DNA of 63,884 nucleotides, counting the filler, from Reclinomonas americana ATCC 50394 (lineage: Eukaryota): the NCBI GenBank assembly GCA_048213135.1. It is 12 parts of 12 records of this genome, joined end to end, with 100 filler letters (N's around TTAATTAATTAA, not from the genome) between each part and the next. Parts side by side here need not be neighbours in the genome. Positions count along the whole stretch, not along the records: positions 1 to 12,379 come from AFZH01019879.1; positions 12,480 to 15,261 come from AFZH01019881.1; positions 15,362 to 18,027 come from AFZH01019882.1; positions 18,128 to 20,367 come from AFZH01019884.1; positions 20,468 to 23,751 come from AFZH01019885.1; positions 23,852 to 26,152 come from AFZH01019886.1; positions 26,253 to 30,326 come from AFZH01019887.1; positions 30,427 to 38,531 come from AFZH01019888.1; 4 more parts are not named here. One strand, given 5' to 3'. The notes beneath the pieces are model-generated. The model saw only the letters and a list, made by a program, of their open reading frames with translations, did no database searches and was not told the origin of the DNA. The position numbers were made by a program, and so were the translations under genes. Below are positions 1 through 63,884 of this stretch, in pieces (position 1 is the stretch's first letter; the number at the start of each line of letters is the position of its first letter).

Positions 1-140
1 CTCGATGTCAGCTTCCGGTACGGCTCGTTCCATGTGACGCACATGACGCGGCCGCCTGTGGACACCAATGAGAAGAAGAAGAAGAAGAAGAAGGAGAAGG
101 AGAAGGAGAAGGAGAAGATCACGGGGAAGGACAAGAAGAT

Positions 141-176
<36 letters not shown>

Positions 177-675
177 AGGGCAGAGGCATGACGCACCCTT
201 GTGACCCTCGAGGCTTTGATTCATGGTCAGCGTGGCGCCTGGATTCTTCTTCGAGTCACCGCTGTCCAGTTGCACAACCTTGAGCAGGTTGGCCTCGCCA
301 CCGCATGCAATCCATCCATGATCGGCATTCCAGCTGATACAATGCAGCGGGATGTTGTTGGGAATGGCAATCTACACGAGAGAGCGACAAGAGAAAACAA
401 AATTGAGGTCAACGACTCAACGCGCAAGAGCGATTTGGACTGTCTGCGTGTGTGTGCGTGTGTGAGAGAGGAGAGTGGAAGATGACTGGCAGTGCACACG
501 CAGACGCAAGGGCACAGACACACAGCGCAAAGTGTGAGCGTGGGTTTTCGCGCCATGTCCAAACCGCCTTCAACGCCCGCTCTCTCTCGCTCACACGCAA
601 ACACACGCATGTGCCAGTAGTGCGCATACATAGACACATAGACACACAGACCTTCTTTGCCAAGTAGACAAACAT
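1..675 (-). CDS. IFT121: Intraflagellar transport protein 121 / WDR35, 5' part (exons 675-652, 371-197, 55-1); continues beyond the window
   Basis: The spliced translation MFVYLAKK|IAIPNNIPLHCISWNADHGWIACGGEANLLKVVQL...LTMNQSLEGHK|GGRVMCVTWNEPYRKLTS matches the WDR35 N-terminus (MFxYLSKKIxIPNN...WN...GWIACGG...MNQTLEGH...VTWNE..KLTTSD). Both introns are GT-AG. Confidence 0.95.
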
Positions 676-750
676 GGCGCCTTGTCACAGACGGCGCACG
701 GGCTGTGTCATCTGTCGACTGGAGTGGAGTGGTGGAAAAACACATCAACC

Positions 751-2953
751 ATGTTTCGTCGCCTTGGCGGGCAGGTCAGTCGCCTCCTCCCTGTGTACAT
801 CTGCACACTGCACACTGCACACACGCAGCTGCATTTCCGCTGCGCGCGCGCCTGTGTGTGCAGTTGCTGTTTGTGCGCCATTTCGCGACTGACTTCTGTG
901 TGTGTCTTTGTGCGTGTGTGTGTGCAGCTGCTGCGCCGGCCACTGTCGGCCATTGCAGCGTCGCCGTCGTCCACGCCACTGCGTGCGTCGGTGACCGAGC
1001 TGACCACGCTGCCGAGTGGTGCGTTGTGTGTGTGTGTGATGGCGCGCACATGCGCGCATGGTTCTCTCGCTCTCTCTTCCTCCCTCCCTGCCCTCCCATC
1101 TTCTCTCGTCTCATACACGCACGCGTGCATGCTCTCCCCTTTCCCCTCGTCATCCTCTCTGCACAACATGCATGTTTTTCACTCTCTCAACGTGCATGCA
1201 TGATGATGATGATTATGTTTCAGGCTTGCGTGTGGCATCGGAGACGCTGCCTGGAGAGACTGCCACTGTGGGCATCTACATCAATGCGGGTTCTCGCTTT
1301 GAGTCGGCAGCCAACAATGGCACCGCGCACTTCCTCGAGCACCTCACCTTCAAGGTCTGTGCACGATCGCCACTCGTGTGAGGTGATTTGAGTCTCACGG
1401 GTGACTCGTTGTTAGGGAACGCCGTCGCTGTCGCAGCGTGACCTGGAGCTGAGCTTTGAGGACATGGGTGGTCACCTCAATGCCTACACGAGCCGTGAGC
1501 AGACCGTGTACTTTGCCAAGGTCCGCGCGCGGCTTGCGGCTAGATGCGGCATCTTTTTTGGTCTCACGCCCCCTGTTCGCAGGTCTTCAAGCGCGACGTG
1601 GGCCGCGCAGTGCAGATCCTTGGTGATATCCTGCAGAACTCGAAGCTCGAGGAGGTCTGTCGGGAGTGTTTGCTGGCGCTGCAACGCGATGCAACAGAAT
1701 GCTGACGTACAGAGTGATGATGATGCGACAGACTGCAATCGAGAATGAGCGTGGAACTATCCTGCGCGAGCAGCAGGAGGTGGAGAGCATTATGGAGGAG
1801 GTGTTGTTTGATCAGTTGCACGCCACGGCGTATCAGACTTCCAGCTTGGGTCGCACCATTTTGGGCCCGGCTGAGAACATCAAGTCGATCCGCCGCGAAG
1901 ACCTGACCAACTACGTGCAGACTCACTACACTGCTCCTCGGTGAATACCTCCGTCGGCACTCTCCTCCTCTCCTCTACTCTCTCCACACCCAAGTGGCGA
2001 AGCGTGCTGACCACCCTCTCTTTAAATGCAGTATCGTGCTGGCCGGTGCCGGTGCGGTGAATCACGCGGAGCTGGTGGATTTGGCCAACAAGCATCTGAG
2101 CAAGTTCAAGTCGGCTGCTGACTCGACGCCGCTGGAGAAGCTGCGCGAGCCCGCTGTCTACGTGGGCTCTGATGTTGCGTCCTCGTCGTCATGGTGGTGG
2201 TGGTGGTGAGAGTGCAGCTGTCGATTGACCCGAAAAACAAACAAAAACAGGTGCGCATCGAGGCCGACATTCCGTTGGTGCACGTGGCTGTTGCAGTCGA
2301 GGGACCCGGCTGGACGTCACCCGACCTGATGACCTTTATTGTGATGCAAACCATGCTGGGCTCGTGGAACCGCACGTCGATTGGTGGCAAGCACCTGTCG
2401 TCGCGCATGTGCCAGTCGATTGCGCAGCAAAATCTGGCGCACTCCGTGACCACCTTCAATTCGCCGTACGCGGACACTGGCCTCTTTGGTGTGTACGCCA
2501 CGGCCGAGGAGGGTCGCTTGGATGACCTGTTGTACGAGATTCAGAGCGAGTGGGTCCGTCTGTGCCACGAGGTGCCGGCGGTGGAGCTGGCTCGCGCCAA
2601 GACGGCGCTGAAGACTGCCCTGTTGGTGGATCTCGACGGCACCTCTGCGGTGTGCGAGGAGATTGGCCGACAAATGCTGACCTTTGGTCGTCGCATCCCG
2701 ATTACGGAAATTTTTGCCAGCATTGACGCCGTGACGGAGCAGAGCATCATCGAGTTGCGTCGGCGTGGCGGAGTTCGTGTCTTTTTTCATATTTCATTTG
2801 GTGGGGGAGCTAAAGTGTGCCTGTTTGCTGGAACACAGTGCTGGTCAGCGCTACATTTTCGACAAGGATCCAGTCCTGGCCGCGATTGGTCACATCAAGT
2901 CGCTGCCCGACTACAACAAGATCCGCCGCTGGACCTACTGGCTGCGAAGCTAA
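751..2953 (+). CDS. MPPB: Mitochondrial processing peptidase beta subunit (M16 family), multi-exon
   Basis: Arg-rich presequence [15 protein letters not shown]. Motifs include [26 protein letters not shown], the inverted zinc motif [47 protein letters not shown] and [17 protein letters not shown]-terminus [16 protein letters not shown]. Confidence 0.95.
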
Positions 2954-3182
2954 GCGCGTCGCAGCGAAGAGAGGCCGAGTGGAACGTGTGTGGATGCGCG
3001 GAGTCTCTCTTCATCGTGATGATGTCTTGCGAGAGTGTACACAGACCAGAAATTGGCGTGAAACGCTGGCTGGGTTGAGAACCCTGCCTCGAGAAAGTAG
3101 GGCAACGTCGTGAGACAACACTTGGTGTCCCGGACCTCAGTCATCAAGCTTCGTTGCTGTCGGTGTACGCAGACGATAAAGA

Positions 3183-4121
3183 ATGGCCAGCCGAGGAGAG
3201 GAGGAAACAAAGAAGCTGGTGGAGCAGACGCAGGTTCGCAGCACAGAGAGTGCGATGTCGCACACGAGGAGATCATCATCATGTGTTGATGCTTTTGCGT
3301 GTGTGTGTGCTTGCTCTGACCCCACAGGAGCAACTGAACCGCCTGCTTCTCCAACTGCAAGACTGTGAAGAGCTGAAGGGTGATTTGGAGCCTGAGGTAT
3401 GTGTGTGCGTGTGTCTATATGCGCATTCCTCCGCATTCATCGTGACACACACGCACAGGAGTACGAGGAAACACGCCGCGAGACACTGGAGCAGGTACGT
3501 GTGGAGCCGAGTCGACCTCTCACTCGCTTGCTCACTCGTCACCGCAGTTGCGTGAGTTTCAAAGAACTCTCGACACGCTGGTGCGCGGAAACCTCTCGCT
3601 CGTCGACCAGTTCAGCAGCGTGCAGCTGGTGCGTGCGTGTGTGTGTCGCTCTCCCTCCCACAACGTCTTCGCCCTTTCATGAGCTGGCTCATGCTGTGAC
3701 AGGCCATTCGAGCTGCCGTGTCGGAGGCATTCAAGACACCGGAAGTCATTGCGCTGTTTGCTCGTCGCCAGCCCGGTCAGCTGCGTTCGCGATTGGCGGC
3801 CATTCAGCAGGAGTTCCAGCTGCAGAAGCTGCCGGAGGAGGCGTATTTGATGCAGAGCGTGGAGATCTTGGTAGCACTCAAGCAACTGGGCGAGGAGGTC
3901 TGGCTGCTGCTTTCTCTTCTCACTTTGTGGTCTTTGTTTGCGCGCGCGTGTGTTGACGTGCGCGATCGGTGTAGCTGACGGAGAGCGAGAAGGCCTTCTT
4001 GGCTGCGAATGCCTCCGGGTCGATGCGCAACTTCGAGACCGTGGATGCGGACTCCGAGGTCGGCGCGCAGAGGACAGTGTTGGCCCAAGCCGGCAGCGCT
4101 ATTCGGCATGCGTCCAAGTGA
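3183..4121 (+). CDS. LZIC: LZIC (leucine zipper and ICAT/CTNNBIP1-domain protein), multi-exon
   Basis: The spliced translation MASRGEEETKKL...EQLNRLLLQLQDCEE...EYEETRRETLEQL.EF...GNLSLVDQFSSVQL|AIRAAVSEAFKTPEVIALFARRQPGQLRSRLA...VEILVALKQLGEE|LTESEKAFL follows the LZIC consensus throughout. Confidence 0.93.
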
Positions 4122-4232
4122 ACGGGGGGTGCGAACTCGGGTGAGCCACCGAGCAGCAATGGATTATACACCCTCAATGGAATCGACGTGTGTTGTGTGC
4201 ATTGAACGACAACTGTCTTTCTTTTTCCCTCC

Positions 4233-7200
4233 TCAGCCCACACCCCACAAGAACATGTCGCCGTGGCGATCGCCGGCAGCCAGCTCCGTGAGATCCGGAC
4301 TGTGTACGCGTATCGCATGTTTTAGTTCTTGATGTGAGGTGACGGCGACAAGGCAGTGCAGACGCAACGAGAATGCCAGTGCAGTTACTGGTGCGGTGGT
4401 GAGACGCGGCATGTCCACCAACGGCCGCAGGTCCCACGACGAGTACAACAGCACCTCGCCTCGCTCGGTTCCCACGGCCACCACATTGCGATGCACACCC
4501 TCGGTGCCGTGACTGAATATGAGCGCGGTGACACTATGTACGCCGTGTGTCAGCATCGGCGAGCGACAGCGGCACTCGAGAAAGAAAGAGGACATACCGA
4601 CTCATCACGCTCTGTTGACCCACACGTTCGCCATTGATGCTCCACAGCTCCACGTTCGACGCCTCATCTTCGCTGCTGATGCTAGCCGTCACAATGTCGC
4701 CCTGCATTTTTCTCGCCGACGTGAGCCAACCACAACTCACTTTTCTCTGCATGCCCCTGACACACATCGCTGACAAACCGAGGTCTCCGAGAGCGCCACA
4801 CAAACGACAGTGTCACCGGTCACACGAAGCGTGCGAATGTACTGCAACCGAGTGAGGTCCCACACGATGACGGTGCCGTCGACCGAGCCGCTGACGATGA
4901 GATGGTACTCCTCGCTGACCACCACGCTCGTCACCGGGCCGTCGTGGCCAGTGAGCACGTCCAAGGCCACAAAGCAGCCAGTCAGACTGCTGTTCGATGG
5001 CGAAGATGCTTGCATGGCTGCGGTCGTGCGCAGCCGCCACACACGCACTGCACATGCGTGGTGAGTGGAAGGAGCATCCACGCGCAACGAAACAGGGAAT
5101 AAGTGGACGCACCCGACCCACGGGAACTGCCGGTGGCCATCCACCGACCACTGGACGATACGTGGCAGCAGCGCACTTCTTCGGAGCGCGGCAGCGAGAC
5201 ACGGCACACGACGCGCGACTTGTCGGTCGAGCAGAGGCGAATGGCGTTGTCCCAGTAGTGGTAGCTGCGGCAGAACCGTCGTCAGCATAGAGATCAACAA
5301 GCAACTCGACGCAAGACGAGAACAACGCACGCAAGGTAGTACTTGTAGAGCGGCGGCACTGGAATGGTGAATTGTGGAAGTGCAGTTGGCGACGAATTGT
5401 ACACAATGCTGCCGATGGGCACATCCAGCTCGTTCGGCAGCGTGGACTGGCGGAAGAGACGAGCAGTGCCGGTGACTGGAAACACACACCCGGGAATGAG
5501 TGGTCTTCATACCGGGGAAGACGAAAACATGCGTGCACATACCGACACTCTCATCGAGAGGGAGTGCCACATGACGCGACGGCAGCGACTGGCGACCGGG
5601 GACGACGGCAAAGTGTGCCAGCTCCAGCAGCGTCGTCAGTGCTGCGCGCTTGAGGTCGGCGCGTGCAGGGTGCGGATTACCAAAGAGCTGACGCGGTGTC
5701 TGACCAAACAGATCGATTTGGGTAATGATGCTCTGTGTTCACCGCGCGCGGTGAGTGACCGGATCAAGATGGACGAAACGAACATACACGAGTGCACAGG
5801 TGACGGCAGTGAATACGCAACAGCTTTGCGCACAGGATCGTCAATCTTGTCAACGTCGACGCCACCCTCGTACGTGTAGGGATGGAACACATTCATGGCC
5901 TCCACGGCCTTGGGCCCCTGCATTCGGTGTGAGCAAGAGGGGCACACATAGAGTGATGTGGAACATCTGGCGGTGACGCAACTTGCTGCTTGCTGCCAAA
6001 GATCAAGTCGATCCAGTGATGCAGGTTGCGCGACACCGGTGCCGACTCGAGTGCCTCGCGATGCAAACGGACGTATGTGCGCGCGCTGTTCCACCCACAG
6101 TCAGCCAGCCAGCACACGACTCGAGAGAGCATTAAAAGCTCACGCAACTTGTCTTGCGCCCACACCGGCAGTTCCACGTTGCTGACAGGCGCGCCCGTGC
6201 TCTCGGTGCCGAGATTTACCCCGTTGGCGTTGACAAACATCTCTGGCAGGCAATAAAACTCGGGAATGAGTTCCTTGACTTGCCTGCCGACAGCCGCCGA
6301 GGTGAGCCACGACGCGGCCACCGAGCGGAATGTGCGGTCGTCGAAGCGCTTGTTGAACCAGAGATAGAATGACGTGTACGGTTCCACGCGCACTGTGCAC
6401 ACAGTGAGTTGAAGGAGGAGAGGTGGAAGTGCGCATCGCAGACAAACAAGCACGCACCAAGATAGCCGAGTACAATGCCACGCGTGGAGTAATGACTGCC
6501 GTAGTGGAAGGGATGCAACAAATCGAGTTCCTTGCTCTCCTCAAAGCACTCCTTCGCGCGAGCACACACACAATTGCAGTGAGTGTGGCGGCGCCCGCGC
6601 TGGCAATAGAGCACGGAAAACAAGACACGGACCTGAAAGACGGCGACGCGAGATGGATGTTGTGTACCCATGGGTTTGCAGAGGTTGCGCAGGTTGCTGA
6701 GCTGCGAGGTGTCGAGCTCCGGCGAACCGTGGTCGGCCACAATGTGTGGAAACACGGGATACTGGCACAGATCGTTGAACGAGCGACCGGCGAGAGTGTT
6801 GAGCACCATGAGGTACTCGAAGTTGCTCACGGAGCCCTCCTGCTCACGGTCGTCGTCAGCTTCTCTCCACAAGAGAGAGAGAGAGACAGAGGTTGGGAGA
6901 AGAGAGACACGCGCACGCACCTTCCACCGCTGATGGATACTCTTGGTCCAGAACGTGCCTTGCGCCTCGGCTTCGTAATCCACCAGATCGGGACAGTCCA
7001 TGGCCTTGACCAACGCCGACACCGATTTCCTGTTCGCACGTACGCAGCGTCAGCGGGAAGCACAAACACGCTCAGACACACATGCGCGTGTTGGGCTCAC
7101 CTTGCTCGTTCCTCGGCAAATGCGAAAAAGTACGCCTTTCCACCCATGAGGTAGATCTCAAGACCGGTGTTGCGCAACAAATGTCTGCGCCACAACGTGA

Positions 7201-10200
7201 GTCATTGATTAACCTCTGCATTGCCCACCACCTCGCTCCTCCACGCACCTTCGCCAGTGAACTTCGCGAATCTGGTTGTAGGGGAACGACACCGAGTGTG
7301 ACTTGCCGTGCACGATCTTGTCCGCGAAAAAGTACATGCGCAGTTCGCCGACCACCACCTCGCCCTGCAATGCACCATTCAGTCGTCCTCTTGACGATCG
7401 CGCACACACAAAAGGGAAGAACTGCGCACCGGGGTGACAGTCATCGTGGTGATTCGGTCGGCGCTGTAAGAGTTGATCACACGCTCGCCGGGGGCCAGCT
7501 GACGGAACGGCTCGGTGAAAAGTTCCTCTGTCATTGTCGATGCGCTGCAACACACGACCAGCCCAAGTGAGGGGGCATGCGCACACAAATGCTCGCGTAC
7601 GAGCGCGCCCACGAGAGAGCCGTACCTTTCCTCCAGCATGTCTTCAATGTTCTGGCGCAGCGCGACAAACTCGTCGACCGCGAAGCGCGCCAAGTAACTC
7701 AAGTGCGCCAAACGAGTCGGCGGTGCCGGTGCCGCACTCGACTGTGCCACCTCCGTCGATTCCGACTGTGCGACCGCCTGCTGCAGTGCGCGACACTGTG
7801 TCAAGAAACGGCATCGACAGACAGTGTGGAGAATTCGACAGGGGTACCTTATCCGACGCCTTTGGTGGAAACAGCGTCTCGTGGTCCTGGTGCATCCACA
7901 CATCGATCGGCTTGAGACGGACACGCACACGCTCGTAGTTGGCCACATTGTCCAACTTCCAGCGCGTGCGACCGTAGCCAGAGGTGTGCATGACATTCCA
8001 GACACTGCGCTCCTGCATCAGCTTCTTGACCACGCGGCGCCACGCTTGCGACAACGCTGTCTCGTTCTGTGCTCGCTCGCGAATCTGTGGCGCGCGCCAA
8101 TCGCGAGTAAGCACCAGCCAAATCGATCGGCGCCACCTGCCTCTCCCCGCCTCACCTTCATCAGTCGTCGCTGCTCTGACATGGTGCTCTCCATAATCAA
8201 CGCGGTGTCGATCATCTGGGACCGCTCCTCACAACCACGATACTCGCCGGCATCTTCCGTGCGACACAAGTTCAACTTGGCGCGCCGATCGGCCGACAGG
8301 CGCAAGTCGGGCATGACACGCGACTCCTCACGCTGCCACACCAGTACCTGGCCAATGACCGACTCCTGCAATGTGCAAAAAAGTCAACAGATGCTATCCA
8401 CGCACACAAGTTGCGAGCTATCTCACGCACCCGGAACACTGCCGATCCCCAGCCATGCGAGAAGTCGTCGGACACGCGCAGCAGTTCCGCCTGCCGACAA
8501 TCGTCAGCTCATCACCTCCGGTGCGTGCACACATACGAGGACACACTCACCACCATGCTCAGCACTTCCGGTGACGCCGCGTTTCCAATGTGCTCCGCAA
8601 AGAGATTCTTGAACACGGACGATCTCAGTTTGAACAGCATGTCCCAGTACTGCGCTGCATGTCAGAAGGAGCAGCACAGCGAATACTCAGAGAGTACGAA
8701 AGTAACAAACCAACGTGTTCAGCTCCTGCAGTCTCTCACTCTCGTGACTGAACAGGCGCGAGAGGTAGAACAGGTACTGCACAGCAAAGCCCTTGTCCTC
8801 CGACAGGTTCTTCACAAATGCAGGCGAAATCGTCAGCTTCGACAGCATGTACGTGCACAGCGGTGTCTCCAGCGGACCTGCGCATAGAGAGAGCAGTCAG
8901 ATTCATGTAGCGCGAAGGATAGCGACAAGAAAATAAATCCGTCGTGATGCGTACCGGTGATGCGCGCCATTTGCAGAAACAGGCGACACAAGCGCACGAT
9001 GAGCGTCTCACGCAGCACGCCCGTGAACAACTCCGTGGGCAGCATGGAGCCGGATGTGCGGATGCCGAATGCTTGATGGAGTACCAAGTCCAACAAGTGG
9101 AATATGGTAGACACCAGACCGGCACTGACGTCGTGCAACTGCACAACAATGGGGAAAACAGTGAGTCATTGTGCCACGCTTTCCTAGCACGCGACTCACA
9201 ACGCGTACCACTCGCAAACTCGACGGCAAGGCTGCAATGGCACTGCGATGGCAGTCCAATATGCTGGACTCCACCAGCGTGTGCTCTCGCTGGCAGCCGC
9301 TGCTGAGAACGAGCAGCTCGCGCACGGCCTGCTTGGTGAATGAGCGGAGGCGCGAGTCGTCTTCCATGGCCGACGCGGTGGGCGACGGTGGTCCCGAGCT
9401 CGCATACGACGCCGTGGCCGCAGCAGTTGCCGCACTCAGCGACGACGTCGACGACGAAGGGTCAGTGGCAGAGACCGACGAACTGCCGCCGTCCTCGAAC
9501 CATATGCGGGTGTCGTGGGCCAGAAAACGAACATCGTCGCGCATCCAGTGACTTGCCAGCGTCAGACAACACAGCGAGAAATCGGGGAATGTCGACTGGG
9601 CGCGGCGCGGCGACACAAACTGGAAGCGACCACTGTAGACTGCGACCAGCGCGGACGTCAAGTAGTGCTCCATGGCGCGTTTCAGCGGCATCTCCAAACG
9701 CATTTCGTCCACAAACTGCGCACAAGCAACAGAAATGGCCGTGATTGAGAGAGAGAGAGAGCACATGACATAACACTGCATACGACACGCACCGCAAAGA
9801 ACATGGACCACAGATCGCGGCCACGAGCAAGCGTGGTCGAGTAGCGGCACTGCATCACCACAGCCTGCATCACCACGCTCACACAGTCGACCCATTCGTA
9901 TTTGCACGCGGTGTTCAGGCACTTTAGCAGAGCGTACAGCAGCTGCACAAAGATGTGGCAGTCAGGACACGTACTTGGGGTGGGCCTTGTGCGTGCAAAT
10001 GACAAACCTTGGCCGACACCAGCGAGGTGCGCTTGGCCGGTGAACAGCGCTTGTCGAGCATGTCGGAAAAGTGCCGAATCACCGACGCCATGGTGTCCGG
10101 GTCGCGGGTGGCACTGAGGGCGTCAATCACCACCCACAAGAGGTCGTGCCGATCGAGCGCGAGGTAACCGTCGCTCGGCGATGCGACTCCACTGATCGCA

Positions 10201-13200
10201 TTGTCCGAGTTCGAGCGCTTCAGCTTGCTGCGTTTCTTCCTCCGCTTCGACGACTTGCGCTCTTGCGAGATTGAGCTGCGACCGCCGTCGTCCTCTGCTC
10301 GCGCACACCCCACAAATGAGTGCGCAGGCGGACACAAGAATATCTCTCCACCACTTACACACCGTCAGTGGAAATGTGTTCCACCGCATGTACGGCAGCC
10401 AGCGGTCCCGAACCCGACGTGTCGCCCAGGTTCTCGAAGAGCAACAAGAACTCGGCAGGCGACAGCGGCACACGCCGCAGGTGCCAGGCAAGTTGCGCAA
10501 ACCCATTCATCGCAGTGAACTTGGCCGAGAGCGGTGGCACCGACAGGAATCGATCGAGGATCTGCAAGTACACGTAGCGCATGCACGAATTCGGGTTCTC
10601 GAGGAAGCGCAGCAGTTTGGAGAACGGCAATATCTCGCCCTCGAGCATCTGCAGTGACTCACGCCACTCGGGCGACGAGATTTTCGCTGCACCACCGCCA
10701 GCACATTGAGATAAGCAGAAAGCACACAAATCATCTCTCGGCATGGAGAAAACCACACGCACCGCGCAGCAACGTGGCCGTGGCCAGACCAACAGTGAGA
10801 CATTGCGACACGGCGCCGCGCCAGTCGACACCCGATCGCAGTGCGTTGAATACCGCTGTGCGCAACGTTTTAAGATGCGTCGCGCACAAGTAATATGCAA
10901 CAAATAGATGATACCTTGATGCGCAAATCGCGACGACTCGGTCTCAGACGATAGGCTGTGGAGGCAACTGCGTCAGATCCGTGAAATGGCACGAAGACAA
11001 AAAATCGCGAAACAACATGCACGCAACAGCGAGTGGAGGGTGGTGAGAAATTGCACCAGCGGACGAGCGTCGTCGACGTGCTCCACCAGCGGCTCAATCA
11101 CCATGCCAGCCTGCGGAACAAGTGACTGCGGCAACGCATGTCCCAGTGGAGTCGCGAATTCTCTGGACCGAGCACGATGCGCAGACGGATGTGGTGTCGC
11201 AGGTGCACCATCGGCAGCAGCCGTCGACGGCGTAGCGCCAGTGCCACCATTGACGTGCGGTACAGGCTGTGCAGTCAAAAATGTGAACCTCCCGACGACG
11301 GGTGCGAATAGTGTGCACACCACAACAACACACCTCGGCTTGCGACGGTCCACCGCGTTCGAATCGCGCTCGCTCAATCTCGCCAAAGGCCAACATCAGC
11401 AGATTCAAAAAGTCACCCTCCCGGCACACGCGTCGAATGTCGGCGGCGTGTGCATGCTGCAGCCGGCGATAGCAGCACAAGTCAACATCACGAACGACAT
11501 TCTTTCGCAAAAGCACACATACAGGCACACGAAACATCAGTCAGCAAGTAGCGCAGGCACGCCAGCCACTGCGCCACCACATCGCTCGACGCCGAGCTCC
11601 ACAGTCTGTAATCAAGAAGCAGTATCCGCAGGCCGTCTGCGTCGCACAGCCGCCCATCCACCAACCAGCACGCCGATTGTGCCGTGCGCCCGTGTCCTGC
11701 ACAATTGTCATCAGCAACAACAACAACAACGAAAACACACAACAAAAGGATACGCACCGCTCTGCTGCAGCGAGTATGCGTCGGGCTCCGCGCGTTGGAA
11801 TTCAGCCTCCAGCGAGCGCGAGGTGGCTCCCAAGTACGATCGGTCCAGCGACAGCAGCTGGTCCTCCTCGAAACCAACAAAGCGGAACGCAACACGCAAC
11901 GCGGCAGCCGACAGGCAAAAGCTCGACCGTCGCAAGTGCAAATTGAGCCAGTCGAAGCCGTTCATGGTGCGGAACTCGACGTCACACATGGGCGAGAATC
12001 GCACCAATGTGTACAGCAGATCGAGACAGTGCAGCTGCAAGTCGGGCTCGTCAACGCGCGCCAACAGCGCGAGAATCACTGGCGTGCCTCCCACGTGAGT
12101 CCACGTGCTCGCAATGCACGAGCGCTCCCCAGACACAATCTGCAACGTCGAAATCACAGGTTGGTCAATTGAGCTCCTCAAACAAAAAAAAAACGTACCA
12201 AAGCCAACAACTTCGTCACTCACCTTGCCGCCGTGCATGGCAGGGACAGCGAAGAAATGCACATTCTGGAACGAGGCATTGGTGGAGACAGGCGACACCG
12301 GTGACGTCGCCGCTGAAGACGACGACAGAGCTGACATGGAGCCGGAGGAGGAGCCGGTCGAGTTGGACTTGTTGGTCAANNNNNNNNNNNNNNNNNNNNN
12401 NNNNNNNNNNNNNNNNNNNNNNNTTAATTAATTAANNNNNNNNNNNNNNNNNNNNNNNNNNNNNNNNNNNNNNNNNNNNCCACCACCACCGCCACCACCA
12501 CCACCACCACCACCTCCGCCGATACCACCGCCGGTGGTGGAGGTCAGCACCAGCGGAGTGTACGGTAATAGCTCGCGATAACAGGATGGAGCGTTGAACT
12601 CAGCCGCGTGTGCCGACAGCACGAGCGTACTGATCAAATCCGCAGGTAGTCTTGGTGCATGCAGCAACCGCAAATACTCCTTCAAGTCACGCGTCTGCAC
12701 ATCCAGTGCCATGCACGAAACCAGTAATGACAAGACCAATGACCGCACGCACGCAAGAGGCGTGTGAGGCGAGCCAGCCGGCATCACATTCCGCCGTAAT
12801 GGAGACGACAGGGGACTCCTCGCATACGAGCCGGGAGACATGGGCGAATCCAGGTGCGCGAGCAGCATGGGAGACAACAGATCAGCATTGACAGACATGG
12901 AGGTGGAAACAGGAGACAGCGTGGTGGACTGGTCGGAGCGCGGCGTCGCCAGCTGTGGTGGTGCAGTCACGTGACCGTGACATGGCACGTAGTGGTCGAA
13001 AAAATGTACAAAATTGGATTCCAGTTCCTCGCTCCTGCACGTTCGTGAGCAACACAATCACAGACAGAAGGCGAGCCTCAAAAAAAAAAGACGAACCACG
13101 AAGCGCTGAGCATCATCGATGCTTCGTCGTCCACTGGAGGCCACAGGTGCCCGCATGTCAGCTCGGGGCTGGCGTCGGCCAGTACCATCGACATTCGATG

Positions 13201-16144
13201 CAAAAGGCACTGCATGAGATTGCCGCGTCGACAAAGGGCGAGCTTGTTGTGCAACGTGTGCTCCATGAGCGCGCTGATGCACCGCAACAGAAACATGCTA
13301 AAGATGCACATGGTGTCGTACTCGATCGCCGGTCGTTCACCGGCGTTGACTAGCGCCAAGTGCTCCAGAACCACATCCACCGCGTAGACCAGCGCTTCGG
13401 GAATCTCCACGCGGACAAAGGCGCGCGGCGCGCTGCGACTTGATTCCACTATGTGCGGCAGAGTGCGTGAGTTGGCGAGGGGGAGGTAAGTCGCGAGGTC
13501 AAGCAAGTGTGCGCGCACCTAATGACTCCCGTGCAGAGGGCATGGACGATTTGCTGTGAGGAGGAGAGGGTGGGTAGGTGGACTTGTAAGTAGGAGTGGT
13601 ACGGTGGCGCTTCGCACCTGAGATCTTTCGGAAGCAACACACTCAGCCGAAGCATGGAAAAGCACAGGAACAGAGGTCGGCCGTACTCGGCGAAAAACGT
13701 AAACAGCTTGCTCAGCTGTGGTCTGAGTGTGCGCACTCCAATTTGCGTGGTGAAATAACTCTGCGGGGTGCAAGGTCGCGATTCATGAGTGGTCGACAGG
13801 GAATGCGAAAGCAGACACGGACGAACGTGATTGCGCTCGTCGTCCTGCATGGCCACAGTCAGCACTGCGAATGCGGCCTCGAGCAGCTCCTCGCAGTGGC
13901 GGATGGTCTGAGGACTCAAAGTGCGACCCTGCGGAAAAGAGAGGAGTTGCATGAGTCTCAGTCGCTGTGCGCCAATGTGGAGAATAGCACAAGCACACGC
14001 AACTTGCTCCTCAATCGCCTGCGTCACCGTGTCGATGAGGACAGGGACGTGAATGAAGCCACCCCCGCTATCGCGGAATTCGGTTCGCATTAGCGAGTTC
14101 TGCATGCGAGTTGAGTGCGTGAGTGTTTGGTGCCGGCACTGCAACTGAACTCACCGATCGGAGGCACATGTACACCACGGAGAGAATGTCACGGCGGAAC
14201 ACCAGGACTCGGTCACTCAGCACCTCCTCGGACGTGCCGCACGTCTGCAGACGGAGTGAGCAGCAATATCAAGCAACCGTGTTTCGTACAAAAACACGAC
14301 GGACGCACCTGCATCTGCTGCAGCAAGTCACACACGACAAAGTATTGTGCGCGGTGGTCGTTCAAGCACATTTCAAAAATGATTTCAAAGCAGTGCGGTC
14401 GCACATCGGCATTCGGCAGCAAGCCGTACAGAGCCGTCAAGCCATCCACATCGTGAAAGTCGTTTCGAAACGCTTCTGCCGTGCGCAGCAGCAGGAGCAC
14501 GAGACCGAGAGTGTTGACCAGCACGCGCTCGAATCCAGCACGCACAGTTTGCGAGGCTGTTGAGGGAGCAGCAACAGAGAGTGAGGGAAGAGTTCGGATA
14601 GCATCTGCCTGCCAAGCAGCCCGACGTACCACCGGCACACATGAAATCAATCAGGGAGAGCAAGTGCAGCCACAGGCCGTGGCGAGCAAAGCCATTCATG
14701 AGTGGCGAGGTCATCGATGGATGCCTCAGCACCGATCGCAAGTACTGCACGATGAGTGCCAGACTGTCTTCACCGCGGTTCAGCAGCAGGTCAACCGAAA
14801 CCGCCTGCCATCTGCCTCATCCCGAATGCTGAGGTGAGAAACCGTGCCGAGGTGGACGCGAGGAAAAGGCATCCCGCACGCAACTGTTGTGACACCACGC
14901 CAGCATTGTCCTTGTGCAGCCACTCAAACACCATGAACAGCAGCGACACCAGCTTCTCCTTGGTGTCGACACTGAATCGATCAAAATGGACACACAGCTT
15001 GCGCAGCACGTCGTACTCGGTGACGCCGCGCAGCGCCTCGACGTGACCGTCCTCGCTCAAAAACGCCACAATGAGACGCACCACCGACTCACGCCACCAC
15101 ATATCGTCGACTCGTTCCACAATCAGAAGCAGTGTCTGCAGTGCGTCCTTGTTGGCGGTCGGCAGCGGCTGCGCCAGTGCCACGATCGACACGTCGAGTG
15201 CGAGACCTACATCGACGGAGTCAATCACAGGGGATGCGCCGCACGCAGGTGCATCATCGGTNNNNNNNNNNNNNNNNNNNNNNNNNNNNNNNNNNNNNNN
15301 NNNNNTTAATTAATTAANNNNNNNNNNNNNNNNNNNNNNNNNNNNNNNNNNNNNNNNNNNNAACACCACTGAACGAGACGCTTCCACGACCCAGCCTGCT
15401 CCAGCAACTCCAGTGCGCACCCATCTATCGCGCATAGACTGTACAGGAGAGCCGCAAACAGTCCAACTGCTTGCGTCTTGATCTCGCCAGGCGCCGCCGC
15501 CGCCGCCGACCCGTACTGCGCATACTTTACGGGCACGAAGAGATCCAGCGCATGCATACACAGGCCGGCCAGACCCGACAGCGATCCGGCTTGTGTGCGA
15601 CCCGATCGCTGCGCATAATGATGAATCAATATCGGGCATGTCGCTGCAGAGATAAGAACGTGCGTCTCGTCGAGAAACACCAAATGCACACAGACGAAGA
15701 GCGACCACAAACAAGAAGAGTGGAGAGAGAGGAATGACGCGGTGGAATCATCGGGGGAGCAGCGAGGAAGAATTCGACAAGCGACGTGCGAGGGATCGAT
15801 ACCATCTTTCGGTGGACGACGAGGATCTCAGTAGTGCACACAGAGCAAGAGGAGAGAGTGTGTGTGTGCGTGTGTGCGTGTGAGAAGAGAGAGAGAGTGT
15901 TGGGGAGAATGAAGACACGCAACTGCTTGATCGTACAGATCGTCAGCCTCGAGCACCACACGCTGCATGAACTCGACATCGGCGACCATCAGAGAGATCA
16001 CGCGCCATCGCGCTGCCTCTGCCGACTCGCATCGTTCCAGTGCCGTGCGAAGACGCAGAAGCAATGTATCCTGGCACAAGTGTGAGTTGGAGAGAGAGTG
16101 AGAGGAAGAGAGACCATGACAGAGACACGAGCAACTCATACCAT
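4233..16144 (-). CDS. Large BEACH-domain protein (helical N-terminal region, PH, BEACH, WD40). Many exons; inferred to span two assembly gaps
   Basis: BEACH motifs at ~5700-6850: [94 protein letters not shown]. PH-BEACH segment RRYLLRNTGLEI, preceded by RWKLD...RVRVRL. WD40 repeats (LTGHDGPVTSVVVS...IVSGSVDGTVIVWDL) at ~4250-5200. Continuity of the N-terminal part across the gaps, and the start at 16144 (ATG directly followed by a GT donor), are inferred. Confidence 0.85.
12380..12479. other. Artificial gap spacer (N44-TTAATTAATTAA-N44). Also at 15262-15361, 18028-18127, 20368-20467, 23752-23851, 26153-26252, 30327-30426, 38532-38631, 44207-44306, 61390-61489, 62724-62823
   Basis: The same 100-nt block each time, with stop codons in all six frames. 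ATG9 coding sequence lies on both sides of the 44207 spacer in correct order, so these are scaffold gaps of unknown true size. Confidence 0.97.
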
Positions 16145-16411
16145 GGCAACACACTCGCGTCTCTCTTTCCTGCTGTGTGTGCGTATGCGCGCGGGTCTTG
16201 CTCTGCGTTCGCGGCGTCAATCGATTGAGAGCAAGTTCTCATACTGAACATACACACGCGCAGACGCAGACCTTTCTCCTTCTTCTCCTTCGCAGTGCGC
16301 ACAGAGCGTGCGTGTGGGTGTGTCTCACAGGAGGGAGAGACGCGCGCACAGACACGCACAGCAAAGAGGTTCTGTTTGACGATCTGCTGCGATCAACAGA
16401 TCCACGGCTGG

Positions 16412-17372
16412 ATGCTTCTCGTGAGTGCGCTCCCTCCCTCTTGCGCCTCTCTCTGCGCTCACTCACTCTTATGCACAGGTTCGCCTGTTGCAAGCACCGC
16501 GCGTGCTGCTCGCTGGCGGCTCATGGTCGACTCTGACGCGACCGCTGTCCACACAAGCCGACAACGCTGAAGGGTACTCTTCTCTCACTGCATGCCCTCT
16601 TACACACACACGCGCACTCACCCCTGCACACATGCACGTCAGGCAACGCGCGGCTCGTCGCGAGTACGCTCGCCAGTACTATCAACGCAATCGTGAACGC
16701 ATCCTCGCCGCTCGCCGACGCACTCCTTCCTCTCCCGCTGCTGCTGCTGCTGCTGCTGCGTCGTCTGCGGCCTCGTGGACTGCACCTGTGGCCACTCCAC
16801 TGGCCGACAACCTCGAGTTGCCCGTGTCCATCAGTGCCGCAGCTGCGTCGTCGTTCACGGCCAAGGCGGTGGCTGCCATGCTGGAGGCCGAGGCCGCGGA
16901 GAAGGTGCTGGTGTGCGACTTGCGGCAGCGTGAGGCGCCGCTGTGCGATTACATGGTGATTGCTACGGGGCGCTCCATGGCTCACCTGCGTCACTTGTGC
17001 GACTATGTGGTGCAACAGGTCGGTGTTCCTTTCATGCTCCACGTCTCTCTCTCTCTCGCTCGCTCTGACTCGGCGTAGGGCAAGACCGCGGGAGTGGGCG
17101 CGGCGCCTGTGGAGGGGCGCAACAGTTCGTGGCTGGTGGCCGACTTTGACGACTTTATTGTGCATCTGATGACGGCGGAGGAGCGGGAGCGTGTGGCGTT
17201 GGAGAGTTTGTGGCTCAACCCTGTGGCGCCCCGCAAGACGGCCCGGAAGGCGACGAGCGGTGGCGACGATGATGCCACTGGTGTGCGGAGACGAAAGAGG
17301 GAGCAGTCGGCAGAGTCGGCCTCCTCAACACGCCGACGAAGAGCAGCACCTCGCGCTGCTGGCGATCGATAG
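16412..17372 (+). CDS. RsfS/Iojap (MALSU1-like) ribosomal silencing factor, probably mitochondrial
   Basis: KVLVCDLR...LCDYMVIATGRSMAHL...VEGRNSSWLVADFDDFIVHLMTAEERERVALESLW is the RsfS signature. The N-terminus MLL|VRLLQAPRVLL looks like a presequence. Confidence 0.88.
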
Positions 17373-17419
17373 ACCTAGAGAATTATGAACTTGCTTTCGC
17401 ACAAGAATTTATGATACGA

Positions 17420-17864
17420 TCATGAGGGGTTGTCGTTGGCCACCTCGCCCCGCATCACTCGCACCAGGTTGATGACGGACTGCACCGTGCACGTGACACA
17501 GAGAATGCTGCCTACGATGATGATGAGCCAGTCCACGGTCCAGGCCCACCACGACAGTCCGAATTGGTATTTGCCGTCGTTGACGGTGCGCTTGGTGTTG
17601 TTGGGTGAACGCATGATCTTCCAGTGGAAAAGTGCAGGGAACACAATGGCCAGCAGGACGCTGCCGAGACTGCCGACAACCCTGCATGTGTACCGTCACT
17701 TGCGCGTGTGAGCACGCGATTGCAGGAAGTCAACGCCTTGCAACGCAACGAGATGAATTCGCCAAAGTGTGGTATTCCGGTGGCAATAATGCCCGAGATG
17801 ACCACGAGGAACAGCCGCCACAGCCATTGTTTCCACGAGATGCTGATTGTACGAGTGAGGCGAC
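17420..17864 (-). CDS. Amino-acid transporter (Aa_trans/AAAP family), 3' part; the rest lies in the gap
   Basis: RLFLVVISGIIATGIPHFGEFIS|VVGSLGSVLLAIVFPALFHWKI plus a terminal TM helix, typical of the last AAAP helices. Confidence 0.8.
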
Positions 17865-17888
17865 CTTGGGGGTGGAATCGAGATGGCG

Positions 17889-18027
<139 letters not shown>

Positions 18028-18127
18028 NNNNNNNNNNNNNNNNNNNNNNNNNNNNNNNNNNNNNNNNNNNNTTAATTAATTAANNNNNNNNNNNNNNNNN
18101 NNNNNNNNNNNNNNNNNNNNNNNNNNN

Positions 18128-21100
18128 GGGTCCAGAGTGAGCTCCGTGGGCGAAGAGCCGACAGCCGATGCACCAGTCGGCGAGCCAACGCTGCCCGAGC
18201 TCGGACCTGTTCGACACAACCCCAACATAGGTTGGTGAGTGTTCAAATAGCGATCGATCATCTGCTGTTCACCAACGACAAACCTGGACCGTCGGTGGCG
18301 GACCGCTCGACCTCCAAAAAGTCGCGAGGGACGAACGCTCCGTGGCCGGAGCGGCACTGACCGTTGAGATCGTTGCCGGTGCTGAAGCTCGAGTCAAACT
18401 CCACGCCAACAGAGTCGTCGCCAATGAAGCACACCACCACTGCAGAAGTGGTGTGAGTGGTCACACCGCGCATGCAGACTTCTCCAACACAGCAGGCATG
18501 TACACATACCTCCACGAGCTCCGCTCGAGATACCCAAACCGTCCTGGTTGAGTACAACACGAGAGCCAATCATAACTTCGGCGGCGGCCGGACGCGCGGC
18601 CTCTGTGGCATCCGAGCCCAATACCTGCAGCTCATGCCGCAGCAGCGTGACGCCGCGGAACATGGGCGTCAGGCCGTTGAGACTGGTGAGAAGTTGCGAT
18701 GACTGTAGGAGGGGATGTGTGTCAGCAAATGGAGTGACCGCCTCGCATCATCTTCTTGCGTACGCACCACATCCATCTCGACACCAATGTGATCGCCATC
18801 AACAGCGCGCACAGCTGCACCAGCCTGTGTCAGATACAACAACGGATGAAGTGGTCAACATTGCTGACATGCTAAAAACTCAACTGCCACGCTCGCCACG
18901 CAAAAACTCGACACTCGAGCCCGACACCACCACGCGTACTCCCGCGTACAACGAATCGCGTCTGCATGTGTGCACACAGTGAGAATCCCATAAAGAGACC
19001 ACAAATTTCGTACGACAACTACCGCACCGAGAGTCGACCGCATCCACCAGGCGGAGCGACGAATACGCGTAGCTGCCCTTGATGCGCTCAAAGTCGACTT
19101 GGACCAGACACTCGCCCTCGCCCATGTACAGACGATTCTCCGTGTAGCCGGTCACCACACCGACGCCCAGGTGCGGTGCCGTGATGCACTCCACACGCGC
19201 ACCGATACGGAAGTGCAAGTGCGAGGTTGGGCGGTCGTTGCCACCGTATCCCACCGCATCACTGCCGTACATGCCGGCAAAGCCACGCGACATGTAGTAC
19301 TCCATGCGACGCTCCTCTTGGGAGAGTTCGGGACCAGCCTCAGCGGCCACGTTGATGAGGAAGTACGTCACACCGTGATCGCCGCGAATGCGCACGCGGC
19401 GGAACGGTTGAATCACACTCTCCAAGTCTGCGACGGCAATGATGATTGTGTGCGTGTGAGCATCCACACAAAGAAAAAGAAATCGGCGACGACGTCACAA
19501 TGGGAAATAAAACAAAACTTCGTGGACGCGCAGTCGGAGCACGGCGCGCAAACTGCAAGTCGGCCAAGTTGGCCACCGGCAACTCAATCGCTCCCTCGTT
19601 GTCCGTGTACGGCGGCGGCAGTGACGTGACAAACTTGAGCGTGCTCATCGGTACGCACAAGTGGCTGGCCTCGGCGTCGACATTACCGCAGGCCACAGAG
19701 ATCTTGCTCTCGCTCTGCTCCTCAATGAGGCGCACGGAGCACACGGTGTCTGCAGGTCGCGCAGAGTGAGTGAACATGGCACACGAAGGAGGAGCCTCTG
19801 TGTAAAACGCAACAGTCGCCAAGCATGGCGGAGAACCCGCTGGCAGTGGTGGTCACGGGCGACGGCGGAATGGTGGAACCAAGCCCAGTCTCGGCCACAT
19901 CCATGCAGGACTCGGCGCAGTTGGAAGCCATCAATGCCGTCTGCTGTGCCAGCAGCTGGCTACCGCTGCCGCTGCCACCGAGGGTGATGGTCGCGCCAGG
20001 GAATGGGCCAGCTGACGCTGTCGGGCCCACCGTAGACAGCACAAGACCGTACCCAGAGGACGAAGACGACGACGCGATTGACGACGGCACGTCGCATGCA
20101 TCGTCGTAGGCATCGCCACTGCCGTGGCCGTAGCTGCCAATGTCACTCGTACCAATGCCGCTGGAGGCATGCTGCGATCCACCCATGCGGCTGGCGCGCT
20201 CTGCGCCATGGCCGAAGGCGGCAGCAGAGTACGGACCTGAGCTGGCCTGTCCACTGCTGTTGTTGAGCGAGGACCGCCGAGCGATGAAAGCCTCCAACTC
20301 GGCAAAGGATTCCTCGAAAATGGGCGGCAGCGACTCGGACGGACCGAGTACCACCGACGTTGGCGCGNNNNNNNNNNNNNNNNNNNNNNNNNNNNNNNNN
20401 NNNNNNNNNNNTTAATTAATTAANNNNNNNNNNNNNNNNNNNNNNNNNNNNNNNNNNNNNNNNNNNNCTTCCTCTCCGCTGCTGCCCTCGGCGGCGGCCG
20501 TCATGGCGGCGACGGCAGCGGCAACAGTCGAAGCATTGGCTGCGGCGGCGGCGTCGGCGGCTGCGGCCTGCGACGACACGTCCAGCAGTCGGCAAATCAT
20601 CTGCAGACCACAGGCGTAGTAGTAGATGGACTGTTGGTTCTTGAGGGCGGTGTTGTAGAGGAACTCGGTGTCGGCGTGCGGCATCTTCAAAAAGCGCATA
20701 AACTCGCCGACAAAGTGCGCACGACCAGCGTGAGCGCGACCATCGAGCGCGTCGTAGTGGTTGGGAGGCGACGACTGCGGCGTATCGAACGGATTCGAGC
20801 CGCGATTGCCAGGCGTGGCGACCACATCCAACGACAGGGCGTGCACGGCAAATGTGCTGCGACGCGGGCAGCAATAGTGAGCAAAGGGTACAACTCGGCA
20901 CGCTGCGTTATTTCGACAATGCGACAGTGACTCAACTGCGCCGAGTTGATCGAGTTGGAGCGCAACGAGCTGATCGGCGTCTCCTCGTGATCCAAAAAGT
21001 CAAACGACGACGACGCCCGTCGGTTGTCGCCATGATTGTGTGTCTTTGGCACCGACTGTTCTCGCGGTGAGTGAGTGAGTGTGTGGACTGCATGCATGCA

Positions 21101-24100
21101 AACCAGCACGACAGTACGCACGTTCTTGAAGGCAAACACCAAGTCGCAGCGATGCAAAAAGTCGACTGCGTACTCGCGCCACAGGTCGCTGATAAAGACC
21201 TCGCGGCCCGACTCGGTCTTTTGGAACTCGGTGGCCTCCTCACTGTTCTTGAATTCCTCGTAGGCGCGGTAAATGTTCTGCACAACGCGTCGCCGTCAGC
21301 CTCCATTGGAGTCTTATCCCGTCCCATGTCGACAGAGAAGAGAGAGCACGCAACGTTTTTCTGGAAGTGCAGCTGGCGGTACACGTTGCGGTGAACATCC
21401 ATCCAAATGTCGTGCAGCTCGCGCGACACAATCACTTGGTTGTCGGTGAGACCCTGCTCCAGCTGCTCAACGACCGCATACACCTCCTCGTCGATGCCGA
21501 ATGCTTTCAGCACAACTGCCTCGGCGGCCAACATGCAGGCCTCGAAACCCTCGAGCAACGAATTCTGATTGTACAGGTTCTGTGTGCGGCACATGAAACA
21601 AGTCAGCAAGGCAAGACAAACACAAAGTTTTTTTTTTGGTCTACAACGAGGCGGACGCAACGGCAGGCAAGTGACGGCGAATCATGAATTCGGCAAACTT
21701 GTCCACTTGCTCGGCACGCCCGAGAGCCATCAATGTGCTGCGATCGTTGTGGTCCAACACTCCAAAGGCGCGACTGAGCATGCGATGGGCAGTCTGCAAT
21801 CACAACCACTGTGTGTGAGCACACTGAACTATCTTCGGCATACCACTACCGCAGTGTTGCCACGCAACCATCTTCTCCAGCTGGCGTTGAAGCAGGCCGC
21901 GAATGATCATCTCTCCAGTGACATAGTCGATCGGCTCGCGAGCAGAGAACACGTCGCGCATCGACATGGCAAAGTACGACGGTGAGCCGAGCGGAACCGC
22001 AGACGACGTGTTCCACGCCACACCGACGCTGCTGGACAAAATGTTGCCACCAAACGGCGGTCCGTTCGACGGGGTCGTGATGGTCAACTGCGACGGCAAC
22101 TGCGCGGCGAGAAGCGTACTCGGCTTCTCCGTGTTGGTGTCTTCCAGGCCACCGGATCCCAACATTCCGCTGAAAAAATCGACAGCCTGCTTGCGTCGCT
22201 CCTCGTGCAGCTCGTCCACTGCTGCCGGCGAGTCAGCAGCAGAAAAAAGAGAAGAAGGACAATGTGTGCATCCGCAACGTTCATCATCTTCGCCGGCCAT
22301 TGACGACGACGCGGGTGGTGGCGACAACAAGGCCGACGCAGGGTTGGAGGTGCCGAGCAACAGCACAGATGGCGCCGACAGCACGCAGCATTCAACCGCG
22401 GTAATAGTGTCGACTGGATTCTCCGTCGCCACAATGCCTTGGCGGGAACGACGCGGAGTCCAACGACGGCGCGGCAGATTGCTGGTAATGTCGCCACCGG
22501 CGCACTGCAGCTTGAAGATGCGCTCGTAAAAGGTCACCAACGGCTGCCCGACGACACTCCAATAGCGCAGTGTTTCTGGTGTCACGTCGCTCGAGTTGGC
22601 GGCATACTGTGCAAGATTGCCGGCCAAGTCGGCCAGTGACGGCACCGTGGCCAGCGAGTACAGCGCGAAACCATCGACCACCGGCGACACAATGCCAAAC
22701 AGGCAAATGGCGTGCTGTTTGGCGGGCAGCAAGTTTAGTGCACTGGTACTAGTTTTTTCGTAACACTGAGCAAAACGAGAGTCGCAACCTCTGTGCTCGA
22801 GCATTGTGCGAGTTCGCGGTCCACCGACAGCAGGTACTGCACGAGGATGGCCGCGTACTCGGAAAGGTTGCCAACAAAGAAGGCGGCAGCGGCCAGCTCC
22901 ACCAACTCCTCCAACAATATCTGTTGGAACTCAGTCAGCGATTCCGGATCCTCGGCTTGCAACCGCGCCAGGTGCAGCATGAACGAAAAGGCGGTCGGAT
23001 CCTTGGCTGAGCAGGCCACAATGTCCTGCCAGAATGAACACGGTGGTGAGATCATTCACGCACATCCTAATCGACGCGTGATGAAAGAAAGAGGTGACGC
23101 ACGGTGAACATGATCTTGCGCAGTGTTTGCGGGCTGTTGAGCGCCAAGCGCACGGCCTTGAGCACGTCGGCCTTTTCTTGCATTGTTGCAGACTCGGCGC
23201 AAGCGACAGTCAACATTTCCACAAATTTGGCCGGCGTGTACGTCAGCGGGAACAGCGCCAGGCGAGTTTGCTGCATGGACTCGTACAGTGCCTGCATTGC
23301 AACAGTGAGCATCGCCACAATTGCAGCGTGACAAAAGACAGCAGGCAGAGGGACCTTCCACTTGGCACGGCCAGCCAGCAGTGTGTCGAGTGCCTCGAGT
23401 GCCAGCATCAAGTCACCCGACGCATCCTGCATGCCCGAGTCGACATAATCCTCGACAGCTGCAGTCGACGATGCGTTTGTGTTTGCGCTGTCGTCGCTGA
23501 GGAGTCGGCGCACAATCTCCAAGCATTCGCTGCAAATGACCTCAAAGTACACGTCTGTGCGGAGCCAAAAAGGTCAGTCCAGTGTCACCTTCAAGACAGA
23601 AAGACAAGACAAACAAGAGTATGTGCACAAACCCTCCAGTCCATGTCGCCGACGATAGTCAATCGTGTGCAACAGCAGGGAGGCCACGAACGAGGCCACG
23701 CCAGGAGCGTTGATGAGATTCTACAACACGCATGGGGAGGTTCAGCTTCGTNNNNNNNNNNNNNNNNNNNNNNNNNNNNNNNNNNNNNNNNNNNNTTAAT
23801 TAATTAANNNNNNNNNNNNNNNNNNNNNNNNNNNNNNNNNNNNNNNNNNNNAACACACATACATGGACATTCACAGTCGCCAAACCTCTACAGTGCGTGC
23901 ACGCTCCATGGAGAGGCTGTCCCGGTTGATGGTGACAATGTGGCACCGCTGCGTGGTGCAGTGAATCTCCAGCGTCAACTTGCCCAGCTCGTCGAACACG
24001 ATGCGTGTGCGCAGCACTGGACCCACGTCGAAGGCAAACTCCTGCACCGCACAACAGCACGTGTGAGTGCTTCTCCGTGGCATTCAGCTCTGACACAAGA

Positions 24101-26152
24101 ACGCAACCGTCGAGGCACTTGGCCGCAGCACAACTCCATCGACGTTTTGCACCGACAGGGTCGGTGTCGGCAACACAAAGGTGCTAATGCGTACACGTCC
24201 GTGCGACGGTGACACCTCAGCGACCACGATGCCGCCAGTGGGCATCGGAGCCCACGACTCCAGTGCATTGTCGTACACGGCAGCACTCTCGGCATTGCTC
24301 GACGAGTGGCGCCGGTGGGAGTGGTGATGAGAGTGGTGGTGGTGATGGTGGTGCGAATGCTGGTGATACCCAGACATGTCGAGTGCAAAGGTGGATTCGG
24401 CTGCGGCTGCGTGCGGCAGGAACGGATTGTGAGGCATCACGTGGCAGGCGACACGCCGACCGGACGATGATGAGGTGGACGAAGACGATGATGGAGTGCC
24501 ACTGGTTCCTGTGCTGCTGGAGCTGCGGCGGCTCGGCGGCAACTCCACCACGGCACAGAGACGATTGTCGACCTCCATGAGAGCGAGTGCGCGGCGAGCT
24601 GCAACATGTGCGCGAGTGAGTGTCTTCCACATGCCGATTTCGTGCGATTCACCAAGAAGCAGCGCTACGCACCGGCAAACGGCAACGTAATCGTCTGCAC
24701 GCCCTGCCACGACGACTCCTCGCTGACGCGCAGGAGCATGGCACCATCGGCTCCACTGGCCAGGAAATCAACGTGCGCCGGTGAGTCGCCAGCGTGAGCC
24801 ACCAGGCTCTCGGCGAACTCGTCAGGCAACACATGGACGGCTGACATTACGCGCACAAGTGAGTTACGTGCACGAGTAAACGCACGGCGGCATTTCGGTG
24901 GGACGCACCAATGGGCACATGCTCCGTCCAGTCCATGTCTTGCAGCGAGTTTGTGGTAAAGTGGTTCACCACCGGGCGAGTGCTGGCGAGCGCGCTGGCG
25001 GTGCCAAGTCGCGGATCCTCGTCTACCACGCTGGCCAAGGCGTCGTATCGCTTCAGTACCACCGACTGGCGGCGGTGCTGCAGTGGCTTGCCGCTCTTGG
25101 CCAGACGCATGAGCGACAGAATGGTCTTCATCAGCACCTGCACAGTTGGGGGAAATAAACACACGCGCGTGAGCACCACAAGAGAGACGCGGCCAGTTGC
25201 AGATGCTCGCTGGCATTACCTCCGGTGCCTGGCCATCTTCGCACAGCTTGAGCGCCAGCCAGATCAACTCCTCGTTCTCGGAGGTGAGCGAGTCGTACAC
25301 GGCGTTGCACATGTCGGCCAGAGGCTCCATGTAGGCCACGTTCGGCAGCATCTCAAACAAGGAGTGCACGAGTGGCAGCACGCGTTGCTGGACGACGGGT
25401 GACGGTGGAGGGCTGGCACCGCGCGGCGATGAGCGCTGCGGACGCGCCATGGCTTGCTCTCGGAGGACGGGCTTGACAAAGTTCTCAATGAATCCGCTGA
25501 GGATTCGCGACTGGAGACCCTGCTGCGGTTCGTCGCTACCGCTGGCTCCGGCGGCCGGCGAGGCGGCGGCGGCCAACGAGGAGGGTGAAGCGGCGGCCGC
25601 AGCCATATCCACTCCCTCTTCCATGCCGACGGCACCACCGGCCGCAGCCGACAACGACATGGAACTGGCGGCACCGGCTGCTGGACGAACCGCGGTCGGC
25701 GAAGTCACGCTGCCAAACGCTCCAGTGTTGGCATTTCCAGTGGCGGCGCGTGTCTGTGAACATGGAAAGAGAGACGAGAGGAAGAGAGAGTGAGTCAAGC
25801 ATGGAAGCAAAGGCTGGCTTCACTCTGGCGAAAGAAAAACGCAACAGGAAACAATGCCTCCGCCACTTGCACGTAGTGCCGGCGGGCCAGCACATGAGCG
25901 GCGTGGTAGCGGTTCGGGTTTTGCGATGAACCACTGCTGGAGCCGGTTGGTGATGAGTCGCCTCCTGCGCTGCCGGCCTTGTTGGTGGGAGTCGTCGAGG
26001 AGACTGGTGACAAGTGATGAAAGTGCGAGGAGTTGCTGGCGCCGGAGGCGGACGGAGATCCACCGGCACCTGGCTCGTGATGTGAGAGAGCCGCGTAGGC
26101 GGCCGCCGTGACCGTCGATGTCGCTGTGGAGGCAGGCAGCGGCGGCGGCGGT
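18128..26152 (-). CDS. Large multi-exon protein(s) of unknown function, with C-terminal SH3/KOW-like beta-barrel modules. May be more than one gene, because it spans gaps
   Basis: Consistent minus-strand exons with GT-AG introns. The 3' region contains HFRIGARVECITAPHLGVGVVTGY, LYAGVRVVV and IGSRVVLN...GDDSVGVEFDSSFSTGNDLNGQCRSGHGAFVPRDFLEV. I recognised no family. Confidence 0.5.
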
Positions 26153-27265
26153 NNNNNNNNNNNNNNNNNNNNNNNNNNNNNNNNNNNNNNNNNNNNTTAA
26201 TTAATTAANNNNNNNNNNNNNNNNNNNNNNNNNNNNNNNNNNNNNNNNNNNNCGACGTGGAGGAGAGCAACGAGCTCGCACACAATCGAACAACACGCGC
26301 ACAATCACAGACGGGGAACAGAGAGATAAAAAGAGAGAGAGAGAGAGAACAACTGTACCTGTGCCAGTGGGGACGACGGCATGCGCCGCGGTCGTGAGGG
26401 ATCGTCCATGCTGGCGATCACTGGCTATGCAGCGTTCTTTTTTGTCACGCTCGCACACGTACGTGGACTGCTTCACAGAGAGTGCACGCTGCTGTGGTCA
26501 ACGGTCGAGCACGAGATCGCACAGCAGCGATGGGCGAAGGGAAGGGGAGGGGAGAGGAGGAGGGGACGCGCGCGGTTGATTGAACACGAGAAGCGATGAC
26601 CGTTACACGTTCCGCATTTTCGCACATTTTCATTTCATGTGACGAGAGAAAGCAGACGGGAAGCACAACGGGAGAAGCACAGTGTGTGTGCGAGAGAGAG
26701 AGAGAGAGAAACATCACGGCTGGTACGGGAAGAATGGCTCTGTCGCGTGACGGCCGAGGGAGTAGAGAAGGATGGGAGAAAAAACACAGACTAACACACG
26801 CACGGACACAAGGGTAGCCGGCGACACACGCAGAGTTTGGAGGGTCAGAATAGACATAAGGAGGAACCGCGAAAGACGCAAAGGATAGAAGCAGTAACTA
26901 TTGACGACAAGGTGGGAGAAGGAAATAAGGGGAGCAGAAGCACGTTTGCAGGCTAGTGTAGATCTCCTCAGTGGTGGAAGTACCAGTGGAAGCTCACGCA
27001 CGCAGGATCAGGGTGTTACGTTTCTGGCCACCTTTCATGGCCCCCCTCTGCACCCAATCTCGACCGCGCGCTTAACACACCGTTGTAGCCGACATTCGTA
27101 CACCGCTCGCCAAATTCTCCGCGCCCCATTCCCTGGGGCCTCACGCTCGCTTGCTGGATCGATGGCGGACCATCTTCATCCTCCTTGTCCTGACTTGACT
27201 ACAGTGCGCTCCGGGTAGAGTGTGTGCGCGTGTGTCTGTGTGGCGGCGGCCGTTGATGCGGCCCC

Positions 27266-28188
27266 TCACCGCCTACGCAGGCGCTTCTTACTGCGCACCG
27301 CATCGGAGCCGCAACCGGCGGCCGCAAGCGATGGAGACGGTGCTGCACTCTGTCGCTTGATGTCCAGCGTGCTCGGCAGCATCGTCGCGGCCGGTGCGTC
27401 GTGAACCACAGCCGCCACCCTTGCATTGCTGCCGCCGCTCCCACTGCGACTGCGACTGCGACCACGGCTGCGACCGCGATGATGCCGACGCCGCGGGCGT
27501 GTCGCCGTCGATGATTGGACAGGGGTTGTCACGTCCACGACAGCGGCAGCTGACACACATGCCGGGTCTGTCGTGCAGAAGACAGTGTCTGGTTGGCCGG
27601 CTGACAACACAACAACCGAACAGGCACACACACAGCATACGTACCATTGCGTTTCCAGCGACCCAGTCTCTCCGGCAGGGTCGTCTCTGCGGCCGCCAAG
27701 TAGTCGGCTCGGACGCACTGGGTACACTCCGGGCACTGTGGAGTGCGCGCCGCATACGGCAGCGCATCGCAATCGCAGCTGTGCGAGGCGCACCGGACAG
27801 CTCGGTCATCGTCGCCGTCGTCGTGGTCATCGCCATCGGAGTCGTCGTCAGTAGTGGCGTATCGGCGACTGCGCGCCGTGGCCACCAACACCATCTCCAC
27901 CTCGCGGAGCACGGAGGCCATGCCATGCTCTCGGAAGAGGTTGACGGCGCGTGCACCTTCAAGGTCGCGCAGATGATCGTGGATCAGGTCGGGCAGACTG
28001 TTGATGTCCACCACGAGCTGATCGGCAGCTGGATCTCGGAGTGCCGCACACACCTCGCCGAGAGCGCGCGTGGCCTCGCTGTACGCCTCTGCAGACCATT
28101 GTGTCGGCACCTTCTTGGTGAGCTCTGCCAGAAAGCATTCCACTCGCGCGAGAAGATCTTCGCGCTGGCTTGTTGCCCCCATAGCCAT
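27266..28188 (-). CDS. Hypothetical protein with a Cys cluster and an RS/basic tail
   Basis: Long coding-like exon MAMGATSQREDLLARVECFLAEL..., an acidic patch, CASHSCDC...CPECTQC, a GTACGT donor, then an RGRSRSRS segment. The 3' end is uncertain. Confidence 0.5.
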
Positions 28189-28280
28189 TGTCGTCAGTGA
28201 GTGACTTGCTGTTGCTCTCAATTCGACGGCAAAAACAATAAATCCGACAAACTGATTTCCTATCACACCACTGTCCCGTC

Positions 28281-29409
28281 ATGCCAGGTTCATTGTTGGC
28301 AGATTTTGTAGTGTTGGGAATGGGGACTGAGCACTCGACGCCTCGCACACCGCACGGCCGACACTCGCTTGACAATCAGGCGCAAGCGATCGTCCGATTC
28401 TTGCGTGAACAGCAGGTGCAGAACACGATTGGCTTGCCGCTCCCACCGCAGCCCATCAAGTCGGAGCGCGACGCTCTGCTAGCCTTGTGGAGATTGCGAG
28501 ACAATCTGCCGCAGGTGCAACAGGCGCGACAAGCCAATGCGACGAGGATGCATGACGAGCAAGTGCGCGAACTCGCCGAGAGCGCGGAGACACTGCGAGA
28601 GGCCGCGAAACGCGATCGGGCCGCCATGCTGGCCATGTGTCGTGCCATTCGACAGTGCACTTCTACGGTACTGCACTGCTTCTTCTCACCCCCTGCTGCA
28701 GCTGCTCACAACCAACTCCTACAGCGCTCCTCGACAGACGAGGTGGCGAGCGACAGCACGCCACAGGCGACCAGGCCGCACGATAGCGACGATGCCAGTT
28801 GGTGCGACAACCGCGACGATGACGGCGATGCGCAGCAGGTGGCAACTCGTGATCTACCCTCCGCTGCTCCACGCGTGTTGATGGAGGTAGTGGCGGGCCC
28901 AGTGGAGATCCCGCCGCCCTACACACTGGCCACTGTTCGCGACGCCGTCACACACTCCATCAACGAGCAGCAGACAACAACAACAACAGCATGGACGCTC
29001 GTCAATGACTTCACCAGCGCCGACAGTCACGTGCTGGCCTGCGTGGTTCCACTGACACTGGCAGCCATTGATGGTGCCTGTCACATGCTGGCAGAGCACG
29101 CTCGCAGCGCCAAAGGTCTGCGATCCACACACACACACACACTGCTGACAATCTCTCGACGTCGCTCATGCAGTGCTGCGTGCAGTGAATTTGCAGGAGC
29201 GTCACCACGGGGTGATTCTGCTCGTGAATCAAGTGCTGAGTGCAGAACAGAAAGCCGACGTGATCGCCGAGGTTCTTGCGCGCGGTGTGGTGAGCGACGC
29301 TCGACAAGTGGGCGTGGTGGCCGTCGAGGCCGACGACGTAGCGTTGCGCGTGGCTGCAGACGATAGTGCATGGCTGTCGGCGTTTGTTGATCGCCTGGTG
29401 GAGCGTTGA
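28281..29409 (+). CDS. Hypothetical protein, multi-exon
   Basis: Long ORF from ATG 28281, a GTCTGC...CAG intron at ~29116-29173, and a terminal exon ending SAFVDRLVER*. Confidence 0.55.
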
Positions 29410-29479
29410 GCCAACAATGTAATGAAGGAGAGAGCGTCGCGAGGAGTCCTGCGCAACTTCGTTTCTCTTTTACGCTCAA

Positions 29480-30280
29480 ATGGCGACAAGACCACGCACC
29501 GATCTCTTTATGCAGTACCGAGCGTTGCGTTGCCTCTGCCTCTGCCTCCTCTCACTGTGCACACACTCTCTGTGTGCGTTCGTGCTCTGGTGATGGCCAT
29601 GGCCACCACGTTTACAGAAGCACTCTTGCGTGTGTGTGACTTCTCTCTCTTACTCCTATCGTCTCTCGTTGTGTGTGTGTGTATACGTGTGCATGTGTCG
29701 CTGTCATATGTCATCATCTCACACAGACACACAAAACGCGTGTCGTGTATTTCAGCACTCTCACTTTCCTCTTACACACACACAGTGCGGCACTCACGCC
29801 AGCTGGTACGGGCATTGAGATGACGGGTGGTGGCAAGGGTGCGGGTGGACGAGTGCGTTTCACTGGTCGCGGTGGCGACACGGATGGTCTGTTGGAGGCG
29901 GATGCGGCAGAGCGCGGCATGCGTGGTGTGCGCTCGGATAGTGGCGAGCCAGTGTATGTGCCGGGCTTCATGCGCATGCGCGAGGCCATTCAGGAGGGCA
30001 TGAAGGACATCCAAACACAGAGTTGCGACAGGCTGCTCTTCGTTTTCTGTCCTCATTTATCTCGTGAGCCAACGACGTGCTTTTTGCACGTGCAGTGCGG
30101 AGGCTGAAGGACCTGTACAAGCAGCAGCTGCAGCCGCAGTTTGATGCGTCGGACACGGAGCAGCAGATTGACATTGTGACACGCGAGATCAAGACGCTGT
30201 TCCGCGAGTGCGAGGCGAATGTCAAACTGATTTGCACGGAGCAGGAGGGCGAGGTGTTGGAGACAGGTGAGGCTCCGTGA
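29480..30280 (+). CDS. STX16: Syntaxin-16/Tlg2/SYP4-type Qa-SNARE, 5' part, truncated by the gap
   Basis: N-peptide MATRPRTDLFMQYR (compare MATRNRTxLFxxYR), then Habc helices IQEGMKDIQTQ|MRRLKDLYKQQLQPQFD...EQQIDIVTREIKTLFRECEANVKLI. Confidence 0.85.
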
Positions 30281-30426
30281 GGTTTCGTTGTCCGTGCACT
30301 CGCCCTGACTTCTCTCTCTCTCCCCGNNNNNNNNNNNNNNNNNNNNNNNNNNNNNNNNNNNNNNNNNNNNTTAATTAATTAANNNNNNNNNNNNNNNNNN
30401 NNNNNNNNNNNNNNNNNNNNNNNNNN

Positions 30427-33400
30427 GTCCAGCAAGTGGAAGCACGTGTGTGCCACCGGCACGTGATCGGGAGGCATGCCGGAGCCCTGCACTCGCAGCA
30501 CCCCGTCGCTCGGCAGCCCCGGCTGACCGGTGACGTACTCGAGGAAGAGGCGCAGTTCGAAATCCGTAAAGTTACTCAGAACCTGACGACACACAGTGGA
30601 GTGAGTACTGCGCGTGCAGACGTTGTTGCCACTGGAGTGACGCAACATCGATCAGCATTTGCGGCACCATGCTGTCTTCGGGGAAGCCAGAGAATCGAAG
30701 CGAGTCCATCAGCGACTGCGTGTCAACGCGATCGTCGCTGCACAGCAGGCACATCCACTCGAACGCTCCCATGCCCCGCAGTACGTCTCGGTCAAAGTCC
30801 TGCTCCATGCACTCGAACATACCAAGACGCACAATCTGCACGGCTCGGTCGCGTCCCTCGCCCAGCAGATACGTACGAATGCGGCTGCAAACGTATGCCA
30901 TGCGATTCTGCTCCGTCACGGCGTCGCATTCGGCTGCGCACGCGCATGGAGTCACAATCAGCAATGATGAACAGACGACATGGAGTGGCACGGCGTACCG
31001 ACACCCGGCGGCAAGAAGGCATCAGGGATGCCCTCGAACGTCATGCCGTCGACGCAGTCGACCAGAATGAACCGCAGCGAGCGCACCAGCGTCGGATCCA
31101 CCGGCTGCAGTGCACGCAACAGCAGTGCACACTCGGTGGCCACGGCCGTGGTGCCGTGACACAGTCGGCCAACTGTGAACATTTTTCCAGGGAGTGTCAA
31201 CACACAGACCTGTGGTTTGTTGTGCCTCGCATTGTGCAACGCAACTCGGCGACGACTCGGACAGCAGATCCCAAAACACGGGCGCCAGCAGCGGTGAGGG
31301 AACTTTGCGATCGTCGGCCAGCGCCTTGGCCAGAGCTCGCCCAAAGGAGCGCAGGGTGCGCTCGACTTGTGGCCTCAAATGAGCCGACACACTGTGCAGT
31401 GGCACCGGCAAGTACACCTCGCTGTCGTCTTCCCGTGTGAATGCTGGCGACTCGCGACACACGCCGCGGAAGAACTGCACAAACATCTCTGACGTCGGGC
31501 CACCTGCATTGTTGGAGTGAGACAACATGGCGCACGGCGGGGGTGGAGCAAGATCGTCGTGCCACGCGCCTTCATCGATGCCCTCCTCGCCCTGGAACGC
31601 GACTCGCGTACGTGCCAGCCACCGACTCGGTTCCATGTCGCCAAAGCGACGCACAACTGGGCGGAGAACAACGGGTGTCGTTAGTTTTGCATGCTTCAGG
31701 CACACGACTGAACACACAAACCATCGTCCACCAGCGCCGAGCGCCTGATGCGTAGCAACAGTTGCGGAATGTCGCCGGATCCCTCTCGCTGCACACGATC
31801 GTACCTGGCCTCTGTGAGCGCCCCGCGGAACAACTGCACTCGCAGTTCGAGTGCCTCCAGTTGCGGGAATGCGCAGATGAGCTGTGTGCGATTGGCCAAA
31901 AAGTATGGATGGCACAAGGCGTCGGCCGCCGGGATTCGTTGGTGCATGGGTGCGAACTGCACAGACGACACAGGAATGTGAGGGCGACTGCGAGTGCACC
32001 ACTTTGGTCACACGTATACACACCAGCGACTGCAGCAGAGCAATCAAGTGTGGCGAGTCACGACAAGCCGACGCGTCAAACTGTGCCTTGCTTGACACGG
32101 GATCCACCATGACGTGTGCGTCGACGCCGGCGTATGCGCGGAACAACATCACCCCAAAGGCCCACATGTCGCGCTGCTCAAAAAACGGTGAGCATATCTT
32201 TCAACGACAGTGTCACGACGCAGTGTACGCACCGACGGCATCGACTGCCCCTCCCCGAGAATCAACTCTGGCGCCACGTATCCGGCCGTGCCGCGGAAGA
32301 GAGCTGCACGCAACCACCGAGTCAGAACTGTGTAAGAAGTGAAACAAGCCACGCTGTTTCGCCAGCGACTGACCTGTCTGCGTGCCTGTTTGCGTGAGCG
32401 CAAAGTCCGAGGCCTTGGCGATATCAAAACTGTGGGGTTATCAGCAGCAGCAGGAAGCGTGTCAAACAACACAGCGCTTCAACGAGTGGGAGCTGGGGGT
32501 GGCAATCACGAAACTCGACAATCACTGGTCGTCCGTCAGGCTGCATCACCACGTTTTCGAGCTTCAGGTCGGCATGCACCACGTCGCGCTGGTGCAGAGC
32601 GTGCAAGCCCTACACAATTTGCACGTGTTCAGCAATCGACAATTCGCACGAAAGCCTGTAACGAAGAGCAATTCGCGCACCTGCAGCACTCCGTAAAACA
32701 CCGCGTGAACCTCGTCGTCACCGCGACGGCCGGCAAGCAGCCAGTCGCGCAAGTGACATGACCCGAGATACGGCAACCGCACCACCACTGTGCCCTCCTC
32801 CTGCACTCATCGCGTTATTTCCTACGTAATGCACGCGCAAGAGCACCAGTGCTGCGCAACTTCATCAGCGAAAAACACTCCTTCCAGCTTTACAACATTC
32901 GGGTGGCGAATGTTGGTCAACACGCTCAGCTCTGTCGCCAGTCACTCGTGAGAACACACGCAGCACAGAAGGAAGCAGCGCCTCGTGAGACCTTTGAGCA
33001 GTGCGCGCCTCGCGCGTGCCTCTTGCACGTTGAAGAGCTTCAGCACGCACACAGTCCCATCATGACGATATCTGCCGACACACCAACACGAGTCATTTTC
33101 CAAGCACACTGCGCACTCTAATGCAGACACACGCACACACACACCTGGCCTTGTGTACGACGTTGCGCGAGCTGAGGCTCTGCAACACCTCGAAATCCGC
33201 CAGTTTGGTGCTGCTCAGGAACAGCGGGCTCTCCTGGAGCACTCGAGGCAGCCGAGCGGCAAACGGGTGGCTGGCCGACGCCGACGCATCGCCCGCATCC
33301 ACTGCGGCCGCACGCAAGGCGAACTCAGGCACCAGTTCCGATGCATTTTCCAGCTCCAGCTGCTTCTGTAGCGAACGTGACAGCTCGGCCTGCGCTTCGG

Positions 33401-36243
33401 AGACTCGCAGTCGTGCGCTGTCCACCTGCCGCTCCAGTTGTTGCAGCAAGTCTTCACTAGCTCCGTCGCGACGCCGCCGACGCACCAGAATGCGTGCCTC
33501 GTCCAGCTCGATTGCCGCGTCCTCCACACGGCGGCGGGCGGCGGCCACCTCCTGCAGAATCGTGTCGGCCATGTCGTGGGCGACAATGGCCTCGCGAAGT
33601 CGCGCGGTCTGCATGGTGCATTCGCTGCAAGAAACATGCCAAGCACTTCAGTGACGACGCTGCACGGGAGAGCGGGGATCATTTTTTCTATGCAAAACTC
33701 ACCCCATCAGCGTCTGCTGCTCCTCGGTCCACCGGCGACGATGCGCACGTGAGGTGTGAATCTGCGCCGTACGTGAGCGAAAGTGCTGAAGGGATAACAA
33801 GCGAGAGGGGGGAGAACACGACGTGCCTTGAGAATGGCGGCGCGTAGATCGTCGTGGGTCACTGGGAGAGCACGAATCGACGCCTCCAGTGTCTGCATTT
33901 CATGCTCGATAGCTCGCATCAAGGCCGCAGCGCTGCACGTCTCCGACTCCAGAGACTCGTCGGTTGTCATGGCGCAGTCCCGCAGACCACTAGCGTGTCT
34001 GCGTGCCCATTGCTCCAGCCGTGTGTGGACGTCGGCCAAATTGACTGCGACGGAGGCGTCGTGAGATGACGGTGAGGGTAAGGAAAGGATTGGAGAGAAA
34101 CGGTACCATTTTGCAGGGCGGACGACGTGGGCGTAGGCGGTCCGTCGGCATCCTCAAAGCCACTCATGTCCACCTGCGGCAGTACGGTCACCAGCTCCAG
34201 GCCTGTGACGCGCGTCTGCAGACAGTCGACGACGTCTTGCAGCGCGCGCTCGGCGGCCACATATTCCGCCCTCCGTTGCTTGCACGCCTGCATGACTTCG
34301 TCGGTCCACGTACCGCATTGTACCACCACTTGCCGCGCGCGCAGCGACGCTCTTCTTGCGCTCTCCATGCGCTCCAGCGATAGCGCCTGCGCCTTGCGGA
34401 GCGCGACTGCAAATTCGTCGTCCGCGCCGGCCACCTGCCGCAGGGGGGAAATTCAGGCGCTACTTCCACTCATTAGGTCTCTCGCACAGTCGACGCAACG
34501 TCGGGATCGGTAGACAGCAGTCGAAGCAAGTGTGGAATGCGGAACCGTCGTAATCGCGCGCGCAGCTCGAGTACGCGTTCCGTGTGTCGCTGCAGGGTCT
34601 GCAGACGACGTTGTGACTGCTGCATGGCATGCAGTGCGGTCTCCAGTGGCGACACATTGGCACGAGCAGAGAGCTGAGAGTCTGTGTCCGCGGTGCGCAT
34701 GTGTAAGTCACGCTGTCAATGAATATGCGTCTCCGTATCATGCTCACCCGGTGAACTTGGTCCCTCCTTTTGCGCCTTGTTGCGATCGAGGTACGGCTGG
34801 AACACTCGATCAACATCGCCACCGCACTCGACGGCCACCAGCGACTTGTTGCCGCGCACGGCCTCCTCCAGCGCGCTGAGTGCACCAGCAGCGACAAACG
34901 GATTCACTGCGGGGGAACCAAAAAAGGCGGTGAGGCAAGAGAGAAAGGAGTGCAGCGTGACCTGGCCACGAAACTCGACAGATTGAGCGACGTGAGCGAC
35001 GTGTTGAGGCCGAGGGCACTGGCAATGTGTGCCACTCCACCGGCCCCAATCTGGTTGCCGCGGAGATTGAGTGTGTGCAGGCCACCATTGTAACTAACGC
35101 AACGAGAGAGAGAGAGAGAGAGTCAGGCCAACGCACTCGGAGCGCAAAAAAGAGCGCAAGTACACCAACCGCAATGCTGTGCCCAGCGCCTCCGCGCACT
35201 TGTCGTTGAGCTGACAAGCGGCCAGCTGCAGCGACTCGAGCGTGTGATTCGTCTGCAGCGCCTTGGAGAGCGCCAGCACACCGCTGACTCCGATGCCATC
35301 CTCCTCTGTGCCACACACACGAGTCACAACACGAGCGGGTAGTGACAGGTGCATACGCAGTGGCTCCACCCACCGACAAGCGAGAGGTGATGCAGCGAGG
35401 AGTTTGCTCGCAACGCGTTACCGAGCAACTCCATGCCAGTGGCCGACACTGCACATCCTCGCAGAGACAAGGAGCGCATCGTCCGGTTCAGCGACAACGC
35501 CACCGCCAGTGCTTCCACGCCCTGATCCACCATATTGTACGACTGCAACGACAGCGCAGTCAACGTGCAATTCTCACGCAGCGCATCGCCGAGCAGGTCC
35601 ACTCGCTGAACGCGTCGTCGATTGCCTGCACACCAAGCTGCCGGGTGAGAACGAGACAATGCACACAGACTCTCTCTCATCTTCCGCGCACACACACCCC
35701 ACAGTTCCAACGAGCGGAGCACCATGTTCACGCGCAGTGCACTCGACAGCTGCAGCGTGGCCTGATCACTCAGCAAGTTGCCCACGCCCAGATTGAGGTG
35801 CGTCAGCGAGGTGTTCTCTCGCAGCGCCTTGAGCACCTGCTCCACGCCACTATCCATGAAATTGTTGTCTGCATGCGCATGTCAGCACAGTGACACACAC
35901 GCGCACACACATGCGCGAAACTTCCAAGCAAGAGCGTGGCAAGCGACGTCGACTGGCGAATGCTCCGCGCGAGGCACTCGGCGCCACTCTCGCCCAATCG
36001 CACTCCGCTGACATTGACGCTTTCCACGCGACACTCGGGTCGACTGAGCAGCTCACACAGCTGCTCAAACTCGCCACCCGACACTGCCCGATGCGTCCAC
36101 TCAATCTGCACGCATGCACAATGAGTGTCGAGTGAGCGCATTTTGAGAAGAAAAGCAAGGCGACTTGCCTGTCGCACAGTGCCGCGTGACACCTCCTCCA
36201 GTGTGCGCACACACGAGTCGGGCGAGAGCGCGCGTGCGGCCAT
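30427..36243 (-). CDS. LRR (RI/NLRC3-like) - coiled coil - Ser/Thr kinase-like - HECT E3 ubiquitin ligase fusion protein; extreme C-terminus in the gap
   Basis: LRRs at ~34790-36243 (ALRENTSLTHLNL, ALQTNHTLESLQL, LHTLNLRGNQIG). Kinase at ~31880-33210 (CVLK, LTNIRHPNVVKL, HADLKLEN, VIVDFDIAK, RGTAGYVAPE, DMWAFGVML, ALCHPYF). HECT at ~30427-31760 (LRIRRSALVDD, VAFQGEEGIDEG|GPTSEMF, FGRALAKAL, LFLEYVTG, PVAHTCFHLLD). Confidence 0.85.
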
Positions 36244-36394
36244 TCTGTTTTTTCGATATGACGATTGTCCGGAAAGTTGCACAATCTGTCCGATCGCTGG
36301 CGGCTCTCACTCTCGGGACGATCACAGCGACTCTGCATTGTGTGTGTGCGAGAGAGTGAGTGAGTGAGTGTGTGAGTGTGAGGGGTGTGTGCAG

Positions 36395-38448
36395 ATGCCA
36401 CGCGTTCGCTTTGTGGTGCGTCGGCAAGTGTATTTCGGCGAGTGTGTGGCGGTCATGGGCAGTGTGAGTGCGCTGGGTGCGTGGTCCACTGCAGCTCCGT
36501 TGCCGCTCACCTGGGCGCCTGGTGATGTGTGGCGTGTGGAGTGTGAGGTGAGAGAGTGATCTATGTCGTCGTCGGAATATCTTTCCTGTTGTTGTCGTCG
36601 TGGTTGCTTACATCGAGGCGGTGTGCAGATCAACGAGGAGGTGACCGAGTACAAGTACGTGGTGTTGAGAAGACCTCCGGTGGCCGTCGGCGCCAGTGCC
36701 GGTGCAGTGGAGGTGCGCGCGTTATTTCGCTGACTCTTTCTCTCCCTCTGTCGCTGTGCTCACCTTCGCCACCGCCAGCTGCAATGGGAACCCGGTCCCA
36801 ACCGCTTGCTCCGCCTCGGCTCGGAGACACCGAATGCGAGCGGCATTATTGTTGTCAGTGACGACTGGGTGAGCTGCTCTTCTCTTTGCGCGTGTGTGTC
36901 GCCGCCCCCTTCCATCTGCTGATCCGTGCGTGTTACAGCATGCGGTGTCGACCAAGGTGGTTTTCGAGGTGCAGAAGCACGTCGAGTATGGCGAGAGCCT
37001 GGCCGTGTATGGATCGTCCAAGCGGCTCGGTGAATGGAATCTCCTGGCGCCCGTGCGCATGCAGTGGTGCGAAGGTGACGTGTGGCGATCGCCGCCTGTC
37101 GAGGTGCGTTGATTCCCTTGCTGCGAGGCGCTGTATTTGGTTCGAGAACTGAGTGACTGACTGATTGCGATCGTGCAGTTCTCGGCCGAGGAGACCACGT
37201 TTGAAATGTCGTACAAGTACGCGGTGGTTCGCATTCTGCCCAGTGTCGACAGCACGGCAGTGGATCCGGGTCCGACGTGGGACGTGCGGTGGGAGAACGA
37301 CGTGAATCGCGTCGTGTTTATCGATCGGTGTGCCGACATGCCGGGTGCGCGCGATGCGGAGAGTGGTGTGGTGACACTGCGCGACACGTGGCGACCGCAC
37401 CTGCGACTTGTGCTTGTCGAGTGCCAGGGTCGCGTGCAGTTTGGCGAGCGACTGGCCCTGGTCGGCTCGTGCGCGACCCTCGGGTCGTGGGACGTGCAGC
37501 AATCGGTGCCGATGGAGTGGAACGAGAACGACGTGTGGACGGTGCGCGTTGCGGTGCCGGCGGGGGCACACTTTTACTTTAAGTTTGTGGTGGTCACCGA
37601 CATGGAGCTGAATCGCTCGACCAGCAACGGCGTGACAACTGCTACGGTGAGTGCTATTGCATGCTACGCGCACGAAGTTTCCTTGTCGCTCACCTTCAAG
37701 TTCCCAACAGTGGACGGCGCCGGTCAACGTGCTGTGGTGGGAGCCGGGTGACAACCACGTGGGCTTCCTCAGCGACGAGGGTGAATTCGGGTGGCACACG
37801 TCCTTCCGGCCGTCTACCGAGGCCGAGGAACAGGAGGCGTGGGCCGTTCACCGACAACACATGCCGCCGCAATCGCCGCCAATGTCACCGTCGCGGACTC
37901 ATCGCTCACCGCACCGCTCGCCATCGCGCTCACCACCACTGGCACCCGTGCACACAGACGACGGCTCCGGCAGTGGTGGTGGCGGCAGTTCTGGTGTGCC
38001 TCCGTCGCTCTCGCTCTACAACTCTATGGTGGTGGCGGCCGCTCTCCGCTCACACGCCGACGACACGTTGCGTTTGTTTCTCCGGCCTCACTCCCCCACT
38101 ATTTACTGTGTTGCTTACCAATACATGCAGGCCGTGCACGTGCTCCCGGTGCCGCGACGGCCAGCACGGCATGCTGATTTTGAGTCCGACATCCACCACA
38201 GCACAACCACCGCACGACTTGTCACCGCAAACAGCAGCTCGACTGGCGATTCCGTCGCTGATGCCCAAGTTCCCCGTGCACGTGCGCTCGTGGGAAGTGC
38301 GACCGGCCGCCTCGTCGGCTGTGCGTTTGCGTTTCGACGTCAGGTGAGCGAGACGCCATCTCCTCCCCTCCCCGTCTCACTCTCCCTCTTCCTCACATCC
38401 AACGACGTGCAGATTAACCCCTCCCCCACTGCTGTCGGTAGAGACTAG
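36395..38448 (+). CDS. Protein with three tandem CBM20 starch/glycogen-binding domains and a Ser/Pro-rich tail
   Basis: Three repeats of V.F...(F/Y)GE.(V/L)A(V/L).GS...LG.W.......W...DVW...(Y/F)K(Y/F)...WE, with N(R/H) shortly after, at ~36395-36870, ~36940-37395 and ~37400-37760. Confidence 0.88.
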
Positions 38449-38631
38449 TGTAGAAGCAGCAGCAGCAGGGGAGAGTATGGCAGTCGCCGCTCCGTTTGTT
38501 GTGCACGTCACATAGTAAAAAAAACCAAGCCNNNNNNNNNNNNNNNNNNNNNNNNNNNNNNNNNNNNNNNNNNNNTTAATTAATTAANNNNNNNNNNNNN
38601 NNNNNNNNNNNNNNNNNNNNNNNNNNNNNNN

Positions 38632-41536
38632 CTGGCCACCATCTTGCGCTGGCAGACCATGCAACAGGTTGGGTGGCATGTCGTGATGGGTAGGGGGGAA
38701 TGCGCTAAGCAGCTCACATCCATGCGCAGGAGAACACACGGCTGGCACTGGATTCGTCGAGTCTCAGCAAGGAAGGCACCTCGCACAATGTTGTCAAGGC
38801 ACTGGAGCGCGAGGTGGAGAGTGTCACAGAGGACTGTCGCCGTCTGCATCATCGAGTGCAAGAGTTGGAGAACGAGAAGATGCACCTGGAGCGCCACTGT
38901 ACGCTGCTGCAAAAGACAATCGATGAGTCGATTGCGGACCGCGTGGCGGCCGACATGAGGGCCGTCTCCAACTGGGGACGTTGCGTGTGTAGCTGCTGCG
39001 GCGATCCACGCTGTGGTGGGGTGGTACTCACCTCCATTTACAATGCAGGTGTACGTCGTCTGGTCTTCTGCTTGGGCGGCGCCAAGACTTCACTGGAGCA
39101 GAAGAACGCAGAACTGGAGCAGACCAACAAGACTGCGCAGGCTCTGCGTCGACGCATGCGGGAGTTTTCACAGTCGTACGATCGACTGCTGGGCGAAGTG
39201 CTGCAAGAGGGTGTGTTGTCATTGGCAACAATGGTGAGCTGTCGTGGTGTGCGTGTGTTTCTCACTCAGAGTTTGCGCAGACGGTCGACTGCGCAAGTAT
39301 AATATCAAGACGTTCAGCGACCTTCCGAATCCACTGCGTGCCGACACCGACAGCCTCCCGTTCCCCTTTATGGATGTTGCGTGGCGTGTGAGATGGCTTC
39401 TCTCTCCCTCTGGATCTCATCTCGTGTGCGCGGCTGACAGCTGGTGGATCGTGTGGTCAAACTACGAGTTCTCAGCGTGTTGCGCAAGTTGTGGGTGTCG
39501 ACGGCTCCCAACGAGAAAGTACGCTGGCCGCTGTACGAAAAGTACTTTGCCGACGGCCTCTATCAGTTGGTGAGTGACCACGCACGCTTCGGGACGATCA
39601 TGCACCATGCCCACGCTCACGTCATGCACAGCAATTCCACCCGTCGCTCGTGGAGGGCGAATACTATGCGCTGCAAGAGCCGCCCGCTGAAACTGCAGCC
39701 GTCGCTGCCACGCCCGCCACTGCTATGGCAGCGGCGGCGGCGGCGGCGACAGGTGCTGGTGCCGGGGCTGCCGAGGCACCGACGGCATCGTCGCCAGCAG
39801 GTGCTGCGGAGGGAGGCGACCAAGCCGCACCGATTGCGGCAGAAGGTGACGCAGCCGCAGCAGCAGCAGCAGCAGCGGAAGCGGCACCAGAGATCGCCGC
39901 GTCGCAGCTCGACGACTTCTTCAGCGTGTACCGCATGGTCAGCAACGGTACACAGACGGAGGAGGGCGGCACGCGAGCAATCGCACTCTTGCAAGAGTAC
40001 GAGGAGTGGGAGCAGCACATGGTCAAGGACGAGACGCCGCTGTCCAAATTGTTGTCGTTTGACAGCACCGGCAATCTCGTGTTCCGCAACAGCTCGAGTC
40101 CGCCGCGATCCGCAGCAACCACCTACCGCATACCCACACCAAGCGTGCAGCCGCTCACCGAGGAGCTGCAGTCGCCACCTGTGGGAGGAGAGGCGACTGC
40201 TGGAGCGAGTGGAGAGACGGGAATCGATGCTGCTGCTGCTGCAGCAGTCGAATCGCCGGCGCCAGTGGACGGTGGTGCTGCTGTCGTCGCGGGCTCGACA
40301 TTGGATGTGGAGTCGCTGTTGCGTACACAATGTTGTGCTGCGTTTATTGTACGTTGTTGGCTCACGAGTGCGCAGTGGTACCAGCGGTAGGGCTGTCGGA
40401 ACGCCACTGCTAACTGTGATGAATACGGAGCGCTCGACAGATACAAGCAGTCGGCGGCGACAGCGGGCGGCTTCGATATTTGCCAATTCCGCGGACATGC
40501 CGTCGGCCTTTGCCGGGCCATCGTCCTTCGCGCAGGCGCCATCAACACAAGTGGCGTCGCAGATCAAGATGCACATCTTCCGGCTGGAGACGGAGAACAA
40601 GCAAGTGCGCGAGCTGCAGTCGCTGGTGGCCAACATGGAGAACGAGATCTCGTCGCTCCAGCTGCAGTTGTGGATCCAGGAGGAGCAGTTGAAGAATGCA
40701 CAGGTGGACGACACGAGTGGCGGCTTTGATGTAATTAGCTCACCGTCCATGAGCCGGGCTGCGTCGCGTGGAGGTCCCAGCATGCCCGACGTGGCCAAGT
40801 TCCGTGCGCGCATGCTCATGCGCAAGTGGAACATTGAGGTGGCGAAGCGCAAGTTCCACGGCCTACTCGAGCGTTCGCGCTCCGTCCCCGAGTTCCCCTC
40901 GTTCATGGCCGACATTGGCCCCGTGGATGTGGATCGGCCGATTCTCGGTGCATCGCGCGTCCCCTCACGCGCTGGTCGCTCTCGGCCCCAAGTGCCAGTG
41001 TTCACAGCCAAGGGTTTGTGCTGCTGCGCTTCCCTCTCTTCATTTGATCACCGTGTGCTAATCGCTCCTTCGGCATTGCAGTCGACCTTGCGCCGAAACG
41101 TCGCAAGACCCCCACACAGAACCAGAACAAGCCGCTACTGCAGCTGTCGAATGAGAGGACGACCATTGAGATGTTGCTGAGTTGGGTCCCTTTTGCAGTC
41201 CATTCCGTAAGCTGTGCGCGTGTGCTGACCCTTTTTCCCCTTGCAGAGGCACAGGCGGATGCGGAGGAGCGAGCACGCCAGGAGGCCGAGGCGCAGGAGG
41301 CGCTGCGCCAGCAAGAGTTGGAGGCTGAGCGGAAGCGATTATTGGCTGGCTCCAGGCAACTGCCGCGGCAGTCGTCGGACCCCGACTTGCAACACCACGA
41401 CAAGTCGGGCGAGTTGGAGATTGGAGTGGCGGAGGGCGAAGGACCGGCCGTGCTGCACGAGGACGGAACTCTGCGCCGAAGTCACTCGGCGAGTACCATG
41501 TCGCTGCTGAACCGCTTGACATCGACAAGCGAGTAA
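38632..41536 (+). CDS. Coiled-coil protein of unknown function; 5' end in the gap
   Basis: Spliced heptad-rich exons (LHHRVQELENEKMHLERH, LETENKQVRELQSLVANMENEISSLQ, EERARQEAEAQEALRQQELE) and an Ala-rich linker; stop at 41536. Confidence 0.6.
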
Positions 41537-41665
41537 AACGTGTGCGACAGAAGCGTTTGTTGTATTTTCTTCACGGCGAGATATTTTCTACAGTTGTATG
41601 TATATACATCGAGGTACACGTACAGATACATCCACACCCACACACACACACACACACGTACGGTC

Positions 41666-44306
41666 TCACTGGGGATGAGCCTCGTGGTACTGCGCAACAC
41701 ACAACAACAACATGTGTCAGACAGGTCAACGCTTCACAGCAAACAGCAGCAAGCACGACGCACTTGTTCCAGCAGCGTAAACATGCCACGCTGTCGCTCC
41801 GATGAGGTGAACGAGTCCGACTGAGACCGAGAAGCACGGTGAGGTAAAAGTGTACGCGCCACACTAAGAGAGAGAAAGAGAAAAGGAAACGCACCAAGAA
41901 GCCGAGCTCGTGAGATTGTGATGAGTAGCCACTGGAACCCGATCGATCTGGCAGCACAAGAAAGTGAGCAGCGCGAGCAAGGCTTTCACTGCACCGCAAC
42001 ACGACACACTCACCGACGCTAAAGAGCGAGCGACGAGCACGATAGCCATCGCGAGCCTGTGCGTAGTGATCCGAGCCAATCATGGACGAATTGACCGAGC
42101 TTCCCTGCACGGACAGACAAACCCAGAAGATTAAACACTATGCACGATCAACCTGAAACAAACACACAATCCGTGCGTACCATGTCGGCAGGCGGCAGGT
42201 ACGACTGCTGCTGCTGCTGCTGTTGTTGCTGCTCGTGCTCGGCGTGAAGCAACGGCTCGCCTTGAATTTCGGACTGCGTCAGCAGGCGACCATCCGCCAA
42301 CCCAATGGAAGGCGGCTGTTGCTGCTGCTGGGCGAACAACATCTCCTCCTCCTCCAAGTCCTCGGCTCCCAACAGCGGCGCGTTCGGTGGTCTGGCCACG
42401 TAGGAGTCCTGCGGGCCAAGGGCAGCACCAGCGGCAGCAGTAGCGCCACCGGCAGCGGCATGCGACCGAGCTGCCAGCGGTACCGCGCCTGGTGACACAG
42501 CATCCGGGAACGAATCGGCAAACTCAAAATCGTCGAATGAGCCCGAATGCGCGACATCGACATCGGCACCGGCAGCACTGCTCTCCGCTGCTGGGCGCGC
42601 TGTTGCACGCTGTTGCTGCTGAGGCTTGGTTTGCGGAGATGGCATCGGCGACGGTCGCTGCAGCATACGGCTGCCCTCCACCGAAAAGATGACAGGCATT
42701 GGCACAAACTTCAACAACACCAAGGTCAGCGACTTGAAGAGGGCAGGGGGGGGGCTGACGCAAAAACATAAGACAAACCGGCTGTGCAAATGCTGGTCTT
42801 GTGCCGCGAACGACTTGCGGTTGTGGTGCGGGCGGAGCAGGTGCAGGCGCAGGTGCTGCAGGCGCTTCTACTGGCTGCACAGGTCTCATCGGCACGTGTG
42901 GCGCCGGTCTGTTCATGCCAACCCGCACTTCAGCCAACGGCAACACCATACTGTCGTCTTGCGGCGGCTGTGCGCGACGAACTGGGCCTGGGCGATCGCC
43001 TGGTGACGCGTCGCCAACGTGACGAGCCTGCAGAACAGGAAACGGCATGTCAACAAAAGAGAGAGAAAATACAGGAAAGTAAAATAACAAAAGTGCACGA
43101 AACCACAGCGAGTCCAACGCCCTCCTCGGCCATATTGAACGATCCGTGCTGGTCCCATCGCATTCTGTGAGCGAGTGCACAAGGTGAATGAAATAGAAGA
43201 ATCGGAAGCACGACTTCATCGGTTGCACATACCCTGGGAAGCGATTGGCCAGTGCCGGTGGTACATAACTCGGGCTCGTGGGTGCCACGCCGCTCGCCGC
43301 CATCATCATCGATGCGCTCACCGGCGACAGCATGTCGCGCGGGAACTGCTGTCGCAACTCGAATTCGGCATCCGGATTCTGCTGCGCAAATGTGCTCAGG
43401 CTCTCCATCAACTCCTGGCCGCCACTGTTGGCGGGCGGGATCCACTGCGGGTGGTTGGCGAGGAAGTTGATGAACGACTTTTCCATCTTGCCGTGGCGCG
43501 AGTGGCTGAGACGGCCGCCGTCGCCGCCGACTCGAGAACCAAACTGTGTGAATCAGCAGGTGCACCGTTATGAGAAAGGCAAGCATGGCAAAACAAAAAT
43601 GGACACGGAATCAACGCACTCGCGGGTTGCCGTGGCGGTGGAAGTTGAAGGTCGAGAAGGAACACACGTAGCCGAGACCCTCCACCTCCACCGAGTTGTC
43701 GCGCACAAAGTCGACCATTTTCTCTAATGTGCGCAACCGCGTCAACCACAGCTCGGCAGCATTTTCAGAATACGGGCAACTCACCGGCACTGTTGGGCAT
43801 CGAGAACCAGAAAATGAGCGGCGTCAACACCACACTAGCCATCTCTTGGATGAACAACTCGACGCGGTAGCGGAAGAGCTCAGTAAACTGACGCAGAACC
43901 TGTCAATGCAAGCGAGACAGATGTGAGGAAGGCAGGAGCAAGAATTATCACAAGAGTGCACTACCACACACACCTCGTGGCTGCCGGGCTGGAGACGCCA
44001 CTGCTTCGGCACATAGTGCGTGTAGCTAATGACCTGCTTCAAGTACAGCTCGGGGAGGAACACAAACGACTCGTCGCCGACAGACTTGCGCAGCGCAGCG
44101 AGGCACGTGGCCAAGATCACCAAATACCACGCCAGCGGTCGGTCATACAACTGCACACAGACTCAGTCAGACGACACGAGCGAGAGAAAGAGAGAGAAAG
44201 AGAGATNNNNNNNNNNNNNNNNNNNNNNNNNNNNNNNNNNNNNNNNNNNNTTAATTAATTAANNNNNNNNNNNNNNNNNNNNNNNNNNNNNNNNNNNNNN
44301 NNNNNN

Positions 44307-44387
<81 letters not shown>

Positions 44388-45857
44388 ATCGCTGCTCTCA
44401 CCTCGAGGTAGCGGAACAGAAACTCGACAAACAGGTACACGATGATAAAGGGCGCCATCAGCAGGTTGACAAAGCCGAGCACCACGAATTCGGTCTTCAG
44501 CGCGCTGACAATGCCTTCACGATCCCGGCGGGCCAGCGCCTGCCGATCGAGCAGCGAGCGCACAATCTTCATGAGATTGTATTCCAGCGATCGCGTGAGG
44601 ATGCTGGTGTTGGAGAAGAACGGCAGCGGGATGTGTAAATCGAGCAAGTTCTTGTTGACCAGGCCAATCAAGTAATTCTGCTGGCGCATGATCCGGCTGG
44701 CGATATCTGTCAACGCGGGGGGAGAAGACAGTCAGCACATGTCACAGCGCGACTCCACCACGCGCCGACTCACCCAGCGCCGTCTGCTTGCGCTGCAATG
44801 TGAGCTGCATTCGCTCCTGCAGCAACTCCAGATTGTGCGCCACCACATGCCACTCGACGCTCTGCACATCCGACTACTCACACGCAACAGTGGTCAACAA
44901 GACGAACGCGTGAGAAGATACACACAGGCGCACGCAAGCGCAACATCAGTCATCTTCAAGTGTGTGCTGTAGAACGCTCGTGATCGACGCGCCGCCGCAA
45001 TGGTTCCGATCGACAGCCACAACTTCCAGCCCCAAAACACCACAAATCCCAGTTCGAGTACGGCCACATACCACTGTGCCGCCTCCATGCTGTTCCCACG
45101 CACACATGATGAGCGTGTGCGTGTGGACAACAACTCGGAGTCTAATCTGACGATTCTTCAAAGATCCTCCTCTGCTTTCGTGTGCGCGTGTGCTTTGCTG
45201 CGATCTCTCTCTCTGCGTGCGCGCGCGCGTGTGTGTGTGTAACGACTACAGTGCGTGTGAGCGGCAAACCTCCTGAACGGATGCTCGTGGATTTTACGCG
45301 CGTGTCGGAAACACTCGAGCGTGTCACACCGATTCAGCGCATCCCAGTCGACAAAGATGACCAGGAACGTGGTGAATGTGATCAAGAAGGCAATCGCTCT
45401 GTGTGTGAGTGCGTGAGAGAGAGCGCGCGCGTAAGTGAGTGAAACCGCACATCATTACAGTGTGAGTTGACGCAACAGCGACGACAGCACTTCGCTGAGC
45501 ACGATACACCAGTAGCCCTTTCTCACATAGTACTGATACAACTAGGAAGAAGAAGAAGACGACGATTCAAAGTGAGCATATGTAATCGGCGAAGAGAGAA
45601 GCAGACGTTACCTCCACAAAGAAATCATCGACATCGCCGGCGACCAATGGCGCCAATCGCTCATGTTCTGCCACCAGTGGAGCTGCTGCGGCAGCAGAAG
45701 AAGACGACGACGACGAGCGCACAGCTGCCAACTCCACATCGGCACCACTGGAGAAGAGCGAGGCGCCGGGCTCGACACCAAACAAACGCCGTGACGACGA
45801 GGACGACGACGCTGGCATAGAGCTGTCCTCGTGTTGAGGAAGGCGCACGTACGCCAT
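41666..45857 (-). CDS. ATG9: Autophagy protein ATG9 (lipid scramblase), multi-exon, spanning a gap
   Basis: VDDFFVE...YYVRKGYWCIVLSEV, FTTFLVIFVDW, DIASRIMRQQNYLIGLVNKNLLDL, LTRSLEYNL, LGFVNLLMAPFI, ISYTHYVP..W, VDFVRDNSVEVEGLGYVCSFSTFNFHRHGNP, GKMEKSFINFLANHPQW. Confidence 0.95.
44307..44386. repeat. (CT)n microsatellite, intronic, at a gap edge; another (CT)n at ~63838-63884
   Basis: Directly visible. Confidence 0.95.
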
Positions 45858-45939
45858 AGTACGCGCACGCGCAAAGAACGATACGAAAAACGAACAGAAA
45901 TAGCTGCCTTCGTCGATCGGTCTTTGCTCTGACTGTGTC

Positions 45940-46944
45940 ATGGAAGACGACGCGCTTGTGAGTCGCCTGGAGTGCGCTGGTGTGGAGGTGCTGTTGTATC
46001 GACCGGGTATGCTGGTGGCGGTGAACAAACCGGCGGGAATGCTGTCGGTGCCGGGTGGTCGTCGTCATTGCGGCGATTGGCGATCGCGACAGGAGCAGTG
46101 GGCGGCGTGTTTGCAGCTGGAGAGCACGCGACAGCGCGTGTTGTTGTGTGTGGAGGGTGGGGATGGGTTGTGCTGGTGGCAGCGGTGTGTGGACAAGGTG
46201 GTGCGTGAGGCGGTGAACGTGCCGCGGCGTGCTGATAAGTTTGTGGCGAGCTGTGTGCGCGCGTGGAAGCGCGAGTTTGCGGCGGTGGCGCGGGAGGATG
46301 TGGAGCAGGTGGCGCGTGTGGTGTTTGATGTGTGCGATGAGTGCATGGCGATCATGGAGGAGGAGGAGGAAGAAGCGTCGGCAGTGTCGGTGTTGGAGCT
46401 GTGCGGGCGTCATGCACATGCAGTGCATCGGTTGGACATGGAGACGTCGGGTGTGTTGCTCGTGGCACTGGACGCGCGTGTGGCGGCGGTGCTGTGCGAG
46501 CAGTTCCGACGAGATGATTGCGTGCAGAAGACGTATGTGGCGGTGGTGGAGGGCGACGGCGAGTGGGAGCACGGCCAGAGTGGTGTGTGTGAGCAGCCGA
46601 TATGTGCCGAGCCTGAACGCCGGCCGCGGCAGCAGCTCGATGTGAGCGGCGGCAAACCCGCGGTGACACGATGGGAGGTGCTGCGGCACGACGTCGACAG
46701 TGCGACAACTCGGATGCGCCTGCAGCCGATCACGGGTCGAACGCACCAACTGCGCGTGCACATGGCGTTGGCTCTGCGACACCCCATCGTGGGAGACTCG
46801 CTGTATGGTCGAGCGGCGGAGCGGCTGTTTCTGCACGCTGAAACGCTGGAGCTGTTTGATGTGCGTGAGGCGGCCAGTGGCTCCGGATGGGAGGTGGCTC
46901 ACGATGCCCCCCGTCTGCGTGTGGAAGCCGTTTGCCCTTTTTGA
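45940..46944 (+). CDS. RluA-family RNA pseudouridine synthase; single uninterrupted ORF
   Basis: VAVNKPAGML (motif I), HRLDMETSGVLLVA (catalytic Asp), KTYVAVV, TGRTHQLRVHM, PIVGDSLYG, RLFLHAETL. Confidence 0.93.
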   Translation: MEDDALVSRLECAGVEVLLYRPGMLVAVNKPAGMLSVPGGRRHCGDWRSRQEQWAACLQLESTRQRVLLCVEGGDGLCWWQRCVDKVVREAVNVPRRADKFVASCVRAWKREFAAVAREDVEQVARVVFDVCDECMAIMEEEEEEASAVSVLELCGRHAHAVHRLDMETSGVLLVALDARVAAVLCEQFRRDDCVQKTYVAVVEGDGEWEHGQSGVCEQPICAEPERRPRQQLDVSGGKPAVTRWEVLRHDVDSATTRMRLQPITGRTHQLRVHMALALRHPIVGDSLYGRAAERLFLHAETLELFDVREAASGSGWEVAHDAPRLRVEAVCPF

Positions 46945-47292
46945 AGGCGCGACTGTACGGATGCAGAAGGCAGGCGGACCGCGCGCCGCGTTCGGTAAAT
47001 CACCGCCGCGATTCATTCCCTCCACCCTGTTTTGCACTCGCGAGAGAGCGAAGGCAACTACAGCTCCCGCACGACGATCAAGTCTGTTGTACGCAACAGC
47101 ACTCCTCCCGCTGACGGCGCACGACAAGAGACACGACAGGTGCGTTTGTAGCGCGTCGTTGATTCCTGTCTACTCACTCAGCTCAAAATTGGCGTGGACG
47201 ATCACAGGCTCAAGCGGGTGGGCATGCGAAGGTTCGGGAGGACGGCAGAGTGTGCAGCGTGCACGGGATGCGCGGAGGCTGAAGCCGCAGCC

Positions 47293-50200
47293 ATGTCTGT
47301 CTCGTCGGCAATGGCGGCGGCGGCGGCACCATTCTCGGACGACCCCCAACCTCAGTTCACCACGGACACCGCGGAGACGGCTGCGCAACAGCGCGTCTCG
47401 TACATAGAAGCACTCGCGATGATGTGCTACAATGCGTTCTTCTTCGCGTTGACCGCGCGCGACCAGCTGACGAAGGAAAAATGGCCGAGTTGCGTACCCG
47501 CAGATGAGAGAATGATCCCTCGGTATATTTCTACCGAGCCACTGAATCCAAATTCGTGTCTACTGACCCCCTGTCACTCCCCAGTGTTTGTGGTGAACAT
47601 GCTGCTGGCATTGCTCAGTTCTGTGTCATACTATGCGGTCAGCGGCGGGACTATATTTGGAGTCCATGGCTGGGGTAGATTTTTGACGCTGTCGCCAAGT
47701 GTGCTGGAGACCAACTCGGTGCGGACACGCACTACGGCAGTGCAGTCTCCGCCCCTTGATGTACTCACATGTTGCATGTTTGTGTAACGCGCAGTCGGTA
47801 AACGCTCCGACGATAGCGCGTATCGGGGGCTTGCTCGGACCGCTTCTGATGCAGATCTTTCGACCGTCGCTGAGGTGAGGTTTGGTCAGTATTGACTACT
47901 TCTTCGCCCTCGCTCTGCTCACTGTTGTTGGACTTTGCGTGTGTAGTGTGCACATAATTGGCCTTGCACTGGTCGGCTGCACGTTCTCTGTCTGGGTGTC
48001 CGAGAGAAAGTTTGTTGCGTGTCAGAAACCGATGCAAATGCGCGCTCTCTTCTTCCGTGAAGCTGACGGCCCTTTGCGCACACAGTTGACACTGACGATG
48101 GTCCTGCACATGATCGTCGGCTACTGGCGTACGCTAGCTTTGGGGTATTCGTGGGTGAGTACCCTGGCCGCAGTCAACGGCGTTCATGGACGTGCTGACA
48201 TTCCCGATTTTTTGCTCGTCCACAACAAATAGGATACCGGCTTGGCCGTCACAATAATTCCACTGATTCTCGGTACCCGTGTGCTGGTGAGTATTCCCAC
48301 GCCCCTGTCCGTGCAAGTGCGGCAGACTGGCAAGGAATCGGCTGACTTGTCCTGCTGCGTGCGCAGAACACGTACTACGAGACACACGGAATTGTGGCGC
48401 ACTTGCGGCAAGCGAACCAGATGCTGCAGGAGCTGAACGCGCGTCTCGAGTGTGCCAACACATTGTTGGACGAGAAGGCCGCAGCATTGCAGGAGGCCAT
48501 CGAGGACAAGGATCTGTTTCTGAGCAAGGTGAAACCAACTAACTGAAAGTGTACGTGGTGCGGAAACTCACCCTGCGTTGCAGTGCTCGCACGAGTTGCG
48601 ACAGCCATGCTTCGGCATCATGTCGGCACTGGAGAGCTACACGTCTCTGTCGAAGCACAGCGATCCTGCAACCGCCGAGGCCATCTCGTCGTCACCTGGC
48701 ATCGAAAAGATTGCACGATACAACGACTCTTGTGTTGCGTGAAGCGTCTCGTCTTAGGCATCATCCGAGTGTTCTCACTCCTTTGTCAAACCCATGCAGG
48801 TGCACGACGGGCTGCAGGCAACACGGACATTGCTGGCCTTGTTGAATGGTCTGTGTCTGTGTGTATGATGTTTTCATCGTGCTTCTTGCCACTCACGTTG
48901 TGATCGGCGGCAGAGCTGTTGGATCTGATGAAGCAGAAGCGAATGACCATCAATGTGAAGCTGGCTCCCGAGTCACTGGTGGAGGTGTTGGCGTCGGGAG
49001 TGCGTTGTATGAGGCACATGGCGCAGAGGTTTGAAGTCAAGTGCTGCAACCTGGGGTGATTGCGACTCACGATGAAACTTACCGTGTGTGCCCAGTGCTG
49101 GCCTCGGCCTGTCCCTTCGTTTCGGTCCAATTCTCATGCACCATCACCGACGTGGTGTGCGGGCGTGGATGGATCGACTCCGAATCATTCAATGCCTCAG
49201 CAACCTACTCAGCAATGCCATCAAGGTATGCTGAATAGAGCGCGAAATTTGTTGCAGCGGTTCTGAGATTCACGTGTGAGTTGTAGTTCACCGAGGCTGG
49301 TTCCGTGTCTGTAACTGCCGACCTGTGTACACGCACCAAGGCCGACGCAGAAGAGTTGACACGCCGCGGCATCTGGGGAGGTTTCGTTGTACCCACGTTG
49401 ATCTGAGATTGACACCAGACTGACGTGGGTCGTCGCTCCGCAGAACCAGAGTACACGTACACTCCGATGTACGACTCGCAGCAATTCCTCACAGCACCAA
49501 CACACTTCGCATCCGAGGTGCAGGAGCACCCCTCCGAGTACTACGTGCGCGTGTGTGTGGCCGACACAGGCCAGGGAGTGTCATTGGATGATGCCGCACA
49601 CTTGCTGGAGCCATTCTACCAGAGTTCCACCAGTCGAACGCGACATCAGTTTGCCGGCACGGGTCTTGGCCTGACGCTGGTGCGCGACATGTGCCGTACG
49701 CTGTGGGATGGCGATCTGTGGTGCGTATTGCGGTGGAGGCGACTTGTGTTCGAGTGGGTGGGGATGTTCACCGATAATGGCTGCAGGTTCGAGACTCAAG
49801 CTGGCATCGGATCGCGGTTCTACTTTTCCTTCCCCTATAAGCCTTCATCGTCGTCGTCGTTGCGTTTTCTTCTTTTTTTTTTTTGCGTTGACTGTCTCGA
49901 TTGTTCCTGACTTTCAAGAGCAGTGGTGCCGACGTGGCAGCCACCTCCGAGACACCACAGAATTCCGACGCACAACAGGCCGCCACCGTTGAGAGCAAGA
50001 AGTCGACCGAGTATGTGACGCCAGGTGCGCCCGATGGGATCCTCCCTGCGACCAGCACGCCGCCACCGCCAGTGTGCCAACGACCACAGCTGTCGTGTGT
50101 GATTGTCGATGACAGTCGAGTGGTGGTCAAGGCGCTCGAACGGTTGTGCGTGTCGCACCCAGTTGAGTGCGCCGTGTAGTGCGTCTGGTGATTGCCGTTT

Positions 50201-51230
50201 GGGGCTGACTGTGGCGCAGATGCTGGAGGTGCGAGTGGACGAGTCATTTCCGGACGGCAGACCGTTCCTCGACTGGCTCCAACTACGACTCGACTCGTAC
50301 AGTGCGAGGCGTGAAGAGAAAGGCGAGATGGCGAGCTCAATGACGTTGCCGGATGTGATCTTCTTGGATATGCACCTGCAGCGAGTGCATGGAAAGGAGA
50401 CGATGGAGGCGATCAGCAACATGTGTCGAGCATATAGAGTTCACCGGCGACCGCTGACGGTGCTGATGAGTGGTGACGCCGTGTGTGTCGTTCCGCGCTC
50501 ACCTGGTTTGTCCCCATTCCTGTGCGCCAGTCGCCAGTTGTCCACCGTTACTAAAGCTACACACAAACAGAGAGTGACGACGACGGGCCTGCTTTCGTGC
50601 TGCAGAAACCGACTCCGAGGGTGAGTCGTTGGTGTGTGGTGGTTTATCGTTGGCGAGTGCGGGCATTTGCTGAGTTGGGTGTTGCAGACGGCTGTGCATC
50701 AGCTGTTGACTGCGGTCGCGGTGCGGCGAGGCATTCTTCCGCAGTCTCATCCTTTCGAAATTGACTCGCCGCCGCTGATGACCGGTGGCACCCTGTCGCG
50801 TCGCTTGCCGAGCTCTGTGCGATCTTCGCCAACTCCAGTGCGTTCATCGCCCCTGCATCACTCACGGACAGCCACACTTCAGCAGCAGCGACCGCCGCCA
50901 GACCCCACGTCCAAGCCCTCGATGCCGTGGCTCAAGACGTCTCCGTCTTCGATCTCGACACCTGTCCTGGGCGATGTGGCCGCGCTGCTATCGCCCACTG
51001 CGGTGCACTCGAAATCGCCCCAGTCTCAGAACACAACTCCAGCAAAGCAGAAACGGGTGCAGGACGCTGCTCGCATTGCCACTGAACTGGACCTGCCGTC
51101 ATTGTCGCCACACTCGCTGATGAGCACAATCCTTCTCTACGATGGTGATGGTTGGTCGTCTCACAGCAGCAACGGCGACAGCAGCGCCCCTCCGGTTTTC
51201 TCAAGTGCGCGAGCCTCGCCGATTAGTTAA
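47293..51230 (+). CDS. Membrane hybrid histidine kinase, copy 1 (divergent sensor, HisKA, HATPase_c, receiver)
   Basis: About six hydrophobic segments, then KDLFLSK|CSHELRQP (H-box), LSNLLSNAIK|FT (N-box), VADTGQGV (G1), EPFYQ (F), GTGLGLTLV (G2). Receiver VIVDDS...PDVIFLDMHL...LMSG...VLQKP. The start could instead be 47224. Confidence 0.92.
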
Positions 51231-51403
51231 GATCGATGATGCGTGTGTGCGCGAGATAGATAGACAAACAGCTAATGGTAAATACATTGTTTTGCTTGCA
51301 CGAAAGAATCAACGATAGTTGAGAGAAGAGTCGCCCGAGTAGGCAGTCAGCAGAATCAAACTTGTTTCATGCTTCCATTGGGTGCGCAGACAACACCCTG
51401 CAT

Positions 51404-51465
51404 CACCAATTCGGGAGGAGAGCGGAGAGAACGAGCCCCCCAGACGTGTGCTCTCGCTGTTTCTC
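51404..51465 (+). promoter_or_regulatory. Conserved upstream block shared by HK copies 2 and 3 (second copy at ~55541-55608)
   Basis: CCAATT followed by the near-identical GGAGAGCGGAGAGAACGAGCCCCC(C)AGACGTGTGCTCTCGCTGTTTCTC, ending ~20-35 nt before both ATGs. Confidence 0.45.
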
Positions 51466-51497
51466 GACACCTGCGCGCGCTCACACGTATTGGCGAC

Positions 51498-54400
51498 ATG
51501 CTGTCCACTGCCAAAGACCGTGACACCTCAGCGGCAGCGGCGCAGTCCTTGCAAGTGGCGGCCACATCGATGTTGCCATCGGAGGACTCTGTTCCTCTGA
51601 GAGCTGATGCGGATGTCGACGACGATGCAGAGATAACGGCGGAGGACGAGGACGAAGAAGAAGAGGAGGAGCACGGGGAAGGAGAGGAGCCATTGTTGCT
51701 GCCGGCGACAACAAGTCAGTACTTGGAAGGCGTTTGTGTCACAGTCGCCGCCTGTGTGTGCGCCTGCTGCACTGCGTTGCACTGGTGGTTCACGGAGCAC
51801 AGTCTCATAAGTTACATGCATTCTTCGCGCTGCTGCCTCATGTCTGTGATGCGCTGACAGTGTTGCATTGTGATGACAGTGCTGTTCTTATTGTTGAGTA
51901 CGCTGGCGGCGTTCACTGTGTGGTTTGTCAAGTTGGCGGGTACGTGGTGGCTTTCACCGCACGCGTGGCGGAAGATGATTTCGATTGCAGGAGGCCTTCG
52001 TGCCGGAATCGAGGTCAGTGGTGTGCGCGCATGGCGAGTTGTCTTCGACCTCACTTCTCATCTGCCTGCAACACTCACAGATAATCCGTGCTCGCCGATG
52101 GACATACATGCTGCTTGGTGTCACTGCAAACATCATTGTGACTGCCTTCGTGCCGGCGATAAGGTGTGTGTTGGTTATCACTGTTGTTGTACTTGGTGCA
52201 CCAGTGAAAAGTTGACTTGTGGGTGCAGCTTGACACTGCTTACCTCGATTATTATGTCGGGCATTGTCACCACCTGGCTGTACCCCTCGCCGTCACTGGT
52301 TTGTGGTCCCTTCTGCTATCCTTACTTCGATGTTATCGTCGCTGACAGCCTTTTGCGTGGTCAGTCGGCATTGAACCTTTTGCTCAATTCTGTAGTCAAC
52401 TGCTACAAGGCGTACTCATTCGGCCTTTCACTGGTCTGTCTGTGTCCACGTTGTGTGTCTCACGCGCGTCAGTCGCGTGCTGATTGGGTGTGCATGCAGG
52501 ATATGTGTTTCTTCGCCACCATCCAGCCACTGCTGCTGGGTCTGCGAGCATATGTTGCGTGTGCTGCGAGAGCACTGCCGTCACTCTTCTCCTCCATGTT
52601 CACTGTGCTGCAGAACTCGTTTGGCGACGTACACACGGCGATTGAGGACTTGCGAGTTGTCAACACTCGCATTCACGACACCAACACGAAACTCGAGTGT
52701 GCCAACACGTTGCTCACGGAGAAGGCCGAGGCACTCACCGAGGCCATTGAAGACAAGGATCTGTTTCTGAGCAAGGTGAGACTGAGCGCCGCGAATTTGC
52801 AGCAGCACATGTGATGCGACAACTCACCCTGTGTTTGCAGTGCTCGCACGAGTTGCGACAGCCATGCTTCGGCATCATGTCGGCACTGGAGAGCTACATG
52901 TCTCTGTCGAAGCACAGCGATCCTGCAATTGCCGAGGCCATCTCGTCGTCACCTGGCATCGAAAAGATTGCACGATACAACGACTCTTGTGTTGCGTGAA
53001 GCGTCTCGTCTTAGGCATCATCCGAGTGTTCTCACTCCTTTGTCAAACCCATGCAGGTGCACGACGGGCTGCAGGCAACGCGGACATTGCTGGCCTTGTT
53101 GAATGGTCTGTGTCTGTGTGTATGATGTTTTCATCGTGCTTCTTGCCACTCACGTTGTGATCGGCGGCAGAGCTGTTGGATCTGATGAAGCAGAAGCGAA
53201 TGACCATCAATGTGAAGCTGGCTCCCGAGTCACTGGTGGAGGTGTTGGCGTCGGGAGTGCGTTGTATGAGGCACATGGCACAGAGGCAAGTCAACTGAAT
53301 GCAGCAGCCTGAGTGATTGCAGCTCACGATGAATGTGACCGTGTGTGCACAGTGCTGCTCTCGGCCTGTCACTGCGAGTTGGTCCGATTCTCATGTACCA
53401 CTACCCGCGTGGTGTGCGGACGTGGATGGATCGACTCCGGATCATTCAATGCCTCAGCAACTTGCTCAGCAATGCCATCAAGGTTTGATGGCAGAAATAT
53501 GGTTGCAGCAGTTCTGATTCTCACTTGTGAGTTGTTAGTTCACCGAAACTGGCTCTGTGGCGGTGACTGTCGTTCTGGCCACTCGCACCAAGGCCGACCC
53601 AGAAGAGCTGGCACGCCGCGGCATCTGGGGAGGTTTCGTTTGTACTCACTTTGATACGAGATTGACACCGGACTGACGTGGTGTCGCTGCGCAGAACCCG
53701 AGTACATGTACTCGCCCATGTACGACATGCAGCAGTTCCTCGTGGCTCCGACACGCTTCGCGTCCGAGGTGCAGGAGCACCCCTCCGAGTACTACGTGCG
53801 CGTGTGTGTGGCCGACACAGGTCAGGGAGTGTCGTTGGATGATGCAGCACACTTGCTGGAGCCATTCTACCAGAGTTCCACCAGTCGAACGCGACATCAG
53901 TTTGCCGGCACGGGTCTTGGTCTGACACTGGTGCGCGACATGTGCCGTACGCTGTGGGATGGCGATCTGTGGTGTGTATTGCGATGAAGGCGACTTGTCT
54001 TTGAGTGCGTCGACATGCTTATCGATGCTCATGGTTGCAGGTTTGAGTCGAAAGTCGGCGTCGGATCACGGTTCTACTTCTCCTTCCCCTACAAGCCTTC
54101 ATCGTCATCGTTTCGTTACTTTATGTTACTTGTGATCATATCCTGTTTGGTTTCTGACGTTGGACATAATGCAGCGACAGCAGCTCCGAGATGCACCATG
54201 ACGCCAGTTTGCAGCAGGCTGAGACGGCGATGCCAACCGAGAATGTGACCCAAGCCAAGCCCGTTCGGGTCCACTCGCCTTTGTCGCAACAGGCCAGTGC
54301 CCTGCCATCGCCGATGAACCAACGTCCCCAGCTGTCGTGTGTGATTGTCGATGACAGTCGCGTGGTGGTCAAGGCGCTCGAGCGGCTGTGTGTGTCGCAT

Positions 54401-55419
54401 CCAGTTGAGTGTGCCGTCTGGTGGTTGCCTGGTGTGACACAGAAGCTAACTGCGACACAGATGCTGGAGGTGCGAGTGGACGAGTCATTCCCGGACGGAC
54501 GCCCGTTCCTCGACTGGCTCCAGCAACGCCTCGACACTTACGGCGCAAAGCGTGAGGAGAAGGGTGAATCAGCGTGTTCTACGATGCTGCCGGACGTGGT
54601 GTTCTTGGATATGCACTTGCAGCGAGTGCACGGGGCGGAGACGATGGAGGCGATCAGCAACATGTGTCGAGCATACAGAGTTCATCGACGACCGCTCACA
54701 GTGTTGATGAGTGGTGACGCCGTGTGTGTTCTCCCACAGTCGCAAGGTGTGGTTTGTGACGTATTTCCTGTTGCTTGTTAACATTCTCGGTGTTGACAGC
54801 CTTCCCACAGAGAGTGAAGACGACGGACCTGCATTTGTGCTGCAAAAGCCGACTCCGAGGGTGAGTCGTCGTTGTGCGGTGGTTGTCTCCGAGTTTGCTG
54901 ACTTGGGTGTTGCAGACGGCCGTGCATCGCTTGCTGACTGCAGTCGCTGTGCGGCGAGGCATTCTTCCACGTACGTACCACTGCACCGAGATTGACTCAC
55001 CGCCGTCGTTGGCCGTGGACAGCAACACCACGGTGGTTCCACCGTGTCCGCCGCCCGCGGCGCCAGTGCGATCGCCGCCAAAGGCCTTCCGTTGGGTTCC
55101 ATCAAACAACACACCTCCGACGACGACACCTCTGCTGCAGCAGCAACAACGTCCTCGACAACGACCAAGATTACTGCGTTCTTCGTCGTCGTTCACATCG
55201 TCGGTGGCCGCAGGCGAAGCCAGCACTTCCGAGTCCGCCGCGGAACACCACGCAGCCACTCGTGCGCATGCTGCCAGAGTTGCCGCCGAGCTGGATCTGC
55301 CGTCGGCGTCTCACCATTCACTGATTACCACTGTTCTTGCGTATGGCGTCTGCGAGTCGTCGTCACACAGCAGTGGCAGTGCAAGTAGCAAGCGGGGGGG
55401 AGAGATAAGCGTGACTTAG
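51498..55419 (+). CDS. Membrane hybrid histidine kinase, copy 2
   Basis: Same exon structure and the same H/N/G1/F/G2/receiver motifs as copy 1; acidic N-terminus; one GC-AG intron (donor at 53286). Confidence 0.92.
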
Positions 55420-55629
55420 TGAACCTGTGTGCTGTATATAGTGTGTAAACTGCGTCCCTTGTTGTTTGAGCACGCGGGAGAGACAAGAGGAATCGATGGA
55501 GGAGGGAAGTATTCGATATCCGTATTGCGCACCCGCGCACACCCAATTTAGGAGACTTCGGAGAGCGGAGAGAACGAGCCCCCCAGACGTGTGCTCTCGC
55601 TGTTTCTCAGCACTGCACATAAGGCGACC

Positions 55630-58600
55630 ATGCTGTCCGCTCGTGCGGATGATGGCCGCGACAACACTGGTGGAGTATCGACGATGTCGGCTGCCGGAGT
55701 GGGCAAATTGAATTTGCCGTCATCGCGTTCGAGGGCTGAAGTGACTGGCGACAATGCAGAGATGACAGAGGAGGAGAAGGAGGAGGAGGAGGAGGACGAC
55801 GACCCGCCGATGGCGCCAGTGACGACCAGTCAGTATTTGGAGAGCGTGTGTGTCACAGTCGCCGCCTGTGCGTGCATCTTCGGCGGCGTGCTGCACTGGT
55901 GGCAGACCGAAGGCTCTGTGACAAGTTGCGTGCACGCACGCACGCACGCACGCGCTTTCTCTCTCTCTCTCTCTGTCTCTGTCTCTTATTCTCTCACCAC
56001 GAACCACGGAATCTAGTGTTGGTGTTGTTGCTGGGACTGCTGGCGGCCGCCACTGTGTCGTTTGTCAAGTTGGCAGGAGCCTCGTGGCTTTCGCCATACG
56101 CATGGCAACGGATGATGACGATTGCGGGTGGTCTTCGTGCCGGAATCGAGGTCTGCACGATGACGAATCACTCACTGACGGTCCTCACACTCACGCAGTG
56201 TGCGTGCAGAGGATCCGCGCGCGACGATGGTCATATGTGTTCCTGGGAGTGGTGGCAAACGCGATCATCGTTCTCTTCGTGCATCGATTGAGGTGTGGCG
56301 ATCACGGCTGTGTCGAGCAGAAAGTGGTTCTCTTTGTGTCAACTCATACCTGCGTCGTGCCCAGCTTCGTTCTTCTCGGCTCGATCCTGTTGTCGGCCAT
56401 CGTCACCACCTGGTTGTATCCCTCGCCGTCACTGGTTTGTGGTCCCTTCTGCTATTTTCATTGTCAGCATCGTTGACAACCCTGCGTGGTCAGTCGGCGT
56501 GGAGTCTGTTGCTCAACTCTGCAGTCAACTGCTACAAGGCGTACTCATTCGGCCTTTCACTGGTCTGTCTGCGTCCGTGCTCTGCTTCCGTGCGCGTTGC
56601 GTGCTTATTGAATGGGCATACAGGATATGTGTTTCTTCGCCACCATCCAGCCACTGCTGCTGGGTTTGCGAGCATATGTTGCGTGTGCTGCGAGAGCACT
56701 GCCGTCACTCTTCTCCTCCATGTTCACTGTGCTGCAGAACTCGTTTGGCGACGTGCACACGGCGATTGAGGACTTGCGAGTTGTCAACACTCGCATTCAC
56801 GACACCAACACGAAACTCGAGTGTGCCAACACGTTGCTCACGGAGAAGGCTGAGGCACTCACCGAGGCCATTGAAGACAAGGATCTGTTTCTGAGCAAGG
56901 TGAAACCAACTAACTGAAAGCGTACGTGGTGCATCAACTCACCCTGTGTTTGCAGTGCTCGCACGAGTTGCGACAGCCATGCTTCGGTATCATGTCGGCA
57001 CTGGAGAGCTACATGTCTCTGTCGAAGCACAACGATCCTGCAATTGCCGAGGCCATCTCGTCGTCACCCAGCATCGAAAAGATTGCACGATACAACGACT
57101 CTTGTGTTGCGTGAAGTGTCTTGTCGTCTTCGGCATCATCCGAGTGTTCTCACTCCTTTGTCAAACCCATGCAGGTGCACGACGGACTGCAGGCAACGCG
57201 GACACTGCTGGCTTTGTTGAATGGTCTGTGTCTGTGTGTTCATCGCGCATCTTGCCACTCACGTCGTTGATCGTCGGCAGAGCTGTTGGATTTGATGAAG
57301 CAAAAGCGAATGACCATCAATGTGAAACTGGCTCCCGAGCCACTGGTGGAGGTGTTGTTATCAGGCGTGCAGTGTATGAGGCACATGGCGCAGAGGCAAG
57401 TCAACTGAATGCAGCAGCTTGAGTGATTGCAGCTCACGATGAAAATGACCGTGTGTGCACAGTGCTGGTCTCGGCTTGTCACTGCGAGTTGGTCCGATTA
57501 TCATGTACCATCATCGACGTGGTGTGCGGACGTGGATGGACCGACTCCGAGTCGTTCAGTGCCTCAGCAACCTGCTCAGCAATGCGATCAAGGTTTGCTG
57601 TCCAAATGTGAATATGGTTGCAGCGATTCTGAGACTCACGTGTGAGTTGTAGTTCACCGAAACTGGCTCTGTGGCGGTGACTGTCGTTCTGGCCACTCGC
57701 GCAAAGGCTGATCCAGACGAGTTGACACGGCGTGGCATCTGGGGAGGTAGCGTTTGAGTCCACCTCGTTCTCGAGATTGACGCCAGACTGAAGTGGTGCC
57801 GCTCCGCAGAACCGGAGTACATGTACTCGCCCTTGTATGACATGCAGCAGTTCCTCACGGCACCAACACACTTCGCATCCGAGGTGCAAGAGCACCCCTC
57901 CGAGTACTACGTGCGCGTGTGTGTGGCCGACACAGGCCAGGGAGTGTCGTTGGAGGATGCAACGCACTTGCTGGAGCCATTCTACCAGAGTTCCACCAGT
58001 CGGACGAGACATCAGTTTGCCGGCACGGGCCTCGGTCTGACGCTGGTGCGCGACATGTGCCGTACGCTGTGGGATGGCGATCTGTGGTGCGTATTGCGGT
58101 GGAGGCGACTTGTGTTCGAGTGCGTCGGGATGTTCACCAACGATGGTTGCAGGTTCGAGACTCAAGCTGGCATCGGATCGCGGTTCTACTTTTCCTTCCC
58201 GTTCAGACCGACGTCGTCGCCGTTGCGTTTCTTCTTAGATGTAGTACTTACTGTCTCGTTTATTTTCTTGACAATCGAGAGCAGCGGTGCCGACGTGGCA
58301 GCCACCCCCGAAACACCACAAAATCCCGACACGCAACAGGCCGCCACCGTTGAGACGGCAAAGTCGACGGAGAATGTGACGCCAGCCGAGCCCGTTCAGG
58401 CCCTCCCTCCGTCGCAACAGGCGACCAGCACGCCGCCACCGCCAGTGCGCCAACGACCACAGCTGTCGTGTGTGATTGTCGATGACAGTCGAGTGGTGGT
58501 CAAGGCGCTGGAGCGGCTCTGTGTGTCGCATCCAGTTGAGTGCACCGTGTAGTACGTCTGGTGGTTGCCTGGTGTGACACAGAAGCTGACTGCGACACAG

Positions 58601-59603
58601 ATGCTGGAGGTGCGAGTGGACGAGTCATTTCCGGACGGCGGGCCGTTTCTCGACTGGTTCCAGCAACGCCTCGATGCGTACGGCAAGAAGCGCGAAGAGG
58701 AGGGAGAGACGGCGTGTTCGACAATGCTGCCCGATGTGATCTTCTTGGACATGCACCTGCAGAAAGTGCACGGGGAGGAGACGATGGAGTCGATCAGCAA
58801 CATGTGTCGAGCGTACAGAGTTCATCGGCGACCGCTGACGGTGCTGATGAGTGGTGACGCTGTGTGTGTCGTTCCGCGCTCACTGGGTTCGTCCCTCTCA
58901 CGTGTTTCTTGATGCTTGTTGCAAGTTGTCAGTGTTGACAGCCGTTTCACAGAGAGTGAAGACGACGGACCTGCATTTGTGCTGCAAAAGCCGACTCCGA
59001 GAGTGAGTCGTCGTTGTGCGGTGGTTGATCGCGGGGATTAGTTGACTTGACGCGTGCTGCTTGCTGTAGACGGCCGTGCACCAGGTGCTGACCGCAGTCG
59101 CGGTGCGGCGAGGTATTCTTCCGCAATCGTCACATTCGCTTGCCACCGAGTCGCCGCCCGTGGCGGTCGGAAGCGTGCAATCACAGCGTGTGCCGCGCGC
59201 GGTTCCACTGCGACCGCAGCCGAAAGCGGCGCCACCAATCAAGGCCAAGGCAACCACCACAACCCCATCGAGACAACACCGCCCACGATCAGCGCTGCAT
59301 GCACAATCGCAGTCGCTGCGGATGCGGTCAAGGTCGTCGCGCTCATCTGCATCATCGTCGTCGCTCGCCGGAGATACACGCACTCCCGCTGCGGAGCATT
59401 GGAGTGCCACTCACGTGCAGGCGGCCAGGGTGGCTGCCGAACTGGACCTGCCGACGGTATCGCAACGGACGCTGATGACGACAGTCCTAGCCTGCGGCAT
59501 TGGAGACTCTTCGTCGCACAGCAGCAGCAGCGGCAGCGTCAACAGCGCTCCTCCTCATTCAGTGCACACGGGACACGAAAGAGGAGAGATGAATATTGCG
59601 TGA
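55630..59603 (+). CDS. Membrane hybrid histidine kinase, copy 3
   Basis: Same architecture and motifs; GC-AG intron (donor at 57396). Confidence 0.92.
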
Positions 59604-59860
59604 AGCCGGCGCCGGTGTCGTCGGTGTGACTGCAAATGTATGGCGGTGGCTGTGTTCTTGAATGTTGCGCTCCTCTTCTTTTGTGTGGGTGTGCGCGCCC
59701 GCGAGGTGCAAGTGCGCAAGAAAACGATTCGCCACGACGACGAAGCCAGCTGCAGCGACGAATTTGGAAAATTCAATTGCTCACTGTGTGTTGTTTTACG
59801 CACGGCACGAGTGAGCGCGTAAGGGACTGTGTGCTGGCATTCACAGTGTGTGTGTCAACA

Positions 59861-61389
59861 ATGTCGGCAGCGAGCGGTGACGACGGTGGCGCAGCACCAA
59901 CACAACCTCTGCCCTCCCCTCCCTCTCCACCAGCTCGCTCCTCCTCCGCCTCCTCTCTCTCCTCCAGAGAGGAGCGCAGAGCGCGAGGCGCGGTAGAGGA
60001 GGAGAGGATAGTGGTGGAGGAGAAGATGGAGAAGGAGGAGGAAACGACTGTGAACACCAGTCAGTACATGGAGGGCATCTGTCTCACCATTGTCTCGTTC
60101 TTCTGCGCGCTCGGCAGTCCACTGCACTGGTGGCTTGTGGAGGGCAACCTCGCCAGTTCCGTACGCGAGCACAGCGCCAGTGTGCGTATTCCTCACTTCC
60201 TCTCTCTCACACATGCGCACACACGCGCACGCACGCACACAGTGTTCCTGTTCCTCATGGGCGCTCTGGTGGTCATCACTGTGTGCTTTGTCAAGCTCGC
60301 GGGTGCCTCGTGGATGTCACCACGCGGGTGGTATCAGATGATATCAATTGCCGTCGGTCTGCGCGCCGGACTTGAGGTCTGTGCGCTCGTGAGATCTCTG
60401 CTCGCTCACTCACTCATTTGTGTACCGCACACCACAGACAATTCGCGCACGCAGATGGATGTATGTGGCGATGGGATTGGTGGTGAACGGCACAGTCATT
60501 GTATTGGTGCCAAGATTGAGGTGGCGTCTTTTTTTCATTGATTCCTTCCTCTTCTGCTCGACTGTGACGTGGAGACTCACCGTGAGTCTGATTGGCGCAG
60601 CTTGGTGCTGCTCTCATCGGTACTGCTGTCTGGTATCATCACCACGTGGCTGTATCCGACGCCAACGCTGGTGTGCACCATTTGTATTCTGCTCAACAAG
60701 ATGTCGATTGTGGCTGATCGTGCGTGTTCTCTGTACGCAGACGGCGTGGAACATGCTGCTCAATGCAGCGGTGAACTGTTACAAGGCGTACTCTTTTGGC
60801 CTGCCGCTGGTCTGTCTGCGTCGCAGGCTCCGAGCGTGCAGCCGGTCGCGCAGCTCACCAATCCTTTTTGCAGGACATGTGTTTTTTTGCCACCGTGCTG
60901 CCACTGTTGCTGGGTCTGAGGGCATTCGTTGCGTGTGCAGCGGGAAGGAGCGTCAGCTGTCGAACAACTTTCCGCCCGGGCTCACCACTTGCGCGCGCAG
61001 AACTACTTTGGCGATGTGTATGCCATGATCCAGGACTTGCGCGAGTTTATTCATCGCATCAACGACACCAATACGAAACTCGAGTGCGCCAACACGTTGC
61101 TCACCGAGAAGGCCGAGGCGCTCACCGAGGCCATCGAGGACAAGGATCTGTTCCTCAGCAAGGTGAGACCCGGCGCAGTGAATCAGCAGTGGGTGGATGA
61201 TGTGAGCTCACACGTGCTGGCTGTTGCAGTGCTCTCACGAGCTGCGACAACCCTGTTTCGGTATCCTGTCGGCACTCGAGGCGTACACGCCCCAGACGAC
61301 GTCGACGCCGCACAAGTTGTCCCTCACAGTGCAAAATGAGTCTTGCGTTGCGTGCATGGGCTTGGGGAGAGAGGGGGGGAGGGGCTTCA
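59861..61389 (+). CDS. Membrane histidine kinase, copy 4; truncated by the gap after the H-box exon
   Basis: Homologous TM exons (SQYMEGICLT, VKLAGASWMSP, VNCYKAYSFG), coiled coil and SHELRQPCFGILSALE. Confidence 0.85.
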
Positions 61390-61552
61390 NNNNNNNNNNN
61401 NNNNNNNNNNNNNNNNNNNNNNNNNNNNNNNNNTTAATTAATTAANNNNNNNNNNNNNNNNNNNNNNNNNNNNNNNNNNNNNNNNNNNNGAGACTTGATG
61501 AGTGTGTGTGTGTTCTCGGACGCGAAGCAGCACTGAGTATGTGTTGCCTCAG

Positions 61553-61692
61553 TTGCCAAGGTGCTGGCCGAGCGCTCGGCCAAGATCGGGGCGACGGTGT
61601 CGGTGCGCGAGTTCATTCGGATGGAGCGCGGCGAAGGTCTGGAGAAGAAGACGCAAAACTTTGCCGAGGAGGTGGCGCAGGCTGCCAAGTGA
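61553..61692 (+). CDS. tsf: Translation elongation factor Ts (organellar), last exon
   Basis: AKVLAERSAKIGATVSVREFIRMERGEGLEKKTQNFAEEVAQAAK* matches the EF-Ts C-terminus (F.R.E.GEG.EKK..(D/N)FA.EV). Confidence 0.85.
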
Positions 61693-61776
61693 GCCTGCAA
61701 TGGTGGTAGCACGTCATTCTAGATGGTGAAGGAAGGACACGGGTAATGGAAGGAGGGTACTTTGCGATTCGATGGT

Positions 61777-62723
61777 TCATTTGAGGATGACATTTTGGAA
61801 GAGGTGAATTGTGGCGGTGACAATGTCGTAGCCACAGGCGAACAGGAAGTATCCCATCACTACTGTCCACAGCAGATATGTAAAGTGGCTCATGGCGTAG
61901 GGAATGGGCACTTGGTACTTGGGCTGGCGCGAACGGTATACCATCAGTGCGACAAACACACCTGGGTGGTGGGAGTGAGGAAGACAGTCCCTTGATTGGG
62001 ATATCAACAGATTACGTACCGGCCTCCAGATTCAGTGCCAGTGAGGTGAAGACTTCGAGTACCACGAGGAAACCCTGGTCACGGTGCGTGCGTGTGTTGA
62101 GTCACAGAAACGATAAATTGAGTCGGCGCATGACGCAACTCGCGGATTGAGTGCGGCGATGAGCAGCACCACGCCAAAGCCCGCCACGTACAGTGATACT
62201 TGCAGGCGGGCCTTGGTGGCTGCGAGGAGACCACGAATGGCGGCCCACGTGCCACGCAGGCACGAGCGCAGACAGACACAGCGTCGATCTGCTCGGATAC
62301 ACACCGATGATACGAGATCAGCGACGATTGCATTCCACAAGCAGGCGATCGCGACGCACTCTCCAAATAATCCGACGGCGACGATGACGACCCGCCCATG
62401 TTGCCCTTGGGCAGGAACTTCTTTACGTATCCATCCACTGCGCGCGATGCACGGGATTAGAGAACATGCGAGAATGAGCGAGCACGGAAACAGTGGGTAC
62501 GAACGCATGTGCTTCATGCCGGAGCCGAGAGCCAAGTACGAGATGCTGACGGAGATCACGATAAACACATTGACCAAGGTGGAGACCCAGAGGAACTGCG
62601 GCTGCTGCTGCCGGATGATCTCCGTCACAGGGACGGTGGAGATCTGACCCTTCTCCTTGGCACTGCAACCGGCATCACCATGAGACCGATACAGCACACT
62701 GGGTCGGAATCGACATGTGCCAT
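61777..62723 (-). CDS. Amino-acid permease (Trp/Tyr permease-like APC transporter), 3' part
   Basis: GQISTVPVTEII...LVNVFIVISVSISYLALGSGMKH...GFGVVLLIAALNPR|GFLVVLEVFTSLALNLEAG|VFVALMV plus a terminal TM helix. Confidence 0.7.
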
Positions 62724-62967
62724 NNNNNNNNNNNNNNNNNNNNNNNNNNNNNNNNNNNNNNNNNNNNTTAATTAATTAANNNNNNNNNNNNNNNNNNNNN
62801 NNNNNNNNNNNNNNNNNNNNNNNACCACCAGCAGCACCCTCACCTGTGCGTGCGCGAGGGGAGAGTGAGAGAGAGAGAGAGAGAGAGCGGAGAGAAAGAG
62901 AGGCGAGAGAGTGCGTCATGTCGACCACGTTCACACGCAGCGCCCGCGTGCACGTGCGCGGTGGACT

Positions 62968-63516
62968 CACCAGCGTGAACGCCAATCTCCGAAACGTCGT
63001 GCTCCCAGCCCATGGTGTGCGTGTGTTTGCCTCTCGAGAAAGAAGAAGAAAAAAACCTTGCTTGGTTGGTCCGGCTTCCGATATGTTCGAGAATTCGATC
63101 CCATCCGCTCCAGGAAGGGTAGCAAATCTACCCACTCAAGGAGGTGTATACCACATAGACTCGCAGCTGTTTGCGTTGCAGCGGCTGTTGTCGGTCGCAA
63201 ACGGCATGCATTCGAAAAACGTCGACAAAGTCGGCACCGGCACCGCAGGCGATCCTGGATCGACAAGATCTCACTTGCACGTCCGACACCCGCTGTTGTA
63301 TCGTCGGAATGCACGCGATCCTGGATCGCATGAAACGATTCCGAGTCAGCAACAACTTCGACTTCACGATCACCACGGAACGACGCCTCACCACTCCTCG
63401 CACCGACACATCTCCTGTACTCAGCTGATCACTACTCTCCCACACACAGCACACAGCCAACAACATCTTTCCCACAAGAGAACGAGGACACCGCGCGAAG
63501 TTGTCTCGTCGAGCAT
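62968..63516 (-). CDS. Possible hypothetical multi-exon gene, 5' part
   Basis: Minus-strand coding-like segments (GDREVEVVADSESFHAIQDRVH, DLLPFLERMGSNSRTYRKP) and GT donors. I recognised no homology. Confidence 0.3.
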
Positions 63517-63540
63517 TTCTTTTCTTTTCTCTCGCGCCCA

Positions 63541-63823
63541 ATGGAGCTCGAAGGGCAATCCTTCCGCGCTCCCTTTGAATCCCTCCAGATCCTCTTCCGC
63601 TCTGGCCAACGATCGGCGGAGAGAGAGATTGGCGTGCTCGAAAAGGCAGTTCGCGCCCTCACAAAAAAGAAGGGTGTGAGAGAGAGAGAATAGCAAGTCG
63701 CTGCTTCTCTTTGTCACTGTGACACTCACTGAGACATACACACACGCAGAGGATATCAAGCCTGAAGATGCGGCCAAGTCAATGGAGAAAGTCATTGCTC
63801 GACTGGAGAGTCTGCGCGACAAG
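63541..63823 (+). CDS. MAEA: MAEA/Fyv10/GID9 CTLH-complex subunit, 5' part
   Basis: MELEGQSFRAPFESLQILFRSGQRSAEREIGVLEK...|EDIKPEDAAKSMEKVIARLESLRDK resembles the MAEA N-terminus (LE...L.VP.E.L...FR..Q+..+RE...V+.+L..LK+K). Confidence 0.75.
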
Positions 63824-63833
63824 GTCAGTTGCT

Positions 63834-63884
<51 letters not shown>

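Follow-up and report, generated by a model that had tools for sequence, protein, structure and literature searches.

The window, a stretch of 63,884 nucleotides of Reclinomonas americana DNA, carries genes for MPP-beta, a BEACH protein with a WD40 part, an amino-acid transporter, a HECT-domain protein, ATG9 and four paralogous histidine kinases (HK copies 1 to 4), among others. Introns were called with a gene finder that we wrote ourselves in two versions, a donor-blind one requiring GT or GC at donors and nothing further, and one with learned splice signals; junction calls combine reading frame, homology and this home-made gene finder.

Introns that begin with GTT

The initial annotation had described ordinary donors GTGCGT, GTGAGT, GTCTGT and GTACGT, all with G at +5, together with about 20 introns starting instead with GTTGCGT or a similar motif. 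The four ordinary donors are seen among the learned-signal introns, and the figure of 20 is exceeded: GTTNNG-type donors begin 56 of the 188 introns predicted by this model, 51 of them remaining when paralogues are collapsed, as the counts are partly fed by the four kinase genes. In the donor-blind model GTT donors account for 63 of 201 introns, and the top donor hexamer is GTTGCG (33 introns, against 19 for GTGCGT). The shifted share in the high-confidence subset is 35 of 121 introns, with 22 GTTGCGT and 13 GGTGCGT. GTT-donor introns exist as a genuine class, and at about 30% of introns they form the mainstream class that had been claimed. Shifted and ordinary introns are mixed in 17 of the 21 intron-bearing gene models.

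The motif itself is strongly enriched. The two strands of the whole window together contain 49 copies of GTTGCGT, where 100 dinucleotide-preserving shuffles gave 17.15 +/- 4.11 copies and none reached 49. As many as 35 of these sites (71%) are used as donors, the top share of any motif, and the 46 sites within gene models comprise 45 in sense and 1 in antisense orientation. Exact GTTGCGT is found in 35 of the 56 shifted donors of the learned-signal model; five others are GTTGAGT. The expected excess of GT at +6/+7 was also borne out: 39 of the 63 GTT donors have it, compared with 12 of 136 others (p=8.5e-15) and with a background of 92 in 1501 non-donor GTT sites (6.1%) and of 8.2% GT in intron interiors.

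All 17 positions originally listed carry the motif reported there (14 GTTGCGT, and GTTGCGA at 30022, GTTGCGC at 44944 and GTTGAGT at 50162). Fifteen are donors in our gene models, and two, 17749 and 15923, lie outside any model. The former probably opens a 68-nt phase-2 intron joining two long open frames of 92 and 86 codons, with a Pfam Aa_trans match on the downstream frame. The assignment of 15923 to the class is uncertain, since only GAG or AAG acceptors fit. The comparison of kinase copies also held: the homologous first-intron donor reads GTTGCGT in copy 1, GTTACAT in copy 2 (51811), GTTGCGT in copy 3 (55925) and GTTCCGT in copy 4, and the receiver-domain intron starts as CCA/GTTGAGT in copies 1 to 3. 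Six shift-class junctions align gaplessly with MPP-beta and BEACH homologues, and judged from these alignments the junctions at the six sites are exact. All introns assigned to the class are collected in Table 1.

Table 1. Shift-class introns of the window (the slash marks the predicted exon-intron junction, exon in lower case).
Interval	Strand	Donor	Gene or domain	Basis and remarks
753..828	+	cat/GTTTCGT	MPP-beta	learned model only; weak 5' end of gene model
2174..2250	+	gat/GTTGCGT	MPP-beta	both models; phase 0; gapless VYVGSD/VRI vs 7 homologues
2754..2838	+	cga/GTTGCGT	MPP-beta	gene model; phase 2; gapless homologue junction
4300..4368	-	ctc/GTTGCGT	BEACH protein, WD40 part	gene model, homologues
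5733..5821	-	gct/GTTGCGT	BEACH domain	learned model only; homologue alignment gapless
5918..5982	-	caa/GTTGCGT	BEACH domain	gene model, homologues
6086..6148	-	caa/GTTGCGT	BEACH domain	gene model; contiguous with 7 BEACH homologues
10956..11027	-	gct/GTTGCGT		both models
11457..11535	-	gat/GTTTCGT		both models
13929..14003	-	caa/GTTGCGT		both models
14812..14884	-	aca/GTTGCGT		both models
17682..17749	-	ctc/GTTGCGT	amino-acid transporter	probable; frame joining, Aa_trans; outside gene models
18815..18884	-	gca/GTTGAGT		both models
19428..19518	-	gaa/GTTTTGT		learned model only
19750..19813	-	act/GTTGCGT		both models
20857..20936	-	gca/GTTGAGT		both models
21278..21354	-	aac/GTTGCGT		both models
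21580..21661	-	gcc/GTTGCGT		both models
21794..21868	-	atg/GTTGCGT		both models
22219..22278	-	aac/GTTGCGG		both models
22715..22788	-	gag/GTTGCGA		learned model only
24042..24107	-	acg/GTTGCGT		both models
25754..25845	-	cct/GTTGCGT		learned model only
29524..29785	+	agc/GTTGCGT		learned model only; 262 nt, 3' end uncertain
30022..30095	+	aga/GTTGCGA		both models
30583..30646	-	gat/GTTGCGT	HECT domain	gene model; flanking-ORF Pfam HECT positions abut at ~220-227
31173..31245	-	cga/GTTGCGT	HECT gene	both models
32430..32514	-	cga/GTTTCGT		learned model only
32801..32860	-	gaa/GTTGCGC		both models
34435..34499	-	gac/GTTGCGT		both models
34907..34974	-	cga/GTTTCGT		both models
35869..35921	-	gaa/GTTTCGC		both models
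38067..38130	+	cac/GTTGCGT		both models
38668..38729	+	cag/GTTGGGT		both models
38980..39048	+	gac/GTTGCGT		both models
39376..39440	+	gat/GTTGCGT		both models
40318..40375	+	gct/GTTGCGT		learned model only
41181..41246	+	tga/GTTGGGT		both models
43028..43103	-	gtg/GTTTCGT		both models
44874..44944	-	gat/GTTGCGC	ATG9	both models
45399..45476	-	gct/GTTGCGT	ATG9	learned model only
47489..47584	+	cga/GTTGCGT	HK copy 1, first intron	gene model, paralogue comparison
48014..48085	+	ttt/GTTGCGT	HK copy 1	both models
48734..48799	+	tgt/GTTGCGT	HK copy 1	gene model; paralogous to 52991 and 57106
49381..49443	+	gag/GTTTCGT	HK copy 1	both models
49859..49923	+	gtc/GTTGCGT	HK copy 1	both models
50162..50219	+	cca/GTTGAGT	HK copy 1, receiver domain	gene model, paralogue comparison
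52554..52613	+	tat/GTTGCGT	HK copy 2	both models
52991..53056	+	tgt/GTTGCGT	HK copy 2	both models
53633..53694	+	gag/GTTTCGT	HK copy 2	both models
54404..54460	+	cca/GTTGAGT	HK copy 2, receiver domain	gene model, paralogue comparison
55925..56016	+	caa/GTTGCGT	HK copy 3, first intron	gene model, paralogue comparison
56678..56737	+	tat/GTTGCGT	HK copy 3	both models
57106..57174	+	tgt/GTTGCGT	HK copy 3	both models
58535..58600	+	cca/GTTGAGT	HK copy 3, receiver domain	gene model, paralogue comparison
60928..61000	+	ttc/GTTGCGT	HK copy 4	both models
62075..62139	-	cga/GTTGCGT		both models

Exon flanks, donor register and 3' signals

The two donor classes differ sharply in the last base of the exon. 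G stands at -1 in 92 of 108 ordinary donors and in 7 of 56 shifted donors of the learned-signal model, and in 76 of 98 against 6 of 45 in the donor-blind model (p=2.5e-13). Ordinary motifs that lack the -1 G are rarely or never donors (HGTGAGT 0/57, HGTCTGT 0/38, HGTACGY 0/85, HGTGCGT 6/85). We aligned both classes on a common heptamer, G-[G/T]-T-N-N-G-T. In this alignment A makes up 37% and G 17% of the bases just 5' of the heptamer in ordinary donors, and A 37% and G 14% in shifted ones; on its 3' side, G follows in 39% of each. The classes are thus split by the need for a -1 G and have matching flanks in the heptamer alignment. The composition at -1 of shifted donors matches the -2 column of ordinary ones, and over the 51 non-redundant donors the shifted columns fit the exon flank better by 57.7 nats.

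Downstream, the 3' signals are identical. The branch point CTSAC is present in ordinary and shifted introns alike, at a median distance of 19 nt and 21 nt, respectively; the acceptor is CAG in 98 of 108 ordinary and 54 of 56 shifted introns, and median intron lengths are 68 and 69 nt (Mann-Whitney p = 0.56-0.68). The -1 G dichotomy, the matching flanks and the same 3' signals together favour a +1-shifted reading of the donor with cleavage before the first GT, and speak against both a bulged U and a U12-like system. The initial annotation had left the choice between a shifted and a bulged register open; the sequence statistics favour the former, and those at -1 oppose the latter.

The shifted class is not just the ordinary heptamer with G replaced by U. 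Position 5 of the heptamer is C in 48 of 56 shifted donors against 45 of 108 ordinary donors (p=5e-8), and the middle dinucleotides GT, CT, AT and AC, which occur in 25 donors with a -1 G, are donors at 0 of 21 GTTNNGT sites. Neither the bias nor the restriction would be expected from simple reuse of a single standard U1.

A proposed U1-type reader of the heptamer

Textbook U1 pairs poorly with the shifted donors. The predicted duplex of its 5' end with GUUGCGU is worth -1.4 kcal/mol, the class medians are -1.8 (shifted) and -6.2 kcal/mol (ordinary), and RNAduplex pairs U1 C4 with +6 in just 31 of the 56 shifted donors. A hypothetical U1 5' end with GC at positions 5-6 reaches -8.3 kcal/mol with GUUGCGU, and one with a further A at position 8 reaches -12.6 kcal/mol. 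GTAAGT, the optimum for textbook U1, is a donor at 0 of 8 sites. The weak pairing and the missing GTAAGT donors make an altered or second U1 in this organism plausible; a search within the window for U1, U5 and U6 snRNA genes found none. Together with the position-5 C bias, they also point indirectly towards the proposal of the initial annotation that U1 or U6 may be variant or tolerant, or proofreading altered.

Our preferred reading, to which we give a probability of roughly 55%, is that these are U2-type GT-AG introns whose 5' splice site is read one base shifted by a U1-type reader of the heptamer. The functional donor would be G-[G/T]-U-N-N-G-U. If position 2 is G, cleavage would follow position 1 and yield the ordinary G/GUNNGU; with U at position 2, no GU is available except the one starting at position 1, and the cut would move one base upstream to produce /GUUNNGU, for the most part GUUGCGU. 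The reader, for which a U1-type snRNA 5' end is the likeliest candidate, would bind both forms in one register, with intron G+1 replacing the exon -1 G, and the exact cleavage site would then be set by the GU requirement. That requirement is imposed by U6, U5 and Prp8. U6 would have to fit one extra nucleotide, because +5 is C, not G, in 88% of the non-redundant shifted donors. On this reading a splicing mode known only as a human rarity would make up about three in ten introns here.

Shifted-register 5' splice sites in human genes were reportedly described by Roca and Krainer in 2009, and bulged-nucleotide U1 registers by Roca et al. in 2012. The human shifted sites are rare exceptions of the GUUAAGU type, whereas here about 30% of introns are involved, the top donor is GUUGCGU, and the donors carry C at the textbook-U1 mismatch position and are predicted to have almost no stability with that U1. 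Physarum, with its U12 intron expansion, is another lineage in which a marginal form of intron recognition has become common. A literature search found no paper describing an abundant GTTGCGT-type donor class. According to passages of PMC4856993, splicing in human cells is known to make use of a shifted U1 register, and the sites described there resemble ours in that the intron starts with GU, U1 complementarity is best one position over, and G+1 replaces the -1 G while cleavage stays at GU. A minigene study of the STAT3 exon 21 tandem donor (PMC11162779) points to a non-canonical U6 register, which the shifted donors would likewise need because +5 is C; that case is a single human exon, whereas here the departure would extend to a genome-wide class. 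Marginal intron recognition has also become common across the Fritillaria/tunicate lineage, with its non-GT/AG introns (PMC13326754). Here, unlike in that lineage and in Physarum, GT-AG ends and a U2-type branch point are kept and only the donor register differs.

Other accounts of the class

A possible though distinctly less probable account is a dedicated reader, either a second U1-type snRNA or a sole U1 departing from ACUUACC, the universal 5' end, and complementary to GUUGCGU, which would make shifted donors a separately recognised class and not a tolerated mismatch. The stringency of the class (the exact GTTGCGT majority and the position-5 C), the unequalled donor use of GTTGCGT sites, the duplex energies and the unused GTAAGT all speak for it. 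It is pure inference as far as the window goes, which held no snRNA gene, and the flanks, indistinguishable between classes when aligned on the heptamer, are most simply explained by a single reader. The five GTTGAGT donors would moreover pair poorly with a GC-specific reader, and in other GC-rich organisms GTGCGT donors coexist with a standard U1.

We regard a bulged register as improbable. U1 would pair with -1, +1 and +2, U +2 or +3 would bulge, and pairing would resume from +4 to +7. GT-T-GCGT can indeed be written as GTGCGT plus an extra T, and bulged registers, which share with our donors an extra nucleotide between GU and the downstream donor G-U, are documented at human 5' splice sites in passages of PMC4856993. 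A bulge, however, retains the -1 pair, whereas here the -1 G preference is gone and the flanks fit the shifted alignment.

It is very doubtful that the introns are mis-called and the motif is a coding or regulatory word with true donors nearby. The home-made gene finder, weak codon bias, the 12 of 56 shifted introns found only with learned donors and the 11 of 56 not forced by frame, because they are in-frame and stop-free, leave some room for this idea. Against it, the donor-blind model also recovers the GTT class, the six junctions are gapless against homologues, the sites lie almost wholly in sense, branch point and CAG follow at ordinary-intron distance, and paralogues retain the donors while intron interiors diverge.

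If the cut always followed the first heptamer G, shifted introns would open with UU and end one base past CAG. This would keep the reading frame and a uniform cut site, but is scarcely credible: it conflicts with GT-AG as the overwhelming rule for intron ends, needs introns to end in something other than AG, at a position that shows no conservation (19 A, 15 G, 14 T and 8 C; n=56), and at two junctions fits the homologue columns slightly less well than the GT-AG residues, S over G (5821) and N over K (6148). Equally remote is the idea that the class belongs to a minor, U12-like spliceosome that has diverged, or to a family of mobile introns (introners): the class is stringent and free of a -1 G preference, as U12-type donors are, but its branch-point motif, distance and acceptor are those of ordinary introns, it has no RTATCCTT-like donor, and all-against-all blastn of the interiors of the 188 predicted introns, both classes, turned up 31 similar pairs, all of them either kinase paralogues or CT microsatellites.

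Intron calling and the two donor classes

Introns were called with our own dynamic-programming gene finder, in which codon usage, intron length, branch point and acceptor were self-trained and the donor model was flat, requiring only GT or GC. This donor-blind model returned 22 gene models with 201 introns, 155 of which combine a length of 60-79 nt with a CTSAC branch point and CAG as acceptor. The most frequent donor hexamer was GTTGCG (33), followed by GTGCGT (19), and 63 donors began with GTT, including 29 GTTGCGT. A learned model with two donor classes, trained on the donor-blind output, gave 23 gene models and 188 introns, with GTTGCG at 40 and GTGCGT at 25. These comprised 108 ordinary donors (G at +5), 56 shifted donors (GTT start, G at +6), 5 donors with a GC start and 19 that fall under neither definition. 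The shifted heptamers were GTTGCGT (35), GTTTCGT (7), GTTGAGT (5), GTTGCG[ACG] (5), GTTGGGT (2) and two others. The initial annotation had proposed that donors displaced by one base form a mainstream intron class, and with 56 of 188 introns this was borne out. Collapsing the introns of the tandem histidine-kinase paralogues left 51 shifted and 101 ordinary donors. A strict subset, defined as introns identical in both models whose retention breaks the ORF, held 121 introns (73 ordinary, 35 shifted, 13 other), its commonest heptamer being GTTGCGT (22) and the next GGTGCGT (13).

For 45 of the 56 shifted introns, leaving the intron in place disrupts the ORF. Among all 188 predicted introns, 28 are in-frame and stop-free, with long ORFs running through them; a BEACH ORF of 277 aa holds two such introns, and an annotation built on ORFs would add residues at these points. 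One predicted GC donor matches the shifted heptamer with GC replacing GT.

GTTGCGT occurs 49 times on the two strands, versus 17.15 +/- 4.11 in dinucleotide-preserving shuffles, none of 100 of which reached 49. Thirty-five of these sites are donors, another 10 have the same orientation as the gene model in which they lie, 1 is antisense and 3 fall between models. The 17 sites originally cited as shifted donors all carry the motif; 15 are donors in gene models, and a further one, at 17749, splices cleanly, joining two long open frames of which the downstream one carries an Aa_trans match. The site at 15923 is doubtful. The expectation that GTT donors would carry GT at +6/+7 was upheld in the donor-blind model, where 39 of 63 GTT donors did so versus 12 of 136 other donors (p = 8.5e-15). 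As background, 92 of 1501 other GTT sites carry GT there, and GT accounts for 8.2% of intron interiors.

Homology pinpointed several junctions directly. Aligned with seven homologues, the spliced MPP-beta is gapless at both GTTGCGT junctions, and the spliced BEACH-WD40 region is contiguous across four junctions. Six shifted junctions are thus fixed by gapless alignments, with the GU cut lying one base 5' of the placement of the U1-complementary motif. At the predicted HECT junction, the two flanking frames match adjoining stretches of the Pfam HECT profile. Across the four kinase paralogues donors are retained and intron interiors diverge: the first intron starts with GTTGCGT, GTTACAT, GTTGCGT and GTTCCGT in copies 1-4, and the receiver-domain intron reads CCA/GTTGAGT (slash, exon-intron boundary) in three copies. 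The shifted donor class is, in our judgement, very probably real.

The donor heptamer and its possible readers

The two classes differ sharply in the last exon base. In the learned model G occupied position -1 at 92 of 108 ordinary versus 7 of 56 shifted donors. The donor-blind model gave 76 of 98 versus 6 of 45 (Fisher p = 2.5e-13), a contrast free of donor-signal bias because that model holds no donor information, and the strict subset gave 65 of 73 versus 6 of 35. Ordinary motifs almost always require this G across the window, so the functional donor unit is a heptamer. The dependence of ordinary donors on -1 G looks unusually strict.

Use of ordinary donor motifs across the whole window (donors/sites)
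Motif	With -1 G	Without -1 G
GTGCGT	19/33	6/85
GTGAGT	10/28	0/57
GTCTGT	9/15	0/38
GTACGY	7/14	0/85
GTATGT	5/7	0/15

Written as heptamers, the classes differ at one position, G-G-T-N-N-G-T for ordinary and G-T-T-N-N-G-T for shifted donors, the cut falling after position 1 in the former and before it in the latter. Aligning the two classes on the heptamer supports the cut site given by the homologues. An intron could change class only with a compensating frameshift, so the classes would be expected to stay stable. The restriction of position 2 to G or T follows from two demands: the GT has to begin at position 1 or 2, and position 3 has to be T. The surroundings are alike: the preceding base is A in 37% and G in 17% of ordinary donors (37% and 14% of shifted donors), and G follows the heptamer in 39% of donors of either class. 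In base composition, position -1 of shifted donors resembles position -2 of ordinary ones. The exon flank of shifted donors prefers the shifted over the same-register ordinary columns by 57.7 nats. If the register is shifted, then the intron G at +1 does the job of the exon G at -1, which accounts for the loss of the latter. From this covariation we put the probability that GTT donors are read in a shifted register at about 0.75.

The shifted class is also the more constrained, with C at heptamer position 5 in 48 of 56 shifted versus 45 of 108 ordinary donors (p = 5e-8). At positions 4-5 ordinary donors carry GC, GA, GT, CT, AT, AC or TT. Shifted sites were used as donors in 35 of 49 cases with GC, 7 of 16 with TC, 5 of 10 with GA and 2 of 5 with GG, and in none of 21 with GT, CT, AT or AC. 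U1 pairing was calculated as ViennaRNA duplex energies with the textbook U1 5' end from PMC4856993, which may not be the organism's own. With this textbook end, which may differ from that of the organism, median energies were -6.2 kcal/mol for ordinary and -1.8 kcal/mol for shifted donors, C4 of U1 pairs with +6 in 31 of 56 shifted donors at energies near zero, and GUUGCGU scored -1.4 kcal/mol, although no other donor is as frequent or as specific. GTAAGT, usually the optimal donor and the optimum for textbook U1, has 8 sites in the window, none of them a donor and none on an exon sense strand. Donors are of GC type (GTGCGT, GTTGCGT), and a minority carry A at +4. Made-up U1 5' ends would pair well with GUUGCGU, at -8.3 kcal/mol with GC at 5-6 and at -12.6 kcal/mol with A at 8 in addition, figures that are arithmetic only.

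The constraint and the energies fit poorly with one standard U1 that tolerates one mismatch, and variant or tolerant snRNAs, as suggested in the initial annotation, are plausible from the energies and from the bases at positions 4-5. We lean towards one U1-type reader serving both classes, and consider it unlikely that an altered or second U1 reads the shifted register. Among the 51 non-redundant shifted donors 88% have C at +5, so the canonical +5G:U6 pair cannot form there; U6 would have to read shifted sites with one extra nucleotide. The 5' end of U1 is near-universally ACUUACC. As a tentative and rather doubtful proposal, this lineage may have rewired 5' splice-site recognition such that a U1 whose 5' end differs from ACUUACC, or a second U1, would read the GC-type heptamer, in about one third of introns the cut would fall one base 5' of the canonical register, and U6 would accommodate the extra nucleotide. 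If true, nature would here have uncoupled, on the scale of a genome, the place where U1 binds from the place where the spliceosome cuts. With ~30% of introns in the shifted register, such a genome would demonstrate that a whole lineage can alter its register of donor recognition, and would offer hundreds to thousands of natural substrates for the coupling of U1 binding, U6 pairing and cut-site choice. The shifted class also points to a concrete and cheap test, namely the sequences of the organism's U1 and U6 genes. Rfam over the window gave nothing at gathering score; relaxing the cut-off to E<=1 added three miRNA/sRNA matches at chance level, and no snRNA appeared.

Roca and Krainer 2009 is reportedly the founding paper on shifted U1 registers. 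In human, shifted U1 registers concern a small number of splice sites and are treated as curiosities, rare exceptions in contrast to ~30% of introns in the window. The nearest lineage-level parallels, the U12 expansion of Physarum and the non-GT/AG introns of tunicates, both differ in kind. The tunicate introns are described in PMC13326754, shifted and bulged U1 registers at human 5' splice sites are presented as established in PMC4856993, and a non-canonical U6 register is proposed for one human exon in PMC11162779. Partial texts on GTTGCGT/GUUGCGU introns and the shifted register named no organism with such a main donor class, and the organism's genome paper may describe one.

Alternative cuts and intron types

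If the cut always fell after the first G of the heptamer, shifted introns would be UU-initiated and end one base past CAG. Such a cut preserves the reading frame. It would need non-AG 3' ends at an unconserved base, and at two junctions the residue produced by the GT-AG cut fits the homologue column slightly better (S over G at 5821, N over K at 6148). We regard a constant cut as highly improbable. A register with a bulged U was rejected: it keeps the -1 pair and so predicts the opposite of the observed depletion of -1 G, and the flank alignment favours the shifted register.

The 3' signals of the two classes are equivalent. CTCAC, CTGAC and TTGAC are the top three branch-point motifs in both, at a median distance of 19 nt in ordinary and 21 nt in shifted introns; the acceptor is CAG in 98 of 108 and 54 of 56, respectively, median intron lengths are 68 and 69 nt, and branch-point scores agree as well (Mann-Whitney p = 0.56-0.68). 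In 17 of the 21 gene models that contain introns, the two classes occur intermingled. They have the marks of U2-type GT-AG introns, with a GT start, a branch point, a CAG end and an ORF restored on removal. U12-type introns are marked by an RTATCCTT donor and by a TCCTTRAC branch site that precedes the 3' end by 10-15 nt. A U12-like system was rejected, as the donor here is GTTGCGT and the CTSAC branch point lies at the distance seen in ordinary introns; the equal 3' signals and the interspersion of the classes likewise make it unlikely. All-against-all blastn of the introns found similarity only in the kinase paralogues and in CT repeats or microsatellites, and since the introns otherwise share nothing beyond their signals, they do not form a mobile (introner) family. 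Misreading of G as T in the assembly is ruled out, since it would disrupt reading frames confirmed by homology.

Gene content and relatives

The window is eukaryotic, with a GC content of ~58% over its 12 contigs. Its 11 linkers are identical, each consisting of 44 N, TTAATTAATTAA and 44 N. Several minus-strand gene models reach linkers, and the contigs look ordered and oriented, with genes cut at the linkers. Pfam, run on 150 open frames, identified an IFT/WDR35-like gene, MPP-beta, an ICAT-like gene, a large BEACH-WD40 gene, RsfS, an amino-acid transporter, HECT, LRR genes, a CBM20 gene, ATG9, a single-exon pseudouridine synthase and four tandem hybrid histidine-kinase paralogues.

Positions of linkers, junctions and other features along the window
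Feature	Position	Strand	Remark
Linker 1	12380-12479
Linker 2	15262-15361
Linker 3	18028-18127
Linker 4	20368-20467
Linker 5	23752-23851
Linker 6	26153-26252
Linker 7	30327-30426
Linker 8	38532-38631
Linker 9	44207-44306
Linker 10	61390-61489
Linker 11	62724-62823
MPP-beta junctions	2174, 2754		GTTGCGT
BEACH-WD40 junctions	6148, 5982, 5821, 4368	-
BEACH exon matching P0124	6552-6632	-	predicted donor at 6632
ORF running through introns	6219-7049	-	example
HECT junction, predicted	30646
GC donor, predicted	41023		gct/GCTGCGC
Microsatellite in ATG9 model	44309-44400	-
Kinase paralogues	47293-61388	+	HATPase_c plus receiver
Homologous kinase intron	49029	+	gag/GTTTGA
Homologous kinase intron	53286, 57396	+	gag/GCAAGT

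In a protein search the nearest MPP-beta relatives were 45-56% identical and scattered across plants and protist transcriptomes. Gene finders trained on +5 G would mis-annotate about one third of introns, which may be why the search returned no protein of the organism itself. A metagenome scan gave 30 loci, with full-length matches at most 52% identical and a best single segment of 63%. Homologue searches returned no match for the HECT exon and one for the ATG9 exon, where low complexity from an (ER)n run swamped the search; two short ATG9 exons searched against PDB yielded no informative match. The commonest 7-mers in the window come from (GA)n and (GT)n microsatellites, and because of one of these the ATG9 model finishes in the (ER)n run at a contig edge.

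A 75-aa protein from a public assembly, P0124, is 85% identical to a BEACH exon. At precisely the predicted donor its ORF continues into sequence whose first codon is V (GTN), and this read-through indicates that public data include a rather close relative sharing the intron position.

Intron positions are conserved among the kinase paralogues, and one homologous intron has a GC donor in copies 2 and 3 and a GT donor in copy 1. Some introns are 98-100% identical between copies: those at 48734 and 52991 are 100% identical, and both are 97.9% identical to that at 57106. Judged from sequence, the occurrence of near-identical and diverged introns side by side suggests recent duplication or gene conversion.

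Follow-up and report, generated by a model that had tools for sequence, protein, structure and literature searches.

A predicted Reclinomonas americana gene that joins leucine-rich repeats, a helical linker, a protein kinase and a HECT domain

The DNA analyzed (the window; 63,884 nucleotides, filler included) is from Reclinomonas americana ATCC 50394 (GCA_048213135.1) and consists of 12 contigs joined by 11 spacers of the N44-TTAATTAATTAA-N44 type. On the minus strand of an 8.1-kb contig (30427-38531) lies a gene that was traced to the contig end (30427..36243) by means of the spliced model, the codon-usage frame, GC periodicity and a branch-point motif. The start codon (36241..36243, minus strand) is the first ATG in the open frame. 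A divergent CBM20 gene has its ATG at 36395 (+), 151 nt from this start codon, and thus there is scant space for an exon 5' of ATG 36243. The initial annotation took 30427 as the other boundary of the gene. That position is instead the contig end, and in the window sequence it is followed by an inter-contig spacer (30327..30426). As the window is composed of joined contigs, the DNA below 30327 is not necessarily a genomic neighbor of the gene. Owing to the contig end, the last ~30 HECT residues (the C-terminal tail) and the stop codon lie beyond the data. A HECT tail-like motif was sought in the rest of the window and none was found.

Splicing from ATG 36243-36241 gave 25 exons (4224 nt) that form an uninterrupted reading of 1408 codons. 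The lengths of the 24 introns range from 53 to 85 nt; 22 are GT-AG and two GC-AG, and their acceptors are CAG (22 introns) or TAG (two introns). A branch-point-like motif was found upstream of 16 of the 24 acceptors versus 26 of 238 control exonic AGs. Both GC-AG introns are in-frame candidates. The first, candidate intron 1 (36106..36168, minus strand, 63 nt), separates exon 1 (36243-36169) from exon 2 (36105-35922) and has CTCAC/CTCAT branch-like motifs, and the reading stays open if it is retained. The second (31504..31569, minus strand, 66 nt) interrupts the HECT N-lobe within its G-I-D-x-G-G motif and is supported by alignment with P0002, a protein fragment from another assembly. When P0002 was aligned with the unspliced translation, the gap spanned exactly the 22 codons of this intron, which has a CTCAC 17 nt upstream of its acceptor.

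By leave-one-out codon-usage log-likelihood the model frame was the best of the three for all 25 exons, including those of the linker, and linker exons 8-12 were all positive when the codon model was trained on the remaining exons only. GC1/GC2/GC3 values were 0.69/0.45/0.73 in exons, versus 0.55 GC in introns. Judged from sequence, the host genome is compact and intron-rich, and the feature is predicted to be one protein-coding gene with a product of at least 1408 residues. The assembly is highly fragmented (contigs of 1-17 kb) and the gene's own protein is absent from the protein collection searched, as might be expected if the contig were chimeric or the gene a decaying pseudogene. However, such an artefact is hardly credible given the stop-free reading and a codon usage that is uniform over 25/25 exons; moreover, no break in composition coincides with the domain boundaries.

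The N-terminal part of the model contains ten RI-type LRRs of 28-29 residues each (model 52-335; 34839..36027, minus strand), assigned by repeat register and Pfam LRR_6, in agreement with the roughly ten RI-like repeats that the initial annotation had read in frame from ATG 36243. The units are tandem, have the LxxLxLxxN/C pattern and match the profile: the ORF at 35324-35881 gave an LRR_6 (PF13516) score of 29.4 bits (6.4e-07; cut-off 23.4). The array is split by introns 2-6, and downstream of exon 2 it is carried by exon 3 (35868-35698), exon 4 (35625-35374), exon 5 (35305-35170), exon 6 (35093-34975) and exon 7 (34906-34748). Four of these five introns interrupt the repeat at residue 8, in phase 1, a regularity that speaks for the gene structure.

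Between the LRRs and the kinase lies a helical linker of ~430 residues (model about 346-780; 33189..34808, minus strand; exons 7-12), delimited with AlphaFold2 and Pfam. It is rich in Ala, Arg, Leu and Glu and continues from exon 7 through exon 8 (34681-34488), exon 9 (34434-34107), exon 10 (34044-33818), exon 11 (33761-33703) and exon 12 (33624-33145). No Pfam families were found in the linker. Ras, Roc and COR families were absent at E <= 10 for exon 12 and at E <= 0.01 for the ORF pieces that span exons 8-12. With each exon modeled alone, AlphaFold2 gave two long helices for exon 9 and likewise two for exon 12, which bears out the long helical segment reported earlier, and a Foldseek search with the linker model returned generic helical-hairpin matches alone (E >= 0.09). 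The linker is thus modeled as plain helical hairpins.

The LRR cap and the linker are separated by intron 7 (34682..34747, minus strand; 66 nt, GTGAGC...CAG), and the in-frame stop at 34716-34718 falls inside this predicted intron. Were intron 7 retained, the frame would close at 34716, and an ATG near 34700 that is open in the next frame follows soon after. The locus could then hold two genes, one encoding an LRR-only protein that ends at 34716-34718 and the other a helical-kinase-HECT protein. We regard this arrangement as decidedly improbable. The stop and the ATG are only ~13 nt apart, which leaves no space for a 3' UTR plus a promoter. In addition, intron 7 has the donor and acceptor given above and matches the other 23 introns in size (53-85 nt), and exon 8 codes in the joined frame (+15.2 versus -6.5 and -24.7 for the other two by codon usage).

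The linker is followed by a protein kinase domain (model about 781-1028; 31900..33188, minus strand; exons 12-20), recognized by its motifs and by Pfam and PDB matches. Its intermediate exons are 13 (33071-32992), 14 (32931-32861), 15 (32800-32681), 16 (32609-32515), 17 (32429-32374), 18 (32303-32233) and 19 (32173-32024). The motifs occur in canonical order on the minus strand: VCVLK (802-806; beta3 Lys 806 codon at 33040-33038), E822, the non-RD catalytic loop HADLKLEN (897-904; 32576-32553), an intron-split DFD (917-919; 32516-32423), APE (946-948; 32274-32266), DMWAFG (961-966) and R1016. The catalytic residues K806, E822, H897/D899/N904 and D917 are therefore present and in order, as is APE. 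When the exons were scored singly, the best Pfam Pkinase (PF00069) match was that of exon 16 (3.7e-05; 23.7 bits versus a gathering threshold of 31.7), and exons 14 and 18 gave weak matches (11 bits each) colinear with it. PDB matches were to kinases in 27 of 27 cases for exon 16 and 18 of 18 for exon 18 and were colinear (e.g., GRK1 301-327 and 349-365). The best match of exon 16 (31 residues) was 9gmp_A, 1.5 bits above Akt. These data agree with the in-frame kinase domain described previously. PDB searches with exon 19 gave no match, and those with exon 20 gave no kinase (two annexin matches, E 0.9). The sole PDB match of exon 15, a collagenase, was put down to chance.

The Gly-rich loop (GxGxxG) reads S-x-S-x-x-N at model 784-789 (register by eye, from the spacing to K806) and contains no glycine, and for this reason the kinase may be inactive. 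A pseudokinase within the same single protein, serving either as a scaffold or to regulate the HECT ligase independently of phosphorylation, would account for replacement of all three glycines, for loss of the HRD Arg, for DFD in place of DFG and for C-lobe exons too divergent for any kinase match. We nevertheless consider a pseudokinase rather unlikely, as the domain retains the beta3 Lys and alphaC Glu, the HxDLKxxN Asp and Asn, the metal-binding Asp and APE, and the Leishmania kinase-HECT protein discussed below is an active kinase according to the available part of a 2026 preprint.

Exon 20 (31722..31956, minus strand) encodes subdomain XI at the C-terminal end of the kinase, then ~45 spacer residues and the first residues of the HECT N-lobe. 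As had been reported, the kinase end passes into the HECT start inside one exon (31956-31722), and the kinase lies upstream of the HECT domain on one polypeptide. The HECT domain (model 1075-1408; 30427..31761, minus strand) was assigned from Pfam, PDB, P0001 and P0002 and comprises a divergent N-lobe and a partial C-lobe. Beyond exon 20 it occupies exon 21 (31656-31570), exon 22 (31503-31246), exon 23 (31172-30999), exon 24 (30933-30647) and exon 25 (30582-30427, cut by the contig end). Exon 25 matched Pfam HECT (PF00632) at 35.5 bits (1.1e-08; cut-off 23.9; profile 222-279), and a colinear match of exon 24 (E 0.014) covered profile positions 133-220. All 23 PDB matches to exon 25 were HECT ligases, the best being E6AP (3.9e-05). 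The HTCF motif (model 1401-1404; 30450-30439) aligns with the catalytic-Cys HTCF of the E6AP C-lobe, and the catalytic Cys motif is intact, as first described. The C-lobe reaches five residues beyond the catalytic Cys, C1403 (codon 30442..30444, minus strand), before the contig ends. Neither Pfam nor the PDB gave a match to the N-lobe itself, and its only kin were two fragments, P0001 and P0002, which carry the G-I-D-x-G-G motif. No full-length relative was found: word-indexed protein searches gave no match at all, and an exhaustive HMMER protein search gave only two short fragments (two matches at E <= 0.001).

P0002 aligns with 45% identity and without gaps over model 1079-1192. The alignment begins inside exon 20 at residue 1079 and continues through exons 21 and 22, thereby crossing junctions 20/21 and 21/22. 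A single gene rather than two is indicated by the presence of both the kinase end and the HECT start in exon 20, by the coding sequence that resumes <35 nt past the sole alternative stop (34716) and by P0002, which bridges both junctions without a gap. Hence, these sequence data, together with the 1408 open codons and the 25/25 exon frames, support the original proposal that the LRRs, helical linker, kinase and HECT domain belong to one gene.

Fusion of a kinase to a HECT domain is already known in other protists. The Leishmania major protein LmjF35.4000 was reported in 2005 to contain a kinase, TPRs and a HECT domain (available part of PMC1266030), and the available part of Grau-Bove et al. 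2013 (PMC3673628) describes kinase-bearing HECTs in Naegleria gruberi and Ectocarpus siliculosus (GL-Bikonta HECT family). LmjF35.4000 is now named TKUL/HECT12, as is LmxM.34.4000. According to the accessible text of the 2026 preprint, its kinase and ligase activities both matter in amastigotes and ligase activity is reported to require autophosphorylation. The null mutant shows a loss of fitness (PMC7647121). We found no description of an LRR-fronted kinase-HECT protein in the literature searched, and the main text of Grau-Bove et al. 2013 (PMC3673628) does not mention LRRs at all. The statement that no LRR-kinase-HECT protein had been characterized thus holds for the LRR-fronted form, but the kinase-HECT core is characterized in TKUL/HECT12, and the architecture is to that extent half known. 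Only the LRR front end looks new.

The gene is probably a member of a protist class built of a repeat module, a kinase and a HECT domain, with the LRR array as its front and a ligase that may be gated by the kinase. In such a protein, with both enzymes catalytically active, the LRR array would bind a protein target or regulator and the kinase would phosphorylate its own chain and possibly also the bound target. Phosphorylation would turn on the HECT domain; its Cys1403 would accept ubiquitin from an E2, and the ubiquitin would then go to the target or to the HECT protein itself.

The initial annotation also suggested that the protein could be an NLR-like immune sensor of the cytosol, its LRRs capturing a ligand and thereby setting off oligomerization, phosphorylation and ubiquitination as a defense, and we consider this improbable. 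RI-type LRRs (LRR_6) are the type present in NLRs, but they are also common to numerous non-immune proteins. The repeat-phase introns would permit shuffling of repeats, yet no paralogue of the gene was found among the 12 contigs of the window. Although non-RD kinases have been linked to innate immune signaling across kingdoms (available part of PMC8463890), no NACHT, NB-ARC, other STAND NTPase, Roc-COR or death-fold domain was found in any exon, and Pfam detected no NACHT or NB-ARC NTPase in 18 ORF pieces or 14 exon translations. The hairpins modeled for the linker likewise argue against such a sensor. As the NTPase domain is absent, the immune reading is speculation, and no test made here supports a role as an NLR-type receptor in protist defense.

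The predicted protein has a close parallel in Leishmania TKUL/HECT12, a single polypeptide whose kinase and HECT domains are likewise preceded by a repeat module at the N-terminus. The module differs: TKUL has TPRs, whereas here there are ten RI-type LRRs plus ~430 helical residues. The 24 introns of the present gene are another difference from TKUL/HECT12. The protein also resembles the GL-Bikonta kinase HECTs, and here the HECT N-lobe is too divergent for Pfam or PDB. As in ROCO/LRRK2 proteins (LRR - Roc - COR - kinase), a cytosolic LRR array lies upstream of a kinase on one chain. However, a helical-hairpin linker takes the place of the Roc GTPase and COR between LRR and kinase, and ROCO proteins lack the HECT domain found here. 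Bacterial ligases of the NEL family depend on a Cys and are autoinhibited by their LRR. The IpaH/SspH NEL proteins and, in the available part of its description, XopL resemble our protein in having a target-binding LRR domain fused to a ubiquitin ligase. Their ligase folds (NEL or XL-box, not HECT) are unrelated, they have no kinase and they are secreted bacterial proteins; the resemblance is only an analogy of logic. Plant receptor-kinase/E3 pairs such as BAK1-PUB12/13-FLS2 also bring an LRR protein, a kinase and an E3 together in a single pathway, in which the E3 is phosphorylated by the kinase. There, the components are distinct proteins, the ligases are of the U-box type and the LRRs are extracellular, whereas here the LRR, kinase and HECT domains are all predicted on one cytosolic chain.

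All minus-strand stop-to-stop frames were collected, and successive coding frames were then joined through frame-compatible GT/GC...AG pairs. The resulting LRR-kinase-HECT chain runs on the minus strand from ATG 36243 to the contig end at 30427 and comprises 25 exons totaling 4224 nt, or 1408 codons uninterrupted by a stop. Its 24 introns measure 53-85 nt. GT-AG boundaries occur in 22 of them, the other two (36168-36106 and 31569-31504) being in-frame GC-AG candidates; the acceptor reads CAG in 22 introns and TAG in two. GC donors appear to be used at a noticeable rate in this organism. Intron 22 was first open to a 37-nt reading (31209-31173), which was rejected for 31245-31173 (73 nt), all other introns being at least 53 nt. 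The similarity to P0001, a short homologous protein fragment, ends directly past the residues preceding the donor chosen for this intron. ATG 36243 is the first ATG of its frame. On the plus strand, a divergent gene spanning 36395-38448 encodes at least three CBM20 starch-binding domains (E values of 6e-08, 2.5e-08, and 3.6e-16 on three of its five ORF pieces). As its ATG (36395) is only 151 nt from ATG 36243, an exon farther upstream of the latter is unlikely. The short upstream region common to the two genes suggests a very compact genome.

The initial annotation had proposed that a single gene extends from ATG 36243 into the HECT domain, while flagging a stop near 34716 at which an LRR protein might end, with a second gene starting just downstream. 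We consider two genes highly improbable. The stop at 34716 lies inside a 66-nt intron whose donor reads GTGAGC and whose acceptor is CAG. Coding signal restarts at 34681 in the frame predicted by the splice, and only some 13 nt separate the stop from the next ATG. The single-gene prediction is supported by the open chain, by codon usage in every exon, and by the alignment of a second homologous fragment, P0002, across exon junctions 20/21 and 21/22. The LRR-kinase-HECT gene is a real gene and, judged from its sequence, most likely one gene.

Exon GC at codon positions 1, 2, and 3 is 0.69, 0.45, and 0.73, and intron GC is 0.55. The second position is the lowest in 24 of the 25 exons, with a smaller margin in exon 14 and a value close to that of the first position in exon 17. 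A codon-usage log-likelihood ratio trained on exons of the LRR, kinase, and HECT regions was applied to exons 8-12 of the linker between the LRRs and the kinase. In each of these five exons the model frame scored highest (+15.2, +34.1, +12.1, +0.8, and +69.1), exon 11 (59 nt) scoring just above zero. On the opposite strand one frame was also positive (+14.2, +7.2, +5.2, +5.9, and +34.6), below the model frame for four exons and above it for exon 11, and thus the codon-usage score alone cannot fix the strand of the linker. In a leave-one-out version of the test, the model frame was best in 25 of 25 exons. Of the 24 introns, 16 (both GC-AG candidates among them) have the branch-point-like motif CT[ACG]A[CT] 3-40 nt upstream of the acceptor, versus 26 of 238 exonic AG dinucleotides used as the control.

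An exhaustive HMMER search with the ORF at 31025-32200 as query gave only two relatives, both short fragments from other assemblies that match the HECT N-lobe. P0001 (70 aa) is 62-63% identical and P0002 (147 aa) is 44-45% identical; their source contigs (773 and 1209 nt) are too short for gene context. Upon alignment of P0002 with the unspliced ORF, the gap coincided exactly with the GC-AG candidate 31569-31504 (22 codons), and at the level of protein homology this gap confirms the predicted intron. With the spliced model, residues 1079-1192 aligned ungapped at junctions 20/21 (residue 1088) and 21/22 (residue 1117). Residue 1079, where the P0002 alignment starts, falls in exon 20 (31956-31722), which also codes for the kinase C-terminus. 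Hence, the kinase-HECT fusion is supported by a single exon together with two junctions confirmed by homology, and the kinase end and HECT start do share an exon, as had been proposed. Protein homology searches with the junction exon, an alignment designated A1, or the catalytic-loop ORF gave no relative, nor did metagenome scans. A tblastn search of the 12 contigs of the window with the model returned only the gene itself and no paralogue. In the ESM Atlas, exon 24 retrieved nothing beyond TPR-like bacterial clusters (0.87-0.90, low recognition), a result judged uninformative.

The N-terminal portion contains ten LRR units of 28-29 residues each (model residues 52-335). Pfam LRR_6 scored 29.4 bits (cut-off 23.4) on the ORF at 35324-35881, and a second piece reached 21 bits. 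Four of the five LRR-region introns (introns 2, 3, 4, and 6; 35921-34907, minus strand) lie at the eighth repeat residue in phase 1. Chance splice-site picks would not be expected to share position and phase in this way, and the placement is as expected had exon duplication multiplied the repeats. The linker (about residues 346-780) is rich in Ala, Arg, Leu, and Glu and matched no Pfam family. In single-sequence AlphaFold2 models, exons 12 and 9 each form two long helices (exon 12, H2-53 and H57-96, pLDDT >90 over residues 21-90; exon 9, H2-40 and H45-75, pLDDT 70-88). A Foldseek search with the exon 12 model found only generic helical hairpins (E ≥ 0.09).

Kinase profile scores are low because the domain is divided among eight small exons. 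Exon 16 matched Pkinase (3.7e-05, profile positions 110-135), and weaker matches were given by exon 18 (Pkinase, 0.25, positions 157-173) and exon 14 (PK_Tyr_Ser-Thr, 0.24, positions 53-72), the three being colinear. Every PDB sequence matched by exon 16 (27 at E ≤ 0.01) or by exon 18 (18 at E ≤ 10) is a protein kinase aligned at matching positions; exons 15, 19, and 20 found no kinase in the PDB. The best PDB match of exon 16, which encodes 31 residues, is 9gmp_A, leading by 1.5 bits; this is the sole hint of a possible common descent with the Leishmania kinase-HECT protein TKUL. The elements VCVLK, E822, HADLKLEN, DFD, APE, DMWAFG, and R1016 occur in canonical order, and as the Arg of HRD is missing the domain is a non-RD kinase. 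Its Gly-rich loop has no glycine, a feature that would fit a pseudokinase, a reading we regard as the less likely one.

The Pfam HECT profile matched exon 25 over positions 222-279 (35.5 bits, cut-off 23.9) and exon 24 over positions 133-220. All 23 PDB matches are HECT ligases, the best being the E6AP C-lobe (3.9e-05). The HTCF motif of the catalytic Cys, initially reported as intact, aligned with that lobe. The N-lobe alone had no match in Pfam or the PDB; after splicing it contains a G-I-D-x-G-G motif and matches P0001 and P0002. The contig end cuts the sequence off five residues past the catalytic Cys, so that roughly 30 terminal HECT residues and the stop codon are missing, and a HECT tail motif was not found elsewhere in the window.

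The gene sits on an 8.1-kb contig (30427-38531), one of 12 (about 1-17 kb) separated by 11 spacers of the form N44-TTAATTAATTAA-N44 at 12380-12479, 15262-15361, 18028-18127, 20368-20467, 23752-23851, 26153-26252, 30327-30426, 38532-38631, 44207-44306, 61390-61489, and 62724-62823. Contigs on either side of a spacer need not adjoin in the genome, and genes are truncated at contig ends. An open frame that looks coding (30068-30280, plus strand) heads toward the end of the neighboring contig at 30326 and has no relation to the HECT gene beyond the spacer. GC along the window is 0.53-0.62, and an Rfam search of the window gave no match. On the other contigs, 5 of 24 ORFs tested have a family at E ≤ 1e-5, the families being BEACH, WD40, peptidase M16, pseudouridine synthase, and HATPase_c, which marks the source as a eukaryote. 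In the ESM Atlas, a BEACH ORF retrieved nothing more specific than generic eukaryotic BEACH clusters. A BEACH domain (2.6e-29) and WD40 ORFs on the same strand at 4737-7049 (minus) are probably a single BEACH-WD40 gene. Plus-strand ORFs carry an RluA-type pseudouridine synthase domain (45904-46944, 4e-30) and a HATPase_c domain (57758-58552, 1.1e-12).

The initial annotation also likened the protein to NLR-type immune receptors. In this view it would be a self-contained cytosolic sensor, a protist innate-immune switch lacking an NTPase. Its LRRs would recognize a foreign or danger ligand and act through the non-RD kinase on the HECT domain of the same chain, the front repeat module (TPR or LRR) having been swapped on an ancient kinase-HECT core. 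The RI-type LRRs and the non-RD kinase are the only points in favor, and no NTPase domain was found in the gene. Taken as a whole, origin included, this scenario seems improbable, and on present evidence the protein is not an immune receptor.

Kinase-HECT proteins have been described in other protists. The 2005 trypanosomatid kinome lists as unique a Leishmania kinase, LmjF35.4000, that carries three TPR motifs together with a HECT domain (PMC1266030), and a 2013 HECT survey reports unusual protein kinase domains in some GL-Bikonta family proteins, from Naegleria gruberi and Ectocarpus siliculosus (PMC3673628). The main text of that survey makes no mention of LRRs; its supplement may list further architectures. 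A 2026 preprint presents the Leishmania protein TKUL (HECT12, LmxM.34.4000) as both a HECT ligase and a protein kinase; it states that each activity matters in amastigotes and that the ligase activity requires autophosphorylation (10.64898/2026.05.08.723729). A hect12 null mutant shows fitness loss (PMC7647121). The initial annotation stated that no well-characterized LRR-kinase-HECT protein was known to it. Our literature search, mostly of titles and abstracts, found no description of an LRR-fronted form, but the kinase-HECT core was already known (PMC1266030, PMC3673628).

By analogy with TKUL, the HECT ligase would most likely be gated by the kinase on its own chain, and the LRRs would most likely bind a target. 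Such fusions combine phosphorylation and ubiquitination, two major protein-modification systems, in a single chain, and the Leishmania protein is the only one studied. That a kinase-HECT protein with another front module, LRR in place of TPR, occurs in an intron-rich eukaryote unrelated to Leishmania suggests a modular family, in which the core would stay and the targeting domain would change, giving a natural series on cis kinase gating of a HECT ligase and on how targeting is set. The gene is best classed within the protist kinase-HECT class as a variant having an RI-type LRR array as its front module, in contrast to the three TPR motifs of Leishmania LmjF35.4000.

Follow-up and report, generated by a model that had tools for sequence, protein, structure and literature searches.

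A tandem array of hybrid histidine kinase genes in Reclinomonas americana, with an apparently new six-helix sensor family and a visible switch between sensor and core

Familiar examples of eukaryotic phosphorelays are Sln1-Ypd1-Ssk1 and the Dictyostelium chain Dhk-RdeA-RegA. PMC6324907 describes such relays as a His-Asp-His-Asp transfer through a histidine kinase, an HPt protein and a response regulator, and reports hybrid kinases with orphan multi-helix sensors in protists, with 70 histidine kinases in Tetrahymena thermophila, 24 in Naegleria gruberi and 11 in Thecamonas trahens; the word “tandem” is absent from the main text of that paper. For most protist histidine kinases, the N-terminal membrane regions are unnamed and the stimuli unknown. 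In bacteria, according to PMC4821796, CqsS of Vibrio and LqsS of Legionella are six-helix, short-loop kinase receptors with lipophilic ligands, and such a six-helix module can be transferred to another output at a junction just past the membrane.

The locus described here lies in Reclinomonas americana ATCC 50394, within a window (the whole stretch of DNA that was analysed) of 63,884 nucleotides, and consists of four hybrid histidine kinase genes arranged head-to-tail on the + strand of one contig (G000:C4423, window positions 44307-61389). The features to which we refer are as follows, in window coordinates.

45940..46944, + strand: upstream neighbour, an intronless gene for RNA pseudouridine synthase that served as single-copy control, with alleles 97% identical
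47224..51230, + strand: copy 1, 18 exons, 944 aa from the first ATG or 922 aa from the ATG at 47293, with the divergent type A sensor
47398..48286, + strand: six-helix sensor of copy 1, from the end of exon 1 through exon 6; identity with the rest of the family is 17-24%
51417..51465, + strand: 49-bp stretch ahead of copy 2, with an exact counterpart ahead of copy 3 (55560-55608)
51498..55419, + strand: copy 2, 18 exons, 945 aa, sensor and coil of copy-4 type, core and tail of copy-1 type
51717..52553, + strand: sensor of copy 2, with six hydrophobic segments, a single basic inner loop of 33 residues, and outer loops that measure 2-7 residues
52614..52775, + strand: exon 7 of copy 2, coiled coil between the last membrane helix and the H box, a putative signalling helix
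52740..52765, + strand: switch interval of copy 2 (exon 7 nt 127-152), from copy-4-like to copy-1-like
52841..53105, + strand: HisKA of copy 2 (exons 8-9), with SHELRQP as H box and the codon of His298 at 52847-52849
53171..54109, + strand: HATPase_c of copy 2, exons 10-14, N, G1, F and G2 boxes intact
54329..54951, + strand: receiver of copy 2, end of exon 15 to start of exon 18, acidic pair, Asp716 (54608-54610), Ser750 and Lys774
54916..55419, + strand: exon 18 of copy 2, long Ser/Pro-rich tail with the conserved block AAR[IV]A[AT]ELDLP
55630..59603, + strand: copy 3, 18 exons, 956 aa, make-up as in copy 2
59861..61346, + strand: copy 4, 328 aa from exons 1-8 only, as the contig ends at 61389

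The predicted models of copies 1-3 (944, 945 and 956 aa) are complete. No internal stop occurs in any of the eight gene models built, whose 116 introns measure 53-103 nt. Exons 2-7 are equal in size and phase in all four copies, copy 1 included (134, 83/80, 70/67, 69, 54 and 162 nt). Given that canonical splice sites and phases were imposed by the model-building script and are not independent evidence, support for the models comes from these equal exon sizes and the open frames. Of four runs compared with the stretch for RNA support, one gave contigs on it, five pieces without joints, which speak neither for nor against the models. Another contig, G000:C4535, is colinear with the array over 17 kb at 92% identity, has its own versions of all four genes, and is almost certainly the other haplotype with the same gene order; both haplotype contigs break off at one and the same place, a G-rich tract within intron 8 of copy 4. 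An earlier note on this DNA had proposed four head-to-tail genes with matching intron positions, and the predicted models, the exon sizes and the second contig bear this out; of its “at least four” genes, three are complete, but the fourth is truncated by the contig end.

Judged from their predicted proteins, copies 1-3 qualify as hybrid histidine kinases of the layout HisKA-HATPase_c-REC, presumably with kinase activity. Every complete copy has the H box His and the N, G1, F and G2 motifs, and the acidic pair, phospho-Asp, Ser/Thr and Lys of the receiver are present in six of six complete models. Pfam recognised HATPase_c in copy 1 (E 4.6e-13), while the matches of HisKA to exon 8 of copy 2 alone (E 0.026) and of Response_reg to a single copy 2 exon (E 0.0025) fell below the cut-off. 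Exons 8-13 of copies 1-3 share 74-100% protein identity, mostly about 90%, and only these three copies have the long tail with its conserved block. The near-constant core that had been noticed at this locus is thus a property of copies 1-3, but not of copy 4, whose exon 8 has diverged (44-50% identical to the others).

The description of the proteins as membrane kinases with about six sensor helices is upheld by six hydrophobic segments in eight aligned genes, with mean hydropathies of 1.3, 1.8, 1.7, 1.6, 0.9 and 1.6, a count that is hydropathy-based and includes the weakly hydrophobic helix 5; AlphaFold, run on a single sequence, modelled helices 3-6 of a paralog as three long helices (pLDDT 57). 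The long loop after helix 2 has 4.8 Lys+Arg per sequence across the eight genes and, since such richness is expected there, probably lies on the inner side. Invariant in eight of eight genes are a Glu at the start of helix 1, the Trp of the inner loop, a Ser in the turn between helices 3 and 4, a Trp after helix 4, a Gly and an Asp around the helix 5-6 loop, and an Arg and an Asn after helix 6, and near the outer end of helix 5 there is a Lys in six genes and an Arg or a His in the other two. These polar residues would suit a binding or switching role better than that of a plain anchor. Sensors of copies 2-4 are 59-74% identical to one another (copy 4 versus copies 2-3, 59-61%) and those of copy 1 and copies 2-4 only 17-19%, in keeping with the moderate differences and the barely alignable copy 1 reported before. 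Outside copies 2-4, family sensors are 17-32% identical, the sensors of copies 2-4 being nearest to a dispersed gene, C291 (29-32%); the sensor tree has long branches, and its deep nodes are open. The family comprises seven genes found in this genome and one in another assembly (L071), and is not confined to this genome, as “lineage-specific” might suggest; a “chemoreceptor repertoire” would be a small one, with no ligand indicated. Of two lineage markers searched, an MPP-beta exon had no match above 56%, and SSU rRNA gave a single match, on C1.

No known family could be assigned to the sensor with confidence. Pfam and NCBIfam had no family for two intron-free fragments jointly covering the whole sensor of paralog C278, and phmmer against 1.84 billion representatives returned one match, to the coil only; the database searches used unspliced pieces, which lowers their sensitivity. 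A profile run against 153 fetched proteins gave two best scores of 3.6 and 0.9 bits, both non-significant and including MASE8 carriers. Profile-profile comparison with MASE8, ethylene-receptor-like and six other small groups never exceeded about 1% probability: MASE8 (PF20968) scored 0.09% with a reversed control of 0.31%, from shallow profiles of 6 versus 10 sequences, and ten PF25487 carriers scored 0.23% with a control of 0.42%. Ethylene receptors of the ETR1 type have three helices with a conserved Cys and His for copper, and in our alignment no Cys or His column reaches six of eight; histidine kinase rhodopsins have seven helices, of which the last holds the retinal Lys, and here there are six segments, with the Lys (Arg or His in two of eight) in helix 5 and no match of the sensor fragments to Pfam rhodopsin. 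A large extracellular domain between two helices, as in CHASE sensors, is missing, the outer loops being 2-7 residues long. These features agree with the previous failure to place the sensor among the CHASE, ethylene-binding or rhodopsin types. Heme-binding (cytochrome b-like) six-helix anchors, as described in PMC4821796, have four spaced intramembrane His residues, and the eight aligned sensors have no conserved His.

The sensor is under purifying selection and evolves faster than the receiver, without a sign of positive selection. Its dN/dS is 0.25-0.42 between paralogs and 0.07-0.31 between alleles, and amino-acid change per silent change is 0.38 in the sensor versus 0.12 in the receiver (Fisher p 0.005). 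The dN/dS of about 1 for copy 1 versus the others was rejected as a signal of positive selection, these comparisons being saturated (dN and dS each > 1.1). Since membrane helices are more tolerant of substitution anyway, the difference between sensor and receiver need not mean new specificities. Several observations show conversion within the core. Computed on earlier models with other donors at exon 4 (copy 1), 15 and 16, introns 8 and 9 of copy 1 are 100% identical to those of copy 2 and only 68% and 85% identical to their own allele. Over 52337-54067, 27 of 54 copy-windows have a paralog and not the allele as their nearest neighbour; the counts are 0 of 30 ahead of this interval and 1 of 42 beyond it. 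In a run-length shuffle test, 11 of 12 paralog pairs exceeded the shuffled runs, but so did all three allele pairs, and the test is therefore not specific for conversion. The 49-bp stretch upstream of copy 2 is a recent conversion tract, the copy 3 allele being only 76% identical over it; a reading as regulatory motif was rejected because it is missing from the allele. The likeness of the core in copies 1-3 thus stems largely from gene conversion and not from selection alone. Of the pattern of variable sensor and constant core put forward in the earlier note, what stands is that the sensor outpaces the receiver in the per-domain comparison, but the contrast is largely made by conversion, and all measurable sensor values of dN/dS are well below 1.

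Within exon 7 of copy 2, upstream of the switch interval, there are 40 copy-4-type and 13 copy-1-type informative sites, and downstream of it, as far as exon 8 nt 57, there are 0 and 13. By per-exon identities and informative sites, and in line with the long tail that is restricted to copies 1-3, copies 2 and 3 both change from copy-4-like to copy-1-like at the junction of coiled coil and H box, from which we infer that sensor and core were recombined, the switch point being observed and the direction of the swap presumed; the point could also be a mere upstream limit of conversion between copy 1 and copies 2/3. The array would then have arisen by duplication and by recombination at this junction, which would have placed two very different sensor types (that of copy 1 and that of copies 2-4) on one core type, with recurrent conversion keeping the core of copies 1-3 alike while helices 1-4 escape it. 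The most likely history would start from two old genes, A (now copy 1) and B (now copy 4), between which unequal crossover gave A, a chimera of B front and A back, and B, after which the middle gene was duplicated into copies 2 and 3. Exons 9-11 of copy 4 were searched for in the genome contigs and not found. An orphan 3′ piece, C11222, is nearest to C291 (56%, versus 40% to copy 2) and might fit as the back half of copy 4, because C291 is also nearest to the sensors of copies 2-4.

A partner for the kinases may exist in the genome. The HPt search that had been suggested turned up an intron-split candidate of the eukaryote (G000:C214:15306-15680, motif HDVKGASSTIG), for which Pfam Hpt is the sole family match at E 0.0027 for a query with intron (18.3 versus a cut-off of 24.6 bits). 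A wider HPt motif had 26 matches versus 44 in the control, one being a eukaryotic HPt candidate and one CheA. The only match of the Pfam HPt search in the genome, a CheA-like gene in an intronless chemotaxis cluster, was taken as bacterial and set aside, and a first motif match was dropped as antisense to another gene. Family and motif searches of the genome found no stand-alone response regulator of the eukaryote: the family matches listed were intronless, mostly on C1, C2 and small contigs, and among 32 motif matches the allele pair C939/C2008 is another hybrid kinase, the others being judged bacterial by contig.

We consider it fairly probable that the array, if expressed, encodes compact six-helix bundles that sense in or at the membrane, with a small hydrophobic or amphipathic molecule as the likeliest cue, a reading that includes both the relay and the swap history. 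A cue would shift the bundle, and helix 6, continuing into a coiled coil of about 50 residues, would put the HisKA/ATPase dimer into either kinase or phosphatase mode. His298 would then hand its phosphate to Asp716 of the receiver, from where it would reach the His of the HPt protein, putatively that of C214, and then a further regulator. A bolder version, in which an undescribed eukaryotic receptor family reads lipophilic signals from bacteria or its own kind, with sensor cassettes exchanged before the H box, one HPt output and possibly mixed dimers of copies with near-identical HisKA domains, seems to us rather improbable.

Other explanations bear on the array, on its history and on what the sensor does. 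That the array is an assembly artefact or a decaying pseudogene set might be argued from the fragmented assembly (16,441 contigs, haplotypes split), the near-identical core stretches and gene models without RNA support, and we regard it as very improbable, given the same order with distinct alleles on two contigs, the eight stop-free models and a dN/dS below 1 in every unsaturated comparison. As for the history, copies 2-4 might be plain duplicates and copy 1 the recombinant, having joined an old paralog's sensor to a core and tail of the copy 2/3 lineage. Similar silent divergence between copies 4 and 2 in the sensor (1.08) and exon 8 (0.96) and the about equally diverged tails of copies 1-3 (1.1-1.7) would agree with such a course, yet searches with exons 10, 11, 13 and 16 turned up three allele pairs with the core type of copies 1-3 and no fourth, and C11222/C11204 and C6224, the orphan 3′ pieces, belong to another type, with an intron kept in the G2 box and a short tail; we hold this alternative to be possible but doubtful.

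The origin of the sensor invites a proposal of about the same tentative standing, namely that it belongs, as a distant relative, to a described six-helix family or to the unnamed multi-helix N-termini of Tetrahymena, Naegleria or Thecamonas kinases. Among described candidates, the CqsS/LqsS receptors, adenylate-cyclase anchors and MASE domains share its outline of six short helices, short loops and a helix into HisKA, the two best, if non-significant, profile scores include MASE8 carriers, and unspliced fragments would blunt any database search; against this stand the family scans over the whole C278 sensor, the profile-profile values and the confinement of the sole phmmer match to the coil. 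Multi-helix kinases such as DesK sense the state of the membrane, and the bundle could likewise read thickness, fluidity, tension or osmotic stress, the array serving mainly to raise dosage or to tune thresholds. The lack of an extracellular domain, the short helices with an amphipathic, Trp-rich inner loop and the purely purifying selection are consistent with this, but dosage needs less diversity than sensors of 17-32% identity side by side with frames intact in both haplotypes. An invariant Asp and a basic residue at the outer face also speak against this reading, which we think unlikely.

The locus offers a defined family whose invariant residues can be mutated, several sensor variants of natural origin on a single core, and an HPt protein as candidate partner, so that sensor-swap and ligand screens could use a single relay as read-out. 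The array is also a clean natural case of a receptor rewired by recombination at the signalling helix, and a warning that “variable sensor, constant core” in tandem arrays can stem from gene conversion without positive selection. Our literature search, which mostly did not cover subscription journals, found no account of this sensor family or of conversion in eukaryotic kinase arrays; expansions of kinases with orphan multi-helix sensors are known from Tetrahymena and Naegleria, and the sensor family and the visible swap look new.

Compared with known systems, the array resembles eukaryotic phosphorelays in its HisKA-HATPase-receiver layout and in the HPt-like gene of the genome, and differs from Sln1-type sensors, which consist of two helices around a large outer loop. 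The residue four after the His of the H box is usually Thr or Asn; here, it is Gln. Bacterial MASE8-HisKA-HATPase-REC kinases (five proteins with PF20968 among the 120 ATPase matches listed) similarly have five to six helices and short loops followed by coil and H box, but in profile-profile comparison lie below the reversed control (0.09% against 0.31%). With CqsS, LqsS and the adenylate-cyclase anchors, as described in PMC4821796, the array shares six short helices (by hydropathy), short loops and a dimeric kinase output, and a natural transfer at the junction after the membrane, as for those movable modules, seems to have occurred in it; unlike them, it has an inner loop of 33 residues following helix 2, an extended coiled coil, and eukaryotic genes with 17 introns. 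It is also like the protist kinases of Tetrahymena, Naegleria and Thecamonas, which according to PMC6324907 have several hydrophobic helices at the N-terminus, lack a known sensor domain and have undergone lineage-specific expansion. Database searches gave no sequence link to these, and the array goes beyond that account in having a defined sensor family, conserved residues, conversion tracts and a swap point.

The tandem array occupies a single contig among those set between N spacers (window 44307-61389, contig C4423 of the whole genome assembly, G000). Its source is an intron-rich eukaryote, and G000 (108 Mb, 16,441 contigs) also holds contigs that lack introns and look bacterial, C1 and C2 among them, as well as many contig pairs resembling split haplotypes. 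Contig C4535 is colinear with the array contig over 17 kb at 92% identity (97-98% in the flanking genes, 88-99% in parts of the array) and carries intact versions of all four genes, and we read it as the other haplotype. The features located in the window are as follows.

2173-3078, + strand: mitochondrial processing peptidase beta exon
4737-7049, - strand: BEACH protein exons
16425-17078, + strand: RsfS ribosome silencing factor exon
37161-37751, + strand: CBM20 starch-binding protein exon
about 44420-45450, - strand: exons of the autophagy gene ATG9 (Pfam E 1.7e-25), oriented away from the pseudouridine synthase gene
45940-46944, + strand: RNA pseudouridine synthase gene, no intron (Pfam E 4e-30)
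47224-61389, + strand: hybrid histidine kinase array, copies 1-4

The mitochondrial processing peptidase beta exon matched nothing at more than 56% identity. The ATG9-like sequence may run on into the preceding contig. Unlike the genes of this genome, which have an intron every 50-300 bases, the pseudouridine synthase gene is intronless; it may have arisen by retroposition or been acquired by transfer.

Copy 2 was annotated by hand and its model was carried to the other copies by an exon-chaining script, with three donors set from homologues and intron lengths; since the script requires splice signals, these lend the models no independent support. The predicted models comprise 18 exons each in copies 1, 2, and 3 (944, 945, and 956 aa) and 8 exons in copy 4 up to the contig end, the same array is found on C4535, and all eight models are free of stops. 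Thus, the array of hybrid kinases described in the earlier note stands, and so does its observation of an equal exon layout in copy 1 despite a barely alignable sensor: the agreement of exon sizes even in this copy, whose sensor is only 17-19% identical to the others, is what speaks for the models. Five of the six complete models have a GC-AG intron 10 at the same position, copies 2 and 3 of the window (53286, 57396) among them; the exception is the window's copy 1, with GT.

Each predicted protein begins with a low-complexity tail, six hydrophobic segments (exons 1-6), and a coiled coil (exon 7), followed by HisKA (exons 8-9, His298), HATPase_c (exons 10-14), a linker, a receiver (Asp716, Ser750, Lys774), and a Ser/Pro-rich tail. 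The only long sensor loop, after helix 2, is basic, and alternate loops span 2-7 residues, a pattern consistent with two cytoplasmic ends and hardly any exposed outer part; there may be anywhere from five to seven helices. The residue four positions after the H-box phospho-His is usually Thr or Asn, the phosphatase residue, and it is Gln in all nine family genes whose H box was inspected. Copies whose HisKA domains are nearly identical could pair as mixed dimers.

In exons 1-7, copies 2 and 3 are like copy 4 (for exon 7, 81% identity vs 57% with copy 1); from exon 8 onward they are instead like copy 1 (92-96% vs 44% with copy 4). The switch lies within nt 127-152 of exon 7, shortly ahead of the H box. 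A long tail is common to copies 1-3 alone, and these lack the G2-box intron present in the core-only piece C11222, the dispersed genes C291 and C6307, and L071, a family gene from another assembly; a further dispersed gene, C278, has an intron near that position, and the core-only piece C637 lacks it, like copies 1-3. Together, these patterns argue that the front and back halves have different histories. The probable source of the mixed genes is an unequal crossover between ancestral neighbours, one represented by copy 1 and the other by copy 4. The switch can also be read in the reverse direction, with copy 1 as the recombinant, but we consider this about half as probable, because exon searches of G000 did not turn up a fourth copy 1-3-type core and there is an orphan 3′ piece belonging to a different type.

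In introns 8 and 9, copy 1 matches its contig neighbour copy 2 perfectly (100%) but is only 68% and 85% identical to its own allele, and copies 2 and 3 share an identical intron 6. Counted in 200-column windows, a paralog outranks the allele as nearest sequence in 27 of 54 cases across exons 5-13, against 0 of 30 further upstream and 1 of 42 further downstream. On a single haplotype, copy 2 sequence has replaced 49 bp ahead of copy 3. Between copies 2 and 3, silent divergence is likewise uneven (helices 1-4, 0.68; helices 5-6, 0.17; HisKA and ATPase, 0.25; receiver, 0.45; tail, 1.5). Thus, the likeness of the near-constant core reported earlier holds, and its constancy comes from conversion on top of purifying selection (core dN/dS 0.10-0.20). 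Alleles diverge by 10-12% in copy 1 and the copy 3 sensor (window 47380-49855, 55820-56677), by 2-3% in the flanking genes, and by under 2% in copy 4; conversion accounts for the core, but the sensors might hold old balanced alleles.

The variable sensor proposed earlier is only partly upheld: its dN/dS between copies 2 and 3 (0.38, 95% range 0.25-0.57) exceeds that of the receiver (0.12, 0.07-0.20; Fisher p 0.005 on one haplotype, 0.008 on the other), but no value reaches 1, the sensor giving 0.25-0.28 relative to copy 4 and 0.07-0.31 from allele to allele, comparisons involving copy 1 being saturated.

Single-exon searches of G000 recovered this sensor from three genes scattered elsewhere (C291, C6307, and C278, the last with allele pieces C3972 and C6918), giving at least seven genes with the array, and also yielded core-only pieces in C11222/C11204, C6224, C6309, and C637/C1774. 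The family extends beyond this genome: a metagenome scan recovered L071, a full family gene in another assembly whose introns are the same (of 596 pattern matches, 2 were confirmed, and these had one sequence). Across eight genes, sensor identity is 17-32%, except among copies 2-4 (59-74%); ten columns, through the Asn opening exon 7, are invariant or kept in seven of the eight, including Glu, two Trp, Ser, Gly, Asp, Arg, and Asn. In C278/C3972 (L054:1751-2056, minus; L067:9067-9372), sensor exons 1-2 are fused into one, as are 3-6, and one intron is enlarged to about 835 nt of repeats.

Two sensor queries were used, the copy 2 open frame (exons 2 and 4-7 in frame, introns included) and two intron-free C278 exons jointly spanning its sensor. 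Unspliced fragments matched no family in Pfam, NCBIfam, PDB sequences, or plasmids, nor with phmmer among 1.84 billion representatives, where the one match was the L071 coil exon; a profile of the spliced alignment reached 3.6 bits at most against 153 fetched proteins, and profile-profile comparison reached no more than 1.1% probability against eight small sets of membrane N-terminal regions taken from kinase hits. After the L071 fragment, relatives of the ATPase exon were generic, mostly bacterial-looking kinases (about 30-55% identity). CHASE, ethylene-binding, rhodopsin, and heme-binding types were rejected as their defining features are missing, in keeping with the failure to assign the first three in the earlier note; a CqsS-like or MASE type is possible. 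Another hybrid kinase (C939 about 5000-10500, L181 and L171; allele C2008) has a multi-helix N-terminus with no Pfam match, which the profile indicates is unrelated to this family.

On the output side, searching with a degenerate motif brought up an HPt-like gene split by an intron (C214:15306-15680; L131:1336-1710), with Pfam Hpt as its sole match, while searches of G000 identified no stand-alone response regulator; the HPt-like gene had been overlooked by the Pfam search of the genome, and its 5′ part falls in N stretches. By the pathway logic set out in the available text of PMC6324907, a relay would run from His298 via Asp716 to HPt.

According to the same portion of that source, most of the 70 kinases of Tetrahymena and 24 of Naegleria have several N-terminal helices, and most in Tetrahymena lack a known N-terminal domain; kinases of this general kind are therefore already known. 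Six-helix, short-loop modules such as CqsS are described, in the available part of PMC4821796, as receptors for lipophilic ligands that can be transferred onto another output. What appears to be new is a defined sensor family, with relatives undetected in searches of unspliced fragments and a shallow spliced profile, and a natural sensor-core swap together with a record of conversion within a tandem kinase array.
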